NCBI GenBank assembly: GCA_965199495.1 | Contig: CBDASK010000003.1 | Span: 3,648,001 to 3,712,000, forward strand | Length of the DNA: 64,000 bases | Direction of reading: 5' to 3' | DNA from: Abditibacterium sp. | Lineage (GTDB): Bacteria; Armatimonadota; Abditibacteriia; Abditibacteriales; Abditibacteriaceae | Shown: one piece after another, positions 1 through 64,000 of the stretch | Layout: every line of letters starts with the position of its first letter | How positions within the stretch are numbered: position 1 is the stretch's first letter | The notes under the pieces: generated by a model | The model's database searches: none | What the model was told of the DNA's origin: nothing | Seen by the model: only the letters and a program-made list of their open reading frames with translations | Position numbers and translations under genes: made by a program

Positions 1-795
1 GTCGAGGTTGACGTGCGTGACGGGACGAAAACTGCCGCGCTCGACGACAACCGCGCGTTTATAAAGCGCTTCGGACGGCTGCAAAACCGTGCCGTCGGGC
101 CGGAACATCGCGGCATCGGAAAGCCCTAATCGCACCAGTTTTAGCGCCGTCATGCGATGGTCAACGTCCGCGAATTCGGGGCCGCTGAAATGAATCATAT
201 CTATCTCAACGCGTTCAATGGACAAGTTATCCAACAGGCTTTCCATCAAATCATCCACGCTGTCGGTATGATAAAACGCGCCGTGAACCAGGTTAATTCC
301 GACGATGCCCAGCGCTTCCTGCTGCGCCAATCGGTCGGCGTCTAACATACGCACATGAAGCAAAAGCGTGTTGGCCTCCGATTCGGGCGCGGATTGGAAA
401 GTAATGCCCATCCAGCCGTGACATTCGGTGTTGCCGTTGCCGTTGCGCCGATTGCGCGTCGTCACCGTGTCGGCAAACGCGAAAAATTGGCTTTGCGCGC
501 CGCGCTTCTCGCCCAGCCGTTTGACGACCAAATCGTATTCGTGCGACAGCATTTTTTCCAAACGCTCGCGCGAAACGTAGCGTTCGCAGGGGCCATAAAT
601 CGCGTCGGAAATCGTCATGTCGTAAGCCGACATGGACTTGGCGATGGTGTTGGAGGCGCTGCCGACGCGAAAAAACCAGCGCACGACTTCTTGTCCCGCG
701 CCGATTTCGGCGAAAGCGCCATATTTGCTGGCGTCTTGGTTAAGCTTGAGCGCCTTTTGGCCAGTCGCAATGATTTCTCGTTCGAGGGTTTCCAT
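1..795 (-). CDS. Conserved protein with a HIGH-like nucleotidyltransferase motif (family often labelled nicotinate-nucleotide adenylyltransferase or, wrongly, TonB-dependent receptor); 3' end runs off the window
   Basis: Not in the ORF track. Manual translation from ATG 795 gives METLEREIIATGQKALKLNQDASKYGAFAEIGAGQEVVRWFFRVG...HGWMGITFQ...QQEALGIVGINL...ERGSFRPVTHVNLD, open to base 1. Confidence 0.8.
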   Translation of the reverse strand, partial: METLEREIIATGQKALKLNQDASKYGAFAEIGAGQEVVRWFFRVGSASNTIAKSMSAYDMTISDAIYGPCERYVSRERLEKMLSHEYDLVVKRLGEKRGAQSQFFAFADTVTTRNRRNGNGNTECHGWMGITFQSAPESEANTLLLHVRMLDADRLAQQEALGIVGINLVHGAFYHTDSVDDLMESLLDNLSIERVEIDMIHFSGPEFADVDHRMTALKLVRLGLSDAAMFRPDGTVLQPSEALYKRAVVVERGSFRPVTHVNLD

Positions 796-933
796 AATTA
801 AAAAAGCACGGCGATTTAAATGCCACCGCTTTAGTTAAGGGTAGCAAATCCGTGTTTCGCGCGGGTTAATTGGGCGAATGTTTGAGTTAGTTGGAAGCGG
901 CTCGGCCCCCTCCAACTAAGAGGGTATCCGCAG

Positions 934-1063
934 AGTGAGATTCGCCGTTCGTAGAGACACCGACTTGTCGTGTCTAAAAAGTAGATGAGCTTGCAAAATT
1001 CTGCGGAAGCTTTGACATTTTAGACACGACAAGTCGGTGTCTCTACGAACGGCGAATCTCACT
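934..1063. repeat. REPIN-like inverted repeat, family A (GTAG-type REP doublet)
   Basis: Perfect 46-bp arms at 934-979 and 1018-1063 containing GTAGAGACACCGACTTGTCGTGTCT. Confidence 0.85.
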
Positions 1064-1087
1064 ATTCCGATAGCCTCTAACACAAAT

Positions 1088-2554
1088 CTACCGTTTCAAC
1101 CCTCCAAACGTCCCAAACTTCTCGTCCCATTTCGCCTTTTCTTTCGCTTGCGGCTCGAACGTTTGGCTTGGAAACGAAGCCCGCACGACTTCGCGAATCT
1201 GCGCCAGATCGCGAATTTCTCCGCTCGCCATCGCCTGAATTAATACGTTGCCCGCCGCCGTGGCTTCTATCGGCCCGGCGATGACCGGCTTGCCAATGCA
1301 ATTCGCCGTCAGTTGCGATAACAACTCATTTTGCGTGCCGCCTCCGACGATATACAACGCGTCGAGCGGGCCGCGCAATTCTTCCAATCGCTCGAACGTC
1401 CAACGATATTTGAGCGCCAGTGAATCCAGACAGCAACGCACCAACTCGCCCGGCGATTGTGGCGAGGTTTGCCCGCTTTCGCGGCAAACTTCGCGAATCG
1501 TCGTCGGCATATCGAGCGGCGCGGCGAAACGCGCGTCGTCGGGTTCGATGAACGGGCCGTCCGCAACTTCGCTGGCCATTTGCGTCATCGTCGCGTAATC
1601 AATTGGGTTTCCGGCGCGCTCGAAACTGCGGCGACACTCCTGCACCAACCACAAACCGGCGATATTTTTCAAAAACCGAATCGTGCCCGCGACGCCGCCT
1701 TCGTTGGTAAAACCTAACTCAAAGGCGCGCTCGCTGAGCAACGGCTGTTCCAATTCGACGCCCATCAAACTCCAGGTGCCGCTCGACAAATAAGCCGCGT
1801 TTTCGCCCGGCGCAAACGGCACGGCGGCGATGGCGCTGGCCGTATCATGTCCGGCGGGCGCGATAATCGGCGTCTCTTTCTTTAACCCAATGCGAGCAGC
1901 CACGGCGGGACGTAGCGTGCCCAGTTTAGTGCCGGGCAAAACCAAATCGCACAAAATCGAAGCGGGCAAATCGAATTGGCGCAACAAATCTTCGTCATAT
2001 AAGCGCGCCTTCGCGTCCAATAACTGCGAAGTCGAGGCGATGGAATATTCGTTTTTCTTGGCGCCGCACAGCCAGAAGTGCAGCAAATCCGGCATCCACA
2101 ATAGCGTTTTGGCAATCGGCAGTTGCGGCGAATCGGCTTTCATCGCGAGCAGTTGGTAAAGCGTGTTGAACGGCAAAAACTGCAAACCGGTGCGCGCGTA
2201 AATCTCCGATTTCGGCATCGTCTGCGTCGCGATTTCCAGATACGGCGCATGGCGCGCATCGCGATAATGAACCGGATTGCCGAGCAGTTCATCGCGCGCA
2301 TCGAGCAGACCAAAGTCCACGCCCCAAGTATCTACGCCGATGCCAGATACGTCGCCCTGAACCTTCGATAAACCGTCACAAATATCGTTCCACAGGCGCA
2401 AAACGTCCCAATACATCGCATCGCCAGTGCGCGCGGGCAAGTTGGGAAAACGGTGGGCGACATCCAATTTCAAGGCCTCGCCATCGAAGCGACCTTCGAC
2501 GACGCGACCCGATTCGGCGCCCAGATCAACGGCGCAATAGAGCAGAGAAGACAC
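1088..2554 (-). CDS. rhaB: Rhamnulokinase (FGGY carbohydrate kinase)
   Basis: AVDLGAESGRV, GIGVDTWGVDFGLLD, YLSSGTWSLMG, GFTNEGG, VGGGTQN, GPIEATAAGN motifs. Confidence 0.9.
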   Translation of the reverse strand: MSSLLYCAVDLGAESGRVVEGRFDGEALKLDVAHRFPNLPARTGDAMYWDVLRLWNDICDGLSKVQGDVSGIGVDTWGVDFGLLDARDELLGNPVHYRDARHAPYLEIATQTMPKSEIYARTGLQFLPFNTLYQLLAMKADSPQLPIAKTLLWMPDLLHFWLCGAKKNEYSIASTSQLLDAKARLYDEDLLRQFDLPASILCDLVLPGTKLGTLRPAVAARIGLKKETPIIAPAGHDTASAIAAVPFAPGENAAYLSSGTWSLMGVELEQPLLSERAFELGFTNEGGVAGTIRFLKNIAGLWLVQECRRSFERAGNPIDYATMTQMASEVADGPFIEPDDARFAAPLDMPTTIREVCRESGQTSPQSPGELVRCCLDSLALKYRWTFERLEELRGPLDALYIVGGGTQNELLSQLTANCIGKPVIAGPIEATAAGNVLIQAMASGEIRDLAQIREVVRASFPSQTFEPQAKEKAKWDEKFGTFGGLKR

Positions 2555-2561
2555 TCCTTAG

Positions 2562-2692
2562 AGAATACAGGAGACGGGAGACAGGAGACAAGGGAAACGA
2601 CAATTGTCGCCGCTCATTCGATTCAACTGCCGCGATTTAAAATCAGCTATGCCGCGCTCCCCCTGACTTCTGTCTCCCGTCTCCTGTATTCT
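2562..2692. repeat. Inverted pair of heptamer tandem repeats (CAGGAGA/CGGGAGA), family E
   Basis: AGAATACAGGAGACGGGAGACAG at 2562-2584 and its reverse complement at 2670-2692. Confidence 0.75.
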
Positions 2693-2699
2693 TAAAACC

Positions 2700-3713
2700 A
2701 TGCTAATTTTGGGAATCGAAACCAGTTGCGACGAAACTTCGGTCGCTTTGTTAGAAAGCGGCGACGGAAATCGGTTGGAAATTCGCGCGAATTTGATCGC
2801 CTCGCAGATCGAGGCGCACAGTTTGTTTGGCGGTGTCGTGCCCGAAATCGCCTCGCGCAAACATTTGGAAGCGCTCAATCCATTGTTGGAAATGTGCTGG
2901 CAGGAAACCAGCGTCGCGCTGACCGATTTGGACTTGATTTGCGTGACGCGCGGCCCCGGTTTGGCGGGCGCGCTGTTGGTCGGCGTCGCGGGCGGCAAGG
3001 CGTTGAGTTATGCGACGCGCGTGCCGTGCGTCGGCGTCAATCACGTCGAGGGACACATCAATTCGCTGTTTCTGGCCAATCCCGAATTAAGTTTGCCGAT
3101 GTTAGTTACAGTCGTTTCGGGCGGCCACACCGATTTGATTTTGATGCGCGACTTCGGCGAATACGAGCGTTTGGGCCACACGCGCGATGACGCCGTTGGC
3201 GAGGCATTCGATAAAGTCGGGCGCGCCATCGGTTTGCCGTTGCCGGGCGGCCCGAATTTGGAACGTGCCGCACGCGCGGGCAACGCGAAAGCGTTCGATT
3301 TCAAGGCGTCTAACATGGCGCCATCGTTCGATTTTTCGTATTCGGGCTTGAAAACGGCGGCTTCGCAAGCGTTCGTCAAATATCCCGACCGCGTCCAGGA
3401 CATCGCGGCGGCGTTTCAAAAGTCGGCGATTCGGCAACTTCGCAAACAAATCGAACGCGCTTTGGACGAATTTTCGCCCAAAACTCTGGGCGTGTGCGGC
3501 GGCGTGGCTGCCAACGGCGCCCTGCGCGAAGCGTTGGCGAAAGTCTGCGCGGAGAAATCAATCGCGTTCGTGGTGCCCGAACCGATTTTATGCACCGACA
3601 ACGCCGCGATGATCGCCGCCGCCGGATATTTTCGCGCGCGCCAGAACGGTTTTCCCGCGTTCGATGTGGCGGATTTGGGTTTTGAGGCGCAATCGGTGTG
3701 GCCCGTCGGTTGA
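2700..3713 (+). CDS. tsaD: tRNA N6-adenosine threonylcarbamoyltransferase
   Basis: ILGIETSCDET, GGVVPEIASRKH, NHVEGH, VSGGHT, DDAVGEAFDK, CTDNAAMIA. Confidence 0.97.
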   Translation: MLILGIETSCDETSVALLESGDGNRLEIRANLIASQIEAHSLFGGVVPEIASRKHLEALNPLLEMCWQETSVALTDLDLICVTRGPGLAGALLVGVAGGKALSYATRVPCVGVNHVEGHINSLFLANPELSLPMLVTVVSGGHTDLILMRDFGEYERLGHTRDDAVGEAFDKVGRAIGLPLPGGPNLERAARAGNAKAFDFKASNMAPSFDFSYSGLKTAASQAFVKYPDRVQDIAAAFQKSAIRQLRKQIERALDEFSPKTLGVCGGVAANGALREALAKVCAEKSIAFVVPEPILCTDNAAMIAAAGYFRARQNGFPAFDVADLGFEAQSVWPVG

Positions 3714-3730
3714 ATTGTGGCGCGACAAAG

Positions 3731-5908
3731 CTACTTCTCCACCCGAACAGCCACGCCGCCTTGCACCCACACGACCTGCTCGCCCACGCTGAGCCACTGC
3801 GCGACATTTTGATCGTTTAGCAGCGCGAAATATTCGTCTGATCCGAATTTAATCGTTTTCGGATTGGCAAATTTCGCCGCGTCGAACGCGCTGTCCGTCC
3901 ACACGCCGTCGCGCAAAACGAAGGTTTTGCCGCCCGCGATTTTGGTATCGGCGCTGGCAATTGGCGCGGCGTAACCTTGCTGCAATTGCTTTTGCGCCTG
4001 CGAAGCCACGACCGCTCCGGCGCCGGTAACGGCGTTATAATTGGCGCCGCCCGCCGCGCGCAAATTGATTCCATCGGCTTCTCGGCTGCGAAATACTCCG
4101 CCGATCATCGGAACATCGCCCAACATCGGCACTCGCCCGCCGTTTCCAATTACGCGGCGTGGGTTTTCGTCTTCGGTAATCAGCGCCGCCGTGAGCGGCG
4201 TGACGACGCCATATTTTTTGCTGATGTCGAGGATTTCGTCGCGCACTTCGCCCGCGATGGGGCGCCCGGCCCGGCGCGCGTCTTCGATGAGAAAACCGAC
4301 TTTGCGCGTCGCCCACAAACGCGGCAATTCGTCGCCGCCCGCGCTGATGCCACCTTCAAAAGTGCGCGCTTTGCCGCCGATGGTGCCGCTTAAACTGGCG
4401 GTTTTTGGTATGCCTTTATAGCGGCCCATCACGATCATCTGGCCGCCGCGAAACAGGTCGGGCAAGTGGCGCGGATAAACATCATAAACCTCCAGACCGT
4501 TGAAATTGAGCTTTAAATCAGTCAAAACCGGATAGGCGATTTTCTCATAAAGCGCGCCGACTTTGGTTTCGATGTCCTCTTTGGGCAACACGTAATCGGC
4601 GTCGCCGCCGTTTTCTGAAGCCAAACCGTCGAGCAAGCGCGTGTTCACATCGAAGCCCACGCCAAACGTCCAGATGCGCGCTTTGGTGTCGTTCTCTTTT
4701 TGCGCGTCATTCAGCAATTCTTCCACGCGCGTTTCGCCGACAGTCGGCAAACCATCAGTCAGAAAAACGACTTGTTTGGGCCGCGCTTTGTCATCGGATT
4801 TCTCGTCGAGCGCTTTATTCAACGCCGCCTCGATATTGGTGCCGCCAACCGCTTTGATGTCGGCGATAAAAGCGCGCGCGGCGTCCAAATTGCCTTTAGT
4901 CGCGGGCGTCAAACCATCGCGAAACGGTTTGACATCCGAGGCGAACGTCACGATATTAAAGCGATCTTCCGCGCGCAAACTCGACAGCAACGTGAGCAAG
5001 GCGCGGCGGGCCTGTTCGATTTTTTCGTTGTCGTTCATCGAGCCGGACGTATCGAAGACGAAGGTCACGTCTTTGGCTTCGATGGGCGCTTCGTCCGTGC
5101 GCGCGTCGGGCGCGGCTAATAACATAAAAAAGCCGTCGGTTTCGGTCGGACTTTGATAGGTCAACATTTGCAAATCAACGGCTTTATCGCCGCGCGTCCA
5201 CAACAGCGAAAAATCGCGGTCGGCGGAAGAAAATTCGCCGGTCACGCGCGTTTGGTCGCCGCTCCGCACCGTTTCAATTGGATGCGACGGCGACACAACC
5301 GCGCGCACATCGCGATTTTTGAAAGTGACATCAAGGGTCGCCGCAACGTCGGTTTGGGCGCCGGGTGTGCGCAACGGCAAGTTAAAGCGGTTGCCAGAGA
5401 GCGGTTGCGAATAGGTCAATTCGACTTCGACCTGGCCGTTGGCGGGCACGGGGAAAATTTTGGCGCGCACCAAGTCGCGTCCGACGAATTCTAAAATCGC
5501 CGGGTCGCGCATTTGGCGCACGATGCCGGTATAAATTTCGCGCGCTTTTTCGGCGGACAAAATCTCGGCGGCGATCTTTTTGCCGCCCAAAGTCACTGCC
5601 AAATCCGAAATCGCCGCGCCCGGCGGCACGCTCCACAAATAGGTGCCCTCGATTTGCCGATTTTGCGGATTGAGAAACGTCTGCGTCAGCTTAACGCGCG
5701 CGCTGGCCTCGCCGATTTCGACGCTGGCCGCTTGCTTTTGCAACTGCAACTCGTCGGTCGCGGGTTGCGGAATCGGGCGAGGAAACGGCGGGCGCGGCGG
5801 AAACGGGCGTGGCGGGCGCACCGGCACGATTTGCGCGTGTGCAAACGGGACAAAAATCGCCAGACCGCACGCGGTGGCTATCAGCAGGGAACGAGGGGAA
5901 ATTTTCAT
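3731..5908 (-). CDS. Secreted VIT + vWA domain protein (inter-alpha-trypsin inhibitor-like)
   Basis: Signal peptide, VIT region (QTFLNPQNRQIEGTY...RDPAILE), vWA MIDAS motifs VFDTSGSM and FLTDG. Confidence 0.9.
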   Translation of the reverse strand: MKISPRSLLIATACGLAIFVPFAHAQIVPVRPPRPFPPRPPFPRPIPQPATDELQLQKQAASVEIGEASARVKLTQTFLNPQNRQIEGTYLWSVPPGAAISDLAVTLGGKKIAAEILSAEKAREIYTGIVRQMRDPAILEFVGRDLVRAKIFPVPANGQVEVELTYSQPLSGNRFNLPLRTPGAQTDVAATLDVTFKNRDVRAVVSPSHPIETVRSGDQTRVTGEFSSADRDFSLLWTRGDKAVDLQMLTYQSPTETDGFFMLLAAPDARTDEAPIEAKDVTFVFDTSGSMNDNEKIEQARRALLTLLSSLRAEDRFNIVTFASDVKPFRDGLTPATKGNLDAARAFIADIKAVGGTNIEAALNKALDEKSDDKARPKQVVFLTDGLPTVGETRVEELLNDAQKENDTKARIWTFGVGFDVNTRLLDGLASENGGDADYVLPKEDIETKVGALYEKIAYPVLTDLKLNFNGLEVYDVYPRHLPDLFRGGQMIVMGRYKGIPKTASLSGTIGGKARTFEGGISAGGDELPRLWATRKVGFLIEDARRAGRPIAGEVRDEILDISKKYGVVTPLTAALITEDENPRRVIGNGGRVPMLGDVPMIGGVFRSREADGINLRAAGGANYNAVTGAGAVVASQAQKQLQQGYAAPIASADTKIAGGKTFVLRDGVWTDSAFDAAKFANPKTIKFGSDEYFALLNDQNVAQWLSVGEQVVWVQGGVAVRVEK

Positions 5909-7443
5909 GGCACCGGCAGTTCAAATGTCGAACTACTGATTGGATTGTCGTCGCCGCCAATTTGTTCCAAACGCGCGTGCAACGTTTGTCCGCTTTTGCC
6001 GTTCGCCTTTTCGATTGTCGTCTGCGAAAGCTCGACTTGCGCGGGCAGGGCGTTCAATTCGCCGCGCCAAATCGTCTGCTCGCCGCCCGGCGTTAGCAAA
6101 ATCAGGCGCGCTTTTCCAATCGGCTGGGCGACGCCAAACGTCAAAATTAGCGGGAATTTCGACGGTGGTGCGAGGGCAAAATTTCCTCCTGCACTGGAGC
6201 GTTGGTTATCGCCGCGTTGGGTTTGCGCGCGCGGCGAAAGCGTCGCTTTGACGGCTCCGCCCGGCCATTGGGCCGAAGTCGCAGACGCGGCGAGCGTCAT
6301 ATCGGCGGCGCCCGCCGTCTCACTGGCGCGATCCGTCTGCGCCGCAGACGGCGCGATTCTCCCCATCGCTCTGTTCGGTTTGACGGCTTTGGGCGCTTGG
6401 AACGCCGCATCGTTTCTGGCGCTCGAAGCGGCACCATTGGCAAAACTCGTTGACGGTGCTGGCGCCGCCATCGGCGGAACTATTGGTGCGGCGGGAATTG
6501 TCGCGCGCGACACCGAATTTTCCTGCGAAAACGAGTTATCTTCTGCCGATTTGGGCGCGGGTTTTTCCACTTTACCGGGCGCGTTTTGCGCGGGACTATC
6601 GTTTTTCGTTGCGCCATCGCTCGGTTTTGTGGAGCCGAATTTGGCTTTGGAACGCCCGTTGTTTTCCCGTTCAAACTTTGCTTTTGGCTCCGGTTCGAAA
6701 TCGCCTGGCGCGACAGCACGCGACTTCGACTTGTTGATTTGCGGTGGCGACAACGGGGCGGGCGCCACTGGAAACGCGAACGACGGTTGCGCGCCGCCGT
6801 TGGCGTCCGCACGCGGTTTTGTCGAAATGGATGGCGCGGGCAATGAGGGCAATGGTGCCATCGCTTTGGGCGCTTGGCCATTTACGTCAACGCCGGGCGC
6901 GGATTGGACGGGCGCGGGTTTTTGCGGCGCGGTTTTGGGCGGCGGCGCGCCATCGGACGCGCGCGGTTGTGGCGCTTTCGGCCCGGTCGCTTTATCTTGA
7001 ATCGCGCTGTCAGGTTTGGCAGATTGAGCAGACCCGTCATGTTTGGCGGCGCCCGCAGCCATTTCGGTTTCGCTGACGGGCGCCGAGGGCGAATAAACGT
7101 CGTTTTGCAGCGACGGCCTTCCCAGCAACATCAAGCCGATGGCGCCGACGACGGCGGCGCCGCCCCACGCGAGTTGGCTGGTTTTGAGCGGAAACGCGAA
7201 CGGCAAAACAAACGCGCGCGGCGGTCTTTCGCGCAATTGCGCGCGCACATTGGCGCGAACGCTGACCGGAACGGGCGCGGCGGGCAATGCAGCCACGGCG
7301 GCTTGAATCTGTTTTAATTCGCGCAGTTCGCGCGCGCACTGGGCGCACTCGCGCAGATGCGACTCAACGCGGGCGCGCTCGTTGGCATCGAGCGCGTCGG
7401 AAAGCAAATCGGGCAATTGCTCGCGTTGGTGGGGAGAATTCAT
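5905..7443 (-). CDS. Zinc-finger (ZAS, zf-HC2) anti-sigma factor with TM helix and long Pro/Ala-rich extracytoplasmic region
   Basis: HLRECAQC (HxxxCxxC) motif, single TM, directly downstream of an ECF sigma gene; stop overlaps the start of the VIT gene. Confidence 0.85.
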   Translation of the reverse strand: MNSPHQREQLPDLLSDALDANERARVESHLRECAQCARELRELKQIQAAVAALPAAPVPVSVRANVRAQLRERPPRAFVLPFAFPLKTSQLAWGGAAVVGAIGLMLLGRPSLQNDVYSPSAPVSETEMAAGAAKHDGSAQSAKPDSAIQDKATGPKAPQPRASDGAPPPKTAPQKPAPVQSAPGVDVNGQAPKAMAPLPSLPAPSISTKPRADANGGAQPSFAFPVAPAPLSPPQINKSKSRAVAPGDFEPEPKAKFERENNGRSKAKFGSTKPSDGATKNDSPAQNAPGKVEKPAPKSAEDNSFSQENSVSRATIPAAPIVPPMAAPAPSTSFANGAASSARNDAAFQAPKAVKPNRAMGRIAPSAAQTDRASETAGAADMTLAASATSAQWPGGAVKATLSPRAQTQRGDNQRSSAGGNFALAPPSKFPLILTFGVAQPIGKARLILLTPGGEQTIWRGELNALPAQVELSQTTIEKANGKSGQTLHARLEQIGGDDNPISSSTFELPVP

Positions 7444-7487
7444 GGGGCAAAAGTCGGGCGAAATGGAACGACGCCGGATTGACTGGG

Positions 7488-8090
7488 TTAGATGTCAAAA
7501 AGTTCCCGGTCGGCGCCCAGAGCGTCTCGCAGAGCGGCGCGCGCGCGGCTCAGGCGGCTTTTGACGGTGCCCGTCGGCACCTCCAAAATGGCGGCGCAAT
7601 CTTCGTAGGAGCGGCCCTGCAAATCGAACAGAATCAGCGCCGTGCGATAGTTTTCGGGCACTTTGGCGAGCGCGATGCGCACCGCAATTTGCCGTTCTCG
7701 CCGCGCGATTTCTTCGGGCGCCGGGCGCGCGGTTTCGTCCTGCGGGTCGAATTCCGGGCCGTCGTCCCATTCCATCGAAGAGAAATCGCGCGGACGTTTG
7801 CGCTTTTTCTTCAGAGCATCGCGCGCCACGTTGACCGCGATGCGCGAAACCCACGCGCCAAACCCGCAGTCGCCCCTGAACTTTTTCAGGTGCCGATACG
7901 CCCGAATAAACGCGTCCTGCGCCGCATCGGCAGCTTCGTCGCGGTCGGCCAAAATCCACAGACAGAGGTTGAAAACTTTGCTTTCGTGCCGCGCCATCAA
8001 CGCATCGAACGCATCCACATCGCCGCCGCGCGCGCGCGCAACGTCCGCTTCGTCGCGCTGGGCTTCGAGGTCGAGTGGATGTTCGATCAT
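7488..8090 (-). CDS. ECF sigma-70 factor (SigW/RpoE-like)
   Basis: DAFDALMARHE, AADAAQDAFIRAY, FGAWVSRIAVN, SYEDCAAILEVPTGTVKSRLSRAR. Start set at ATG 8090 because the ORF-track extension lies in a repeat. Confidence 0.92.
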   Translation of the reverse strand: MIEHPLDLEAQRDEADVARARGGDVDAFDALMARHESKVFNLCLWILADRDEAADAAQDAFIRAYRHLKKFRGDCGFGAWVSRIAVNVARDALKKKRKRPRDFSSMEWDDGPEFDPQDETARPAPEEIARRERQIAVRIALAKVPENYRTALILFDLQGRSYEDCAAILEVPTGTVKSRLSRARAALRDALGADRELFDI

Positions 8091-8139
8091 GTTCGGATGG
8101 CGGATAAGAGATTTCAGATTTCGGATATGGCCGCATCTG

Positions 8140-8266
8140 TCATTCTGAGCGCAGTGAGGCACGAACGAAGTCGAAGAATCCATAACTCTCGATGATGTAA
8201 AAGCGAAGTCCACGCGCAATCAATGGATTCTTCGACTTCGTTCGTGCCTCACTGCGCTCAGAATGA
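8140..8266. repeat. MITE/REPIN-like inverted repeat, family B (TCATTCTGAGC...GAAGAATCC)
   Basis: 44-bp perfect arms at 8140-8183 and 8223-8266. Confidence 0.85.
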
Positions 8267-8280
8267 TACGTAGTTATGAA

Positions 8281-10365
8281 TTACAAACTGTCTTCGCGTA
8301 GCAGTTGGTCGCCGACATAAACACGCACGAGGGCGGGATCGGAATCGGGGCGCGTGACGTTGACGGTGCGCGAAACGGTGCGGCCCGCCGGGCGCGAGCG
8401 TTGATAAATCGTGCGCTCGCCTTTGCTATCGCGCACCACGATGCGCACGACCTGCGTGCCGCCATCGGTCGGAACTTTGACCGTGATCGTCGCGGTTTTC
8501 GTTTTGAGTTCGTTGCTGGCCGGAGCAGCAATCGCGGGTTTGCTCGAATCGTCCGCGCTGGACGAGGCGCCCGTGGCTGGTTCGAGCGGGGTGAAATCGG
8601 TGCCGCCATCGGGCAACGCTTCCAGACCCGACGCGTTGTTGCCGTTGGCCGCATTGGCGCCGTTGGTCGGGTCAATGACGTCGCCTCCCTGATCCATGCC
8701 GATGCCTTTTTGGGCGTCAATTTCGGTCGGTTGCGGCCCGCGCGAAACAATTAAAGTAATCGGTTCCGAGCGCCGCAACGGCTCACCCGCGTCGGGGTAC
8801 TGGCCGCAAATGTAGCCACGCGGCACGCGCGGATGATACTGCTCGATGGATTGGCCCAATCGCAGACCGTGTTGCAGAATAATCGCGCGCGCCTGTTCCA
8901 GCGAGAGCTTGGAAAAATCCACCATCTTAATCGGCGCGCTGCCCGCCGAAACCGTGACTAAAACTTCGCGTTGTGCGCGCACAAGTTTGCCCTGTTTCGG
9001 CTCGCCCGCCAGCACGGTGCCTTCGGGTTTTTTCGGATCGTAGCTTTCGCGCGCGACTTTCATTTTGAGGCCTTTCTTCGCCAGAGCCGCCTTGGCCGCG
9101 TCCGAACTCAATCCGACGTATTTGGGCACCGTCACTTCGGCGGGGATTTCGCCGAGCCAGTAATTATAAGCGCCCACGACCATGCCGCCGAGCGCGCCGA
9201 ACAACAAAAGCAGGCCCAGCAACGCGCCCAGAGCGCCTCTAAATTCGCGCCATTTATGCTTTTTGCGCGCGCGCTGCAAAACTTCGGCGCGTTTGGCCTC
9301 GGCGTCTTTTGACATAGTTTCGGCCACCACTTCGTCGAGGGGGCGGCGCTTTGGCCCCAGACTTTCCGTGCTTTCCTCGTCTTCGTTCGCTTCTGTTTCC
9401 GGTTCAATTTCGACAATCATCGGGGCACCTGTTGGCGGCGTGGCTGCTACGGCTGGCAACGGCAACGCCGTATCGCGCAGCAACGCTTCCAATTCGGCGG
9501 CGGTCGGGCGCGCGCCGGGGTCTTTATCCAATAGGCGTAGCGCCAACGCGTCCTGCGCCGAACTGATGCGCTCGTTATATTCGGACGGCGCCACGACTTC
9601 GTCGTTGCGATGGCGCGTGGCAATCGCCAAGGCCGAGGCTCCATCGAAGGGCACGCGCCCGCACAGCATGCGATAAAAACAGACGCCCAACGCGTAAATA
9701 TCGGCGGGGCCGGACAAACCCTCGCCCTGCGAACGTTCGGGCGCCAGATAGTGCGCGACTTCGGGTTGCACATCGGCCAACGCCAAACCCGCCGTCGCGA
9801 AGGCTTCAGCCACGCCGCCGTCGGTTAGAACCGGCTTGTCGTCCGCGTCGAACAAAATTTGGCGCGGGCGCACATCGCCGTGGCTCAGTTGGCAGTTGTG
9901 CAGATAGGCCAAAGCGCCCGCGATGTCGGCCAGCCAACCTTGCGCCTGCGTGCCGGAAATCGGGCCGCGCGCCAGACGCGTTTCCAGCGACGGCGCCGCC
10001 AGCCAATCCGTGGTGAAGTAGAGCGTGTCATCCTCGATGTTGACATCGCGCGGCACCGCTAAATGCGGGTGCGATAATGTAGCCCAGCGCTGCGCGCTTT
10101 GCGTGAGCGCGCCCGGCAAACGCGGGTGACGGTTGGCGACCTGCTTGAGCGCCTTGAGCGCCAGCATTGGCGCGGGCGCGCCATTTTTGGGCGCCGCTTT
10201 GTCGGCCCGCTCGCGCACGCGATAGACGATCCACAGTGTGCCTTCGCCGCGCCGTTCGAGAACTTCGTAGCGCGAAGAGCCATCGGCGCGCCCGTTGCGG
10301 CGTCCGTTGCGGGCGCTTTTGCGGCCCGAAGAATCGGTTTGAGCTTTACGCTCTGAGGCTAACAT
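8281..10365 (-). CDS. PknB-like Ser/Thr kinase-fold protein with TM and two PASTA domains; catalytic motifs degenerate
   Basis: Kinase fold (LALKAL, HGDVRPRQILF, TDGG, YLAPE, DIYALG), TM helix, PASTA repeats (VTVPKYVGLS, IKMVDFSKLSLEQA). Confidence 0.85.
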   Translation of the reverse strand: MLASERKAQTDSSGRKSARNGRRNGRADGSSRYEVLERRGEGTLWIVYRVRERADKAAPKNGAPAPMLALKALKQVANRHPRLPGALTQSAQRWATLSHPHLAVPRDVNIEDDTLYFTTDWLAAPSLETRLARGPISGTQAQGWLADIAGALAYLHNCQLSHGDVRPRQILFDADDKPVLTDGGVAEAFATAGLALADVQPEVAHYLAPERSQGEGLSGPADIYALGVCFYRMLCGRVPFDGASALAIATRHRNDEVVAPSEYNERISSAQDALALRLLDKDPGARPTAAELEALLRDTALPLPAVAATPPTGAPMIVEIEPETEANEDEESTESLGPKRRPLDEVVAETMSKDAEAKRAEVLQRARKKHKWREFRGALGALLGLLLLFGALGGMVVGAYNYWLGEIPAEVTVPKYVGLSSDAAKAALAKKGLKMKVARESYDPKKPEGTVLAGEPKQGKLVRAQREVLVTVSAGSAPIKMVDFSKLSLEQARAIILQHGLRLGQSIEQYHPRVPRGYICGQYPDAGEPLRRSEPITLIVSRGPQPTEIDAQKGIGMDQGGDVIDPTNGANAANGNNASGLEALPDGGTDFTPLEPATGASSSADDSSKPAIAAPASNELKTKTATITVKVPTDGGTQVVRIVVRDSKGERTIYQRSRPAGRTVSRTVNVTRPDSDPALVRVYVGDQLLREDSL

Positions 10366-10579
10366 CTCAAAAAATTCTACCTTCTTTAGAACAATTTGCC
10401 TAATTATCGCGCGATTTACGCGAGACAACCCGTCAAGAAAACCCGCGCCCCCGAAAAATTACTTACACTGTGGCAACGCAAACGAGGCGCCCTTCGGACT
10501 GTTCTCGTTTACTTTATAGCAAATGTTAGGCGCTCGCCGGGAGTTCTTGCCCGCGCGGTGGCTGCTCTTCTTTTTACCA

Positions 10580-11290
10580 ATGAATCCCTGGCACGACATT
10601 GATCCGCGCAACGCCTCTTCCGACTTGCTGGACTGCGTTATCGAGATTCCGCGCGGCGGGCGTCTCAAATACGAACTCGACAAAACTTCCGGTCTGCTCC
10701 GTCTGGATCGCGTGTTGTTTTCGGCGGTGTTTTACCCGGCCAATTACGGTTTCATTCCGCGCACCTACTGCGACGACAAAGACCCACTCGATATTTTGGT
10801 TTTGGGCCAAGAACCGGTGATGCCGCTGTGCATCCTAACCGCGCGCCCCATCGGCGTAATGCAGATGGTTGATCAGGACGAGGAAGACGACAAAATCATC
10901 GCGGTTCACGAACACGATCCGGCCTATCATCACCTGCGCGATATTTCGGAATTGCCCGATCACACGTTGCAGGAGTTGCAGCGGTTTTTCGAGGATTACA
11001 AAGCGCTCGAACTGAAAAGCGTGCGCATCGAGCGCTTCAAAAATCGCGAGGGCGCTCAAAAAATTATTGATAAAGCGTTCGAGCTTTACGAAGAAACGTT
11101 CAACTTCACGCCCGACCCGCTGGCGCCCGCGCCCGTCGAAGAACCGAAACCCAAACCCGGCGCGACGCCTTCGATGAAAGCGCGTTTGCAAGCGGCCCAG
11201 CGCGCTGCCAATGTGCTTTCGGCGGGCGACGCGCAGCAACGCGATCACGCCGCGCGCGAAGGTAAAGGTGGCGACGAAGTGGACGATTGA
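10580..11290 (+). CDS. ppa: Family I inorganic pyrophosphatase with C-terminal extension
   Basis: [40 protein letters not shown]. Confidence 0.95.
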
Positions 11291-11331
11291 GGCATGGATT
11301 GCAATGGTTCAGTTCCGTCGAAATTTGTCCT

Positions 11332-11415
11332 GTTCTGCGGGGCTGACGCCCTCTTCCAATCGGCGGACTTTCAGAAAATTTTACTGATTGGAAGAGGGCG
11401 TCAGCCCCGCAGAAC
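11332..11415. repeat. Inverted repeat, family C (GCGGGGCTGACGCCCTCTTCCAATC)
   Basis: 30-bp perfect arms at 11332-11361 and 11386-11415. Confidence 0.85.
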
Positions 11416-12103
11416 GCTCCAAACCGCGCATCACCCACGCTTGCGCCGCGACACAACCGACCGCCGCATAAACCACGATTTTCTGGCTGGTCGCCTGAAC
11501 TGCTAATCCCATCGCGGTATCGGTGTTCGGCCCGCGCCAAATCAATAATAAATAGGCGAACAGTAAAATCGTGAAAACGCCGATAAATTTCACCAACAAA
11601 CGCGGGAACTCTGGGCGCTTGGAAACGATGGCGCCAGAAGAGAGCGAAGCCAACAAGAAAAAGCGAAACGCCCACACCACGAAAAATCCATGACGGTAAG
11701 ACGCCAAATCGGCGGTGTTGAGCGCGACGCCAACGAAGCAATAGCCCGCAGCCACGCCGCAAGCAGCCACGGCGGCGATGGCGCAATCAGCGAGCAGGAC
11801 GCGCGCCGTGGCTGTGCGCCAGAGGGCGCGCGCCAAAGTCAGATGAAATATCGCCAGCGCTGCGCCCGCCGCGCTTAACGCGAATTTGAATAACAGCGCC
11901 GCAGTCGCGTTGGGCGCGCCATTGCGCGCCGTCGTGCGGCCCAAATCGCTGAAGAAATTGAGCCAGAAATGATAGCCCGCGCTGTGCGCGTCAATTGAAG
12001 TTCCGCCCGCATAAAATGGCATCGCCAGCGCGGTCAAAACTACAAACAGCGCGCACGCGGCTAAAACAAGGTCGAAGCAGAAACGCTCCCCACGATTTTT
12101 CAT
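11381..12103 (-). CDS. Multi-pass membrane protein (DUF998-like)
   Basis: About 6 hydrophobic helices; YAGG...GYHFWLNFFSDLG motif. Confidence 0.7.
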   Translation of the reverse strand: MKNRGERFCFDLVLAACALFVVLTALAMPFYAGGTSIDAHSAGYHFWLNFFSDLGRTTARNGAPNATAALLFKFALSAAGAALAIFHLTLARALWRTATARVLLADCAIAAVAACGVAAGYCFVGVALNTADLASYRHGFFVVWAFRFFLLASLSSGAIVSKRPEFPRLLVKFIGVFTILLFAYLLLIWRGPNTDTAMGLAVQATSQKIVVYAAVGCVAAQAWVMRGLERSAGLTPSSNQ

Positions 12104-12187
12104 CGCACGCTTTGACGCTTTAACGCGGGCAAGAGCCGACATCGAAACGCGCGAAAGCGTTAAAATATGGCGGGCAAAAACTTTTTT

Positions 12188-12577
12188 ATGCGCACACTTT
12201 TGTTAATGATGTTAGCGGGAGCGTTGGGCGCGGGCGCGCGCTACGGCCTGACGCTGTGGATTCAAAACGGCCCCGGCGCGCTTTTTAATTTCCCCTTGGG
12301 CACGCTGGTAATTAACGTCGTGGGTTGCCTGTTACTCAGCGTGATTACGACCATCGGTCTGGCGCGCGCCGCGCCCGATATGCGATTGATTCTGGGGACG
12401 GGTTTTTGCGGCGCCTTCACCACGTTTTCGACGTTTGAACTCGAAGCCGAAGAATTGTTGGGACGCGCGCCCAAAGCCGCCGTGATTTATGTCGGTGGCA
12501 ATTTGGTTCTGGGTTTTGGCGCGATATTTCTGGGCCGTTGGCTGGCGATGCAAATTTTGGAGCGGCTTTCGCCATGA
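12188..12577 (+). CDS. crcB: Fluoride efflux channel Fluc/CrcB
   Basis: GALGAGARY, FPLGTLVINVVGC, GFCGAFTTFSTF. Confidence 0.95.
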   Translation: MRTLLLMMLAGALGAGARYGLTLWIQNGPGALFNFPLGTLVINVVGCLLLSVITTIGLARAAPDMRLILGTGFCGAFTTFSTFELEAEELLGRAPKAAVIYVGGNLVLGFGAIFLGRWLAMQILERLSP

Positions 12578-14565
12578 AAAGTTTGGCGCGTTTCGGAAAG
12601 TTCGTAGGCCGATTCTGGCCATTGTGGCTGGTGTGCGTCGTCATCGGGGCCATCCCAGTTTCGCGCGATGTGGCGCGGCGGCATCTCGTCGGCTCGATTT
12701 ATGATTCCTATTCGGAGTTTTCACTGCGCTCTTTGTGGCGCGATATCTTCGGCAATCGGGATCACGATGTCGCCAATCCTTTGCCCGCCGTCAGCCAGCA
12801 TCCGCGCGACCTCGATTTGGCGTTGTGGGAAGCGCTCTGGAATAGCGACGGATTTTATATCCGAGGCCGCGACACTAATTATTCTCGCGATTTGAACGGG
12901 CTGGTCAAAAAATTCCCTGACCAAATACTCGCTTACGCGCCGATTTTGCAAAACGAGTTGGAAATTTACGCGTGGAGCAACAGCTTTCGTCAGGGACAAT
13001 CGCCGCCCAATTCTCTGAGCAATACGCAGTTGCGCGACTTGGCAAAACGCGCGCGCCAGTTGGAGCCGAATAACGCGCTGTGGCCGGTCGCACAGGCGAT
13101 GAGCGCCTCGCGTCGGGGCGACAACGCGGAAACTTTAAAATTGTTGCAAATCGCGGCGCGTTGCCCGCTTTACGACGACAAAACGCTCGAAATCACGCGA
13201 CGCGTTTTGAAGGCGCACGAGCGTTATGGCGCGTTGCAAGATTACGAAAAGCGCGCGATTGCAAAAACACTGCGCCAGAGCAATAACGGCTCTGCGGGCG
13301 ATACGATTCAATTTTGGGCCAAACACGCCGCCGCCTTGCGTCGCAACGGCAAGCACGCCGAAGCGTTGCAATGGAGCGCGGCGCTGGCGGGCATCGGCAC
13401 CCTGATGCAGCGCGACCCGAATTCGAGCGCGACGATTGCGGATGGCAACGACTGGCAACAGTGGGCATGGAGCATGGGTGGGCAGGGCAGCAAAAAGCTC
13501 TCGGTCAGCGAACGTTTCGCGGGCTATGCCATTACTCAGGGCCGCGCCGACATAGCAGCCACGGCGCGCGCTCAGAAAAAGCAATCGAACTCGACGAGCC
13601 AGCTTTTGGCGAGCGCGGCGGGCGATGGCGGTTGGAACCGTTGGCAGGGCGAACTCTGGCTCAACCCCGACGGTTTACTGGGCACTCTATCGTTGCTTGA
13701 AATCTTTGGATTCGGCCTCATTCTGGCGAGCTTTTATCTGCTCGGTTGGTGGCTGGCCGCCAACCTTTTGCTGTGGCGCGCGAGCGGCGCGCCCTCGACG
13801 CGCGCCGCGCGGGTTTCGCTTTCGTTCGTTGTTGTCGCGGTTTTGCTTTTGATGGCGACGGCGGGCCTGAGCTGGATGGTTTTCCACCAGCAAAGTGGGC
13901 GGGTCACTAATGCTCATTTCGACGCTTACCAAAACGGGTTCGGTTCGCTCATGGTATTCAGCTTTTTGGGCGCACCGTTCGTGCTGGCGCTCGCCGTGGC
14001 TGCTCTGACGCTGTGGCGCCAGCGCGAGCGTTTCGATTTATCTCCGCGCGTGGATATGGAATTGGCGCTACCGAATTGGGCGCGCGCGTTGCTGCGTTGG
14101 TTTTTGCCGATGGGCGTTGTGGCCACGCTGTTGTTTTTCATCGGCGGTTGGACATTGTGGATAACCGCTTCGTGGAACGATTGGGGCAACGTGGATTTGC
14201 TGGCCCAATTGCCGCCCGACCGCAACGGCGTCACCGGTTCGTTGATGTGGAACTTGAAAGATGATCCGACTCCTTTTATTTACGGCATTTTCATGTGCTT
14301 CATTTGTTTCGCGGTTTGGTTCGCCAAATGGCGCTGGGCGACCGCGCGCGATTTGCGCCCCTTCACTCAGGGCGCGTTGCGTTGGTGGAAAGAGTCGCTG
14401 GGTTGCACTCTTGTCGTTTTGTTCTGGACTTATTTCGCCATTGCTTTGGTCGGCTGGCCAATACACAATCGCGCCGATGCGCGTTTGGAGCGCGTTTTGT
14501 CGCACGGAGACATCACGGTTTTGCGCGAATTGCGGGCAGTTACGAAACCTACGAACAAAACCTGA
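12574..14565 (+). CDS. Hypothetical membrane protein (helical extracytoplasmic domain plus about 6 C-terminal TMs)
   Basis: Long ORF whose ATG overlaps the crcB stop (ATGA); hydrophobic C-terminal half. Confidence 0.7.
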   Translation: MKSLARFGKFVGRFWPLWLVCVVIGAIPVSRDVARRHLVGSIYDSYSEFSLRSLWRDIFGNRDHDVANPLPAVSQHPRDLDLALWEALWNSDGFYIRGRDTNYSRDLNGLVKKFPDQILAYAPILQNELEIYAWSNSFRQGQSPPNSLSNTQLRDLAKRARQLEPNNALWPVAQAMSASRRGDNAETLKLLQIAARCPLYDDKTLEITRRVLKAHERYGALQDYEKRAIAKTLRQSNNGSAGDTIQFWAKHAAALRRNGKHAEALQWSAALAGIGTLMQRDPNSSATIADGNDWQQWAWSMGGQGSKKLSVSERFAGYAITQGRADIAATARAQKKQSNSTSQLLASAAGDGGWNRWQGELWLNPDGLLGTLSLLEIFGFGLILASFYLLGWWLAANLLLWRASGAPSTRAARVSLSFVVVAVLLLMATAGLSWMVFHQQSGRVTNAHFDAYQNGFGSLMVFSFLGAPFVLALAVAALTLWRQRERFDLSPRVDMELALPNWARALLRWFLPMGVVATLLFFIGGWTLWITASWNDWGNVDLLAQLPPDRNGVTGSLMWNLKDDPTPFIYGIFMCFICFAVWFAKWRWATARDLRPFTQGALRWWKESLGCTLVVLFWTYFAIALVGWPIHNRADARLERVLSHGDITVLRELRAVTKPTNKT

Positions 14566-14729
14566 GCGAACTCCTAATTATCTGAAACGAAACTCGATAC
14601 AGCGCGCCTTATCTAAACTCCGCTTTGCCGTTGCCAGTTCGCGTTTTGCGGCATCTCAAGCCGTTCAGTTGTAAAATTAATCGGGTTTGCTGCCTTTTTA
14701 TTGGCGCGCAAACACCCATTCGCGTTCTT

Positions 14730-16019
14730 ATGCCTCAAGCCTCATCCATCGCAGCTCCCCGTCCGGCTCACGCTTCCTACTCCGAAACTCAGTCGCAACG
14801 CGCCCGGCGCGTCTCGCTCGATTTGATGCGCGAGTTGAAGCCGATTTTAAATTCGCGGTGCCGGGTCAAGTTGTGGGACGGTTCGTTTTATCCCAGCGAC
14901 GAGGCGCGCGATTGCACGGTGACGCTGCGCCATCCCGGCTCGATGCGCGGGATGTTCATGGCGCACAACGGCATCACGTTGGCCGAAACTTATATTCGCG
15001 ATTTGTGGAATTGGGAAGGCGACCGCGAGGCGATGTTCGAGTTAATCGAGGCGATTGGCGCCGAGCCGTATTCCAACCTGCGCAAACTGCATCTGGGCGC
15101 GCAACTGCTGCGTTTGCCCAAGCCCGACGCGACGCAGCCACGGCGCTGGCGTAAGCGCGCGCAGTTGAGCGGAAAACCGCACTCCATCGAGCGCAGTAAG
15201 GCGGCGGTGGCTTATCATTACAACGTCGGCACCGATTTTTATGCCGAGTTTCTCGATGCCAACATGGTTTACAGTTGCGGCATCTTCCAAGACGGCGACA
15301 CGCTCGAACAGGCGCAAATTCGTAAGTTGGACGGCATTTGTCAGACGCTGAAATTACAACGCGGCCAACGCGTTTTGGATGTCGGCTGCGGTTGGGGCGG
15401 TTTCATGCTGCACGCCGCGCGTAACTACGGCGTCGAAGTCACGGGCATTACTTTGTCGCAGCCGCAATGCGACGAAGCCAATCTTCGCATCCAAGCGGCG
15501 GGTTTGGAACAGACGTGTCGCGCCATCGTGTGCGATTATCGCGAAATCGCGAACTGGGAACATTTCGATGCCATTGCTTCGATTGAAATGTTCGAGCACG
15601 TTGGGCGCGAAATGCTCGAAACTTATTTCGAGCGCGCGCGCCATTTGCTCAAGCCGGGCGGTCTGTTTTTGAATCAGGGCACGACCGTGCAAATCGAGGA
15701 AGGCCGCAAGAATTATCCGAGTTTCATTAAACAATACGTTTTTCCCGACGGCGAAGTTTTGCCCATCGAAACCTCGATTCACGCCAGCGAAAAAGCCGGT
15801 TTCGAGGTTTTATCCAATATTTCGATTCGCGAACATTACGTCAAAACCTGCGACGCTTGGGTAAAAAATCTGGAAGACAATTACGATTCTGCCAGCCATA
15901 TCGTCGGCGACCCGACATGGCGCATCTGGCATTTATATACCGCGATTTCGGGTTATAGTTTTCGCACGGGCCGCTGCAATTGCTATCAAACGTTGATGAA
16001 GAAAAGCGATTTGAAATAA
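14730..16019 (+). CDS. cfa: Cyclopropane-fatty-acyl-phospholipid synthase family methyltransferase
   Basis: AYHYNVGTDFY, MVYSCG, VLDVGCGWGG, GITLSQPQ, SIEMFEHVG, YVFPDGE. Confidence 0.92.
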   Translation: MPQASSIAAPRPAHASYSETQSQRARRVSLDLMRELKPILNSRCRVKLWDGSFYPSDEARDCTVTLRHPGSMRGMFMAHNGITLAETYIRDLWNWEGDREAMFELIEAIGAEPYSNLRKLHLGAQLLRLPKPDATQPRRWRKRAQLSGKPHSIERSKAAVAYHYNVGTDFYAEFLDANMVYSCGIFQDGDTLEQAQIRKLDGICQTLKLQRGQRVLDVGCGWGGFMLHAARNYGVEVTGITLSQPQCDEANLRIQAAGLEQTCRAIVCDYREIANWEHFDAIASIEMFEHVGREMLETYFERARHLLKPGGLFLNQGTTVQIEEGRKNYPSFIKQYVFPDGEVLPIETSIHASEKAGFEVLSNISIREHYVKTCDAWVKNLEDNYDSASHIVGDPTWRIWHLYTAISGYSFRTGRCNCYQTLMKKSDLK

Positions 16020-16028
16020 GAGATTGGG

Positions 16029-16197
16029 CGTAATTCCCTCACCCGCCTTCGTAAAACTCAGGCACCCTCTCCCGGAGGGAGAAGGTTATCTGCGGGCCTC
16101 ATTGTCGAGAGTTTTGTTAAAAATTGAAGCGCCAGAATAACCTTCTCCCTCCGGGAGAGGGTGCCTGAGTTTTACGAAGGCGGGTGAGGGAATTACG
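16029..16197. repeat. Inverted repeat, family D (CCCTCACCC...CCCTCTCCC...GGGAGAAGG)
   Basis: 61-bp perfect arms at 16029-16089 and 16137-16197, between convergent genes. Confidence 0.85.
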
Positions 16198-16204
16198 TAA
16201 TCGC

Positions 16205-17617
16205 CTACCATTTCGGCAGCGATTTCTTCTTCAACGGAACCGGCACTTTGACCGCTTCCGATTTTTCCTCAACAATTACAACCGGTTCGGCCTCCACAAC
16301 TTTTGGCGCAATTTCAACGATTTTCGGCGCTTCGACAACTGGCGCCATAACTTCAACTGGTTCTTCAATCGGCTCGACGGCAATAGCAGCCACGGCGACT
16401 TCCAACTTTTCTAATTTCGGTGTTTGCGCTTCAACAACCGCAGGTTTCAATAAATTAACTTGTGACTCCGCGTCTTGCGCGGCGCGCTCGCGGCGTTTTT
16501 CGGCTTCGGCGGCTTCGCGTTGCGATTGCAATTCGCGCAGTTCGCGCAGCATGGATTCGTCGAAACCTTCGCTGGTGCCAAACTTGGTGCGATAACGATT
16601 CTCGCGTTCTTCGTCTTCCGCGACTTCCACTGTTTCTGGCGCAGCAACGGCGATTTGGGGCGCCGGTTCGCTTGCGGAATTGGGAGCGGTCAATTCCAAA
16701 TCGAGCAGCGCTTGCGGATGGTCGGGCGCTTGCAAAATCAACCAGATGAGCGCGAGCAGAACCGGCAGCAAAAAAAACGAGCCTTCGGCGCCGAAACTGC
16801 CGCCCGAAAGCCAGTTGTTCGCGTTGGCTTTCACGTCCAACAACTGAAACGTTTTGATGCCCGAAACCGGCAGCGAAAACAGACAGCCCAGCGAAAAATT
16901 CCACGCCGCGTGAAAGCCAATCGGGAACCACAGCGAACCAGTTTTGCGATAAGACAACGCGAAGAAAATGCCGATGAGAAATATCGAAGGCATCGCGCCC
17001 AGCGCCGCCAGACGCGCCTCGTCGGACGCCGTGGCGACATTGCCCAGATGAATCAAGGCAAAGACCGCCGCCTGCAAAAATACGGCGCCTTTCCAGCCCA
17101 ACCAATCGGTCAGATTATGCAGCGCGTAGCCGCGAAACACGAACTCCTCGAAAAAACCGACGCACGCGAACGCGATGATATAACCCAGCAAAGAAAAGAG
17201 GGCGGTCGGGCTTTGGGCTGCCGCGCTAAAACCGCTCACCGAAATTGCGCCCGTCAGCCACAAAATCGCCCAGATGACCGCGATAGAAAGAAAGCCCGTT
17301 ACCGCGCCGCGCCCCAGATTGGAGCCGACGCGAGAACGCCGCAAACCCAGCGAGACAAAAGAACGTTTGTCGAGTTTGGCGCGACAAAAGCCCAGCCATA
17401 ACAGACCCGCCGGATAAACGAAAAGCGTCAGAACTAACGCGTTGGTTTCGGTCGCGTCGGTCAGTTGACCAATGATTTTATCAACCGGCACGCCCGGCGA
17501 GCGCGCCATCAAGACGCCGATGCAAACCGCCGCCAACGCCAAACCAGCCACGACCATCGTGATAAACAAACCGAGAGCCGCGATGAGCAAACGCGCGAAC
17601 GGGTGAAGGCGAGACAT
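16205..17617 (-). CDS. CPBP (Abi/CAAX) family intramembrane metalloprotease with acidic C-terminal tail
   Basis: FFEEFVFRGY, FALIHLGN, SLWFPIGFHAAWN, GGSFGAEGS. Confidence 0.9.
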   Translation of the reverse strand: MSRLHPFARLLIAALGLFITMVVAGLALAAVCIGVLMARSPGVPVDKIIGQLTDATETNALVLTLFVYPAGLLWLGFCRAKLDKRSFVSLGLRRSRVGSNLGRGAVTGFLSIAVIWAILWLTGAISVSGFSAAAQSPTALFSLLGYIIAFACVGFFEEFVFRGYALHNLTDWLGWKGAVFLQAAVFALIHLGNVATASDEARLAALGAMPSIFLIGIFFALSYRKTGSLWFPIGFHAAWNFSLGCLFSLPVSGIKTFQLLDVKANANNWLSGGSFGAEGSFFLLPVLLALIWLILQAPDHPQALLDLELTAPNSASEPAPQIAVAAPETVEVAEDEERENRYRTKFGTSEGFDESMLRELRELQSQREAAEAEKRRERAAQDAESQVNLLKPAVVEAQTPKLEKLEVAVAAIAVEPIEEPVEVMAPVVEAPKIVEIAPKVVEAEPVVIVEEKSEAVKVPVPLKKKSLPKW

Positions 17618-17620
17618 TTT

Positions 17621-17746
17621 TCAGGAGACAGAAGACAGGAGACGGGAGACAGAGAGAGTTGATGCGCGTCGGAACGCTGCTGTTACTGCGCAACGTTCCG
17701 ACGCGCATTAACTTCTGTCTCCTGTTTTCCGTCTCCTGTCTCCTGA
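17621..17746. repeat. Family E heptamer arrays in inverted orientation enclosing a hairpin
   Basis: (CAGGAGA/CAGAAGA/CGGGAGA)n ... ATGCGCGTCGGAACG / CGTTCCGACGCGCAT ... (TCTCCTG)n. Confidence 0.8.
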
Positions 17747-17748
17747 TG

Positions 17749-18525
17749 TTACCGTGTGCCGTTGAAGTCCGAGTTGGAGTAGTTGGTGCTGACGTAGGGA
17801 TCGCGCAGGTCGTCGCCGTAGGTCGCCGAATTGGAGCGCAGCGATTCTTTGCCCGCCTCGACGCTCGAATTGAGTTTGTCCAAGGCGCCCGAAATTTTGT
17901 CCAAGACTTCAAACGCGTAATCGTCGGCGTGACGGCGCAACTCTTCGGCTTGCGCGTTGGCGCTGGCGAGATGGGCGTCGGCTTCTTCGTTGGCGCGCTG
18001 GGTCACGGCGTCTTCGGCGACCAGAGCGTCGGCCCGTTTTTGCGCGTTTTCTTCGATGTGCATGGCGCGGTCATTGGCTTCGTCAATTGTGCGTTTGGCC
18101 TGCGCATCGGCGGCTTCGGTGGTGCGCGTGGCTTTAGTGTTGGCGACTTCGGTGGTGCGATTGATTTGGATTTCCGCGTCGTTCATCATCCGATCCACCT
18201 GGTTTTTGGCTTCGGCAATCGCCCGATCCGAGCGATTGCGCGCATCGGTCACCAATTTCTCGGCGTCGCGCTCGGCGGTATTAATCAGCCGGTCGGCCTC
18301 GGTCTGGGCGCTCTTGACGACGGCCTCGGCTTTGTTCATCAAGTCCTCGGCTTCCTTCATGGACTTGGGCAGGGCCGAGCGCAGTTGCTGCACTTTGCTG
18401 AAAAAATCCTCTTCGGGCACCAATCGTTTGCCCAAAATGCCTTTTCCTTCTTCTACGAGCTGTTCCAGCTCGTCAATAATACGTAAAATATTGATGGTAA
18501 TTGTCTCCTCCGATGCTCGAAACAT
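17749..18525 (-). CDS. Coiled-coil protein of the type usually found beside rsmD/coaD (DivIVA/ATPase-subunit-like); true start may be ATC at 18495
   Basis: ILRIIDELEQLVEEG...LPKSMKEAEDL, repeated AxxEAxxL helices, ADDYAFEVL. Confidence 0.75.
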   Translation of the reverse strand: MFRASEETITINILRIIDELEQLVEEGKGILGKRLVPEEDFFSKVQQLRSALPKSMKEAEDLMNKAEAVVKSAQTEADRLINTAERDAEKLVTDARNRSDRAIAEAKNQVDRMMNDAEIQINRTTEVANTKATRTTEAADAQAKRTIDEANDRAMHIEENAQKRADALVAEDAVTQRANEEADAHLASANAQAEELRRHADDYAFEVLDKISGALDKLNSSVEAGKESLRSNSATYGDDLRDPYVSTNYSNSDFNGTR

Positions 18526-18650
18526 CGGCTTGAAATTTGAATGATTTGAGTTGCGCCGGGAAAGATTTTCGGCTTTCTCGCGCGCGTAATTTTTCGCTAC
18601 GACGTGTTTTGATGTTATCGAATTCGCGCCTGTTTTCCTGCGTCCTAACT

Positions 18651-19310
18651 TCAGTCTACTTTCTGCTCTGCGACGATTTTTTCTCGCAAAAACGACAAGA
18701 CCGATTCGCCCGCGCGTTTGGTTCGCACTAAATCGAAGTGCTCCAATGCGGGCAGTTCCACACGGCGCGAGTGCTGCACGACAATGAGTCCATCCGCTCT
18801 TGCGGCGCGCGCAGAAATGACGTTATTTTCAGTATGCTGGTTTTCGATCTCGTTTTCACGCGTTTCGACCCTTTCATTATTCAACAAAATGGGCAACGCG
18901 TCCAACCTTTTTGCGATTTCTGCACCCTCTTCGGGCTTGGCAAACGGCGGGTCAGCGAAAATAAAATCGAACTTCACGCCGTCATCGGCCAATTTCTGGG
19001 GCGCCGTGCGCGCGTTAGCCGACCAAATCTGCGTCAAACCGTCGGCTCGCAACTTTTTGACATTGGCGCGCAAAGCCCGAATCGCGCTATGTTCTAATTC
19101 AACAAAAGTGCAATGCGCCGCGCCGCGCGACAGCGCTTCCAGCCCGACGGCACCCGAACCCGCGTATAAATCTAAAACGCGCGCGTCCACGATCCAGTCG
19201 CCCAACGAATTGAACAGCATTTCGCGCGTGCGCCCGTCGGTTGGGCGCGTCGCGTTGCTGTGCGGAGCCTGTAAAACCTGCCCCAGCCAATAACCACCTT
19301 CGATTCTCAT
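18651..19310 (-). CDS. rsmD: 16S rRNA m2G966 methyltransferase
   Basis: MRIEGG, TRPTDGRTREMLFN, VLDLYAGSGAVGLEALSRGA, FADPPF. Confidence 0.9.
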   Translation of the reverse strand: MRIEGGYWLGQVLQAPHSNATRPTDGRTREMLFNSLGDWIVDARVLDLYAGSGAVGLEALSRGAAHCTFVELEHSAIRALRANVKKLRADGLTQIWSANARTAPQKLADDGVKFDFIFADPPFAKPEEGAEIAKRLDALPILLNNERVETRENEIENQHTENNVISARAARADGLIVVQHSRRVELPALEHFDLVRTKRAGESVLSFLREKIVAEQKVD

Positions 19311-19516
19311 CGCTGACAGTTTGACTGATTGGTGCCTTTCCCATTGGCGTTGTGTTGAGGAGAGAAAGCGGGCATTCCCCCAGCACCCCAAGCGAGTTTG
19401 GAACGTCCTTTGCTTTAGTCCGCCCCACGACTCGATAAGACCGAATTCTCGCCGCAAATTTCATTGTAATTGTGCGATAATTGTCACTCGAATCACCCTA
19501 AATTTCAGGAGTTTTG

Positions 19517-20755
19517 ATGTCCGCTTCATCCTTAGTATCTTCTCACCTTTCGCTTTCCTATCCAATTATCGTCCACTGTCATCTGCACTGGGATTTCGTG
19601 TGGCAACGCCCGCAACAATTTCACTCGCGACTTTCGACGCGCCATCGCATTCTGTTCGTCGAAGGCCCGCGCGTTTATCCCGGCACCATACCGCCGCATT
19701 TTACGTTGCGCCCAAGCGACGAATATCCCGGCGTAACGGTGATGCAGACGCATTTCAACGAAACCGATTGGGCCAAAGGCGGCGCGTTCATTGACGCCAT
19801 GCGTCGCGAATTGCTCGACGAAGCGTTACGCGGGCCACTCAAAGGCAAGTTCGAGCGTGCCGTGCAGTGGTTCTACGATCCGATGGCTGTCGAGTCGCAT
19901 CTGGGCCAGCACGGCGCCGTGGCGACTGTTTACGACTGCATGGACGAACTGTCGCAATTCAAATTCGCGCCGCCCGAACTCATTACGCGCGAGCGCCGCT
20001 TGCTTCACAATTCCGATGTCGTGTTCGCAGGCGGGCGCAAAATGGCCGAGAATAAAACGCGCTTCAACGCCAACACGCACTTTTACGGTTGCGGTGTCGA
20101 TGTCGCCCATTTTGGCAAGGCGCGCGCTGCGGCGACGCTCATTCCCGAAGACATCGCGCATTTGGACGGCCCGATTCTGGGCTATTTCGGCGTGGTTGAC
20201 GAGCGTTTGGATTACGAACTCATCGCGCAACTGGCCGATGCGCGTCCCGATTGGAACGTTGTAATGGTCGGCCCAACCGCCAAGGTTTTGCCCGAAGATT
20301 TGCCGCAACGCCCCAATTTGCATTGGCTGGGCGGACGTCCTTACGAGCAGTTGCCCGCCTACACCAAAGCGTTCGATGTCTGTTTGATGCCGTTCGCGCT
20401 CAATGAGGCGACGGAATATATCAATCCGACCAAAGCCTTGGAGTACATGGCCACAGCCACGCCGATTGTTTCGAGCGCGGTGCCTGATGTCTGCTCCAAT
20501 TTTTCGAGTGTGGTGAAAATTGCCGCTTCGACCGATGAGTTCGTCGCGATGTGCCGCGAACAAGTCGCGCAACCCGACGAAATGGCCGTCGAGCGCGGAT
20601 TGAAAATGGCGCACGAAAACACCTGGGAAGCGATTGTGGCCAAATTGGAAGGCCATATTGATAAAGCGTTGCACCAACGCGAAAACGCCGTGATGAAACT
20701 GCGTTTGCCGGTCGCCGTGCCTCCACTCCAAGGAGCGACGGCAGTCGCGGCCTAA
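19517..20755 (+). CDS. GT-B glycosyltransferase (glf-associated, GT1/GT4-like)
   Basis: HLHWDFVWQRPQQ, VYDCMDELSQF, GYFGVVDERLD, PFALNEATEYINPTKALEYMA. Confidence 0.88.
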   Translation: MSASSLVSSHLSLSYPIIVHCHLHWDFVWQRPQQFHSRLSTRHRILFVEGPRVYPGTIPPHFTLRPSDEYPGVTVMQTHFNETDWAKGGAFIDAMRRELLDEALRGPLKGKFERAVQWFYDPMAVESHLGQHGAVATVYDCMDELSQFKFAPPELITRERRLLHNSDVVFAGGRKMAENKTRFNANTHFYGCGVDVAHFGKARAAATLIPEDIAHLDGPILGYFGVVDERLDYELIAQLADARPDWNVVMVGPTAKVLPEDLPQRPNLHWLGGRPYEQLPAYTKAFDVCLMPFALNEATEYINPTKALEYMATATPIVSSAVPDVCSNFSSVVKIAASTDEFVAMCREQVAQPDEMAVERGLKMAHENTWEAIVAKLEGHIDKALHQRENAVMKLRLPVAVPPLQGATAVAA

Positions 20756-20760
20756 TTCTC

Positions 20761-20843
20761 GTAGAGGCGCAGATTTATCGCGTCTCAAACAGAAGGTTGG
20801 AATTAACCATTCTGTTTGAGACGCGATAAATCTGCGCCTCTAC
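20761..20843. repeat. Family A REP doublet
   Basis: GTAGAGGCGCAGATTTATCGCGTCTCAAACAGAA...TTCTGTTTGAGACGCGATAAATCTGCGCCTCTAC, near-perfect palindrome. Confidence 0.85.
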
Positions 20844-20853
20844 TCAACGAACA

Positions 20854-21954
20854 ATGTTTGATTTTCTCATCGTCGGCGCCGGTTTTTCCGGCTCCGTTAT
20901 CGCCGAAAGATTAGCTTCGCAGCAAAATAAAAAAGTATTATTGGTAGATCGTCGTCCGCATATCGCCGGTAACGCCTACGACTATTACGATGACGCCGGA
21001 ATTTTAATTCATAAATACGGCCCGCATATCTTTCATACCAACTCGAAAGATGTTTTCGATTATTTGTCGCACTTTACCGCGTGGCGTCAGTATCAACACT
21101 GGGTCAAAGCCAATGTGGACGGTCAATTGGTGCCGATGCCGATTAACCTCGACACGATTAACCAGCTTTACGGCTTAAACCTCAATTCGATGCAGGTCGA
21201 AGAGTTCTTCGCCAGTCAAGCCGAAAAAGTCGAGCAGATTCGCACGAGCGAAGATGTCGTCGTCTCCAAAGTCGGGCGTGAGTTATACGAAAAGTTTTTC
21301 CAAGGCTACACCCGCAAACAATGGGCGCTTGACCCGTCGGAACTCGATGCGAGCGTCACGTCTCGCGTGCCGACGCGCACCAATCGCGACGGGCGCTATT
21401 TCACCGATAGTTATCAGGCGATGCCGCGATATGGTTTCACGCGGATGTTCGAGAATATGCTCGATCACGATAACATCAAGATTCTGCTCAACTGCGATTA
21501 TCGCGAAGTCATGGATTTCGTGCCCTACAAAAACATCATTTACACCGGCCCAGTTGACGAATTTTTCGACTATCGTTTTGGCAAATTGCCGTATCGTTCA
21601 ATTGATTTTAAGTTCGAGAGCTACGATCAGGAACAATATCAAGTCGCGCCAGTTATTAATTATCCCAACGATTACGCGTATACGCGCATCACCGAATTCA
21701 AATATTTGACGGGTCAGGAACATCGCAAAACCAGCATCGTTTACGAATTCCCGACGGCGGACGGCGATCCGTATTACCCGATTCCGCGCCCGGAAAACGC
21801 CGAGGTTTACAAGCAATATCAAGCGTTGGCGAGCGAGCAGAAAAACGTGTGGTTTGTAGGACGTTTGGCGACTTACAAATACTACAACATGGATCAGTGC
21901 GTGGCGCAGGCGCTCGCGACTTACAAGAAAATCGTGGCGAGCGAAGGGTTATAA
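20854..21954 (+). CDS. glf: UDP-galactopyranose mutase
   Basis: IVGAGFSG, HIAGNAYD, HKYGPHIFHT, YTRKQW, PYYPIP, GRLATYKYYNMDQ. Confidence 0.97.
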   Translation: MFDFLIVGAGFSGSVIAERLASQQNKKVLLVDRRPHIAGNAYDYYDDAGILIHKYGPHIFHTNSKDVFDYLSHFTAWRQYQHWVKANVDGQLVPMPINLDTINQLYGLNLNSMQVEEFFASQAEKVEQIRTSEDVVVSKVGRELYEKFFQGYTRKQWALDPSELDASVTSRVPTRTNRDGRYFTDSYQAMPRYGFTRMFENMLDHDNIKILLNCDYREVMDFVPYKNIIYTGPVDEFFDYRFGKLPYRSIDFKFESYDQEQYQVAPVINYPNDYAYTRITEFKYLTGQEHRKTSIVYEFPTADGDPYYPIPRPENAEVYKQYQALASEQKNVWFVGRLATYKYYNMDQCVAQALATYKKIVASEGL

Positions 21955-23274
21955 ATTCGCGTTTTCTTGGAGAATCTGAACGACGCCGCTGGCGTGGCTG
22001 TTGCCAGCCACGTCGAGCGGCGTTTGTCCTTTGTTATTGCGCGCCGTCGGGTCGGCGCCGCGTCGTAATAATTTGCGCACGATGTCGCCGACATCTTGCA
22101 AATGAGCCACGCGATGAAGCGGCGTATCGCCGTTTGCGTCGCGCGATTTAACGTTGGCGCCGTTTTCCAGTAGCCAATTGACGACGAGCCAATTTCTGTC
22201 GTCAATAGCCTCAGCTAACGGCGTCTGTTCTTTAACGGCTTTATCAAACGGCGTCTGTTTCTGAAAATAATGACCGTTGATATTGGCGCCATAATCGCGC
22301 AAAATCCACAGGGTTTGCAGCGTTAAGTTCGGTGTGTTTCCATGCACATAATTTTTATTAATATAAGCGACGGCATTGCGTCCGCTTTTGTCGCGCGCGT
22401 TGACATCGGCGCCCTGACGCAGTAACCATGAAATTGTCACCGGTTCGCGTTGCTCGGCGGCGGCCATCAGTAGCGTCGTGCCGTCTTTGGCAACTTGGTC
22501 GAGATGGGCGCCCGCTTTCATCAATTTTGGAGCAATTATAAGAACCCAATCGTTTTGAAAGTGCGGGCAATAACTATTGACCGCGTAAAACAAAACGTTG
22601 CGGCCTTTGTCGTCAAGGCGCGTGGCATCGGCGCCCTGTTGTAACAATAATTCGACCGCCGATTGTTTCCCATTTTCTGCCGCCAACATCAGCCACGTCG
22701 TGCCGCCAGTTCGATTATCGTTCCAACTATCGGCGATTTGAGCGGGTGTAAATCGCGCGCCTGCCGCGATGAGTTTCGCCGCATTATGATTGGAGATAAC
22801 CGCGTTGGTCAGCGCATCCGCGCCCTGTGGCGCTTTCAAATCGGCGCCCGCTTCGATATACCAATTCATCGCGTCGTCTTTGTCGTCGCCATACCAACTG
22901 GCGGTTGTGGCAATTGTTAGCGCCGTTTCGCCTTTGTTGTCGCGCAAATTCACGTCGGCGCCTCGGTCGAGCAGCAACCGAATAATAGCCGAATTTTGCA
23001 TCGGATTGCTGCGCTCGACGTAAACGCTGCTCGCCGCCATCAGCGCCGTCGTCCCATCGGCATTGCGCGCGTTGACATCGGTGCCCGCGTCCAACAAGGC
23101 GGCGACGTTTTTCGGATCGTTTTCCCAAATGCTGGCTTGACCGATTAAAGCATCGGCTCCTATATCGTCAGTTTTAAGTGAAGCGGGCGGCGTCACGGGT
23201 TGCGCCCGCAACGGCGCCGCTAACGACAATGCAATGCTTAATGCAAAAACTCTCTGAAAAAAGCGTTGGTTCAT
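21949..23274 (-). CDS. Secreted ankyrin-repeat protein
   Basis: Signal peptide; repeated GADVNARD.xG.T.L..A units. Confidence 0.9.
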   Translation of the reverse strand: MNQRFFQRVFALSIALSLAAPLRAQPVTPPASLKTDDIGADALIGQASIWENDPKNVAALLDAGTDVNARNADGTTALMAASSVYVERSNPMQNSAIIRLLLDRGADVNLRDNKGETALTIATTASWYGDDKDDAMNWYIEAGADLKAPQGADALTNAVISNHNAAKLIAAGARFTPAQIADSWNDNRTGGTTWLMLAAENGKQSAVELLLQQGADATRLDDKGRNVLFYAVNSYCPHFQNDWVLIIAPKLMKAGAHLDQVAKDGTTLLMAAAEQREPVTISWLLRQGADVNARDKSGRNAVAYINKNYVHGNTPNLTLQTLWILRDYGANINGHYFQKQTPFDKAVKEQTPLAEAIDDRNWLVVNWLLENGANVKSRDANGDTPLHRVAHLQDVGDIVRKLLRRGADPTARNNKGQTPLDVAGNSHASGVVQILQENANL

Positions 23275-23343
23275 TGAAGTTATATTATCAATAAATGCGA
23301 GTGTGAGCAAGTCAGAGCGCGATTTGAGTAAAATCAAAAGTCA

Positions 23344-24144
23344 ATGATTCCCGTCACCATTATCGGCGCCGCCGGGCGCATGGGCCGCGAAACCGTGAAA
23401 GCCGTTTGCGCCGATTCAGAAATTGAACTCGTCGGCGCCGTCGGGCGCTCGCTCGCCGGAAATGATGCCGGAGAAGTCGCTGGCATCAGCCACGTCGGCG
23501 TGGCGATTTCGGATGACATCGAAACCGCGCTCAAGAATGCGCGCGTCGCGGTTGATTTATCGGTTCCCGCCGTCGTCAAAGCGAACATCGCGGCGATACT
23601 CGCGGCGGGCGTGGCTGGTGTTGTCGGCACGACCGGTTTGACCGAATCCGATTTAAGCGAATTAGACGAAGCGGCGAAAAAAGCGAATGTGCCGCTTTTA
23701 ATCGCGCCCAACTTTGCCATCGGCGCGATTTTGATGATGCGATTTGCCGCCGATGCCGCGCGGTATTTCGACAGCGCCGAAATTATCGAGCGCCATCACG
23801 ATAAAAAATTGGACGCGCCATCGGGCACGGCTTTTAAAACCGCGCTCGCCATGCGAGAAGCGCGCGGCGCAGATTTCGCGCGCATCGGCGGCGACAGCGC
23901 CGACGAGAATTCGTCCGCGATTGGCGCGCGCGGTGGCGCGATTGGCGGCGTTTCCATTCATTCCGTGCGTTTGCCGGGTTATCTGGCGCATCAGGAAGTC
24001 GTGTTTGGCATGGCCGGACAAACCTTAAAAATTCAGCACGACGCAATTTCGCGCGAATGTTATATGCCGGGTGTGTTGCTGGCGATTAAAAAAGTCTGGG
24101 ATTTGCCGGTCGGTTTGACGTTTGGCTTGGAGGCGATTTTGTAA
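23344..24144 (+). CDS. dapB: 4-hydroxy-tetrahydrodipicolinate reductase
   Basis: IIGAAGRMG, VVGTTG, APNFAIG, ERHHDKKLDAPSGTA. Confidence 0.97.
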   Translation: MIPVTIIGAAGRMGRETVKAVCADSEIELVGAVGRSLAGNDAGEVAGISHVGVAISDDIETALKNARVAVDLSVPAVVKANIAAILAAGVAGVVGTTGLTESDLSELDEAAKKANVPLLIAPNFAIGAILMMRFAADAARYFDSAEIIERHHDKKLDAPSGTAFKTALAMREARGADFARIGGDSADENSSAIGARGGAIGGVSIHSVRLPGYLAHQEVVFGMAGQTLKIQHDAISRECYMPGVLLAIKKVWDLPVGLTFGLEAIL

Positions 24145-24641
24145 TGCGAATCAACTCGGTCGCAATCTTGATTCGGCGCTTCAATGAAGCGGGCGTGCGT
24201 TACCTTATCGCGGGCGGTTTCGCCGTTGTGGCGCATGGTTACTCGCGCTTCACGGTGGATTTGGATTTCGTGTTGGACTTGGAGCCGGAGAACGCCGCCA
24301 AAGCATTGGAGATTTTGAAAGACGAGGGCTACGCGCCGACGATTCCCGTGCCCATTGAACAGTTCGCCGATGCGGAACTGCGCAAAGATTGGGCGGAAAA
24401 TCGCAATATGGTCGCGTTTCCCTTGCAAAGCGAGAAGCACCGCGAAACCAGAGTTGACGTTTTCGTGCGAGAACCTTTCGATTTCGAGCGCGCTCATGCC
24501 GAGCGGTTTCGCGGCGACATCGTGCCCGAACTCACTGCCGATTTCGTCTCGTTTGAGGATTTGATGAAGCTGAAAACCGAAGCCAGTCGTCCCAAGGATT
24601 TGCAGGACATTTATTATTTGCGACAGATCAAATTGCCATGA
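24144..24641 (+). CDS. Nucleotidyltransferase (DUF6036/AbiEii-like)
   Basis: YLIAGGFAVVAHGYSRFTVDLDF and C-terminal K..ASRPKDLQDI; TAATG coupling to dapB. Confidence 0.8.
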   Translation: MRINSVAILIRRFNEAGVRYLIAGGFAVVAHGYSRFTVDLDFVLDLEPENAAKALEILKDEGYAPTIPVPIEQFADAELRKDWAENRNMVAFPLQSEKHRETRVDVFVREPFDFERAHAERFRGDIVPELTADFVSFEDLMKLKTEASRPKDLQDIYYLRQIKLP

Positions 24642-24841
24642 GTAACATCCCCGCCGACTTTCCCGAAATCGATTGGACGGTGCCCGCCGATCCCTACGAA
24701 ATCGCGCAACTCCGCGATGTTGCAAAATGGCCGTTGTGGGAAAAATTGCAGTGGCTTGAATCGGCGCAAGAAATCGCGGATTCGCTGGAAGCATCGCGTT
24801 TGAAGCAGGCCCGTTTGGCGCGCGAGTCACGGCAAAAGTGA
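24638..24841 (+). CDS. Small helical partner protein (putative antitoxin-like), copy 1
   Basis: 67 aa, ATGA overlap with the nucleotidyltransferase; WPLWEKLQWLESA; conserved paralog at 26664. Confidence 0.75.
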   Translation: MSNIPADFPEIDWTVPADPYEIAQLRDVAKWPLWEKLQWLESAQEIADSLEASRLKQARLARESRQK

Positions 24842-25067
24842 GTTTTATAGACATGCGCTCGCGCCAACCTTGGTAAATTTTGCGCGCGGGGGTTTCGACG
24901 ACCCAGCGCCCACAGCGCGGTGCCGAAGTCGTGGCGGCGTGCGGCCAACTGCGCGTTTTGCAAGAAAAACCGGCGTTTGGTATCGAGTGAATTCCGCTTT
25001 TGACCCTACGGTTGGCGGGGATCTATCAGCCGCAACTTTTTCAAACCCACAAACTCAATACAATTCT

Positions 25068-26516
25068 ATGAAACCGACTTTTCGCGGCGTTTGGCTGATT
25101 CCGGCGAGTTTTATTCTGGTTTTCGCGGCCCAAGCACAGCCGCAAGATCCGCCGCCGACGGCGGCGGATGAGAGAACTTCGCTGACGCCGCCGATGTCTT
25201 TGGCGGATCTGGAAACATTCATCGGCGGACGCACTTTGCTTTCGGTCGATTTGAAAAATGTGCCGCTCGCCGACGTTGCCAGCGCGCTCGGTCAAGCGGC
25301 GGGTTGGAAAATCACGTCGCCGACCGTGGCTCAGAACCATTACTCATTGCAAGCGCAAAATGCGCCGTTTTGGGAGGCGCTTCTCGACCATTCGCGCCTG
25401 ATTCGCCGAGGCCGCGCCGCCAAAGACAAATCCACCGTTGACCAAACGCAGCTCAATGACTTCAATTTGAGCAAAGACGGCGAGAATTGGCTTTTGCGCG
25501 AATCTGGCGAAATGCCCGCTGGTTACGTCTCGAAAAGTTGGCCGTTTTTGCTGGTGGGAACGCAACTCACGCGCACTCAAAAGGCGTTCTTGGGCGACGA
25601 CGAGATTCAAATTCCACCCAAATCGTTCGATTTCATGCGCTTTCCTCTGACGCCCGCGCCCCAATTTGGCAAGCCCAAAACCGAAGCCGAAACGCCCGAA
25701 ATGCCGCAGGAAAAACGTTGGATGGATGGTTTGGATTTCCAAATCAGCGCCTTCAACGACCCCAAAATCGAGGCGCGTGAACTCACGGTGGAAGTTCTCG
25801 AAGCGACTGACGAACTTGGCAACGATTTGCGAGTGCCGCTCATCGCTCAAAACCGCAATCGCAATTTATATGGCGGCAATTATTATGGCGGCAGCACGCC
25901 AATCACGCTCGCGCTGCAATCGAAGCCGAAAATGGGCAAAAAGCTCGTCAAATTGCGCGGGAATTTGCGATTCCTCATCACCACAAAGCTCCAGCATTGG
26001 GAAACGACGGCTCTCCAAACGCCCGTCAACGGCAACATTTGGCAAGACGGCGGCGAGTTTCAGACCCAATTTTCCGGTCTGAAAAAGGACGCTGTGGGCC
26101 GTGGCGATTGGAGACTGACTTTAACGGCGCAAAGTCGCGGTGACCATTTGCGCCGTTTGTGGAACACGCGCGATTTTGGCACTTTTCTTTTTAACGGTTG
26201 GAAAATGATTTTGACCGACGACAAAGGCCAAAATTTCCGAATTTCCCCTGCTGGCTTACGTGCTTCTTTAACTATGGGCGCTGAGCAACAAAATGGGCCA
26301 CTTTCGCCCGACCGTTCGCCGCTCCCGCCCGATATTTCCGACTGGAAATATGAGGGCGAGGCGAATTTCTATTTCGCAGCGCCACAAAATTCCGGCTCCG
26401 ACGCGCCCGAAATCAAGATGGGGCAGCCGATCAAACTCAGCATTGATTATCCCGCCGAGCAGCGCGAAATCGTGGTGCCGTTTGAATTCGATAATCTGCC
26501 GTTGCCGCCTTCGTGA
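25068..26516 (+). CDS. Secreted hypothetical protein
   Basis: Signal peptide MKPTFRGVWLIPASFILVFAAQA; ends VPFEFDNLPLP. Confidence 0.75.
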   Translation: MKPTFRGVWLIPASFILVFAAQAQPQDPPPTAADERTSLTPPMSLADLETFIGGRTLLSVDLKNVPLADVASALGQAAGWKITSPTVAQNHYSLQAQNAPFWEALLDHSRLIRRGRAAKDKSTVDQTQLNDFNLSKDGENWLLRESGEMPAGYVSKSWPFLLVGTQLTRTQKAFLGDDEIQIPPKSFDFMRFPLTPAPQFGKPKTEAETPEMPQEKRWMDGLDFQISAFNDPKIEARELTVEVLEATDELGNDLRVPLIAQNRNRNLYGGNYYGGSTPITLALQSKPKMGKKLVKLRGNLRFLITTKLQHWETTALQTPVNGNIWQDGGEFQTQFSGLKKDAVGRGDWRLTLTAQSRGDHLRRLWNTRDFGTFLFNGWKMILTDDKGQNFRISPAGLRASLTMGAEQQNGPLSPDRSPLPPDISDWKYEGEANFYFAAPQNSGSDAPEIKMGQPIKLSIDYPAEQREIVVPFEFDNLPLPPS

Positions 26517-26577
26517 GCGCATCGCGCAAACTGTGGTTTGGATGAAAAATTTTAGTTTTGCACGATTCCAATTTGAA

Positions 26578-26667
26578 TTCGAGGATTTGATGAAGTTCAA
26601 AGCCGAGGCGGGGCGTCCCAAAGATTTGCAGGATATTTATTATCTGCGACAGATCAAATTGCCATGA
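26578..26667 (+). pseudogene. Duplicated last 29 codons of the nucleotidyltransferase gene
   Basis: FEDLMKFKAEAGRPKDLQDIYYLRQIKLP versus FEDLMKLKTEASRPKDLQDIYYLRQIKLP (24552-24641). Confidence 0.85.
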
Positions 26668-26867
26668 ACCCAATTCCCGCCGACTTCCCCGATATTGATT
26701 GGACGGTGCCCGCCGATCCGCACGAAATCGCGCAGTTGCGCTCTTTCGCGCAGTGGCCGCAGTGGGAGAAGTTGGCGTGGCTCGAATCCGCGCAAATTAT
26801 CGCGCAATCTCTGGAAAAATCGCGCTTGCAACAGGCGCGCGAACAGGACGGCGCGTCCGAAAAATAA
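26664..26867 (+). CDS. Small helical partner protein, copy 2
   Basis: 47/67 aa identical to 24638-24841 by manual alignment. Confidence 0.75.
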   Translation: MNPIPADFPDIDWTVPADPHEIAQLRSFAQWPQWEKLAWLESAQIIAQSLEKSRLQQAREQDGASEK

Positions 26868-26881
26868 ACCCGAAAACTCTG

Positions 26882-27637
26882 ATGAAAACGCGAATTATCC
26901 TTGCTTTATGTTGCGGCGCCGCTTTGAGTGCGTCCTCTTTAACGTTTGTTGCTCAAGCCAAAGAGGACGATAACCAGCGCAGTTGGCGCGGCGTGGCTAC
27001 GCTCAAGACGCTTGCCAAAAAAGACAAACGGCATGACATTTCGGTGATTTATCCGATTTTTAGCGGTCATCGCGCTGTGGCTCAGGTTGCGGGCCTGAAA
27101 CTAAAACGCGATGCGATTGATAGTTACAACGCGTTCGAGGAAGAATCGCGCGAACCCGATCCCGATTGGAAAAATGACACGCCCGAATATGAACTCGACA
27201 ACGTACCGACGCTGGTGACGAATCTGCCGCACTTTATTTCGGTTTCGGTGATGGACTGGCAATACACCGGTGGCGCGCACGGATTTGGCGGCACGAGCGG
27301 TTATAATTTCGGCATTCCTGCGGGCGCGAGCCGCCCGCGCCAACTGAAATTAGCCGATTTTTTCACCGATGGCGCGGCGTCATCGAAACGCATCAACGAT
27401 TTATTGATGGCGAAATTGCGCGCCACCAAAGACACCGAACAAGAAGCGAGTTTTGTGCTTGATGGCAGCGTGAAATGGGTGGATGTAAATTCGCGAGAAA
27501 ATTTCGTCGCGCACAAAGACGGCTTGCACTGGTTCTTCGCGCCCTACGAAATGGGGCCGTATGCGGCGGGCGAATTTGAAGTGAAACTCAGCCCGCGCGA
27601 GTTAGGGCCGAAGTTTCGCGCGTCGCTGATAAAGTAA
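26882..27637 (+). CDS. Secreted DUF3298/DUF4163 (RsiV/PdaC-like) protein
   Basis: Signal peptide; YTGGAHG, LKLADFF, FFAPYEMGPYAAG. Confidence 0.85.
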   Translation: MKTRIILALCCGAALSASSLTFVAQAKEDDNQRSWRGVATLKTLAKKDKRHDISVIYPIFSGHRAVAQVAGLKLKRDAIDSYNAFEEESREPDPDWKNDTPEYELDNVPTLVTNLPHFISVSVMDWQYTGGAHGFGGTSGYNFGIPAGASRPRQLKLADFFTDGAASSKRINDLLMAKLRATKDTEQEASFVLDGSVKWVDVNSRENFVAHKDGLHWFFAPYEMGPYAAGEFEVKLSPRELGPKFRASLIK

Positions 27638-27650
27638 AATTAAAGGTATC

Positions 27651-28997
27651 ATGGCCAAATCTAAAATTCGCGAAATCGCGCTGATTTCGCTGCCGATTGT
27701 TTTTCTCGGTGGCTTCAGTTGGTGGGCGAACGGGCGCCAACAGCAGCGCGCCGCGCGCGAAAACGGGCCGTATCGCACGCGCTTGGTTTCGATGGAAGAT
27801 GTGCCGCTCACGCCGTTCGAGCGTTGGCAGGGATTTGACAGTAAAGTGCGCATCGTGGCCACCGACGAGGGCAAACCGGATTTGCCCGCGAGCTTCAGAT
27901 GGGGAGGCCGCCGGGAATTGGCCAGTGACATATTTTTGAGCGGTAAAAACGGCGCGAAATTGCCAGTTGCTTCCAATGGTCAGGGCGATATGAGACCCAG
28001 TGCGCGAAATCCAGGGGCGCTGATGCGCATTCTCGATTACGACCGAACGCGCACCGAATCTGAAAATTTAGAACTGACTTTTTTGGCTGATACCAAAGCT
28101 GTCGCTGGCAAGGCGAAGTTGCAAGGCGAAATTCGTTTTGAAATTCCCGTAGGCTTTTGCACAGCGCGTCCCCTGCAAATTGAACGCGATTTGCGCGCCC
28201 AAAATACGCTGATAAATCGCACTGCGCCCCGATTTATTTCGGCGCAAGTCGCGCATTTTTCGCCGCGCGAGACCGCCATCGATCCAACGGGAGACAACGG
28301 CGATACTTTCGTGGAGGCCGCTTTCGATTGCTCGGCCTTGAAAGGGGCGATGCCCAACGCGCACTTCGCTAATGAGATTCTCGAAGATGAGTTCGGTAAA
28401 GAGGTCGAGGAACTCGACGTCAATAGGACAGCCGCAAATCCCGCTGGGCAAATCACTTTTAACGACCGCGTTAAAACTTTCTCGATTCCGGCCAGTCGCG
28501 GGCAAATTACCTTTAAAACCTGGTTTTCCTATTGCGATTCGTGGCCAACTCTGGTTTCGGTTGTCGTGCGCCTGCGCCCGCATACAGCCACGCCTCGTAA
28601 GTTGATGTTGCAAAGCGTTCGTCTGGCGGGTTCAAACGTCGAAGCGCGCGTGCGTTATACGGGCAATTTGCCGCTTGGAACTGAGCAAAGTGCTGTGCGG
28701 CAGGACGTCTCAACGTTTATTGGCGACCGTCCCGCGCCGCGTGCTGCCGGAACTGACCGTTTACTCAGCAATTGGTCGCAACATCTCGAATTCGCGGGCG
28801 GCAAAAAGCAATGGTCGGGACAATATGTCGGCGATGCGCGCGCGCAGTGCAAGCCCGATAATACCTGCGTCGTGACGTATCCCATTCCCGCGATGAAAAG
28901 TTGGCTCCCCGGCCAACGCGCGCGGTTTCGCGCGCAAATCGGTATCGAAGACGACGGCTTTCTCGACATTGATTTGCCGATTGTCAAAGCGAAATAA
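27651..28997 (+). CDS. Membrane-anchored hypothetical protein
   Basis: 448-aa ORF with N-terminal TM; no recognised motif. Confidence 0.65.
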   Translation: MAKSKIREIALISLPIVFLGGFSWWANGRQQQRAARENGPYRTRLVSMEDVPLTPFERWQGFDSKVRIVATDEGKPDLPASFRWGGRRELASDIFLSGKNGAKLPVASNGQGDMRPSARNPGALMRILDYDRTRTESENLELTFLADTKAVAGKAKLQGEIRFEIPVGFCTARPLQIERDLRAQNTLINRTAPRFISAQVAHFSPRETAIDPTGDNGDTFVEAAFDCSALKGAMPNAHFANEILEDEFGKEVEELDVNRTAANPAGQITFNDRVKTFSIPASRGQITFKTWFSYCDSWPTLVSVVVRLRPHTATPRKLMLQSVRLAGSNVEARVRYTGNLPLGTEQSAVRQDVSTFIGDRPAPRAAGTDRLLSNWSQHLEFAGGKKQWSGQYVGDARAQCKPDNTCVVTYPIPAMKSWLPGQRARFRAQIGIEDDGFLDIDLPIVKAK

Positions 28998-29057
28998 GCG
29001 CGGGTTGGGCAAAAATGGGTAATCTATAAAGGGAAATTTTTCCCGGAAATTATTTGT

Positions 29058-30140
29058 ATGAGCAAGCTCCAAGTCGCCGTTATCGGCGCGACCGGCATCG
29101 CTGGTCAACAGTTTTTAGCCGCTTTGCCCGGCCATCCGCAGTTTGAAGTCGTCGCTTTGGCCGCATCCAAACGCAGCGCGGGCAAAACTTATCTCGACGC
29201 GATTCGCAACGAGTCCGGCATGATCGGTTGGTGGTGCGACGAACCGTTGCATCCCAATTATGCCGCGATGAAGGTGCAGGACGCCGCCGAGTTTGACGCG
29301 CAAAGCGTTGACGTGGTTTTCACCGCCGTCGAAAGCGACGCCGCCAAAACCATCGAGCCGATGTATGCAGCCACGACGCCCGTCATCTCGACGGCGAGCG
29401 CGTTTCGCTACTTCGACGATACGCCGATAATTATTCCCGGCGTCAACTCCGATCACGCGAAGTTGCTCGACCGCCAGCGTAAAGAACGCGGTTGGAAAGG
29501 TTTCGTGACGCCGATTCCCAACTGTACCGTCACCGGTTTGGCCGTGACGCTGCGCCCGATACTGGACGCGTTCGGCATCGAAAACGTGATGCTGACTTCG
29601 ATGCAAGCGATGAGCGGCGCCGGGCGCAACGGCGGCGTTCTGGGCATGGACGCTTTGGATAATATCATTCCCTATATCGCGGGCGAAGAAGAAAAAGTGC
29701 AACGCGAAGCGCAGAAGTTGCTGGGCACTTTGAACGGTGGGGAAATCGAAAACGCGCAATTTGGCGTTTCGGCGACTTGCACGCGCGCGGCTGTCATTGA
29801 CGGGCACACCGAAGCGGTCTTCGTGGCGACGGAGAAGCCATGCGACGTGGCTGCTGTGGCCGAGGCGATGCGCGCGTTCGATGGCGGACTGCGCGGTTTG
29901 TATTCGGCGCCCGAACATATTATTTATGTTCACGACGATCCGTTTCGCCCACAGGTGCGGCGCGACCGCGATATGGGCAACGGCATGACGACTGTTGTCG
30001 GACGTTTGCGCGAAGAGAAAATTTTGGGCACGCACGGCATCAAATATGTGTTGGTTTCGCACAACACCAAAATGGGCGCGGCCAAAGGCGCGATTTTGCT
30101 GGGCGAACTGTTGGTGCGCGAGGGAATTATCGGGAATTAG
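29058..30140 (+). CDS. asd: Aspartate-semialdehyde dehydrogenase (archaeal/eukaryotic-like clade)
   Basis: VIGATGIAGQQF, PNCT, MQAMSGAG, NIIPYIAGEEEK, DGHTE, SHNTKMGAA. Confidence 0.95.
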   Translation: MSKLQVAVIGATGIAGQQFLAALPGHPQFEVVALAASKRSAGKTYLDAIRNESGMIGWWCDEPLHPNYAAMKVQDAAEFDAQSVDVVFTAVESDAAKTIEPMYAATTPVISTASAFRYFDDTPIIIPGVNSDHAKLLDRQRKERGWKGFVTPIPNCTVTGLAVTLRPILDAFGIENVMLTSMQAMSGAGRNGGVLGMDALDNIIPYIAGEEEKVQREAQKLLGTLNGGEIENAQFGVSATCTRAAVIDGHTEAVFVATEKPCDVAAVAEAMRAFDGGLRGLYSAPEHIIYVHDDPFRPQVRRDRDMGNGMTTVVGRLREEKILGTHGIKYVLVSHNTKMGAAKGAILLGELLVREGIIGN

Positions 30141-30217
30141 GAATGGAGAAGTTGCGTCTCGCGTTTGTTTTCGCAGATTTCAACTTGTCACTTCCAACTT
30201 CTGTATTCTTATAAGAT

Positions 30218-31231
30218 ATGCCAGAACCTGAAGTCGAACTTTACGACGACCAGCAATATCAAATTTCGAGCAAGGCCAGCGAGCGTCGCTTGGCGGCGGC
30301 ACGTCAGCGCGCGCGGCGCTGGCGGCGCGTGCGCGCCGTTGGAATTGTGGTCGCAGCCCTGCTGGTGACGGGACTTGTTGCGGGCGCCGTCGCGGCGGCG
30401 CGCGCGCCCGATTCCCCGCTCTTAATTGTGACGTGGCCCAAACCCAAGGTCGCGCAGGTTCTGGCGCCTTCGCAAACCGTTTTGGGGCGCGGCGGGCAAC
30501 CGTTCGAGGTCGGCATCACCAATCCCGAAGATTGGCAGGTAACGTGGAAAAGCGGCGCGGCCCAGCAAAAAGAGGGCACATTCAAGTGGGCGCCCGCCGA
30601 AGGGAGCGGCGAACTCAAGGTCAATTGCCATCCCCTCGCGCAGGGTTGGGAACGTTATTTCGGATTTTTGTGGCCCGACCGCGAGATTACACTCGCCAGC
30701 GTGACCGCCAAATCGGGCGGTAATTACGCGCGCCAAATCACGACTGGGGTGGACGGAGTCTGGGTTTATCCGCACATTTTCGCGTTGGGCGCCGTTTCGT
30801 GGGACGAACGCGCTTTGCCGGTGCTGGGGCAAGCCGCCGACCAATTGCCCAAAAACGCGCTCGATGACAAGCTGGCTCCGCTCCGCGCCCAGCCAACCGC
30901 CGGTTTGTGGCAGTTAGTTTCTAACTTCGACGGCAGCGCCGATTTGCCTTCGGAAGACGGCACATTCGCCGCGTTTCACGGCGCGGACATCGAGAATTCT
31001 CTGCCGCAAATCGCCGCGCGCATGGTGAAAATCGCGCCCGATGCCAGCATCAAATTCGTGCTGCGCCTCGACCGCGATCCCTCGCAGGGCATCGTTCGCA
31101 TCGCCTTCGACGGCAAACGTCAACGCCAGGCGTGGGTGCGCGAAAAAGGTCAAGCCGCTGGCAAGCCTTTGACCGGTTGGGAAGACGGTAATTACACGCC
31201 CAAAGCTCCCGAAATTGCGCCCGGCACTTGA
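30218..31231 (+). CDS. Single-TM hypothetical protein
   Basis: 337-aa ORF with basic stretch then TM; normal codon usage. Confidence 0.65.
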   Translation: MPEPEVELYDDQQYQISSKASERRLAAARQRARRWRRVRAVGIVVAALLVTGLVAGAVAAARAPDSPLLIVTWPKPKVAQVLAPSQTVLGRGGQPFEVGITNPEDWQVTWKSGAAQQKEGTFKWAPAEGSGELKVNCHPLAQGWERYFGFLWPDREITLASVTAKSGGNYARQITTGVDGVWVYPHIFALGAVSWDERALPVLGQAADQLPKNALDDKLAPLRAQPTAGLWQLVSNFDGSADLPSEDGTFAAFHGADIENSLPQIAARMVKIAPDASIKFVLRLDRDPSQGIVRIAFDGKRQRQAWVREKGQAAGKPLTGWEDGNYTPKAPEIAPGT

Positions 31232-31338
31232 AATTCATTTCCCACGAAAACACAAAAATCCCAAAGGTTTTGAAGAACTCTATTCGGAAAAAGAAAGTTC
31301 GACAACTTATTTTGCGTTTTCGTGGGAAATGAATTTCA
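31229..31338. repeat. Inverted repeat, family G (TGAAATTCATTTCCCACGAAAAC)
   Basis: About 29-bp arms; the left arm begins with the upstream gene's TGA. Confidence 0.75.
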
Positions 31339-31445
31339 CTCTCATGCTCTCCATTAAAGCGAGCGTTAGGATGAGGGAAACGCTCAAATTTTCTTTGACT
31401 CCATACCATTGCACGCAGCCCCTTAGCTTGTCGCGCAACCTCTCT

Positions 31446-33050
31446 CTAAACCGCGTGCAACTGCGGCCAATCCAATTCGACGCCGTCCGATTTTAAGCGC
31501 GCCTGAAACTCATCCAACAACGGCCCGTTGCGCACGTCACGCGGGCTGGCGTTTTTGTCCAGACAAAACGCCGCAAGCGCGCCCGCCGCTTCGCCGATGT
31601 TCCACTCGACGGGATGCAAACGATAGCAGCCGTTGGTGATGTGCGTGGTGCCGATGTTTTTGCTGGCGGGCAACAAATTCTGCACGCGTTTGGGAATGAG
31701 CGCGCCCAAGGGAATTTGAAACGGCCAACTGCCGACATCAATGTAATTGTCGCCGTCCGAGCCGTCGCCGCTTTTGCCCGTCGAGGGATGCAGATCAATG
31801 CGGTAGCAACCGATGCCGACCGAATCGGCGAATTTACACGCGCCGTCGGGCCGCAATTCCGACGCGACGTGTTGCTCGCAAACCGTAAATTCGGCTTCGA
31901 TTCTCCGGCTTTCGCGAATGTAGGGAGTTTTCGCCAGCCCGTCGCGCGTGCCCACGATGTCGGGACGCAAGCGAATTTCGGGATAGCCGACGCCGTCTCC
32001 GTCGTGACGCGGCGCGGCGGTTTGCATCCAATACAGAAAACTCAGCGAAAGTTGCTTGGCGGCTTGCAAATGTTGCGCGGCTTCCTCGTCCGAAACGCCG
32101 ACTAAAGTGCCCAGCCAATAATCAATTTGCGGCCAGTTCACGAGGGTAATCGAAGCGAAATCGCCCTCGAAATTGTCGGGGCCGAGAATGCGGCGATAAT
32201 TCCACAGCGCTTCCCAATGGTCGCGGCCTTCAATCGGGAACAGCGAGCGTTCGCGCACTTCGAGCGTAATTGGGTGCGTTTGTTTCCAGCCCAAATTATG
32301 ATCGGGCCAGAAATTCGCCCGATAATCGCGCCAAAAATCGTAGTCGGCGGGTTTTTCGATGACGTGATTTTCGCCGGGATGATGCGATACGGCGAAACAC
32401 ACCGAAATGGATTGCTGATTCATTAGTTGCGCTTCGTCGGGCGCGTGCGGCTCGCCGGTTTGCGCGCGCGATTCGGCGCCCATTACAAATTCGACATCGG
32501 CGAGCGGCAGCACGTCGCCCAATTCGGTCGCGTCGAGAAAATAGGGCGCGAGCAAAACCGTTTCTTCGCCATCGCGCGCGCTTTTGACGGTGACCGATGT
32601 AACGTTATCGCCCTCGGTTTGCGCGCTGATGGGCGCGTGTTCGAGCAAAATCGTCAGACGGCCCATCGCCAAATAAGGTTGCAGATGCGCGTTCATCACG
32701 GCCAGAGCGACGCGTGGTTCGTGGCACAAACGCGAAACCCAACCGCCGCCGGGATTGAGTTGCGCATCGGCGCGCGCCGTGGCTGTGAGCGGGTAATAAT
32801 CGCGATAGAACTGGCGCACGTCTTCGCGAAAGCGGCGATAAGACGCGGTGCAACCGAAGTGTTCGATCCACGGGCTTTCGTCGGGCGGCACGGCCTGCGC
32901 GGTAAATTGACCGCCGATCCAATCGGTTTCTTCGGCGAGAATCACGGTTACGCCCGCGCGCAGTGCCGCCAACGCAGCAGCCACGCCGCCCACGCCGCCG
33001 CCGATTATCGCGATGTCGGCGCGCAGTTCTTTCGGATTAGTTCGCATCAT
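31446..33050 (-). CDS. FAD-dependent oxidoreductase
   Basis: IIGGGVGGVAAA, EETDWIGGQ, DATELGD, PYIRESRR, YRLHPVEWNIGEAAG. Confidence 0.88.
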   Translation of the reverse strand: MMRTNPKELRADIAIIGGGVGGVAAALAALRAGVTVILAEETDWIGGQFTAQAVPPDESPWIEHFGCTASYRRFREDVRQFYRDYYPLTATARADAQLNPGGGWVSRLCHEPRVALAVMNAHLQPYLAMGRLTILLEHAPISAQTEGDNVTSVTVKSARDGEETVLLAPYFLDATELGDVLPLADVEFVMGAESRAQTGEPHAPDEAQLMNQQSISVCFAVSHHPGENHVIEKPADYDFWRDYRANFWPDHNLGWKQTHPITLEVRERSLFPIEGRDHWEALWNYRRILGPDNFEGDFASITLVNWPQIDYWLGTLVGVSDEEAAQHLQAAKQLSLSFLYWMQTAAPRHDGDGVGYPEIRLRPDIVGTRDGLAKTPYIRESRRIEAEFTVCEQHVASELRPDGACKFADSVGIGCYRIDLHPSTGKSGDGSDGDNYIDVGSWPFQIPLGALIPKRVQNLLPASKNIGTTHITNGCYRLHPVEWNIGEAAGALAAFCLDKNASPRDVRNGPLLDEFQARLKSDGVELDWPQLHAV

Positions 33051-33095
33051 GCGCCCACAGTTTATAGCGGCGGCAAAATGTCTTGTCAGTGCGTA

Positions 33096-33171
33096 AAAAC
33101 AGAACCCGGAGCGGAAGCGACGCGGCCTATAATATTATAAGCCGCGTCGCTTCCGCTCCGGGTTCTGTTTT
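33096..33171. repeat. Inverted repeat, family F (AACCCGGAGCGGAAGCGACGCGGC)
   Basis: About 31-bp perfect arms around a short AT-rich core. Confidence 0.8.
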
Positions 33172-33214
33172 GGTGCGATTTTTTCTGAATAATCAAGACT
33201 CGATATGGGCCGTT

Positions 33215-34234
33215 CTATCGCAATAGCGGCGCGACTTGCGAACCCAACAGTTCGATTGAACGCAGGAACTGCGCTTGCGTGAGCAACGCCGAATCCATCT
33301 GAAACGTGACGCGCGAGACGCCGCCCAACGCTTCGCTGTGGCGCGCGATTTTGTCGGCGACTTCGGCGGGACTGCCGACCAATAACGCCCCGCGCGGCCC
33401 ACGAACATCGTCGAACTGCGCGCGCGTGACCGGAGGCCAACCGCGCTCGCGGCCAATTTGGGTGAAGGTTTTGGCGTAACCCGGAAAAAAGTCGGCGACC
33501 GCTTGCTCGGTCGTCGGCGCGACGTAGCCCAACGAATGTAAGCCGACTTGGAGCGTTTCGGGTGCGTGACCGGCGCGCGCTCCAGCCTCGCGATAAAGAT
33601 CAATGAGCGGACGGAAACGATGCGTGTGTCCGCCGATAATGGCGACCATGAGCGGCAAACCCAAACGTCCGGCGCGCTCGAACGATTCGGGCGTGCCACC
33701 GACGCCGACCCAGATCGGCAACTGTTTTTGTAGCGGGCGCGGATAGATGCCCTCGCCGTTCAAAGCCGGACGAAAACGGCCCGACCACGTTATGTTTTCG
33801 CTTGCGCGAATGCGCAAAAGTAAGTCGAGTTTTTCCTCGAATAATGCGTCATAATCGCGAAAATCGAGGCCAAACAGCGGGAACGATTCGGAGAACGAAC
33901 CGCGCCCGACCACGATTTCGGCGCGCCCGCCCGAAATCAAATCGAGCGTGGCGAAGTTTTGGAACACGCGCACCGGATCGGCGGCGCTCAAAACGGTGAC
34001 GGCGCTGGCCAAGCGGATATTTTTAGTGCGCGCCGCGCCCGCCGCCAAAATCACGGCGGGCGCCGAATCGAGATATTCGCGCCGGTGATGCTCGCCGATG
34101 CTGAAAATATCCAAACCCGCCGCGTCCGCCACTTCGATGCGCTCGATCAAATCGGCGATGGATTGGCTCGCATCGCTATATCCGCCATGTTCGTCGGGCG
34201 AAACCGCCGCGAAACTGTCAATTCCTATTTCCAT
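33215..34234 (-). CDS. LLM-class flavin-dependent oxidoreductase
   Basis: MEIGIDSF, IGEHHR, LASAVTVLSAADPVRVFQNFATLD, GRGSFSESF. Confidence 0.92.
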   Translation of the reverse strand: MEIGIDSFAAVSPDEHGGYSDASQSIADLIERIEVADAAGLDIFSIGEHHRREYLDSAPAVILAAGAARTKNIRLASAVTVLSAADPVRVFQNFATLDLISGGRAEIVVGRGSFSESFPLFGLDFRDYDALFEEKLDLLLRIRASENITWSGRFRPALNGEGIYPRPLQKQLPIWVGVGGTPESFERAGRLGLPLMVAIIGGHTHRFRPLIDLYREAGARAGHAPETLQVGLHSLGYVAPTTEQAVADFFPGYAKTFTQIGRERGWPPVTRAQFDDVRGPRGALLVGSPAEVADKIARHSEALGGVSRVTFQMDSALLTQAQFLRSIELLGSQVAPLLR

Positions 34235-34254
34235 GATGATTCCCTGGGACTTCC

Positions 34255-34349
34255 GTAGAGACGCCGATTTATCGCGTCTAAAACGTGTGTGAACTCGCAT
34301 AACCTGGCGGTGCCCTAACATTTTAGACGCGATAAATTGGCGTCCCTAC
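34255..34349. repeat. Family A REP doublet
   Basis: GTAGAGACGCCGATTTATCGCGTCTAAAA...TTTTAGACGCGATAAATTGGCGTCCCTAC. Confidence 0.8.
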
Positions 34350-34354
34350 ATGAT

Positions 34355-34957
34355 TTAACTGACCGTTTTCGCCAGTTCACGCGCCTCACGCTTGGACGCG
34401 TCCAAATCATCCTCGCCCGACAGCGTTTTTTCGTCGTAAATATACGAAATATCGGTGATGCCGATCATGCCAAAGATAACTTTGAAATACGGGTCTTGGA
34501 AATTCGCGTGGTGCATCGGCTGACCCGGCTCGTAGCCACCGCCACCGCGCGCGCACAAAATGAACATCTTTTTGCCAGTCGCCAATCCCTGATAATCTTT
34601 GGTGAAGGTGCGACCGACGCGCACGACATTGTCAATGTAGGCTTTGAGCGTCGAAGGAATCGAAAAATTATACATCGGCGCGCCCAGCACAATGATGTCG
34701 GCGGCCAAAAGTTCGTTCACCAACTCGTCGGAAAACGCGATGGCCTGTTTGTTGATGTCGCTACGTTGGTCGGGTGCGGTGTAAGCGGCGGCAATCCACG
34801 CTTCATCAACGTGCGGAACGGGCGCGTGGCCCAAGTCGCGGTAAGCAACCGTCGCGTCGGGATGAGTTTGCTTGAGCTGGTCAACAAAAGCGTGTGTCAG
34901 GGCGCGCGAGTGGCTGCGCTCGCCGCGCGGAGAAGAGTCGATGTGAAGAATGTTCAT
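34355..34957 (-). CDS. azoR: FMN-dependent NADH-azoreductase
   Basis: ILHIDSSPRG..SHSR, APMYNFSIPSTLKAYID, ARGG. Confidence 0.92.
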   Translation of the reverse strand: MNILHIDSSPRGERSHSRALTHAFVDQLKQTHPDATVAYRDLGHAPVPHVDEAWIAAAYTAPDQRSDINKQAIAFSDELVNELLAADIIVLGAPMYNFSIPSTLKAYIDNVVRVGRTFTKDYQGLATGKKMFILCARGGGGYEPGQPMHHANFQDPYFKVIFGMIGITDISYIYDEKTLSGEDDLDASKREARELAKTVS

Positions 34958-34977
34958 AGTATATTTTTGCAAATGAT

Positions 34978-34997
34978 TTATTTGCTTGGGCAAATAA
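34978..34997. promoter_or_regulatory. Candidate MarR operator palindrome
   Basis: TTATTTGC-TTGG-GCAAATAA between divergent azoR and marR. Confidence 0.55.
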
Positions 34998-35050
34998 TGC
35001 AACGGGTAGGAGTTGTCGCGCGTTCCTTAAAAGAGAAAGTCTTTTGAAGG

Positions 35051-35602
35051 ATGACTATGAAAACGGAAAATATACAAATCGGTTGCGGTGAAGCAAAGAG
35101 CGGCTGTGCCAACGAAGGTAGCGAGCCTGCGGGCAGCGGGCTGACGCACGCGCGTCACATGGCGTGGGGTGCGTTGTTACGTGGGCACGCGGTTTTGGTC
35201 GAGCGCGTCGGGCGCGAGGTGAGCGCGTCGGGTGGCGTTTCGTTAGACAGTTACGACGTGATGTTGGCGCTCTCGAACGCGCCCGATGGGCGTTTGAAAA
35301 TGGGCGAATTGGCGTGTCATGTGGTTTTGTCGCGCAGTGGTTTGACGCGTTTGATGGATAGAATGGAAGTCGCCGGTTGGGTGGCGCGCGAACTCGCGGC
35401 CAACGACCGGCGCTCGTTTGAGGCGTATTTGACGCTCGCAGGCGAAGCGGCTTTTCGGGCGACGTGGCCGCTTTATGCGCGCGCCCTCGCCAAAGTTCTG
35501 GCGCCGATTTCGGACGCCGAAGCGCAACAATTGGCCGATTTGCTCGACCGCACGCGCAATGAGGCGACCGGCCAGAGCGGCGGTTGCGACGACGGCAATT
35601 AA
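35051..35602 (+). CDS. MarR-family transcriptional regulator
   Basis: YDVMLAL, LKMGELA, SRSGLTRLMDRME, DRRSFEAYLT. Confidence 0.9.
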   Translation: MTMKTENIQIGCGEAKSGCANEGSEPAGSGLTHARHMAWGALLRGHAVLVERVGREVSASGGVSLDSYDVMLALSNAPDGRLKMGELACHVVLSRSGLTRLMDRMEVAGWVARELAANDRRSFEAYLTLAGEAAFRATWPLYARALAKVLAPISDAEAQQLADLLDRTRNEATGQSGGCDDGN

Positions 35603-35650
35603 CTTAGTGCAAGCCCCAAGAGATATTGTGCAATCCCGGCAGGTCTGAGA

Positions 35651-35732
35651 TTTTGCGGGGCTGACGCCCTCTTCCAATCGGTGGTCTTTCGAGGAACGCA
35701 GCCGATTGGAAGAGGGCGTCAGTTCCGCAAAA
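35651..35732. repeat. Family C inverted repeat
   Basis: TTTTGCGGGGCTGACGCCCTCTTCCAATCGG...CCGATTGGAAGAGGGCGTCAGTTCCGCAAAA. Confidence 0.85.
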
Positions 35733-35780
35733 CGTGACAGTTGCTTTATCACACAATAACTCCTGAGAGATAACATTACC

Positions 35781-36386
35781 ATGAAAATTCTCGGATTGAC
35801 TGGCGATATCGCCTGTGGCAAATCAACCGTCGCACGGTTATTGGTTGAGCGCGGCGCCGCTCATCTCGACGCCGATTTGCAGGTGCGGCAGCTCTACGAA
35901 AATCCCGATTTTGCCGCGCAGTTGGCGGTGCGTTTCGGCGATATTTTATCTGAAAGCGGCGGCGTTGATCGCGCGAAATTAGCGGCGCTGGTTTTCGATA
36001 ATCCGGCGCGTTTGCGCGAACTGGAAAGTTTGGTTCATCCCGCCGTGGCTGCATTGCGGCAACGGCAAATTGCCGAGTTAAAAGCGCGAGGTTGCGAAGT
36101 AGTCGTCGTCGAAGCGGTCAAATTGTTGGAAAGCGGGCAGGGCGCGGGTTGCGACGAGATTTGGTGCGTTATTGCCGCGCCCGTTGTGCAATTGCGTCGT
36201 TTAATCGAGAATCGCAACTTAACGAACGAACAGGCGCGCGCGCGTTTGGCGAATCAGCCGTCGCGCGCCGATAAGACGCGTTTGGCGGGCGAGGTGCCGT
36301 TGGTTTGGGTAGATAACAGCGATTCGCCCGCCGAATTGGAGCGAGTTGTGACGCAGCAATGGAAGCGATTTCGGCAAACGTTTTAA
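35781..36386 (+). CDS. coaE: Dephospho-CoA kinase
   Basis: LGLTGDIACGKSTV, DADLQ, VDRAKLAALVF, LESLVHP. Confidence 0.93.
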   Translation: MKILGLTGDIACGKSTVARLLVERGAAHLDADLQVRQLYENPDFAAQLAVRFGDILSESGGVDRAKLAALVFDNPARLRELESLVHPAVAALRQRQIAELKARGCEVVVVEAVKLLESGQGAGCDEIWCVIAAPVVQLRRLIENRNLTNEQARARLANQPSRADKTRLAGEVPLVWVDNSDSPAELERVVTQQWKRFRQTF

Positions 36387-36398
36387 ACTGATTGCCCC

Positions 36399-37442
36399 TT
36401 GCTTAATCCCGCTCCCAACGTGCCTTTATCGGACTCGCACTCTGCCGAGAAAACAGAAAATCATAACGGTTCGCGCGCCGATTTGACGCCCATCGCGGAA
36501 CTGTCGTCGCCGCAGTTGGCGGCGCTCTTGCAAAAGTTGGCCGATAACATCGAAACCGTCATCGTTGGTAAGCGCGAGCTGATCGAATCGTGTTTGATTG
36601 GCCTCATGGCGGGCGGGCACATTTTGCTCGAAGATGTGCCGGGCGTGGGCAAAACGATGTTGGCGCGCAGCGTGGCGCGCACATTGGGCGCCGGATATAA
36701 ACGCATTCAGTTCACGCCCGATTTATTGCCTTCGGACGTGACGGGAACCGTGGTTTTCGATCCCAACGACCGAGAATTCTCGTTTCGCGAAGGCCCGATT
36801 TTCTCGCACGTCGTGCTGGCCGACGAAATCAATCGCGCCAGCCCCAAAACGCAGTCGGCGTTGCTCGAATGTATGGAAGAACATCAGGTGACGGTTGATC
36901 TGAAAACGCGGTCTTTGCCCGATCCGTTTTTCGTGATCGCCACGCAAAATCCCGTCGAAAGCGAGGGCGTTTATCCTTTGCCCGATTCGCAGCTCGACCG
37001 TTTCGCGATGCGATTATCGGTCGGTTATCCGCATCCCGACGCCGAAAAATTGTTGATGAAAGAGCAGCGCATTCAACATCCGATTGAAACGCTGGAGAGC
37101 GTGACCAGCATCGGCGAAGTGCGTGCGGCGCAAGCAGCCACGCGCCGCGTGGCGATTGCCGAAACGATTTACGATTATATCTTGCGCCTGGCCAATGCCA
37201 CGCGCACTCATCCGCGTTTGATGCTGGGACTTTCGCCGCGCGGCGCCCTGACTTTGGCGCGTTGCGCGCAGGGCCACGCGGCTCTGCGCGGGCGCGATTT
37301 CGTTTCGCCCGACGACGTGAAAATCGTGGCGAGCGCCGTGATGGCACACCGTCTCATCGCATTTCCCGAAGCGCGTTATGGGCGCGGCGTCGAAGAGATC
37401 GTCGAAGAATTACTGGCAAGCGTGCCGTTGGAATCAAAGTAG
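36399..37442 (+). CDS. moxR: MoxR-family AAA+ ATPase
   Basis: HILLEDVPGVGKT, RIQFTPDLLPSD, LADEINRA, ATQNP, QLDRF. Confidence 0.95.
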   Translation: MLNPAPNVPLSDSHSAEKTENHNGSRADLTPIAELSSPQLAALLQKLADNIETVIVGKRELIESCLIGLMAGGHILLEDVPGVGKTMLARSVARTLGAGYKRIQFTPDLLPSDVTGTVVFDPNDREFSFREGPIFSHVVLADEINRASPKTQSALLECMEEHQVTVDLKTRSLPDPFFVIATQNPVESEGVYPLPDSQLDRFAMRLSVGYPHPDAEKLLMKEQRIQHPIETLESVTSIGEVRAAQAATRRVAIAETIYDYILRLANATRTHPRLMLGLSPRGALTLARCAQGHAALRGRDFVSPDDVKIVASAVMAHRLIAFPEARYGRGVEEIVEELLASVPLESK

Positions 37443-37446
37443 TTTG

Positions 37447-37656
37447 GGATAGCGGATGTCGGATTTCGGCGCGCGTTGTGTCATTTCGAGTGAGGCACGA
37501 ACCGAGAAATCTTGCGGCCCCGCGCCAGCGGAACTGATGCGTAAACCTGAAACTAAAAGTCGCTATCATCTGCGCTGCCGCGCGGGCGACAGATTTCTCG
37601 GTTCGTGCCTCACTCGAAATGACACAACGCGCGCCGAAATCCGACATCCGCTATCC
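37447..37656. repeat. Family B-related long inverted repeat with flanking heptamer repeats
   Basis: 66-bp perfect arms at 37447-37512 and 37591-37656, core GTCATTTCGAGTGAGGCACGAACCGAGAAATCT. Confidence 0.85.
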
Positions 37657-37662
37657 GACATC

Positions 37663-39321
37663 CTATCGCACCAGACGGATTTGGCCCGGTTTGCCCGGCC
37701 CGTTGCCGGTGTAGGACATATCCCAGACCGAGGTGTCCTGAAGGCCAGCCACATACTCGGCATACCAAGTGCCCGACTCGGCCAGGTTGCGATACGAATC
37801 GGGGATGCGCAGAGTATCGGTGGTGAAGGCGCCGTCCGTTGTCAACGTGCCGGGCCACGATTTGCCGGGGAGTTTGTCGCAGGTATAGGTGATGCTTTTC
37901 GAGTTGATGTCCGTGTCGAACTTGCGGATAATCAGGTCGCTACCGCCCGCTTGCGGCGGAACTTTACCCAGCGTCATTTTGATGGTGCCGCTAATGTTGA
38001 AGTTGATCGGCAAATGTCCCTCCGCCTGAATGCTGGTGCCGTTATTAGGATTGAAATCGGGCGCGGGATTGACTGTCGGAATTTGCCGGGTTCCGTAAAT
38101 GGGGGCGCCATCTGTATAACCAGTCAACTTGCCCTTTTTATTGTAGACGGGTATCTGCTGATAGCCAATAATATATTGCTCAGATGTATAGGTCGTGGTT
38201 TCCTCACGTACAGGGCCAGCGCGCAGGTCAAAGCCGTTTTCGCTCGAACCGCCGGTGCTTGTCACGTTCAGCCGGAAGTTGCCGCCCACGTAATCGCTGC
38301 GGTTAAAGCGAAACGCGTCAATCCATTGCATATCGGTCGTCGAATCGTAGCCCCAGCTATGCGTGCCGATTAAAACATCATCGGATGGCGTGCTGGTGCC
38401 GTGATCCCAGTAGAGCGAATATTTCGTTGTCGTGGCATCGCGCGTGCCGTTTTGGCCGGTGCCTGTTTGCGTGCGGAACTCATCAATGGCACCAGCGGTA
38501 ATGCTCGCGTCCACGATGCCGTTCTTGTTATAGCAATCGGGATCGAAAATTTCGACCGATGTATTTCCTTGAGTCGCGGGCACATTGACGAGAAAATCAT
38601 AACCTTTGGGATTATAGTTGGGGTTGGGAGTTTTGCCATCGTTGAGATACATCGTCGAATAACAGTCTCCGTAGGAATATCTTCCATTGGGGCCGAACAC
38701 CGACAGGTTGACCGGCCCTGGAGCCACGCCGTAGGTGCCCTGACCTTTGATTTCGAGCGGCGCGAGGGTGTCATACAGCGCGGTGGCTGATGCGCTCACG
38801 CCCAACTCTTTGCGGTTGAGCGGCCACATTCCGCTAAACAGCGCGGGTTCGGGACGGCTGAGAGTGACTTTGAACCAGTTGTTGTGCTGTAAGCCCATTT
38901 CGTCAGTGGCCGGATAAGTCACGATGAACTTGGAATTGCCGACGTTGGCCACATAGTTGGAATTGAACCCGCCGGGCAATTTTTTGACATCGGTAAACCC
39001 GCCATTTTCCGGTCGCTCCGCCATTTTTCCGGCGGAAATGTACGCGTCGTAAGAGGTTCCAAAGTTCGCCAGCGTATAGGCGCCCGCCAGCGCCGCCGAA
39101 TCGGCGGCGCGCTGCATCGAGGCTTTGCGTTGGTAGAGCATGCCCACATCAACCACAACGGCAGAAACCATCAAGGCCACCGTCAAACCCAGAGCCGTGT
39201 AGACGAAGGCGACACCACGTCTACGGCGCGCGTGGCGGGGCGAGTGGCGCGTTAGGGGAGTTCCACGCGAAGAAAAATTATTGTCTGACATCTGGAATTT
39301 GGAATCGTTGAAAAAGGGCAT
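37663..39321 (-). CDS. TadG-like pilus-tip protein (Tad N-terminal domain); start may be 39291
   Basis: RRRRGVAFVYTALG...VVDVGMLYQRKASMQRAADSAALAGA. Confidence 0.85.
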   Translation of the reverse strand: MPFFNDSKFQMSDNNFSSRGTPLTRHSPRHARRRRGVAFVYTALGLTVALMVSAVVVDVGMLYQRKASMQRAADSAALAGAYTLANFGTSYDAYISAGKMAERPENGGFTDVKKLPGGFNSNYVANVGNSKFIVTYPATDEMGLQHNNWFKVTLSRPEPALFSGMWPLNRKELGVSASATALYDTLAPLEIKGQGTYGVAPGPVNLSVFGPNGRYSYGDCYSTMYLNDGKTPNPNYNPKGYDFLVNVPATQGNTSVEIFDPDCYNKNGIVDASITAGAIDEFRTQTGTGQNGTRDATTTKYSLYWDHGTSTPSDDVLIGTHSWGYDSTTDMQWIDAFRFNRSDYVGGNFRLNVTSTGGSSENGFDLRAGPVREETTTYTSEQYIIGYQQIPVYNKKGKLTGYTDGAPIYGTRQIPTVNPAPDFNPNNGTSIQAEGHLPINFNISGTIKMTLGKVPPQAGGSDLIIRKFDTDINSKSITYTCDKLPGKSWPGTLTTDGAFTTDTLRIPDSYRNLAESGTWYAEYVAGLQDTSVWDMSYTGNGPGKPGQIRLVR

Positions 39322-39358
39322 GAGCGTAAAATGAGTGGAAAAATGAAACGAAAATTAA

Positions 39359-39952
39359 CTATTCCAACAAAGTTGTCGAAGCCTCAACCCAGTTGCTTTT
39401 TAGAAAACCGAGTTGGAGAGGAGATAATTTTTTGCCGTCGTCGCTCTTGAAAAACAGCGCGCCCAGAAATGAACGTTGGCGCATCGGGTAGGTGATGGTA
39501 ACCGTCAAAGGCTGTCCACTGACGCGCCCAATGGCGTCCGGGGTAATCACAATGCTACCTCCGATTTCTCCCGGATCGGACGGCGTCTTTTTGTTAATGC
39601 GTCCACCATTGATGTCAGTCCACGGAATGCCATTGGCCGCCGCCTGACTCCGCATAAAGTTGAGCATACTGCGCGGTTGTCCCGCCGTATTGCCCTGATT
39701 CACGTCATCGTCGAAGTTATCATCATGATAATGCACCGCAGCCCAACGCGCGCTTTCTCTGGCGACCTGTTGCAGCGAATGCGAGGTGATGAACACCATC
39801 GCCAGTTGGAAGGCGCCCAGTGTGACCGGCAGCAAAACGAAAGTCATGCACAGCGCCGTCTCGATCATCGTGGTGCCGCGCCGTCGCCCGCCCGCAAAAC
39901 GGCGACGGCGCGGATGGCGTTTATTCTGGAAAAGTGCGGAAAAAGAAAGCAT
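39359..39952 (-). CDS. TadE-like pseudopilin
   Basis: RRRGTTMIETAL...LQQVARESARWAA. Confidence 0.88.
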   Translation of the reverse strand: MLSFSALFQNKRHPRRRRFAGGRRRGTTMIETALCMTFVLLPVTLGAFQLAMVFITSHSLQQVARESARWAAVHYHDDNFDDDVNQGNTAGQPRSMLNFMRSQAAANGIPWTDINGGRINKKTPSDPGEIGGSIVITPDAIGRVSGQPLTVTITYPMRQRSFLGALFFKSDDGKKLSPLQLGFLKSNWVEASTTLLE

Positions 39953-39998
39953 GGAGAACTCCCGTAAGAGGAAACAGAAAACGTCGGATGCAACGGCC

Positions 39999-40583
39999 TT
40001 ACTGCATGATGAAAGTCGAGGAAACGGTGTAATCTTTGGACAAAACCGACAGACTCAATGGCGTATCCGGCTTCACCGAATTGTTGATGCGACCGTCCGC
40101 CGCATCGCCGGGCGTCGTTTCTTTCCAAAATCCCAATTGCCCGATAATCGAACGCTTCTTCATCGGGTAGGTGATAGAAACCGTGATCGGTTGGCCGCTG
40201 ATGCGAGAGGGCGAAACCAAAATATTACCTTTGATGTCATTCCACGGAATCTTGTTGGCCTGAGCGACATCTTTCAGGTAATTTTTCAGGCTGGGGTCTT
40301 GGCCATTCCCATCGCCCTGCGTATCCGCACCATCGAAAGTTGCTTCGCCATAATGCAAGGCGGCGAATCGTCCGGCCTCGCGCGAAACTTCCTGCAACGC
40401 GTGCGTCGTCGTCAAAACCAAACCGAACTGCATACCGCCCAACGCGAGTGGCAACAACACGAAAGCCAGACAAAGCGCGGTCTCGACCAAAGTAGAGCCA
40501 CCGCGCCGTCCACGTTGACGCGAGCGCACAAGCAAACCGGAAAATCGATTTGGCGGGGCGAAGGGAAATTGCGAGATTTTCAT
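39999..40583 (-). CDS. TadE-like pseudopilin
   Basis: RRGGSTLVETAL...LQEVSREAGRFAA. Confidence 0.88.
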   Translation of the reverse strand: MKISQFPFAPPNRFSGLLVRSRQRGRRGGSTLVETALCLAFVLLPLALGGMQFGLVLTTTHALQEVSREAGRFAALHYGEATFDGADTQGDGNGQDPSLKNYLKDVAQANKIPWNDIKGNILVSPSRISGQPITVSITYPMKKRSIIGQLGFWKETTPGDAADGRINNSVKPDTPLSLSVLSKDYTVSSTFIMQ

Positions 40584-40818
40584 GTTTTTCGTCGAATTGG
40601 TCGTTGGAAAAAACTTGGTTTTCTCCTTGAATATGCGACAAATTGGCCAATACCAAAACAGCTTATGCCACATCAAACGGCGAAGTTGAGATGAACGTGA
40701 GGGGAGCAAATGTGAACAAAAGAACTTCTTTTGAATTACTTCTCATTTGTAAGAGAAGAGTGAATTCACAGAAAAGCTCACTCTGCGGTAGCGCGAGGTT
40801 TATACTTTTCTCTTCCTC

Positions 40819-42549
40819 ATGAATTCTTCAGAGAACAATACGAACACTCCGGCGCATCGCCAATATTCGGCGATTGTCGTTGACGGCGCCGACCGCGCGG
40901 CTTCGCGCGCCATGTATCACGCCTTGGGCTGGACAGCCGCCGATTTTCAAAAGTCGCAAGTCGGCATCGCCTCGACCTGGAACATGGTCACGCCGTGCAA
41001 TATGCACATAGATAAATTGGCGATTCAAGCCGAGCAGGGCGTCAACGAGGCGGGCGGCAAAGCGATGATTTTCAATACCATCGGCATTTCCGACGGTATT
41101 TCGATGGGCACCGAAGGCATGAAGTATTCCCTCGTTTCGCGCGAAATCATCGCCGATTCCATCGAGGCCGTGGCTGGTTGCGAGGGCATGGACGGCCTCG
41201 TCGCTATCGGCGGCTGCGACAAAAATATGCCCGGCTGTTTGATTGCCCTTGCGCGTCTCAATCGTCCGGCGGTTTTCGTTTATGGCGGCTCGATTTTGCC
41301 CGGTTGCTTAACCGGCGCTGGTTGCGATTTGGACGATCCGACGCAACCCAAGCTCGACATCGTTTCGGTGTTCGAGGCCGTAGGTAGCCACGCCGCCGGG
41401 AAGGTCTCGGATGCGCAACTTCAAGAAGTCGAGCGTCACGCGATTCCCGGCCCCGGCAGTTGCGGCGGCATGTATACCGCCAACACGATGGCGAGCGCCA
41501 TCGAAGCGATGGGCATGAGTTTGCCCGGTTCGAGCGGCCAAATCGCGGTTTCGCCCGCCAAAAAGGTGGACTGCGTGGACGCCGGTCACGCCGTGATGAA
41601 TCTGATCCACAACAGCATTCGCCCGCGCGACATCATGACGCGCCAAGCGTTCGAGAACGCGATTACGGTCGTTATCGCGCTGGGCGGCAGCACAAATGCC
41701 GTGTTGCATTTGTTGGGCATGGCGCACGCCGCCGAAGTCGAATTAAATATTGACGATTTTACCGAAATCGGCAAGCGTGTGCCGGTTCTGGCCGATTTGA
41801 AGCCGTCGGGCAAATATTCGATGGCCGAACTTTCGCGCATCGGCGGCATTCAACCGTTGATGAAACGCTTATTGGCCGCCGGACTTTTGCATGGCGATTG
41901 CCTGACGGTGACCGGCAAAACCGTCGCGCAGAATTTGGCCGAAGTCGAAGATTATCCCGAAAAACAGACGATCATCCGCGATATGAGCGACCCGATTAAA
42001 GCCGATTCACACTTGGTGATTTTCTATGGCAACTTGGCGCCGACGGGCGCGGTTGGCAAAATTTCGGGCAAAGAAGGCACGAGTTTTACCGGCAACGCGC
42101 GCGTTTTCGAGGGCGAAGAACACTGTTTAACCGCGATTTTGGACGGGACAGTTGTCGCGGGCGATGTTTTGGTGATTCGCAGCGAAGGCCCCAAAGGCGG
42201 GCCGGGCATGCGCGAAATGTTGTCGCCGACATCGGCGATTATGGGCAAAGGTTTGGGCAAGGAAGTCGCGCTGATTACCGATGGCCGGTTTAGCGGTGGC
42301 TCGCACGGTTTCGTCGTCGGTCACATCACGCCCGAAGCGTTCGAGGGTGGCCCCATTGCACTCGTTCGAGACGGCGACCAAATCACGATTGACGCCAACA
42401 AACGCGAAATCACGTTGGATATTTCCGACGCCGAAATGAACGAACGCCGTTTGGCGTGGCAACCGATGCAGCCACGTTACAAGCGCGGCGTGCTGGCAAA
42501 ATACGCGTCGCAAGTTTCGAGCGCCTCGACGGGCGCGGTCACCGATTAA
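40819..42549 (+). CDS. ilvD: Dihydroxy-acid dehydratase
   Basis: [61 protein letters not shown]. Confidence 0.98.
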
Positions 42550-42608
42550 TTCTGGCAAAAGAAAAGGCGCCCCCAACGCGAACTGCCTCTTCTTGTTTTG
42601 CCTGTCGG

Positions 42609-43277
42609 TCAACTTCCGTCCGATTTCTTGCAAAGATAGAAGCGGACGCCGTAGGGATAGACGCTGGGATAATACTGCTGGCCTTGTAACGACCAAAATC
42701 CAAAGAGATTGAGATTGGCGTGAATTTCTATGGGCCAACCGGTAATATGTTGTCCGACGAGACGCACGAACCAAGGCATCGAACTGGGATTGATAAGACC
42801 TTCGCCCCAAAACAAGGTTTGACCTTGGCAAATGGTGATGAAGTTGAGGTAAGTTCCGAATTGGCGGATGCAAGTTTCGGGCAACGCGCCCGGAGCTTGC
42901 GGCCCGGACGCGTTATAGCCGAACTGTGGCATCGGTGCTGGCACGCAAAATTGATCGTTGGGATTAAACCAGACACCCGTCATATCAACGCCGTTGAAGC
43001 CCTGGGTCTCTTGCACAATCCATGGCTGCTGGGACGTTTGTTCGACTGGCGCGACCGGTGGCGGAGCTGTGGGTTTGCCTTGTTCGGGGGCGGCCAGAGC
43101 TTTTTTTAAGGCTTCGAGAACAGTGCGTAAATCTTCATCCGAGGATGTTTTATCTACCCCGGACGAAAGATTTATGACGTATTGGTTGATGTCGCGCGCC
43201 GCATTGTTTTGATTGCCCGCGACGTTAGATTGTTCGTGGACGCGCTGATCTTCTTGGCCGAAGGTCGGATTGTCCAT
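42609..43277 (-). CDS. Hypothetical protein with N-terminal Q/N-rich motif, Pro-rich linker and predicted beta-rich C-terminal domain
   Basis: 222 aa from ATG 43277, which overlaps the upstream stop (TGATG). Confidence 0.75.
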   Translation of the reverse strand: MDNPTFGQEDQRVHEQSNVAGNQNNAARDINQYVINLSSGVDKTSSDEDLRTVLEALKKALAAPEQGKPTAPPPVAPVEQTSQQPWIVQETQGFNGVDMTGVWFNPNDQFCVPAPMPQFGYNASGPQAPGALPETCIRQFGTYLNFITICQGQTLFWGEGLINPSSMPWFVRLVGQHITGWPIEIHANLNLFGFWSLQGQQYYPSVYPYGVRFYLCKKSDGS

Positions 43278-43663
43278 CAGAGCGGGACACCTTGGACGAG
43301 TCCGTAAGTTTTGACCAACAGCGCGACGATGCCACCGACTTTTTCGATGCCTTCGAGGCAATCTTTGGCGTTGCCCAGATAATCCAGCAGCGAATGTTTG
43401 TCGGGGTCAGGCTCTTTGGCGATTTGCGCGGCTTTGGTGATGTTGTATTTTGCCTCGGTTTCAATGTCTTCGTTGATAGCGCCGTCTTGCCGCGCGTGGG
43501 CGAGTTGCCCTTTGAGGTCTTCCAAATTTTGCAACACCTCTTGCTGGACTTCACCAAAAGTCGCGTCGCCGCTCTTGATGTTTTGATTGCCCCCAATGTT
43601 TTGATTGCCGCCGATATTGTGCTGATTTTGCACTTGCTGACCCTGTTGGTTGAACGTGGACAT
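43277..43663 (-). CDS. Small protein with N-terminal Q/N/G-rich motif and helical C-terminal domain
   Basis: 128 aa; AGGAGG Shine-Dalgarno 5 nt before ATG 43663; MSTFNQQGQQVQNQHNIGGNQNIGGNQNI. Confidence 0.8.
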   Translation of the reverse strand: MSTFNQQGQQVQNQHNIGGNQNIGGNQNIKSGDATFGEVQQEVLQNLEDLKGQLAHARQDGAINEDIETEAKYNITKAAQIAKEPDPDKHSLLDYLGNAKDCLEGIEKVGGIVALLVKTYGLVQGVPL

Positions 43664-43775
43664 GAAATCCTCCTGCGCGCCAGTCCGCACAAAAACAATC
43701 CGTCGAGCTAACGCGCTCTCCCACCAGTTTATAACAGTTATCGCAGTAAAAGTCAAATGAGGCATCTTCGTGGGG

Positions 43776-43945
43776 TATAGCGAATCCGAAAAGTATCGTC
43801 CTCTATGACAGCGGGGCTTGCGCCTCCTTCCAATCGGTGATATGTGAGGCTTTCCCCAGGGAAAGTAGGCGCAAGCCCCACTGCGAGTTTGGCCGTTTAA
43901 AAGGGAGATATCTTAATCAAGACAATCGCTTTCGGATTTGCTATA
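43776..43945. repeat. Nested inverted repeats (outer TATAGCGAATCCGAAA arm, inner degenerate family C)
   Basis: TATAGCGAATCCGAAA / TTTCGGATTTGCTATA enclosing GCGGGGCTTGCGCCT...AGGCGCAAGCCCCAC. Confidence 0.65.
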
Positions 43946-43982
43946 TAGCGTTAAGTGAACCGCGCATGAGCTAATAGGAGCG

Positions 43983-44057
43983 CGTTATTATCGCGGCGTG
44001 TTAGCGAAATACGCCAAACAAGTTTCGAGCGCCTCGACGGGCGCAGTCACCGATTAA
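43983..44057 (+). pseudogene. Second, diverged copy of the last 24 codons plus stop of ilvD
   Basis: [24 protein letters not shown] versus [24 protein letters not shown] (42475-42549). Confidence 0.9.
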
Positions 44058-44107
44058 GCAATTTGCCAGTTCTTAACGTCTGCATGAGGAAAAGTAAAAC
44101 CAGAAAC

Positions 44108-44142
44108 AAAAAAGCGAACCGGAGAAATCCGGTTCGCTTTTC
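44108..44142. terminator. Bidirectional intrinsic terminator
   Basis: AAAAAAGCGAACCGGA-GAAA-TCCGGTTCGCTTTT. Confidence 0.75.
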
Positions 44143-44163
44143 TATTTTTTACGTTCGCAACGT

Positions 44164-45039
44164 TTACGCGATGATAAACGGTGCGACGCGCTTTTGCACT
44201 TCGGGCACTTCGAGCGCGATTTCCATCGCTGTTGGCGAGGGATTCATGTTATTCATGAACCGAATAACGCTGGTGTGGCGGGTTTCGATGCCATAAATTG
44301 AAGCGGCAAATTTCAGCGCATCCACGCTATCGAGCTTGGGGGCGGCACCTAAATAAGCGCCAACGCCGGTCTCTTCAAACGTTCCGGCCAGCGTCAAAAA
44401 CGCGACTTGCGAAACGTAAACATTCGCGGGAAATTGGAAGTTCGGTTTGGCAACGGGCGTGCCGTTGGCGCGACCAATGACATCCAAAATCGCCGTGACG
44501 TGGGCCGCTTCGTCGTCGGCGATGCCCTGCGTGATTTTGGCGACGGCGGGCGACAAGTAAGCGCGCGTGTTATTGGCTTCGACAATGCTGGCGTAGAAAG
44601 TCGCTTCCAAATATTCCAGTCCCAACGCGAAGTTGAGAATGTCGGCGTCGCTGGCGGAGGCGTGTTTGCCCGCGCCGGGAATCGTCAGGGCCGGATTGTT
44701 CGGGTTGATTTTGGTGCTGGGAACATTAGAATTGCTCTCAACGGCCTGATCGGCTGTGGGGGCGGGCGGCGGCGTATCCATTGCCATTTTGTCGTTCTGG
44801 CCCATGATCATCATGCCGTCCATCATTTTGCCATCATTCATCATTCCATCGTTCATCATGGTACCATCTTTCGCCATCGTGCCGTCTTTCGCCATCGAAC
44901 CATCTTGCGCCTGAGCGCGCGTGGCGGCGGTGGCTGTTGCGGCGAGGCCGACCATGAAAGCGGCATGTTTGAGCCAATCGCGGCGCGAAGTGTCGCGGGC
45001 GGTGGCATTAAGTTGCGTGCTATTGAGTGATTTGTTCAT
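44164..45039 (-). CDS. Tat-exported ferritin-like domain protein with Met-rich repeats
   Basis: SRRDWLK Tat motif; DILNFALGLEYLEATFY, DEAAH, FEETGVGAYLGAA, IETRH. Confidence 0.88.
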   Translation of the reverse strand: MNKSLNSTQLNATARDTSRRDWLKHAAFMVGLAATATAATRAQAQDGSMAKDGTMAKDGTMMNDGMMNDGKMMDGMMIMGQNDKMAMDTPPPAPTADQAVESNSNVPSTKINPNNPALTIPGAGKHASASDADILNFALGLEYLEATFYASIVEANNTRAYLSPAVAKITQGIADDEAAHVTAILDVIGRANGTPVAKPNFQFPANVYVSQVAFLTLAGTFEETGVGAYLGAAPKLDSVDALKFAASIYGIETRHTSVIRFMNNMNPSPTAMEIALEVPEVQKRVAPFIIA

Positions 45040-45755
45040 CGAGGTGCGCCTCCCTTGAAGCCGTATTTGGCCAATTTGTAACCGGTGGTCTGTGCGCCAT
45101 AAGCGCCTTCAAACGGCGCGGTGCTGGGCTTGAGACCAACGACCTGACGCAAAACTGCGGCATGACGGCCTTCAATTCCAGCGATGGCGGCGGCGGTCGA
45201 AAGCAACTTTTTGTTGCGCACGATGCCAACGGCTCCGTGATAGCCGAACAAAACGGTTTCTTTCACATCCAATGCGGTATTCAAAATGTCCTCGCGCGTG
45301 CTGAGGCTGGGATATTTGAACGCGCGCGGACGGCGCGAAGCGAAAGTATTAAGCGTCTCCGATTCGCCCGCGTCTTTATAGCCGAACGCGTCGCGCGCGG
45401 CATTCAAGATTTGATAATGCTCGGCGTCCTGCGAAGCCATCAACGTGATGATGTTGCGTTCTTGTCCGGTTAGCGAAGCGTAACCTTTGCTGCGCGTGAG
45501 GCGAGTGTAGATGTCTTGTTCCAACTCTTCCATTTCAAACGCGAAGTTCAAAACAATGGAATCGAGGTAGAAAAGTTTGCCGATTTTGGCGACCAAGTCG
45601 GCGCGCGCGGGGTTAAAGAGCGCCGAGGCGATAGTCACGCCGCAAGTCGCCGTCGCCATCGTGAGCAGTTGCCGACGCGTTGCCGACATACTTTCGAGCG
45701 GTGCGACGATGCGACGTTCCAGCGAGGGCGCCACTTCTTCATTTGGGTTCGTCAT
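45036..45755 (-). CDS. Tat-exported ferritin-like domain protein
   Basis: TRRQLL; VLNFAFEMEELE, QDAEH, AIAGIEGRHAA; stop overlaps the next start. Confidence 0.8.
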   Translation of the reverse strand: MTNPNEEVAPSLERRIVAPLESMSATRRQLLTMATATCGVTIASALFNPARADLVAKIGKLFYLDSIVLNFAFEMEELEQDIYTRLTRSKGYASLTGQERNIITLMASQDAEHYQILNAARDAFGYKDAGESETLNTFASRRPRAFKYPSLSTREDILNTALDVKETVLFGYHGAVGIVRNKKLLSTAAAIAGIEGRHAAVLRQVVGLKPSTAPFEGAYGAQTTGYKLAKYGFKGGAPR

Positions 45756-45948
45756 AGAATTAAATGTCTCCTTGGGGATTAAGCTGCCTTCAAACGCCCA
45801 GTCCAGTTAAAGAGGGGGCAACAAAGCAATTCTGACGTTATCTTCGCAGCTATAGTAATTAAAAAGCAAGCCGGATGCCAGTCAGCGTATTCGTGTCTTG
45901 CTTTTCGCATTTAATGACCTTCCTTGTTGCTTGGAGTGTCATTATAAA

Positions 45949-46131
45949 ATAAGAGTTACGCAGTTGGGTGCGCTTGTCATGGGTGCGCAGTGAGGAAAGA
46001 GCGAAGTCGAAGAATCCATGACCTAATGGCAGTGACGAAAGCGAAATTAACGTGCAACCGTTGGATTCTTCGACTTCGTTCGTGCCTCACTGCGCACCCA
46101 TGACAAGCGCACCCAGCTGCGTAACTCTTAT
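45949..46131. repeat. Family B inverted repeat
   Basis: About 70-bp arms with core GTCATGGGTGCGCAGTGAGG...GAAGTCGAAGAATCCA; spacer resembles that of 8140-8266. Confidence 0.85.
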
Positions 46132-46209
46132 AAAAAAACAGTGCAAAAAGAAAAGCAGGAATTACGAAAAACACGCAATTCCTGCTTTGAGATTTTTCCA
46201 ATTGATATT

Positions 46210-48186
46210 TTAAGAACGCGCGGCAACTTTCACATCGCCTGATTGCTGTAAAAATTGGACGAACTTGGCCGGATCGCGCTCTAATCCTTCCAACGGTTGT
46301 CCTTTGACTTCGCCATCGGGCGTGACAACCGCATACATCGGAATGGCGACGGTGCCGAATTTCTGCTGCTGATACGCGTTGAACTTGCGCGATTTTTCGT
46401 CCGAGCCATCGGTAAACAATTTCACGGTGACGAAATCGCTCAGCGCCTGTTTCACGTCGGGATGGGGCAAAACGTTGTTTTCCATCAGGCGGCAATTGGT
46501 GCAGGCGTAACCGGTGAAATCAATCAAAATCGGTTTGCCCTCGCTTTTGGCCTGCGCGCGGGCTTTGTCCAAATCGTTTTCGATCCACGCCGAAGCGATT
46601 TTTTGTTGGGCGCCATAATCGCGCGGCGGCAAATACGCATCCAAATCGTGCAGCGAAACACCGTTGTTCGCCGCCAGCAACCAACCAGCCACGCCGAGCG
46701 TTGCCAAGCCCAAAACGGTGCGGCCCGGCCCCAGTTTTTGGGTGGACGCATCGCCCGGCAAGCGCACCAAACGCAGCAAATATAGCGCGGCAAAGATGGC
46801 GATGGTGAACCAGATCGCCAAAAATATCGGGCGCGTCAACAATCCGAGTTGCAGCGAATAATCGGCGACCTGCAAGAATTTGAGCGCTGCCGCCAACTCC
46901 AAAAATCCCATGAACGCCTTGACCGAAACCAGCCATTGCCCCGAACGCGGCAAGTTGGCGAGATAACTCGGAAACAGCGCCAGCAAGAAAAACGGGAGGG
47001 CGAACGCCGTCGAAAATGCCAGCATTCCAAGCGCCGGATAAAGCGGCCCCGCCGTGGCTGCTGAAACCAACGTGGTGCCCACGAATGGCACGGTGCAGGT
47101 AAACGATGTGAGCGTGAACGCGAAACCCATCAAAAGCGGCGCGACGATGCCGGTTTTTTTGCCTTTGGGCTGCACCCGATTCAAAATGCTCGACGGCACC
47201 ACGATTTCAAAAACGCCGAACAGATTAAAAGCCAACACGATAAATAGCGTGGCGAGGGCGAGGTTGACAAACGGGTTAGCGGCGAACAGCGACAGGCCCG
47301 CCGCGCCAAACAAAACCGAAACCGCTACGCCAATTAAAGTAAAAGTCCCGATGATGCCGCCGCAATAAGCGAGCGGCCCGACGAGACGGCTGCCCTCGGT
47401 CTGCTTGGAAAACAGCGAGACCGTGATCGGAATCATCGGAAAAACGCACGGCGTGAGAATCGCCAACAGTCCGGCGCCAAACGCCAGAGCAATAAACGAG
47501 AAAATGTTGGGCGCCGCCGTTTTGCCCGCCGTCGTCGCGCCGTTTGTCCCAGCCACGCCGTTGCCGCCATTGGGCGAAGCCGAATTTGCGATGGGCGCGA
47601 TGGCTTTTTCGTCTTTCTTGGCACCGGTTTCGGGCGCATTCGCTTCCTGCGTTACGGTTTGCGGCGGCACGCTCGCGTCGGGCTTGACTTTATCGGCCCG
47701 CGCCGCGCCCACCGCGACGGTGAACGCAATCGGCACTTCGACGGTTTTGGGCGGCAGACAAACGCGCGAGTTGCACGCTTGAAAGCGCGCTTTCACCGTC
47801 GCTTTGGCCGCGCCACTGGCGTCGGCTTTGACGACGACTGGCAAACCGAAACTCACACCTTTCTTATAAGATTGCGTTTCCATTTGGAAACCCTCGTCCA
47901 TGTGAACGAACGGTTTCGGTTGCGCGATTGCGCCTTTGATTTCGAGCGCGCCACCGTCGGCGAGCGTGATTTTCGTCGGGTTGGGGCCGCCGGGTGGCGT
48001 CGTGGGCGCGTAAATATACCAGCCGTCTTCGATGGTCGCGCTGACGACGACGTGCCCGCCTTCACCGGCGCGCAAATCTTTGGGCGCCAGTTCGGCTTTC
48101 CATGTGACGGGATTTTGCGCGTGCGCGAGCAGGGGCGCGCCGAAAACGCCGACGAGCAGGGCAAGCAATAAACGAAATTTGGGCAT
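46210..48186 (-). CDS. dsbD: Thiol:disulfide interchange protein DsbD
   Basis: N-domain QACNSRVCLPP, TM domain TPCVFPMIP and FTCTVP, thioredoxin FTGYACTNC. Confidence 0.92.
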   Translation of the reverse strand: MPKFRLLLALLVGVFGAPLLAHAQNPVTWKAELAPKDLRAGEGGHVVVSATIEDGWYIYAPTTPPGGPNPTKITLADGGALEIKGAIAQPKPFVHMDEGFQMETQSYKKGVSFGLPVVVKADASGAAKATVKARFQACNSRVCLPPKTVEVPIAFTVAVGAARADKVKPDASVPPQTVTQEANAPETGAKKDEKAIAPIANSASPNGGNGVAGTNGATTAGKTAAPNIFSFIALAFGAGLLAILTPCVFPMIPITVSLFSKQTEGSRLVGPLAYCGGIIGTFTLIGVAVSVLFGAAGLSLFAANPFVNLALATLFIVLAFNLFGVFEIVVPSSILNRVQPKGKKTGIVAPLLMGFAFTLTSFTCTVPFVGTTLVSAATAGPLYPALGMLAFSTAFALPFFLLALFPSYLANLPRSGQWLVSVKAFMGFLELAAALKFLQVADYSLQLGLLTRPIFLAIWFTIAIFAALYLLRLVRLPGDASTQKLGPGRTVLGLATLGVAGWLLAANNGVSLHDLDAYLPPRDYGAQQKIASAWIENDLDKARAQAKSEGKPILIDFTGYACTNCRLMENNVLPHPDVKQALSDFVTVKLFTDGSDEKSRKFNAYQQQKFGTVAIPMYAVVTPDGEVKGQPLEGLERDPAKFVQFLQQSGDVKVAARS

Positions 48187-48296
48187 TATGAGCAATCAAT
48201 GGTTGGACGCCGGATAAAGTTCCCCGTCGCCGATGTTTTCGGTTGCCTTTATCGTTTGCTGTCATTTTGTGAAGCAAATTCACTGCATCATCTCAA

Positions 48297-48337
48297 AAAT
48301 AAAGCGGGGCGAACGTGATGTTCGCCCCGCTTTATTT
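48297..48337. terminator. Intrinsic terminator of the ABC operon
   Basis: AAATAAAGCGGGGCGAAC-GTGAT-GTTCGCCCCGCTTTATTT. Confidence 0.75.
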
Positions 48338-48349
48338 GGACTCAACTAC

Positions 48350-49372
48350 TTAACTGGTGCGACTATGACGGAAGCGGTCGAGCGCGACAGCGGAGATGAT
48401 GATGGCGCCCGTGGCGATTTCCTGCACCCAGTTGGAAAGCCCGACTTTGGTGCAACCGTTGGCGACTGTCGTCATAATCAGAGCGCCGACCAGGGTGCCG
48501 AAAATCGAACCCTGCCCACCATTGAGGCTGGCGCCGCCGATAACCACGGCGGCGATAATATCCAGTTCGGCGCCGTTGGTCGTCGTCGGATCGCCCAGCG
48601 TCAGATAGGAGAATTGCAGCACACCCGCCAACCCGACAAACGCGGTCGCCAGCATATAAATCGCCAGCTTAGTCATGTTGACCGAAACGCCGCACAGGCG
48701 AGCGGTCTGTTCGTTGGAGCCGATGGCGAAGATGTGGCGGCCAAATCGCGTATAACGCAGCATCGCCGCGACGAGCGCGGCCATGATCAGCATCAGCCAC
48801 ACGCCAGGTGGAAAAACCAGCCATTTCAGGTGGCCCGCTGGCGGCACCAGCAAACCGTTGATCCAGGTTTCGGGCGCTTGTACCGGCTGGTCGTCGGCCA
48901 AACCTTTGGCCAATCCGCGCAGAGCGCCCCACATCCCCAGCGTCACGATGAAGGGCGATAAATTCAGTCGCGTAATCAAAAGGCCAATAACCAAACCGCA
49001 CAACGCGCTGGTTAGGATGCCGCCCGCGATGGCGACGAGGGGCGGAGCGCCCTGGGCCAGCAAAAGCGCGATGGCAACTGTTGACAGCGCGATATTGGAA
49101 CCGACGCTTAGGTCAATGCCGCCCGAAACGATGATCATCGTCATGCCCAGCGCCGCGAGCGCTACGACCGAAGTTTGCAGCAGAATAATCTGCGCGTTGC
49201 TCAGCGTTAAAAATGTTTCGGGACGAAGAATGGCGAACAGACCGAAGACGAACGCCAGACCGAGAATCGGCCCCAGCTTATTGAGCAGAACGCGAACATC
49301 GGGCCGCGCGCGCTGTTCGGTTGTGGCACCAGAAACCGCTTCGGCGCCTGGAGTATGAGTGACAGGAGTCAT
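48350..49372 (-). CDS. Sugar ABC transporter permease (RbsC-like)
   Basis: GGIDLSVGS, PFIVTLG, TRFGRHIFAIGSNE, ELDIIAAVVIGGASL. Confidence 0.93.
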   Translation of the reverse strand: MTPVTHTPGAEAVSGATTEQRARPDVRVLLNKLGPILGLAFVFGLFAILRPETFLTLSNAQIILLQTSVVALAALGMTMIIVSGGIDLSVGSNIALSTVAIALLLAQGAPPLVAIAGGILTSALCGLVIGLLITRLNLSPFIVTLGMWGALRGLAKGLADDQPVQAPETWINGLLVPPAGHLKWLVFPPGVWLMLIMAALVAAMLRYTRFGRHIFAIGSNEQTARLCGVSVNMTKLAIYMLATAFVGLAGVLQFSYLTLGDPTTTNGAELDIIAAVVIGGASLNGGQGSIFGTLVGALIMTTVANGCTKVGLSNWVQEIATGAIIISAVALDRFRHSRTS

Positions 49373-49445
49373 AATGAATATGGGAAGCAAGTCAAGTTTA
49401 ACTTCTCTTTGGATGTGGTTGCGCGACTATTTGACGTGCAACCGA

Positions 49446-49521
49446 ACCCGCAGCGCAAGCGACGTGGCTGGGTTTAAGCGCTGACATATTTCAGCCCAGC
49501 CACATCGCTTGCGCTGCGGTT
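49446..49521. repeat. Family F-related inverted repeat inside the ABC operon
   Basis: CGCAGCGCAAGCGACGTGGCTGGG...CCCAGCCACATCGCTTGCGCTGCG. Confidence 0.7.
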
Positions 49522-49567
49522 GCTTAATTAAGCGAGCGAAGTTTGGAGCGCTTTCACCTTTACAAAC

Positions 49568-51043
49568 CTACTCAACCGCGCCCGTCGCCTCGATCATAAT
49601 GGAGTGTTCGGTGACTTGGCTGACGGGCAGGGCTTCGCTCAGGCGCCCGCGATTCATGACCGCGATTTCGTCGCAGGTGCCCAGCAGTTCGGGCAGATAG
49701 CTCGAAACCATCAGAATCGCTTTGCCACTGAGCGCCAGTTCGTCAATCACGCGATAAATCTGCGCTTTGGAGCCAACGTCAATGCCGCGCGTGGGTTCGT
49801 CCAACAGCAACACGTCGGCGCCATGATAAAGCAAGCGCGCGATGGCGACTTTCTGTTGGTTGCCGCCGCTCAGCGCGCCGATTTCTTGCGCCACCGACGC
49901 GCATTTGACGCTCAAATCTTTGGCGAACTTGGTCGCGGTTTGCTGGCGCGCCAACGGGTTGAAAAACATCGGGATTTTGGTCATAGTCAGGTTTTCGGCG
50001 ATGGAAAGTTCGAGCGCCAAACCCTCGATTTTGCGATCTTCACTGACCATGCCCACGCCCTGATCCCAACGCTGCGCCGGGCTGGCGGCGCCCGAATACT
50101 CGCCGACTTTGATTTCGCCCGATTTCACCGCGTCGAGGCCAAAAATCACGCGCATCAATTCGGTGCGCCCGGCGCCAACCAAACCCGCGATGCCGGTGAC
50201 GTGGCCGCGTCGAAGTTTCAAACTGGCGCCTTTGGGTTTCCCATCGGGGCCGCTTAATCCGTTGATTTCCAGCACGACTTCGCCCGCTTTGCGCTCGGAG
50301 CGCGGATATAAGTCAGCCACATCGCGCCCGACCATCAGCGCGATAATATCGCTGGGCTGCGCCTGTGCCGTGACGCCGCCGCCCACGCTTTTGCCATCGC
50401 GCAGCACGGTGAAGCGGTCAGACAACTCCATGACCTCTTCCAGAAAGTGCGAGATGTAAACGATGGCGTGCCCGCTCGCGCGCAGACGATTAACCAGAGC
50501 GAATAATCGGCGGATGTCCGATTGCGTCAGGCTCGATGTTGGTTCGTCGAAGACCAAAACGCGACTGCCCAACGCGACCGCGCGCGCGATTTCGACCAAT
50601 TGGCGCTCGGCCACGCTCAGTTCGGCGACGATGGTTTCGGGGGCGACATGGCTCAATCCGACCTCTTCCAACGCGGCCAATGCGCTTTGGCGCAAAGTTT
50701 TGAGGTCGAGCAACGGCCCGCGCGTCGGCTCCAATCCGAGCAAAATGTTCTCGGCGACGGTCATGTGAGGAGCCAGCGAGAGTTCTTGATAGATCATCGC
50801 GACGCCACTTTTGCGGGCGTCGAGCGGCGAGCGCGGAGCGTAGGGTTTTCCATCGAGCAACATTTCGCCCGAATCGGGCGCGTGCGCCCCACTGAGAACT
50901 TTCATCAGCGTGGATTTGCCCGCGCCGTTTTCGCCAACCAAAGCCAAAACCTCGCCCGCCGCGACTTCCAAATCAACGCCGTCAAGCGCCAGCGTCGCGC
51001 CGAATCGCTTGCGAATATCGCGCATTTGCAGAAGAGATGTCAT
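49568..51043 (-). CDS. Sugar ABC transporter ATP-binding protein (RbsA-like)
   Basis: GENGAGKST, DEPTSSL, LSGGNQQK, DEPTRGIDVG. Confidence 0.95.
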   Translation of the reverse strand: MTSLLQMRDIRKRFGATLALDGVDLEVAAGEVLALVGENGAGKSTLMKVLSGAHAPDSGEMLLDGKPYAPRSPLDARKSGVAMIYQELSLAPHMTVAENILLGLEPTRGPLLDLKTLRQSALAALEEVGLSHVAPETIVAELSVAERQLVEIARAVALGSRVLVFDEPTSSLTQSDIRRLFALVNRLRASGHAIVYISHFLEEVMELSDRFTVLRDGKSVGGGVTAQAQPSDIIALMVGRDVADLYPRSERKAGEVVLEINGLSGPDGKPKGASLKLRRGHVTGIAGLVGAGRTELMRVIFGLDAVKSGEIKVGEYSGAASPAQRWDQGVGMVSEDRKIEGLALELSIAENLTMTKIPMFFNPLARQQTATKFAKDLSVKCASVAQEIGALSGGNQQKVAIARLLYHGADVLLLDEPTRGIDVGSKAQIYRVIDELALSGKAILMVSSYLPELLGTCDEIAVMNRGRLSEALPVSQVTEHSIMIEATGAVE

Positions 51044-51080
51044 GTTTGGGAGTGATTTTACTTGCGAAATTGTTAAAGCC

Positions 51081-51135
51081 GTTGCGATACCGATTTGTCG
51101 TGTCTAACTTAAACACGACAAATCGGTATCCCAGC
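51081..51135. repeat. Degenerate family A REP doublet
   Basis: GATACCGATTTGTCGTGT...ACACGACAAATCGGTATC. Confidence 0.7.
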
Positions 51136-51143
51136 GGCTGATA

Positions 51144-52133
51144 CTAACCCAGAATCTCTTTGATTTTCGGGGTGTCCATATTGGCTTTGTCAACCAAGGC
51201 AACGCCGGTGTCCATCATCGGCGCGACCTTTTCGCCCTTGGCAGCAGCCACGGCGGCTTTGACGCCTTCGTAGCCCATCTTGGTTGGGTTCTGCACAACT
51301 AACGCCTGAATCTGACCCTTCGTCAAGCCTTCCATCAACTGCGGCGACGCATCGAATCCGACGAACTTTTTCTTGCCATCCAAACCGAGTTGTGTCAGCG
51401 CCAACAGCATACCCGCCGTGCTCGACTCGTTGGGCGTGAAAATGCCGTCGCACTCGCGGATTTTGTCGGCCATGTTGAGCGCCGAATCTTTGCCCTCGCC
51501 CATCGTCGCGCCGCTATAACGGTTGTCCACGATGATCTTGATGCCCGGATATTTCTTGATGGCATCCTCGAAACCGCGCTCGCGTGCCATCGTGGAGGCG
51601 CTGCCTTCCTGATAGCGCATCAACACGACTTTGCCTTTATCGTTCAGTTCCTTGGCCAGACGCTCGCCGCCCAGCATTCCGCCTTTGTAGTTATCGGTCG
51701 AAACCGTCGAAACGAAGTCCTTCGGCGCCTTGGCGTCTTTCAGGCTGGAGTCAATAATAACAACCGGGATATTTTTCGCGGTCGCGGCTTTGACCGGGCG
51801 TTCCAACGCGACATCATCGAGCGGCGCCAGCACGATGCCGCCGATGCCTTCGCTGGTGAACTGGTCAACGATTTTGATCTGGTCGGCGCGGTCGGATTCC
51901 TTGAGCGGGCCTTTGAAGTTGATGTTGACGCCCAACTCTTTGCCCGCTTTATTGGCGCCCGCCTGCACCGACTTCCAGTAGACGTGGGTGGTGCCTTTGG
52001 GAATGACGGCGATGGTCATCTCCCCCGGCTTATCGGCGATGGGAGCCGAAGTTTGAGTGGCCGCTTTGTTACAACCTGCGAGTCCGATGAGGGCTACGCT
52101 CAGGGCGAGTCCGAATTTGAAATGTGTTTTCAT
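51144..52133 (-). CDS. Sugar ABC substrate-binding lipoprotein
   Basis: Lipobox LAGC; IAVIPKGTTHVYW, STDNYKGG, VGFD, VVQNPTKMGY. Confidence 0.93.
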   Translation of the reverse strand: MKTHFKFGLALSVALIGLAGCNKAATQTSAPIADKPGEMTIAVIPKGTTHVYWKSVQAGANKAGKELGVNINFKGPLKESDRADQIKIVDQFTSEGIGGIVLAPLDDVALERPVKAATAKNIPVVIIDSSLKDAKAPKDFVSTVSTDNYKGGMLGGERLAKELNDKGKVVLMRYQEGSASTMARERGFEDAIKKYPGIKIIVDNRYSGATMGEGKDSALNMADKIRECDGIFTPNESSTAGMLLALTQLGLDGKKKFVGFDASPQLMEGLTKGQIQALVVQNPTKMGYEGVKAAVAAAKGEKVAPMMDTGVALVDKANMDTPKIKEILG

Positions 52134-52149
52134 GTGTGTTGATGCCGTT

Positions 52150-53850
52150 TTAAACGGAGAAAAATACTCGTTGCAGCGTCCAAAACGCCGCCACCGCCGC
52201 GATGACCAGCGAGGCCGGAACCACGACAAACTTGCGATAACCTTCGCGCCCGCGAAACCATCCGACTGCCAGCAGAGCCATAGCTACCACGCTTAATTGT
52301 CCCAACTCGACGCCGATGTTGAAGCCCGCCAACGCCGTGATAAAGCCCGTGCCCGAAAGTCCCAATTGCTGAAACACTTGGGCGAAACCCAAACCGTGAA
52401 CCAGTCCAAACGCAAAGACCACCAGAATGCGCCACGGTCTGACTTCTTTGGTCATCAGGTTTTCGACGGCGACAAACACAATCGAAAGCGCGATGAGCGG
52501 CTCAACGATATTCGCGGGCAACTTCACCAATCCCGCCGCCGCCAGCGCCAAAGTCAGCGAATGCGCAACCGTAAACGCCGTGATTTGCTTGATTAACGCT
52601 GGCAACTGCGAGCCAAGCAAAAACAAACCCAAAACGAACAGAATGTGATCTATACCGCGCGGTAAGATATGGACATAGCCCATCGCCACAAAACCCGCGA
52701 AAGTAGAAAACCACGAAGGGCGCTCGTTTTGCGCGCGCTCAATCGGAAGCTCGCTGACGCTGTTTGCTGAATCTAAACCTGAAGGAGACCTCTCTATTTT
52801 ATCTGACACGGCGCCCATGCTGCCAGAGTTTATTGCCGCAACCGGTGCGTTGGCCGGCGCCAATTTCTGCGAACCGCGTGCGCTCGCTTGAAGCGCCGAC
52901 ATTTTTTGCGCGGGCGCCAGAACTTTCTTATCTATTACCGGCGGTTTCGCTGGCGTGGGCTTCGCGAGTTTGGTGACAACTCGCGGTTGGGGGCGCGCGC
53001 CGGGAGTCGGCGGTTTCGGTGGCACAACAGCAGCCACGGCGGATTGTTTGGGTCGGCCTTTTGCTGGCGGCGTGGCTGGCGCTTTCGCTGGCGCTTTCGC
53101 TGGCGCTTTCGCTGGCGCTTTTGAGGATTTGGCTGGCGTAAGGGTCGGTTTCGCGGGCGCACTCTGCTTTGGCTTGTTCGGCTTGTTCGACGCGACTTTC
53201 GGTGGCGCTTGCTTTTTGGGTTTGAACAGCGCGGCGGGCGATTCACCGGGCGCTTGCGGTGTCGGTTGCGGCAATCCCGTCAAAAGTGGCAAAGGCGTCG
53301 AGAGCGCGCCGTTTTCCAGCGCCTGAGTGAAAGGTTCTTGCTTTTCGACTTCCTCGCTGAACACGAAGGTGCCCAGCAAGGGCGGAACGCCGAACGAAAC
53401 CGTGCGCGCGCCAGCGGGAAAGTGGCCAGTGAGGCGCGTCACCAGCATCACTGGCAGACGCGGCGGCAAACCGTTGTCGCGCCAATCTTGAACCTGTGCC
53501 AGCGTCGGAAACTGAATCGAATCAAGGGTGCCCGCGCCGTTATCGGCTTTGAGCGCTATCTCGCGCGCGAACTTGGCCTCGGCGATTTTTAGCGCCTTTT
53601 GCAAGTTTTCAGGCGGCCCATCGAGCAGGGCATTCATCGGTGCATCGGAGACCTTGAGCGGCGTTTCTCCCACCAAATAAGCCAACAAATCAAATCGCGC
53701 TTCCATCGTGAATGTGCCATCGGTTTTGATTTTTGCCCGCCCGCCCGCCACGTTCGCCGGATGCGCCTCCGCGCTACCAATTACGCCGAGGCAAAGCGCG
53801 TATAATAAGAGAAATGGCGCAAAGGCGTGACAAATTCGGGGGTGAGACAT
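52150..53850 (-). CDS. HupE/UreJ-family membrane protein with N-terminal soluble domain and long Pro/Lys/Ala linker
   Basis: AEAHP signal end; GYVHILPRGIDHILFVLGL, TAFTVAHSLTL, FGLVHGLGFA, FNIGVELGQ. Confidence 0.88.
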   Translation of the reverse strand: MSHPRICHAFAPFLLLYALCLGVIGSAEAHPANVAGGRAKIKTDGTFTMEARFDLLAYLVGETPLKVSDAPMNALLDGPPENLQKALKIAEAKFAREIALKADNGAGTLDSIQFPTLAQVQDWRDNGLPPRLPVMLVTRLTGHFPAGARTVSFGVPPLLGTFVFSEEVEKQEPFTQALENGALSTPLPLLTGLPQPTPQAPGESPAALFKPKKQAPPKVASNKPNKPKQSAPAKPTLTPAKSSKAPAKAPAKAPAKAPATPPAKGRPKQSAVAAVVPPKPPTPGARPQPRVVTKLAKPTPAKPPVIDKKVLAPAQKMSALQASARGSQKLAPANAPVAAINSGSMGAVSDKIERSPSGLDSANSVSELPIERAQNERPSWFSTFAGFVAMGYVHILPRGIDHILFVLGLFLLGSQLPALIKQITAFTVAHSLTLALAAAGLVKLPANIVEPLIALSIVFVAVENLMTKEVRPWRILVVFAFGLVHGLGFAQVFQQLGLSGTGFITALAGFNIGVELGQLSVVAMALLAVGWFRGREGYRKFVVVPASLVIAAVAAFWTLQRVFFSV

Positions 53851-53900
53851 AGAAGACTTTCGATGTTTTGCGGGAAATGGCGCGCGAAAAAGATAAATTA

Positions 53901-54009
53901 ATGCGATATAAAATCGCAGCAAAGGAAGTTGTCGGCCTTCGCCGACACAGACAAATGACACCTGTCGGCGAAGGCCGACAACTTCCTTTGCTGCGATTTT
54001 ATATCGCAT
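53901..54009. repeat. Inverted repeat, family I, with internal TGTCGGCCTTCGCCGACA palindrome
   Basis: 47-bp perfect arms at 53901-53947 and 53963-54009. Confidence 0.85.
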
Positions 54010-54016
54010 CGTCAAA

Positions 54017-57000
54017 CTAATCCACGCCCTGCTCGAACAGCGATTTGATTTTCTCGTCGGTGAGCGGGCTGCGCCACACTGTCATATCGGTGACGGCGCC
54101 GGGGAAGATTTTGCTTTTTGACCACGGATCGAGCGGTTTGATGCGCACCACGGCTTCGTCATCGACGAAATCAAGCGGCGCTTTGCCGATGGGCTGGCCG
54201 TTTTTATACAGGCGCACATCGGTGCCATCATAGGTCGCGGTGATCATCTGCCAGACGCCGACATCGAGTTTGACATTGCTATCGAGGTCGCGACCGGAAC
54301 CCCAGAAGTGAATGCCTCTGGCGAACTTGGTCAGGTAACGGCCTTTGCCCTCTTTGTCGGTGATGTCGCCAAAACCGGCGATAACGGTTTCGTCCTCCGG
54401 TTGCGCGTCGGGTTTGCACCAAACGTTGATGCTCCACGGGTCTTTGGCGCCGACCGGCAAACCGGGCAACTTCACTTCGCGTGTTTTTTCTGCTGGATCG
54501 GGCGTGCGTCCCGAATTGAACAGTTGCGCGCCCGGTACTTTCAAAGTCGCGACTTGAATCAGGTTGCCGTTGGTCGAGGCGTCTTTCACGCCTTTCACCG
54601 TCAGCTCGGCGACCTCTTCCAATCTCAATCCGCGATTCGTCGTTAAAGTCACGTTCATGCCGTCGGCGCTCACGACGGCTTTTTGCGCCGTAATTCCGTC
54701 GTTCAACTGGTAATTGGAAGCCATCGCGGCGCTCGCTTTGTCGAGCGGCTCCGAGAAGCCCAACTCGATGACGGGCGCAACCGGATCGCCCAGAGCCTTA
54801 ACGATGCGCGGCCCGGTTTGGTCGTTGATGACAAACTTCGCCGTCGTCACGCCGGTGGCTTTGCCGTCGGGCGTGAACTGCGTGGCTTTGATCGTTGCGC
54901 TTTGATAAATCGGGATTTCGCCCTTATAAACCGGCGAATTTATGGTCGGATCGGAGCCGTCGAGCGTGTAGCGCAAGTTGTTCTGATCCCAGTAAAGCGG
55001 ATGACTGAGCGTCGCCATCACGGTATCGGTCGCGTTGCGATTGGCCGGAAAAACTTCGGGCGACGAGGACTGGAATTTATGGGTTTCCAGCGTGTCGTGA
55101 AGCGGCGCGAGCGGCGTGGCTGGTGTTTCGCCCTTGGCCACCGAGACCGCGAAAATCTTAATGCGTGGATCGTTGGGAAGGGTCAGCGTCGTCGCGCCAG
55201 CGGGAATATCGAAGCTCTTCTGAAAGATATACGAATAATCGTAATGCGTATCGGCTGTCGGCATATGGCGGTGCGAGGCATACCAAGCCACGTCGCCTTC
55301 CTTGACGTAACCGGGTAGCAGACCCACGAACGGGTTGTTCCAATTATAGGTCAGTTCGGGCACCACGCCGCCCCACAAACGCGTATCGTATTGGCCGACG
55401 AAGCCACTCCAATTGTCAATTGTCGCGCTCACTTTGTGGGCACCGACGCCGAATTGTCCACGCACGTCGCCCGCCGAAGCCGCCGCCAAAACGTGAACGC
55501 GCGTGTAACCTTTGGGCAGCGAAATGGTCTGACCGCGCGCCGTCATCAAGTTTTTGGCGCCATCGGTCGTTGGCCCCATTTTATAGTTAATACCGTCTTT
55601 TTGTAGCGTCGCCGGAATTTCCTCGGCGGCGAAAGTCATACCTTTGCCATCGAAATTGCCGTCGCTGCGCTTGGCTCTGGATGAGATGCCATCCAAATCG
55701 TAGGAGAGCGCAACCGGCACGCTCTGAACGGGCGCGACTTTGGTCGGCGCCGCCGCCAACTTGAGCGCGAATGCGCGCAGGCTAAACGCGCCAACCTCGG
55801 TTTCCAACGCGCCATTTTTCACCGTCGCGCTTCCAATGGTGCGTTCCTGTCCGTCCACTTCGCGCGCCGCCACGATGTTCGATCCCATGCGCAAACGCAC
55901 ATTTTTGGCGGGCGCGCCGATCAGCTCGCGGAAACGCACCACGATTTCGTCGGAATCCTCGGCCTTTTTGATGGCGGTGATTTCGACCTGCTTGCTGTTG
56001 GTGCGCGCCAGCGAGAACGATTTGCCCAATTTTCCGTCGTGTTTGGCAACGCCAAACGCGCGTAACGGCTGGTTCAGGCGCTTGGCCTGCCACGGCACAT
56101 CGCCATCGCGCCAATCGCCCGCGTGCGGCGCGATATTATACAAAAACTCGTGCTTGCCAAAGTCCTGATGCGCCTGATCTTGGTAGCCGCCGCGCACGCC
56201 CGGCGTATAAAGCAGCGTCAGGCGAATCAGGTCGTCGGTCGGTTTGTCCGATCCGAATTTGCAATCGTTCAAAATCGCCGCGCCCGACTTGCCATTCGTG
56301 CCAGTCAGATCGAACCATTGATGCTGCGGCACTTCGTATTTCTTCGGGTCGTTGTTGCCGCGCATGATGGCGCCAACCTGCAAATCGTAGGTCGCTTTGG
56401 GGTTGCCGTGAGCCATCGGGAACTCGGCTTTGAGCGCGACCTGTTGCGACTGCCAGTCAATATTATTTTTGACGCCGACACTTTCGCCCGCCGCGCCGCT
56501 CGCGAGGGAAATCGTCTGCACGAACTTGGAGCCACGCGCATTGCGCGTCACTTCGATGGCGACGCGCAAGGGGCCGTTTTCGACCACGCGAATCTGCGCC
56601 GGGCCGTCCACATAAGCAATCGGCGCTTTCTTCGCATCGTCCCAGTCCATGTTCCACGCCGGAAACGCCGACGGATTATGATAAACAAACGCCAATCGCG
56701 CCGGAGCTTTCAACGTTTCGGTGTTGTTTTTCTTATCGAAAACCGACGAAATATCGCCCGCCGCGTTAATCGTCACGCGAAAGCGCGCGTTCTCCAAAGT
56801 GCGATTTTGCTCCGAAACTTTCAACTCGCCCATCTTCATCGCGGGCGCCGTGGCTGATGTGCGCGCGTCGAAGGTTTTGAAACCGTTGGGCGCGACGCTG
56901 GCCAGAAAAATAATCTTCGCCGAGTTGCCCGTGCGCGCGATAATCTGCGTCGGCACGGCGGTTCCATCGGGCGCAAACACCGTCACGCTGTTGGTGCCGG

Positions 57001-58351
57001 GCGCCATTGCAATCGTCGCCTCGACGCAATCCTCGCGTTCGATGGAAAGCGGATTGTAAACCACCAGACTTTGGCCCTGCGCGCGCGTATCCAGCGCCGC
57101 CGAAACCACGCCGACGCTGTCCTGCGCGACATCGCCGAACATTTTCATCGCCAAAATCTCGTCGTTATAGGAGAAATCGTAGGCGCGCGGCAGGCTGGTG
57201 CCGGGCAAAATGTCGTGCATCTGCGAACCCAGCAGAATATCCCACGCCTGATAAAGCGGCTGCGACGGGTAGCTCTTGCCACCCAGCCACGTCGCCGCGA
57301 CGCTGGCGCGTTCGGCGGTATCGGCCAGCAGTTCGCCCTTGCGGTTCCAACGCTTCATGTGCGCTTCCGAAGTGATGCTGCCCGACGAATGCTGCGTCAG
57401 CAGCAGCTCGCCATTGTAGGTCGGCAACTTGGCGATCTGTTCGGGCCTCATGTCGTTGAACAGTTGGTCGGCGCGCGACGAAACGACTTTGAGCGGGCCA
57501 GTTCCGGCGACGCTTTTCTCCAGGTTAATCACCGATTTCTCGCTGGGCGCGCCGCCGCGATCTCCGGTGCCATAATAGTGGTAATCCACCGCCGCTCCCG
57601 ACTGCGCGCCGTTGTTCTGGGCGCGCTTGAGCCAACTCGAATTCTGGCTCAAATCGTCGTCAATACCGCCGCCGTAAGACCCCGGATCGAGTGCCGCAAC
57701 AACGCCCTTGCCGTTTGGCCCAACCCAATTGCCGACTTTAAACGGAATGCCGATGGCCGAACCCCAGGTCAACTTCTGAGTCGAGAAACCCTTGATGCCT
57801 TCATGCTCCAAAATCGTCGGCAACGCGTAGGGAAAACCGAAGCAATCGGGCAGCATGAACTCGTCGCTGGCGATGCCGAACTCCTTGCGAAAAAAGTGAT
57901 TGCCATAAAGCGTCTGGCGCACCAACGCCTCGGCGGAAGGCACGTTGGCGTCGCCTTCATCCACCGAACTGCCGCAGGGAAACCACTGACCTCTGGCGAT
58001 GTAGCCCTTCAATTTTTCGTAGTCCGCCGGATAATACTCGCGCATCATCTCGTAGCGGCGCGAACCGGAAAAGTTGAAGACGTAATCGGGATACTTGTCC
58101 ATCAACTTGAAGTTATCCTGCAAAGTGTTGGGCACATATTCGCGCACGCTCTGCGGATAGGCCCAGCGCCACTGCGTATCGAGATGCGCGTAGCCGACCA
58201 CATAAAGCGTGGGTTTGGTGTTGTCCCGTGGTTTGGGCGTCTTATTAATGGCGACGGGTTGCGCACCCGCAGGAATGGCAAGCGCCAGCATTGGCGCCGC
58301 CGCCAGCAGCATTAGCAGGTTAGGACGAACACAAGAGGAGCGAGAAATCAT
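54017..58351 (-). CDS. Secreted GH38 alpha-mannosidase with C-terminal chitobiase/Ig-like and LamG domains
   Basis: YAHLDTQWRW, MLPDCFGF, YGTGDRGG, QMHDILPGTS; YTLDGSDPT; WQMITATYDGTDVRLYKNG. Confidence 0.93.
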   Translation of the reverse strand: MISRSSCVRPNLLMLLAAAPMLALAIPAGAQPVAINKTPKPRDNTKPTLYVVGYAHLDTQWRWAYPQSVREYVPNTLQDNFKLMDKYPDYVFNFSGSRRYEMMREYYPADYEKLKGYIARGQWFPCGSSVDEGDANVPSAEALVRQTLYGNHFFRKEFGIASDEFMLPDCFGFPYALPTILEHEGIKGFSTQKLTWGSAIGIPFKVGNWVGPNGKGVVAALDPGSYGGGIDDDLSQNSSWLKRAQNNGAQSGAAVDYHYYGTGDRGGAPSEKSVINLEKSVAGTGPLKVVSSRADQLFNDMRPEQIAKLPTYNGELLLTQHSSGSITSEAHMKRWNRKGELLADTAERASVAATWLGGKSYPSQPLYQAWDILLGSQMHDILPGTSLPRAYDFSYNDEILAMKMFGDVAQDSVGVVSAALDTRAQGQSLVVYNPLSIEREDCVEATIAMAPGTNSVTVFAPDGTAVPTQIIARTGNSAKIIFLASVAPNGFKTFDARTSATAPAMKMGELKVSEQNRTLENARFRVTINAAGDISSVFDKKNNTETLKAPARLAFVYHNPSAFPAWNMDWDDAKKAPIAYVDGPAQIRVVENGPLRVAIEVTRNARGSKFVQTISLASGAAGESVGVKNNIDWQSQQVALKAEFPMAHGNPKATYDLQVGAIMRGNNDPKKYEVPQHQWFDLTGTNGKSGAAILNDCKFGSDKPTDDLIRLTLLYTPGVRGGYQDQAHQDFGKHEFLYNIAPHAGDWRDGDVPWQAKRLNQPLRAFGVAKHDGKLGKSFSLARTNSKQVEITAIKKAEDSDEIVVRFRELIGAPAKNVRLRMGSNIVAAREVDGQERTIGSATVKNGALETEVGAFSLRAFALKLAAAPTKVAPVQSVPVALSYDLDGISSRAKRSDGNFDGKGMTFAAEEIPATLQKDGINYKMGPTTDGAKNLMTARGQTISLPKGYTRVHVLAAASAGDVRGQFGVGAHKVSATIDNWSGFVGQYDTRLWGGVVPELTYNWNNPFVGLLPGYVKEGDVAWYASHRHMPTADTHYDYSYIFQKSFDIPAGATTLTLPNDPRIKIFAVSVAKGETPATPLAPLHDTLETHKFQSSSPEVFPANRNATDTVMATLSHPLYWDQNNLRYTLDGSDPTINSPVYKGEIPIYQSATIKATQFTPDGKATGVTTAKFVINDQTGPRIVKALGDPVAPVIELGFSEPLDKASAAMASNYQLNDGITAQKAVVSADGMNVTLTTNRGLRLEEVAELTVKGVKDASTNGNLIQVATLKVPGAQLFNSGRTPDPAEKTREVKLPGLPVGAKDPWSINVWCKPDAQPEDETVIAGFGDITDKEGKGRYLTKFARGIHFWGSGRDLDSNVKLDVGVWQMITATYDGTDVRLYKNGQPIGKAPLDFVDDEAVVRIKPLDPWSKSKIFPGAVTDMTVWRSPLTDEKIKSLFEQGVD

Positions 58352-58681
58352 GATGGGAGAAAACTGGGAAATGTCAAGCCGATGTCTGGTAAAAACGGAA
58401 ATTAAAGCGAAAAACCACGTTTTTCCGTTTGACATTATACAACTATTTGCCCCTAAATTCAAGCGCTCTAACTATACTGGAATACTATATAAAGAAAAAT
58501 ATTCGATTGTTAGTTCGTGCCAAGAAATAATGCTATTTTAAATATAAAAAACGTTTATGGAGAATGATTTATATAAATTTGAGGTATTTTTTAACAAAAT
58601 TAAATGACTATTTCATCAAATCATTCGGCGCAACAAAAGCCAGCATGGGTGCGTCCAATGCAGAAAAAGTTTAAGCCTCCG

Positions 58682-59923
58682 ATGAAATTGATTCTTGGCG
58701 CGTTATGCGCTTTAATTTTGTGTTCGCGAGTGAACGCTCACCCCGAAATGGACGGGCGTTTGACTGTGGGTTATCAGGGCTGGTTCGCGCCCACGCGTTT
58801 GGGCGACGGCGCGCGTTGGGTGCATTATGGCGCCGATGGCACGTTCGCGCCGGGCGGCAACATCGCCGTCGAAATGTGGCCCGATGTTTCCGAGTTGCCC
58901 GCCGATGAAAAAGTGCCGACCGATTTTCGCGACGCCGACGGCAGCGTCGCTCCCGTTTTCGATGCACAAAACGCGAATACGGTTAATCGTCATTTCGCGT
59001 GGATGAAAAATTATGGCATCGGCGGCGCGTGGCTGCAACGCTTCGCCGGGCCGACGCGCGACGAACGCGTTCGCGTTTCGATGGACAAAGTTTTGGATAA
59101 CGTGCGCGCCGCCTCGCGCCAGAACGAGGTGCCGTGGGCTTTGATGGTTGATTTGTCAGGCGTCAAAGCCGACGATATTTTTCCGACCGTCGCGGCGGAC
59201 TGGAAACGTTTGGTAGATTCCCATATTCGCGACGATCCGAACTACTTGTTCCACGGGAACAAACCCGCCGTGGCTTTGTGGGGCATCGGTTTTAGTGACG
59301 ACCGGCCCGCGCCCGCCGCGTATATGGAATTAATAAATTGGCTCAAAAACGATCCGGTTTACGGCGGCAATGCTGTTGTTTTGGGCGTGCCGTTCTACTG
59401 GCGCACCGGCACGCGCGACGCCGTAGCCACGCCGGACTTGAAAACCGTCATCGAAGCCGCCGACGTAATTTTTCCGTGGCCGGTTGGCCGCTACAATTCG
59501 CCCGACGCCGCGCGTGAAGTCGCGCAAAACGAGCGCGCGCCCGACATCGCGTGGGCGCGCGAACACGACAAAGCGTATATGCCGGGCATTTTTCCCGGCT
59601 TCAGTTGGCATAACTTGATGAAATCGCGCGGCAAAGACGCCGTAATGGACGAAATTCCGCGTCTGAGCGGCGAGTTTTTGTGGGCGCAAGCCGTCAGCGC
59701 CAAACGCGCGGGTGCGACCATGCTTTATGTCGCGATGTTCGACGAAATTGACGAAGGCACCGCGATTTTCAAAGTCTCCAACGACGCGCCGGTTGGCGAC
59801 ACTCCATTTCTCACGCTCCACGGTTTGCCGTCCGATCATTATTTGTGGTTGACCGGTCAAATCGCCCGTATGCTGCGCGGCGAAATTCCCGCGACCGACG
59901 CGATGCCAATGCGCAAACCATGA
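58682..59923 (+). CDS. Secreted GH71/99-like glycoside hydrolase (xylosidase-like)
   Basis: GYQGWF, EMWPDVSE, HFAWMKNYGIGGAWLQRF, PGFSWHN, YVAMFDEIDEGTAIFK. Confidence 0.8.
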   Translation: MKLILGALCALILCSRVNAHPEMDGRLTVGYQGWFAPTRLGDGARWVHYGADGTFAPGGNIAVEMWPDVSELPADEKVPTDFRDADGSVAPVFDAQNANTVNRHFAWMKNYGIGGAWLQRFAGPTRDERVRVSMDKVLDNVRAASRQNEVPWALMVDLSGVKADDIFPTVAADWKRLVDSHIRDDPNYLFHGNKPAVALWGIGFSDDRPAPAAYMELINWLKNDPVYGGNAVVLGVPFYWRTGTRDAVATPDLKTVIEAADVIFPWPVGRYNSPDAAREVAQNERAPDIAWAREHDKAYMPGIFPGFSWHNLMKSRGKDAVMDEIPRLSGEFLWAQAVSAKRAGATMLYVAMFDEIDEGTAIFKVSNDAPVGDTPFLTLHGLPSDHYLWLTGQIARMLRGEIPATDAMPMRKP

Positions 59924-62900
59924 AAATTCTCGCGCTTTTAAGCCTTTTACTTCTGCCGATGAGCGCGCGCGCCGCCACGACTTTTACACGCGATTTCGCC
60001 GCCGTTGAAGGAATTGTCACTGCGCCCGAAATGCCGTTGCGTCAGGAAATCAGCCTTAACGGGCGCTGGCAATTTCAGCCGATTGTTGTTCCGCCAGATT
60101 TCGCCCGCGATACCGGCGCCGCGCCCGCTTTGCCCGCTCCCAATCCGGCGAAATGGGACGCGACGCCGCTCAAAGTGCCTTCGCCGTGGAACGTCAATAC
60201 GTGGGGCAACGGGCGCGACGTGGGTGCAAATACGGCGCGGCCTTACTCCGCCGATTCGGTTTATTATCCGTCGTATCCGCGCGCGTGGGACGGCGCCGAA
60301 ATGGGTTGGCTGCGCCGCAGTTTTCGCGTGCCCGCCGATTGGGGCGCGCGCCGCGTGGTTTTGCATTTCGAGGGCGTCGCCGGTCAAGCGCAAATTTGGG
60401 TGAACGGGCGTAAAGTCGGCGAGCATTTCGATGAGTTTATGCCATTTGAATTCGATGTCACCGATCAAATCAAGCGCGATGGCGATAACGAATTGTTGGT
60501 CGGCGTGCGCAAAAGTTCGCTATTCGACATCGTTTCGCCCGATTATCCAGCGAACCAAAAGCGGACTTATCCCAACGGATCGAACATGGATGATTTGGTC
60601 GGCATCTGGAACGATGTTTCGCTGCTGGGACTGCCCGCGCTGCGCGTCAGCGATGTTTTCGTTCAGCCGCTGGTCAGTCAAAACGAGTTGCGTGCGCAAA
60701 TTACAATTCGCAACGACGGCGCGAGCGAACAAACGGTTTCGGTTGGCGCGACAGTTTCGCCGTGGCGCAATTTGGCCGGGCAAAGCGTTTTGGATGCGCC
60801 CGAACCCAAATGGCGTTTGGACGCGCCCATTCTAACTTTGAGCGCGCAAAGAACCACGATTGCGCCGGGAAAAAACGCGACGATTGTGTTGCGCCAAAAA
60901 TTAACCGACCAACTCAAATTATGGTCTCTCGACGCGCCGAATCTTTATGGCTTGGTTGCAAACGTCACGCGCGGCGCGACGATTGTGGACAAGAAATACA
61001 CGCGCTTTGGTTGGCGCGAGTGGACGATAAACGGGCGCGAATTGCGTTTGAACGGCGCGAAAATTCAGCTTAACGGCGATTTGTTGCATCCGTTTGGGCC
61101 GTTCATCGGTTCGCGGCGCTACGCATGGGCGTGGATGAAAATGGTGAAAGATGTCGGCGGCAACGCGATTCGTCCTCATGCGCAGCCACGTCCGCGCTTT
61201 TACTTGGATTTGGCCGACGAAATGGGCGTCGCGGTTTTGGACGAAGCGGCGGTTTTCGGTTCGAGCATTTCGCTCAACTTCAAGTCTCCGCAAACGTGGG
61301 AGCGTTTGGAAAATCACGTTGACGATTTGGTGAAGCGCGACCGCAATCACGCCAGCGTTTTTGGTTGGAGTCCAGCCAACGAAATGTTCGCGCAATTCCT
61401 GCGCGTTTCGCCCGCCGACAAAGCGCGACAATTGCCCAAACTGCAAGCCCTCGCGCTACGCCCGCGCGCGCTCGACCCGACGCGCCCGTGGATTTCCGCC
61501 GACGGTGACGAAGATTTGGGCGGCGTTTTGCCGACGTGGAATCGTCATTTTGGCATCGGCGTGCCCGATTTGCCCGACGTAGATAAACCCTTGATGGTGG
61601 GCGAGCAGGGCGGCACTTATTACGCTTCACCGCCGCATTTGGAACCGCTCGCGGGCGAAGTCGTTTATCGCGATACTGCCGGGCGCAATCAGGGTTTGGC
61701 CTTCGATTTATATCGGATGCTGACCAGCGCGGCGCACGAAAAACTATCGTATTTTTCGCCCTCGGAATTGGCGTGGTTTGGCCTCGAACCCTTGCCGTTG
61801 GGCACCCAAACCGACGAACGCGTGCCCAATTTGAGCGACGGCGTGTTTTTCGGGCCATACGTCGAAGGCCGCGCCGGAGTGCAGCCCGAACGTTTGCCGC
61901 CTTATTCGATGACGCTCAATCCCGGCTTCGATGCGGCGTTGCCGCTTTACCGATCGCTCCCGATGTTCGAGGCGATGCGCGATGGGTTGCGCGGAAACGC
62001 GAACAGCAAATGGGCCAAATTGCCCGTCGTCGCGCCGCGCGTGCAAAGCGCGCCGAGCAACGCAATCGAGCGCGTCGGTTTTGTCGGCCCGCGCGAGGGA
62101 GCTTTGTTCGCCGCTCTTTTCGCGATGGGCGTTCCGCTCGCGCAAACGCTCGATAATGCCGATTTGCTCATCGTGGATGGCGACAATGCGGGCGACGTGG
62201 CTGCAACGCAAGCCGCCATTGATGCGACGCTTCGGCGCGGGAAAATGGTGTGGATTATGGCGCGCGCAACCGGCGAAACGTTGCAATCGTTGCGTTTGCC
62301 GCCGCACCAAATCACAACGCGCCACGCGACTTCTCTCGTGCGCGGCGACGCAGACAAAGCGATTGACGGTTTCGGTCTGGGCGACCTCTATTTCGCTGAA
62401 GCCAGTGGCGACCGCGAAATTCAAAAAGTCGGTTTGCAAATCGCAACGGGACGCGTTTTGCTGCGCGCTGCCGATGTGGATTGGACTTTATGGAACGATC
62501 ACGGCGAAGTCGAGAAAAATAGCAACGTTTTGATTTACCAACATCTGCGTAAACCGGCGGGCGCGGCATTAATTGATGTGCCGCAAACCAAAGGCAAACT
62601 GTGGATTTCGACGCTCGATCCATCGTCCGATGCTCCGCAGATTCGCGCGTTTTGGCGGCAGTTAATGTCAAATGTCGGCGTGAAACTAAACGAGCCGCCG
62701 AGCGATATTCTGGTCGCTTCGGCGCGCAATGGCGCGGGCGCGACTTGGAGTTACACGTTTGATAAGCCCGCCGCCAATTGGTTTAAACCGAACTTTGATG
62801 ACGCGAACTGGAAAACCGGCGTCGCCGGTTTTGGCGGCGAAGTGCCGGGCGGAAATCCGCACACCGCGTGGAATACCAATAATATCTGGTTGCGCCGCGA

Positions 62901-63192
62901 ATTTGAAATTAAAGCAGTGCCGCGAACTCTCAATCTGGAAATTCATCACGATGAAGATGTCGAAGTTTTTCTCAATGGCACGCGCATTTTCGCCGAAACC
63001 GGACATTTGACGGCGTATAAATCGGTGCCGCTCGATGCAGCCACGTTGCAATTACTACGCGCCGGGCGCAACGTGCTGGCGGTTCATTGTCTGCAAACGG
63101 CGGGCGGCCAATATATAGATGTCGGTCTAACCAGTGCGGCGCCAGCTCCGATTCGCCCGCACGATTTGCTGTTGGACGGGCCGCTGCAATAG
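59920..63192 (+). CDS. Secreted GH2-family glycoside hydrolase with C-terminal carbohydrate-binding domain
   Basis: ISLNGRWQF, LHFEGVAG, RFGWRE, RDRNHASVFGWSPANE; ATGA coupling to the previous gene. Confidence 0.88.
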   Translation: MKILALLSLLLLPMSARAATTFTRDFAAVEGIVTAPEMPLRQEISLNGRWQFQPIVVPPDFARDTGAAPALPAPNPAKWDATPLKVPSPWNVNTWGNGRDVGANTARPYSADSVYYPSYPRAWDGAEMGWLRRSFRVPADWGARRVVLHFEGVAGQAQIWVNGRKVGEHFDEFMPFEFDVTDQIKRDGDNELLVGVRKSSLFDIVSPDYPANQKRTYPNGSNMDDLVGIWNDVSLLGLPALRVSDVFVQPLVSQNELRAQITIRNDGASEQTVSVGATVSPWRNLAGQSVLDAPEPKWRLDAPILTLSAQRTTIAPGKNATIVLRQKLTDQLKLWSLDAPNLYGLVANVTRGATIVDKKYTRFGWREWTINGRELRLNGAKIQLNGDLLHPFGPFIGSRRYAWAWMKMVKDVGGNAIRPHAQPRPRFYLDLADEMGVAVLDEAAVFGSSISLNFKSPQTWERLENHVDDLVKRDRNHASVFGWSPANEMFAQFLRVSPADKARQLPKLQALALRPRALDPTRPWISADGDEDLGGVLPTWNRHFGIGVPDLPDVDKPLMVGEQGGTYYASPPHLEPLAGEVVYRDTAGRNQGLAFDLYRMLTSAAHEKLSYFSPSELAWFGLEPLPLGTQTDERVPNLSDGVFFGPYVEGRAGVQPERLPPYSMTLNPGFDAALPLYRSLPMFEAMRDGLRGNANSKWAKLPVVAPRVQSAPSNAIERVGFVGPREGALFAALFAMGVPLAQTLDNADLLIVDGDNAGDVAATQAAIDATLRRGKMVWIMARATGETLQSLRLPPHQITTRHATSLVRGDADKAIDGFGLGDLYFAEASGDREIQKVGLQIATGRVLLRAADVDWTLWNDHGEVEKNSNVLIYQHLRKPAGAALIDVPQTKGKLWISTLDPSSDAPQIRAFWRQLMSNVGVKLNEPPSDILVASARNGAGATWSYTFDKPAANWFKPNFDDANWKTGVAGFGGEVPGGNPHTAWNTNNIWLRREFEIKAVPRTLNLEIHHDEDVEVFLNGTRIFAETGHLTAYKSVPLDAATLQLLRAGRNVLAVHCLQTAGGQYIDVGLTSAAPAPIRPHDLLLDGPLQ

Positions 63193-63202
63193 TTGTCTGC
63201 CA

Positions 63203-63248
63203 AAAAGCAAAAGAGCCTGACCAGAATTTGGTCAGGCTCTTTTGCTTT
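63203..63248. terminator. Bidirectional intrinsic terminator
   Basis: AAAGCAAAAGAGCCTGACCA-GAATT-TGGTCAGGCTCTTTTGCTTT between convergent genes. Confidence 0.8.
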
Positions 63249-63254
63249 GTCGAA

Positions 63255-64000
63255 TTACGAATCGCTCTCCGGCGCATCATTTTTGGGTTTGCGCGCGGGC
63301 GACGATTTTTTCGCGTTACGCTTGGCTTTCGCTCGTTTGGGCGCCGGTTTTTTGGCTGGAGTCGTTGCGTCTGTTGTGTCACCTGCGCGCACGCGCGGCG
63401 CTTTGGTGACAATCGTCGGTGATTCGCCCGCTCTGGCGATTTCTTCCATCGGTCTCGCGTCCGCTTCTTCTTCGGTTTCCAATCTCAACTCTTCCAATGT
63501 CTCGATTCTCGGTTCCGAATTGACAATCGGACGAAGTGGCTCGAAGTTGGTGACCTGTTCCGGCGTCGCGCTCGAATTTTCGACTTCGGTTGGCGGCAAT
63601 TCGGGCTGGGCCGCGACAATCGGCGCTTCCTCGACATCGCTTGCGTCGAACTCGGCGCCTTCGTCGGCGGCGCGTTGCAATTTCTGCAACGCTTCGAGTT
63701 CCGTGCCCGCCGTCATCGAAATTGTTTCGCCGCCAACAGCGTCGGGCGCTTCGACGGTTTCGATTCTATCGGCGGGCGGCACATCGGGCGCAAGTTCGAT
63801 GGATTCCGCGTCATCGGTGGGCGGTGTGGCTGCTCCCATCGTCACTGTCACCGTGTGTGTTTTCCCATCGTCTTTGAGCGGAATGATTTTGTCTTTCATC
63901 AATTTTCCATCAATTTCAACCGTCGCGACGCCGTTTTGCGCGCCGCTCGGATTAACGACTTCGATCTGGTAAAGCCCGCTTCCATGCTTGTAAGTCAGCT
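63255..64000 (-). CDS. C-terminus of a GH94-family glycosyl phosphorylase/cyclic glucan synthase with disordered tail (5' part outside window)
   Basis: Frame open to the window edge: LTYKHGSGLYQIEVVNPSGAQNGVATVEIDGK...IPLKDDGKTHTVTVTMG, typical of the GH94 C-terminus. Confidence 0.7.
   Translation of the reverse strand, partial: LTYKHGSGLYQIEVVNPSGAQNGVATVEIDGKLMKDKIIPLKDDGKTHTVTVTMGAATPPTDDAESIELAPDVPPADRIETVEAPDAVGGETISMTAGTELEALQKLQRAADEGAEFDASDVEEAPIVAAQPELPPTEVENSSATPEQVTNFEPLRPIVNSEPRIETLEELRLETEEEADARPMEEIARAGESPTIVTKAPRVRAGDTTDATTPAKKPAPKRAKAKRNAKKSSPARKPKNDAPESDS

Follow-up and report, generated by a model that had tools for sequence, protein, structure and literature searches.

Introduction

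Uptake sequences with dialects are described for the Neisseriaceae (DUS) and the Pasteurellaceae (USS) in sections of PMC3630211, PMC2817400 and PMC7811141. Passages of these papers propose that the DUS acts at more than one step (PMC3630211), describe a tripeptide imprint of uptake sequences on the proteome (PMC2817400) and place USS terminator pairs at gene ends (PMC7811141), and a portion of PMC1939737 presents one study in which the uptake of USS fragments was independent of orientation. The cyanobacteria have HIP1 and alternate HIPs, highly iterated palindromes for which parts of PMC4390886 and PMC5861425 describe a 10-90 kb periodicity, and an effect of HIP1 on transformation is treated in part of 10.1101/2024.09.10.611283. 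A section of PMC6561018 sets out the pilA1-4/comZ competence locus of Thermus thermophilus, in which four pilin-like genes are followed by that of a large pilin-like tip protein; excerpts of the literature have Thermus taking up DNA without apparent sequence preference.

Herein we describe an octamer, CAGCCACG, from a member of the Abditibacteriaceae, a placement given by its ThrRS, which matches that of Abditibacterium utsteinense at 76%. We found no report of CAGCCACG, nor of uptake sequences in this phylum, in a literature search that left most subscription papers and supplementary k-mer tables outside its scope.

Results

Copies of the octamer in a 64-kb window

The window, by which we mean the whole 64-kb stretch of DNA that was analysed, contains 44 exact copies of CAGCCACG, 26 on the plus and 18 on the minus strand. 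A previous reading made from the sequence only had counted about 43 (26 and 17), and each of its 17 example coordinates (17/17) appears in the exact list. The GC content is 56.4% instead of the approximately 58% estimated in that reading. Dinucleotide shuffles of the window held a mean of 2.28 copies and at most 6, such that 0 of 100 reached 44. The copies and their notable arrangements are as follows:

1897..63045, plus strand, 26 copies of CAGCCACG starting at 1897, 3748, 7290, 9807, 11749, 11764, 13556, 15135, 16387, 17545, 20454, 22005, 22690, 23487, 28585, 29368, 32978, 37135, 42469, 46686, 47550, 51245, 53031, 57284, 61183 and 63038
3503..62203, minus strand, 18 copies of CAGCCACG starting at 3503, 8572, 9439, 11807, 13995, 21993, 23610, 29846, 32778, 36044, 41169, 47053, 49463, 53071, 55115, 56849, 59028 and 62196
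11749..11814, no strand assigned, three-copy cluster that contains the same-orientation pair 11749/11764
21986..22020, no strand assigned, close inverted pair of the copies at 21993 and 22005, hairpin of -26.5 kcal/mol
49463..49470, minus strand, sole copy in the window outside a called coding sequence (own gene calls)
53031..53078, no strand assigned, inverted pair with a separation of 40 bp, in a region without a match in five relatives

Gene calls made for this analysis place 43 of the 44 copies in coding sequence, and genome-wide all six frames are used, both in keeping with the sequence-only reading. Its remark that GCA, GCT and CCA are uncommon codons is likewise correct (GCA and GCT make up 5.8% and 9.9% of the Ala codons, and CCA 10% of the Pro codons). 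The hairpin at 21986..22020 lies within the 3' end of an ankyrin-repeat gene, approximately 40 bp beyond the stop codon of a convergent UDP-galactopyranose mutase gene. The proposal that the longest gaps between copies include accessory blocks did not hold up. The gaps are ordinary, with 150 of the 3,082 gaps in the genome being at least 4 kb; 23.3-26.7 kb, overlapping the supposed accessory block at 23.6-28.6 kb, is common to the relative G004; and ilvD, taken to mark an island, is a core gene that matches at 86-90% in two motif-bearing relatives and at 75-77% in three others. The segment at 52.2-60 kb carries 6 copies, a normal density, despite having no match in five relatives. Across the genome, density is 0.65 per kb on the chromosome, 0.08-0.09 on the small contigs and 0.19-0.35 in three hand-picked islands.

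Genome-wide enrichment and the shape of the word

The host genome (G000) consists of a 4.72-Mb contig and two small contigs of 25 and 65 kb. Of its 3,091 copies of CAGCCACG, 1,558 plus-strand and 1,525 minus-strand copies are on the large contig and 2 and 6 on the small ones, so that the enrichment is not confined to the window. CAGCCACG is the top 8-mer of this genome at Markov orders 2, 3 and 4 (252, 237 and 436 copies expected, respectively). Among 3,898 genes predicted with our own gene caller, coding copies number 2,842, whereas ten synonymous shuffles made within genes gave 268-298 and a further four gave 259. The enrichment, approximately 11-fold, therefore persists when codons and peptides are preserved, and CAGCCACG was again the top 8-mer in the second set of shuffles. 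Intergenic copies number 236 against 17 expected (approximately 14-fold), with the same flank preferences as in coding sequence, and the signal therefore resides in the DNA.

The word has a core, AGCCAC, within a consensus of about (a/t)gCAGCCACGsCG whose flanks are graded and whose preferences extend to 11-16 bp. Variants changed at the first position remain enriched (2.2-3.4), as do some changed at the last (range 1.0-2.2), and a single mismatch at an internal position mostly goes with depletion, to as low as 0.15 (most 0.15-0.8). Alternative spellings of the same peptides are depleted under the codon shuffle. The copies divide 1,592:1,491 between replichore orientations (51.6%), which is no bias, and GGGCAGGG, which we take to be a KOPS-type word, divides 204:21 in the same frame. 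Single sites within genes, in all frames and with unrelated flanks, account for 92% of the copies. The host also strongly avoids many palindromes. Collectively, CAGCCACG is a real, selected and lineage-specific DNA signal.

The word has left its mark on the proteome. AAT tripeptides occur at 1.07 per 1,000 residues in the carrier and 0.67 in motif-free kin (1.6-fold), and VAA at 1.37 and 0.93 (1.5-fold); the reversed peptides are unchanged, and AWL and QPR show little or no change. CAGCCACG spells 39% of the AAT tripeptides in the proteome and 49% of those that read QPR, even though GCA makes up 5.8% of Ala codons.

Same-orientation copies are spaced apart

Pairs of copies differ markedly by relative orientation. 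At 9-30 bp there are 2 same-orientation pairs against 21 expected and 77 opposite-orientation pairs against 21; at 30-500 bp the counts are 138 against 473 and 444 against 473; and at 500-1,000 bp they are 333 against 504 and 532 against 503, respectively. In the window, 21993/22005 is one of the 77 close inverted pairs, and besides 11749/11764 the chromosome has just one other same-orientation pair less than 30 bp apart. Permuting the orientation labels gave 291 +/- 12 same-orientation pairs, compared with the 138 of 582 observed. The deficit persists inside genes (observed/expected, same orientation 17/109 and 75/193, opposite 325/290), where 84 of the 107 close inverted pairs also lie. Near a perfect site, end-variant words are under-represented when they share its orientation and not otherwise (0.5-0.6 versus 0.9), and five control 8-mers had no consistent same-orientation deficit. 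A generic avoidance of close direct repeats was rejected, as direct pairs of non-motif 11-mers are enriched at 30-1,000 bp, a count that repeats and a CRISPR array inflate.

As a control, we scanned metagenomes with the USS pattern in what we take to be its correct form. We took 75 of 119 stretches and kept 52 loci (at least 5 kb, more than 0.3 USS per kb), of which 41 without near-copies gave 597 kb and 444 sites. In successive bins to 500 bp, same-orientation pairs were 0/3.8, 2/11.7, 8/23.6 and 25/39.4 (observed/expected) and opposite pairs 30/3.8, 22/11.9, 14/25.0 and 46/39.9, with an excess of close inverted pairs. At 30-500 bp, 35 of 117 pairs shared an orientation (p 1.6e-5), as did 33 of 93 beyond 100 bp (p 0.007). 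The two words differ in that the USS deficit recovers by 500 bp and that USS opposite pairs are also low at 100-250 bp (14 versus 25). The Chi sites of E. coli gave 8 same-orientation pairs against 8.8 expected among the first 100 plus-strand sites of 1,008.

The spacing of CAGCCACG is thus like that of the USS and unlike that of E. coli Chi. Selection or drive acts on a polar word, present once per strand per approximately 3 kb (about 0.65/kb over both strands) and redundant over approximately 1 kb. Even spacing of the USS was reportedly described by Karlin et al. in 1996, and its strand-wise spacing may already be in print; we found no report of uptake sequences evenly spaced by same orientation in a search that left most subscription papers outside its scope.

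Carriers, dialects and conservation

CAGCCACG is enriched only in G000, G004 and G011, that is, in 3 of 41 relatives and 3 of 251 genomes of the phylum, and is absent from kin of like GC. These carriers form one RpoB clade with a support of 100/100 in a tree of 12 of the 13 genus genomes, with RpoB identities of 96-97% within the clade and approximately 80% outside it. The isolate A. utsteinense, given its ThrRS identity of 76%, probably falls beyond this clade. Sites are retained in the closest relative, G011, where 53 of 79 are identical and fourfold third positions are conserved at 171 of 198 within sites versus 11,497 of 15,814 (p 6e-6). With G004 we detected no silent-site conservation (152/257 versus 0.68).

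G004 has a dialect of its own, the longer consensus GACACCAGCCACGTYC, which occurs both singly in genes (75 copies in coding sequence) and in intergenic hairpins. Of the copies in inverted pairs, 48 of 50 are intergenic and 22 of 25 pairs follow a gene end; these pairs form related 70-150 bp hairpin elements that are 71-99% alike pairwise and resemble a REP family. A viral scan with this dialect yielded 25 loci, none clearly motif-rich. We found no equivalent word in 100-kb samples of four motif-free genus members or in 7-54 kb of six, samples small enough to miss a sparse word.

Palindromic words elsewhere in the family

AGTACT occurs 2,813-4,733 times in 6 of 27 family genomes, and the remaining 21 have between 1 and 285 copies each. 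In these six genomes it forms the core of palindromes found about once per kb, and a seventh genome has a longer palindrome:

GCAAGTACTTGC, AGTACT-core word of G014
CAAAGTACTTTG, AGTACT-core word of G018
TCGAGTACTCGA, AGTACT-core word of G020, G024 and G042
CGAGTACTCG, AGTACT-core word of G022
24-bp palindrome of G017, approximately 1 half-site per kb

These palindromes are more intergenic than the word of G000 (22/29 in G014, 94/113 in G017), and those of G020 repel one another, with 3 pairs against 19 expected below 250 bp. Mapped onto a PilC tree (18 genomes), the motif label requires at least 3 changes. The family palindromes may share a mechanism with CAGCCACG.

Competence genes and receptor candidates

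The host encodes ComEC, ComEA, DprA, ComM, RecA and secretins, along with a pilB-pilT-pilC-pilD operon that continues with four pilins and then two PilX-like, tip-like proteins of 1,300 aa. Motif-free kin carry the same competence and pilus genes (ComEC 40/41, ComEA 25/27, prepilin peptidase 25/27), and therefore these genes do not discriminate carriers. An alignment of ComEA (18 sequences recovered from 27 loci) revealed no motif-linked difference, pilins 1-4 had no charge difference linked to the motif, and no pilin tracks it. The variable middle of the tip protein is more basic in carriers, with the charge of the best copy ranging from -1 to +8 there and from -10 to +3 in others, overlapping ranges from a window picked afterwards and from kin that are not independent. 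Tip protein X2 was modelled with a pLDDT of 32 from the single sequence and 85 from an alignment. The latter model gave an N-terminal pilin-like match in VIA (Z 6.6 and 5.9), a match to Thermus ComZ within noise (VIA, Z 5.3, rmsd 15) and, in Foldseek, weak tailspike matches only; the X2 sequence had no match in the PDB. X2 identity between G000 and G011 is 88%, and motif-free kin reach 84% among themselves. The tip protein as receptor is a speculative lead, not a finding.

Nucleases and methyltransferases

We found no AddA or RecB when searching G000, G004 and G011 for RecBCD and AddAB; each of these carriers has one UvrD_C match, of PcrA size, whereas an AddA-like gene is present in 10 of 10 motif-free genus members. 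The AddA query had no match in the 14 other family genomes. A Dna2-like nuclease-helicase (G000 C3:4111365-4115630) is present in the three carriers, split in G011. It was rejected as the reader, being found also in motif-free G016, G038 and G039 and not in motif-bearing G014, G018, G020, G022 and G024.

Across G000, G004 and G011, two of which are incomplete (G011 is 87% complete), we found no asymmetric-site methyltransferase that is intact in every genome. The host has many type IIG/ISP methyltransferases, and one type ISP gene occurs in all three carriers, in pieces in two. Enzymes of IIG, ISP and MmeI type were set aside as readers, their intact forms being common to at most two carriers, as were a family-wide orphan and a genus-wide methyltransferase of the beta class, which do not track the motif and occur in motif-free kin. 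MutS and MutL are present.

Discussion

The sequence-only reading had offered an uptake, a recombination or a nucleoid-protein signal. The uptake type fits best, given the absence of strand polarity and the USS-like spacing, and Chi-type recombination is disfavoured by the lack of AddA/RecB and by the spacing. We infer, as slightly better than an even prospect, that CAGCCACG is a DUS/USS-like self-DNA signal of natural transformation. A putative surface or periplasmic receptor would prefer word-bearing DNA, fragments bearing the word would recombine more often, and the word would spread by drive where silent or mild changes permit. A polar reading step, suggested by the orientation-dependent spacing, would let only a same-orientation copy make its neighbour redundant within approximately 1 kb; such polarity would be expected if the word counts on the single imported strand, or if it gives import or strand exchange a direction. 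The orientation-independent uptake of USS fragments in a portion of PMC1939737 is compatible with this if either orientation serves a strand of its own. A change of receptor would give rise to dialects such as GACACCAGCCACGTYC of G004, and the receptor might, speculatively, be the second PilX-like tip protein, which ends the pilus operon. Several points count against an uptake signal: the competence genes occur in motif-free kin as well, neither the pilins nor the tip protein emerge clearly as receptor, the inverted pairs of G000 are mostly intragenic, the USS control differs in part, density is normal at 52.2-60 kb of the window, and the words of the family kin are palindromic.

A serious though unlikely alternative is a strand-specific intracellular signal, of which either strand would require roughly one copy per kb and at which a repair, recombination or chromosome-handling protein loads, nicks or pauses, the palindromes of sister genera being the same signal read by a dimer in a HIP1-like system. 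It would account for the polar redundancy over approximately 1 kb, for the repulsion of weak variants by same-orientation perfect sites only (0.5-0.6 versus 0.9) and for the like repulsion among G020 palindromes (3 versus 19 below 250 bp); none of the ten motif-bearing genomes has an AddA match, and competence genes do not track the motif. However, no candidate gene for such a signal tracks the motif either: the Dna2-like nuclease-helicase occurs in G016, which is motif-free, and five genomes that bear a motif gave no match for it. AddA is likewise missing from six family genomes whose motif status is negative or unclear, and a true USS gives the same spacing.

It is improbable that the word results from a methyltransferase-directed repair ratchet, as in Elhai's model for HIP, in which a one-strand AGCCAC methyltransferase and mismatch repair would turn near-sites into sites until spacing saturates. 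Such a ratchet would be consistent with the depletion of internal one-mismatch variants (0.15-0.8 for most), with the presence of MutS, MutL and many type IIG/ISP methyltransferases in G000, and with the repulsion range of approximately 1 kb, which is that cited for methyl-directed repair in part of PMC4390886. Flank preferences that reach 11-16 bp argue against it, as do the failure to find an asymmetric-site methyltransferase intact across G000, G004 and G011 (the last only 87% complete) and the occurrence of the shared beta-class enzymes in motif-free kin.

A shade less probable still is that the word was seeded by, or is accounted for by, a dispersed REP-like hairpin or a nucleoid-protein site. 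The paired copies of G004 are related 70-150 bp hairpin elements and most copies of the G014 and G017 words lie between genes (22/29 and 94/113), but 92% of the G000 copies are single, intragenic, in all frames and with unrelated flanks, the long consensus of G004 is also single in coding sequence (75 copies), and a symmetric binder would not yield orientation-specific spacing.

A Chi site for a RecBCD- or AddAB-type helicase-nuclease is largely refuted and has very little probability left. The word is a non-palindromic, GC-rich octamer with polar action, and its minus strand bears a loose likeness to E. coli Chi. A Chi or KOPS function is nonetheless contradicted by the 1,592:1,491 replichore split, by the single PcrA-sized UvrD_C match per carrier in place of the AddA-like gene of all ten motif-free genus members, and by E. 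coli Chi having no same-orientation deficit (8 versus 8.8). That the word is a Markov artefact, or follows from biases in codons, peptides or restriction avoidance, can be dismissed almost entirely: many palindromes are strongly avoided and A-A-T and V-A-A are common peptides, but CAGCCACG stands out at Markov orders 2-4 and as the top 8-mer under codon shuffle, with alternatives for the same peptides depleted, is equally enriched with the same flanks in intergenic DNA, is absent from kin of like GC, and direct pairs of generic 11-mers show no short-range depletion.

If the uptake reading is true, this would be a third bacterial family with such transformation signals. A small family with both kinds of word, and close kin without any, can serve comparative genomics as a natural experiment in the search for the reader, and lets one ask whether HIP1 and DUS have a common cause. 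The asymmetric word also reveals what a palindrome hides, namely that only same-orientation copies are redundant, which holds for the USS too and points to a polar step in transformation. Taken whole, a wider proposition is doubtful. In it, the Abditibacteriaceae would be the third family with sequence-specific self-DNA uptake, and a single system, reading strand by strand, would alternate between words of the asymmetric DUS type and of the palindromic HIP1 type. On this view DUS/USS and HIP1 would be variants of a single drive linked to transformation, and a PilX/ComZ-like tip protein would add a new class to the sequence-specific DNA receptors. On the practical side, making these bacteria transformable may require the words, which are also usable as binning or host tags.

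Comparison with known systems

The G000 layout of four pilins and then PilX-like tip proteins resembles that of Thermus pilA1-4/comZ, although the G000 tip protein is 1,300 aa long and duplicated, with a structural match to ComZ within noise. With Chi, CAGCCACG has in common an asymmetric, GC-rich octamer with polarity, and differs from it in that no RecB/AddA was found in the three carriers, in having no replichore skew, in being three times denser and in a spacing unlike that of E. coli Chi. Like HIP1, it is an octamer at hundreds of copies per Mb with silent-site conservation (in G011) and lineage-specific alternates and extensions, and the words of G014, G017, G018, G020, G022, G024 and G042 are palindromic as HIP1 is. 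CAGCCACG is not HIP1 in the strict sense, being asymmetric and having no matching methyltransferase that we found in the three carriers.

The closest likeness is to DUS and USS. CAGCCACG differs from these in belonging to another phylum, in being an unrelated word that is patchy within one genus and whose Abditibacteriaceae kin use palindromes, and in receptor candidates without a ComP- or PpdA-like match. It shares with them a non-palindromic word at approximately 0.65 per kb, without strand bias and in all frames, a proteome imprint, an excess of close inverted pairs, clade-specific dialects and the same-orientation deficit that we measured for the USS. The inverted pairs of G004, 22 of 25 of which follow gene ends, resemble USS terminator pairs, and G000 has few such pairs (84/107 inside coding sequence). 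CAGCCACG appears to work like DUS and USS on each genomic feature tested, apart from terminator pairing and accessory depletion, where the picture is mixed.

Word avoidance and iterated palindromes

Across the 4.72-Mb chromosome contig (C3) of the host genome, many palindromes and some asymmetric words are extremely avoided. Observed/expected ratios fall to 0.04 for CTAG, 0.11 for GTAC and 0.03 for GGACC, and many hexamers occur at 0.01-0.05 of expectation. This avoidance of palindromes is family-wide. The word GTAGAGACAC occurs 161 times in the host genome.

Palindromes with an AGTACT core are highly iterated, at approximately 1 per kb, throughout the genomes of six members of the Abditibacteriaceae (G014, G018, G020, G022, G024 and G042), while a seventh, G017, has a 24-bp palindrome instead (loci L111-L115). 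AGTACT is nearly wholly avoided in most other members of the family. In one relative, G005, a single short contig (C98) holds 10 of the 18 AGTACT sites in the genome, which suggests that this contig is a piece derived from a palindrome-bearing relative. A weak iterated palindrome, TCGATATCGA, is possibly present in another relative, G015 (loci L141, L142 and L334).

Genes and repeats of the host genome and the window

The features concerned are as follows.

C3:368041-371163, type ISP gene, whole
C3:872853-880963 (L296), tandem PilX-like tip genes at the end of the pilus operon
C3:2766483-2775006, CRISPR array of approximately 131 repeats
C3:4111365-4115630 (L063:6365-10630), Dna2-like protein of 1,421 aa, PD-(D/E)xK nuclease and SF1 helicase
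Window 8138-8266, 11325-11416 and 16034-16192, short dispersed repeats
Window 63255-64000, end portion of a gene encoding 3,295 aa, which continues past the window (our own gene calls)

The short dispersed repeats, which are present in many copies in the close relatives G004 and G011, are REP- or MITE-like. When the PilX-like paralogues were compared with their G011 counterparts, one was found to diverge fast (28-66% beyond the first 100 residues) and the other was 83-99% kept. The Dna2-like gene is patchily distributed across the phylum and is split in G011. An AddAB-like helicase-nuclease gene pair, exemplified by L070:4065-10544 from G009, is found there and in its kin, in both clades of the genus that lack the iterated 8-letter word of the host, G004 and G011; this pair was not found in the remainder of the family. 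In G004 (L368) and G011 (L374 and L365), a C5 methyltransferase gene sits amid pieces of the type ISP gene.

Spacing of uptake signal sequences

In the Pasteurellaceae-type control loci (L181-L255), uptake signal sequence copies of the same orientation shun one another at distances below 500 bp, whereas copies of opposite orientation do not.

Follow-up and report, generated by a model that had tools for sequence, protein, structure and literature searches.

Two adjacent genes in a small islet of Abditibacterium sp. begin with the same Q/N/G-rich motif, and this shared motif is a real feature of the pair. It is best read as an amyloid coupling like those of the BASS and Bab/Agp systems, with the polarity of the effector reversed. 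The balance leans slightly towards a mechanism in which the motif of the second gene, B, templates the product of the first, A, into a shared cross-beta assembly and switches on the helical domain of A, the predicted membrane-acting or growth-arresting defense effector. The window, i.e., the whole stretch of DNA analyzed, is 64,000 nt long; the features of the islet are listed in Table 1.

Table 1. Coordinates of the gene pair and its surroundings (position 1 is the first letter of the window).
Feature	Positions	Strand	Remarks
Gene A	43277-43663	-	128 aa; N-terminal Q/N/G motif and predicted four-helix bundle
Gene B	42609-43277	-	222 aa; motif, short helix, Pro-rich linker, aromatic beta-rich domain
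Motif of A, residues 3-30	43574-43657	-	low pLDDT as monomer
Motif of B, residues 5-31	43185-43265	-	second half-repeat NNAARDIN
RBS of gene A	43669-43674	-	AGGAGG, 5 nt before ATG
Helix 4 of A	43289-43345	-	most hydrophobic helix; candidate membrane helix
Left direct repeat	42475-42549	+	present 3' end of ilvD (gene 40819-42549)
Right direct repeat	43983-44057	+	second copy of the ilvD 3' end, in-frame-codable
Terminator-like hairpin	44104-44147		after right repeat
REP-like palindrome	43809-43883	.	21-nt arms; dozens of similar genome copies

The two genes are translationally coupled by a TGATG overlap (43275-43279), and a strong ribosome binding site precedes the first one, both as given in the preliminary description. 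Residues 3-22 of A and 5-24 of B are identical at 11 of 20 positions, and their DNA at 40 of 60 nt. The similarity lies above shuffled controls: in 20,000 shuffles of the motif of B, neither 11/20 identity nor a local score of 63 was attained. Among the 41,754 frames of the genome, the pattern N[IV][AG]G[ND]Q[NT] matches just A and B, while [QN].N[IVA][AG][GR][DN][IQV] adds one unrelated frame. A motif profile made from 73 relatives of A, with A itself left out, gave 41 bits for A and 16 bits (16.2) for B, the sole matches of at least 12 bits in the same frames. The residues GNQN occur in both window motifs and in none of the 73 other family A starts; two of these 73 motifs score equally well against the motif of B. 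An 18-nt tandem duplication coding for NIGGNQ twice in A is indeed present, but it is imperfect (15/18 nt), all three differences being synonymous. A public-run contig, possibly from the same sample as the source, spans 42088-43838 with zero differing letters.

The family of A surfaced only in one full HMMER search of all libraries, with 231 relatives at E ≤ 0.001; word-index searches gave no relative of A. No match to A or B was found by tblastn against plasmids, and Pfam and NCBIfam returned nothing significant for either protein; viral contigs hold one weak partial locus. Most hosts with a name belong to the Cyanobacteria and Chloroflexota; a few other phyla and a single archaeon are also represented. 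The family is sporadic (4/400 and 5/300 sampled genomes, besides the centre genome). Its composition was counted on the best 150 of the 231 relatives: together with gene A, 83 proteins have at most 160 aa and 68 are longer. The 74 aligned short members, A included, have the consensus MxxFDQRGQxVxxQYNAxGDINFG, followed by the helical domain. Gene A is 30-45% identical to its relatives and keeps the conserved positions.

A helical domain with a hydrophobic end had been proposed for A, and the AlphaFold2 model is in agreement with it: four high-confidence helices (residues 36-59, 65-82, 89-103 and 107-125) form a predicted bundle, the last helix being hydrophobic, and the motif has no confident structure. 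Helix 4 has a mean Eisenberg hydrophobicity of 0.37 in A; in the family, its value is 0.29 and that of helices 1-3 about -0.05, and two F/L residues are found near the C-terminus in 51 of the 74 members. For helix 4 of A, the hydrophobic moment is 0.20 versus a family mean of 0.36, and the usual terminal LF or FF is missing. Foldseek gave no match to the bundle at E ≤ 0.001; in the fold search, the best Z was 13.0, with unrelated entries close below. In the ESM Atlas, A falls with unnamed clusters and with a cluster, at 0.91, in which 16% of the members are labeled DUF4404. As modeled, the bundle resembles generic four-helix folds only, and a pore role is thus without structural support. Bell, HeLo and MLKL chains were not among the matches listed in the fold searches of A, which does not amount to their exclusion.

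The motif is not only conserved in the relatives of A but also paired at most of their stand-alone loci. Two pattern scans, with the metagenome scan represented by the best 80 of 104 matches, provided 120 loci. Motif and helices share a frame in 114 of them, of which 110 are intact; at 90%, these form 90 clusters. After leaving out seven loci with short flanks and three with an unclear start, the downstream gene starts with the motif at 48 of the 61 stand-alone A loci versus 3 of the 19 fused ones (90% dereplication). At 70% dereplication, the counts are 25/34 and 2/16, from kin that are not independent. The partner begins within 50 nt of the stop of A in 37 of the 48 cases. That both motifs are N-terminal, first said of the window pair, is a feature of the stand-alone members of the family. 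Some of the 13 unpaired loci have a motif gene that lies upstream, farther off or below the score cut (L039, L046, L062, L063, L084, L133).

The partners are diverse. Twelve of the 48 are NLR/STAND ATPases, 11 of them with a Walker A pattern and the twelfth assigned to nSTAND1 by Pfam; no NTPase was detected in 30 complete partners, and the remaining six are cut off. The pair had been called NLR-free, which is right for B and for most partners, but the system as a kind is not, given these twelve. Domains found by Pfam include NB-ARC, NACHT, nSTAND1 and TPR proteins; the partners without NTPase include TPR-like proteins that form a cyanobacterial group, others with coiled coil/SH3, zinc-finger proteins, a receiver-domain protein and small beta proteins.

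Some loci are organized differently. Two or three motif-bearing partners per A gene are present at L058 (5450-7897), L148 (267-1257), L085 and L101, tandem zinc-finger paralogues among them. A TPR-like partner of ~170 aa recurs in cyanobacteria and Chloroflexota (L041:6395-6904); in at least two loci, the TPR-like partner is followed by a ~260-aa membrane protein (L039:6908-7684, L084:2707-3516), possibly a three-gene subtype. At L173:686-1960 and L174:1308-2633, the matching motif is C-terminal on upstream genes whose N-terminus looks FHA-like by eye, a further polarity variant.

If the motif couples the two proteins, it should co-vary within gene pairs, as the preliminary description had proposed to examine. 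Among 31 pattern-selected pairs, the co-variation was weak (own-pair motif score 53.9 versus 50.7), and it was gone when the nearest relative served as comparison (14 better, 13 worse, 4 tied). Since the A motifs of this set had been chosen alike, a search with the helical part only was made. It gave 36 loci with a helical match, of which 34 were testable: 25 found by the helices only, eight by the full profile, and the window. Here, where the motif of A differs, that of the neighbor differs with it: scored against the segment that precedes the helices, own-locus neighbors have a mean of 50, those of other loci 30. The own locus ranks first in 12 of 34 cases, and in 11 of 21 after 50% dereplication; gene A is the best match to the locus of B among the 34. 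The permutation p is at the floor of 50,000 draws, with the reservation that kin are not independent and that the statistic does not separate the presence of a partner from the match to it. At seven loci (L168, L169, L173, L174, L201, L202, L203), distinct G/N/Q-rich motifs each recur in an adjacent NACHT, FHA or unnamed gene. The most distant helical matches (<55 bits) may be sister domains. A family-wide recent duplication of the motif DNA is not supported, codon identity being 0.46 within pairs versus 0.42 across pairs.

The long forms often carry the motif and helices behind another domain. Among the 68 of them (from the best 150 of 231 relatives), Pfam identifies AbiTii in 28, caspase in three and EAD1 in three, and TIR, CHAT, HetE-N, TPR, DUF2513 and zinc ribbon in one each; most others have no Pfam match. 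An ATG is placed at motif position 1 in 17 of 20 fused genes, and a Shine-Dalgarno sequence with ATG at the motif start in 15 of 20; elsewhere in these genes, the same combination occurs at 4 of 51 internal ATGs. Such loci include L128:402-1385, L100:478-1506, L139:1682-2791 and L141:1934-2950. In the AbiTii fusions, Met directly precedes the motif in 22 of 28, and Val in three more; an internal Met exists in only one of the nine caspase, TIR, CHAT, EAD1 and HetE-N fusions. As the internal start signals are retained at the motif, the fused genes likely yield a long and a short product, judging by the sequence, and the neighbor would be missing at fused loci because both partners would come from one gene. 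Alternatively, these signals are vestiges of a recent fusion. The known and the reversed architectures meet in P0043 (249 aa), a single chain that contains a Bell-like HetE-N domain as well as the motif and the four-helix module.

The closest known systems are the Bell-BASS/NLR pairs (BASS1-10 and other BASS) and Bab/Agp. According to the accessible text on the former, they too consist of adjacent, often overlapping genes with a common ~25-aa motif rich in Q/N/G/V/I, the small helical protein lies upstream of its partner, the motif on the helical side may be pseudo-repeated, and the hosts are mostly Cyanobacteria and Chloroflexota, like those of the A family. The order of the parts differs. 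Bell proteins have the hydrophobic helix at the N-terminus and the motif at the C-terminus, with the motif N-terminal on the NLRs (Dyrka et al., 10.1101/2020.01.06.895854, accessible text), whereas in A the motif comes first and the hydrophobic helix last. Furthermore, Bell-BASS partners are NACHT/NB-ARC NLRs, unlike B and most A-family partners, which have no NTPase. Bell-like HetE-N was not recognized in A by Pfam, and the comparison with the HetE-N part of P0043 gave a probability of 1%. Nested internal starts are not mentioned for Bell-BASS in the accessible text of 10.1101/2020.01.06.895854 or PMC8086366.

Bab/Agp (BASS11) of E. coli ECOR25 is described in the available part of 10.1101/2024.11.07.622273 as an NLR-free, amyloid-dependent abortive infection system with the same polarity as BASS; an NLR-free amyloid defense is therefore not new. 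As here, two adjacent genes without NLR encode a small helical protein and its partner, which carries the motif at the N-terminus. In Bab, on the contrary, a MEPIS-type helix stands at the N-terminus and the motif at the C-terminus, the reverse of A, and Agp is a 1094-aa TPR-GreA/B-PIN protein, while B has 222 aa and none of these domains. The A/B pair would work like BASS and Bab/Agp without being a member of either, judging by the features compared: the motif is N-terminal on A, no Bell domain is recognized in A, and there is no NLR or TPR-GreA/B-PIN partner.

The motif itself has a published counterpart. In the accessible text of PMC8086366, the NLR-side peptide of Methanothrix AEB69175.1(5-29), which contains FDQRGQ, forms beta-aggregates by FTIR and stains with Congo red, and a related archaeal motif is called BASS3-like. 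FDQR-type sequences also appear there as isolated entries in the Bell-side datasets, singly in classes C02 and C09, among the entries listed. The PADLOC candidate PDC-M14B (Payne et al., 10.1101/2024.01.29.577857) is a ~267-aa profile whose C-terminal ~100 positions are weakly matched by the A family: 53 of the 74 members reach E ≤ 0.01, with 1e-7 as the best value and 0.005 for gene A. Gene B has no PADLOC profile at E ≤ 0.001, and M14 is not named in the main text of 10.1101/2024.01.29.577857, as far as accessible.

A short shared motif also serves as the coupling device of fungal HET-S/NWD2 and of metazoan RHIM proteins. In HET-S, the HeLo domain comes first and the motif last. The motif here presumably follows a RHIM-like beta-turn-beta pattern, and neither A nor B matches the Pfam RHIM or HET-s models.

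Neither a reversed effector nor AbiTii with amyloid was found described in the accessible text of the literature searched, and a reversed effector is absent from the accessible passages of PMC13506858, PMC9815663, PMC10907252, PMC8195603, 10.1101/2024.01.29.577857 and PMC12261475. Such a class would have been missed by design, as the published screens, according to the accessible text of 10.1101/2020.01.06.895854, covered just the C-terminal ends of Bell proteins and, for NLRs, the N-terminal ends. If true, it would make many small proteins candidate phage or stress sensors, provide a mechanism for the AbiTii fusions, and allow a test of whether a bundle can free its pore helix at either end. 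The units are small and easy to test (here, 128 + 222 aa), and the family supplies matched and mismatched motif pairs for swap experiments.

Under the slightly favored mechanism, B or its counterpart would oligomerize on a trigger, and the motif of this partner would nucleate a cross-beta stack that the motif of A joins; the bundle would then open and free helix 4. In the AbiTii-type fusions, the long product would be the partner and the internally started short product would take the place of A. By analogy, the composition of the motif and the published related peptide suggest an amyloid structure. Signaling would run from B to A, since A is the constant member and NLR sensors often occupy the variable partner slot. 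If it acts through its hydrophobic last helix, A would be the mirror image of Bell/HeLo, and an anti-phage role is presumed. A wider proposal is plausible, although the odds are somewhat against it: an unnamed four-helix death or arrest domain, with the motif first and the membrane helix last, would be a general output module of bacterial immunity that plugs into NLRs and many small non-NLR sensors via interchangeable, co-evolving amyloid tags, AbiTii-type fusions making sensor and effector from one gene by an internal in-frame start.

The module also trails caspase, TIR, CHAT, EAD1 and HetE-N effectors, and this position behind classical effectors, with few internal Met, fits an adaptor as well as a killer. 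The motif could then be a homotypic docking element or a short beta-strand tag, perhaps without long fibrils, and A an adaptor, cap or inhibitor, as a detachable helical end-piece that restrains or scaffolds its partner (NLR, AbiTii, TIR, caspase) and does not kill alone. The generic bundle fold would suit this role, and an excess of short product from the internal start is what an antitoxin or regulator would need. However, for most complete non-NTPase partners, Pfam lists TPR, SH3, Zn finger or no domain at all, and no enzymatic effector domain, the NLR partners begin directly with the motif, leaving A as the sole constant candidate output, and the composition (Q+N+G 36%, P+L+K 3%) fits the BASS bias in the accessible text of 10.1101/2020.01.06.895854. 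We consider this explanation rather unlikely.

Less can be said about gene B. In Pfam, it has no NTPase and matches none of the Agp-type domains (TPR, GreA/B, PIN); its assignment as the sensor would follow from the partner slot that it occupies, no relatives of B having been found in word-index searches or by tblastn against plasmids, the first of which also missed the family of A. A single-sequence model of its domain reaches a pLDDT of 34, and the ESM Atlas offers scores below 0.9, including an avidin-labeled cluster at 0.85 (16% of members), which is a lead only. The preliminary description had presented A and B as otherwise unrelated. This has to be corrected: residues 5-65 of B align with the motif and first helix of the A-family profile (20.3 bits, from another profile than the 16.2 bits of the motif alone), and its N-terminus may derive from an A-type gene.

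This alignment opens the question of whether, in a family system that is real, the present copy is a by-product: B would be a chimera of an A-type 5' end (motif and first helix) with unrelated sequence, the motif shared by descent, and the pair may do nothing here. Codons are identical at 7 of the 11 identical residues, no relatives of B were recovered by the searches just named, and the islet is tiny and was not found in 26 relatives of the same family. On the other hand, both frames are intact and coupled, A has kept the conserved positions despite its low identity to relatives, and the pattern of the motif persists with its DNA diverged at 20 of 60 nt. One-off partners are, moreover, normal among family A loci, and the search for B was less sensitive than the all-library one that found the family of A. 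Such a by-product is improbable. Chance similarity of low-complexity Q/N content, for which only the 71% Q/N/G of the motif of A could speak, is refuted by the shuffles, by the independent profile that picks just A and B in the genome and by the pairing in 48/61 loci, and its probability is negligible.

The gene pair had been placed in an acquired island, and acquisition is well supported. The pair sits in a 1.43-kb islet, convergent with ilvD, with a GC content of 0.518 versus 0.557 for the main contig. On either side of the islet lies a copy of the last 75 nt of ilvD, the two being 85% identical. The right copy, with the terminator-like hairpin behind it, is likely the displaced original end of the gene, as it has the residues AKQ in common with the ilvD of the closest relative, while the present gene has ASQ (one residue). 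A search of 60 relatives, including 26 from the same family, did not reveal gene A, and the A profile matches 1 of 300 other genomes of the phylum. No integrase was seen by eye in the first 70 residues of the long frames of the window, and no sigma-70-like promoter was found. The REP-like palindrome, whose copies in the genome often form inverted pairs ~70 nt apart, is probably a host repeat inside the islet and not part of the system.

In the same genus, locus L033 (G006) contains a 59-codon duplicate of the ilvD 3' end ~1.5 kb downstream, which encloses a 401-aa WD40-like gene (L033:4528-6052). This is the only duplicated ilvD end among the 21 relative loci checked, and it surrounds a different gene; insertion may recur at the 3' end of ilvD. 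Upstream of ilvD, a TadE/TadG-like pseudopilin cluster was recognized by eye (37663-40709, minus strand); by blastn, the closest long relative locus, L026, lacks this cluster at the corresponding place. On the other side of the islet, two adjacent minus-strand genes (44164-45039 and 45036-45755) appear by eye to encode ferritin-like proteins with twin-arginine-type leaders, the first with a Met/Asp/Gly-rich repeat.
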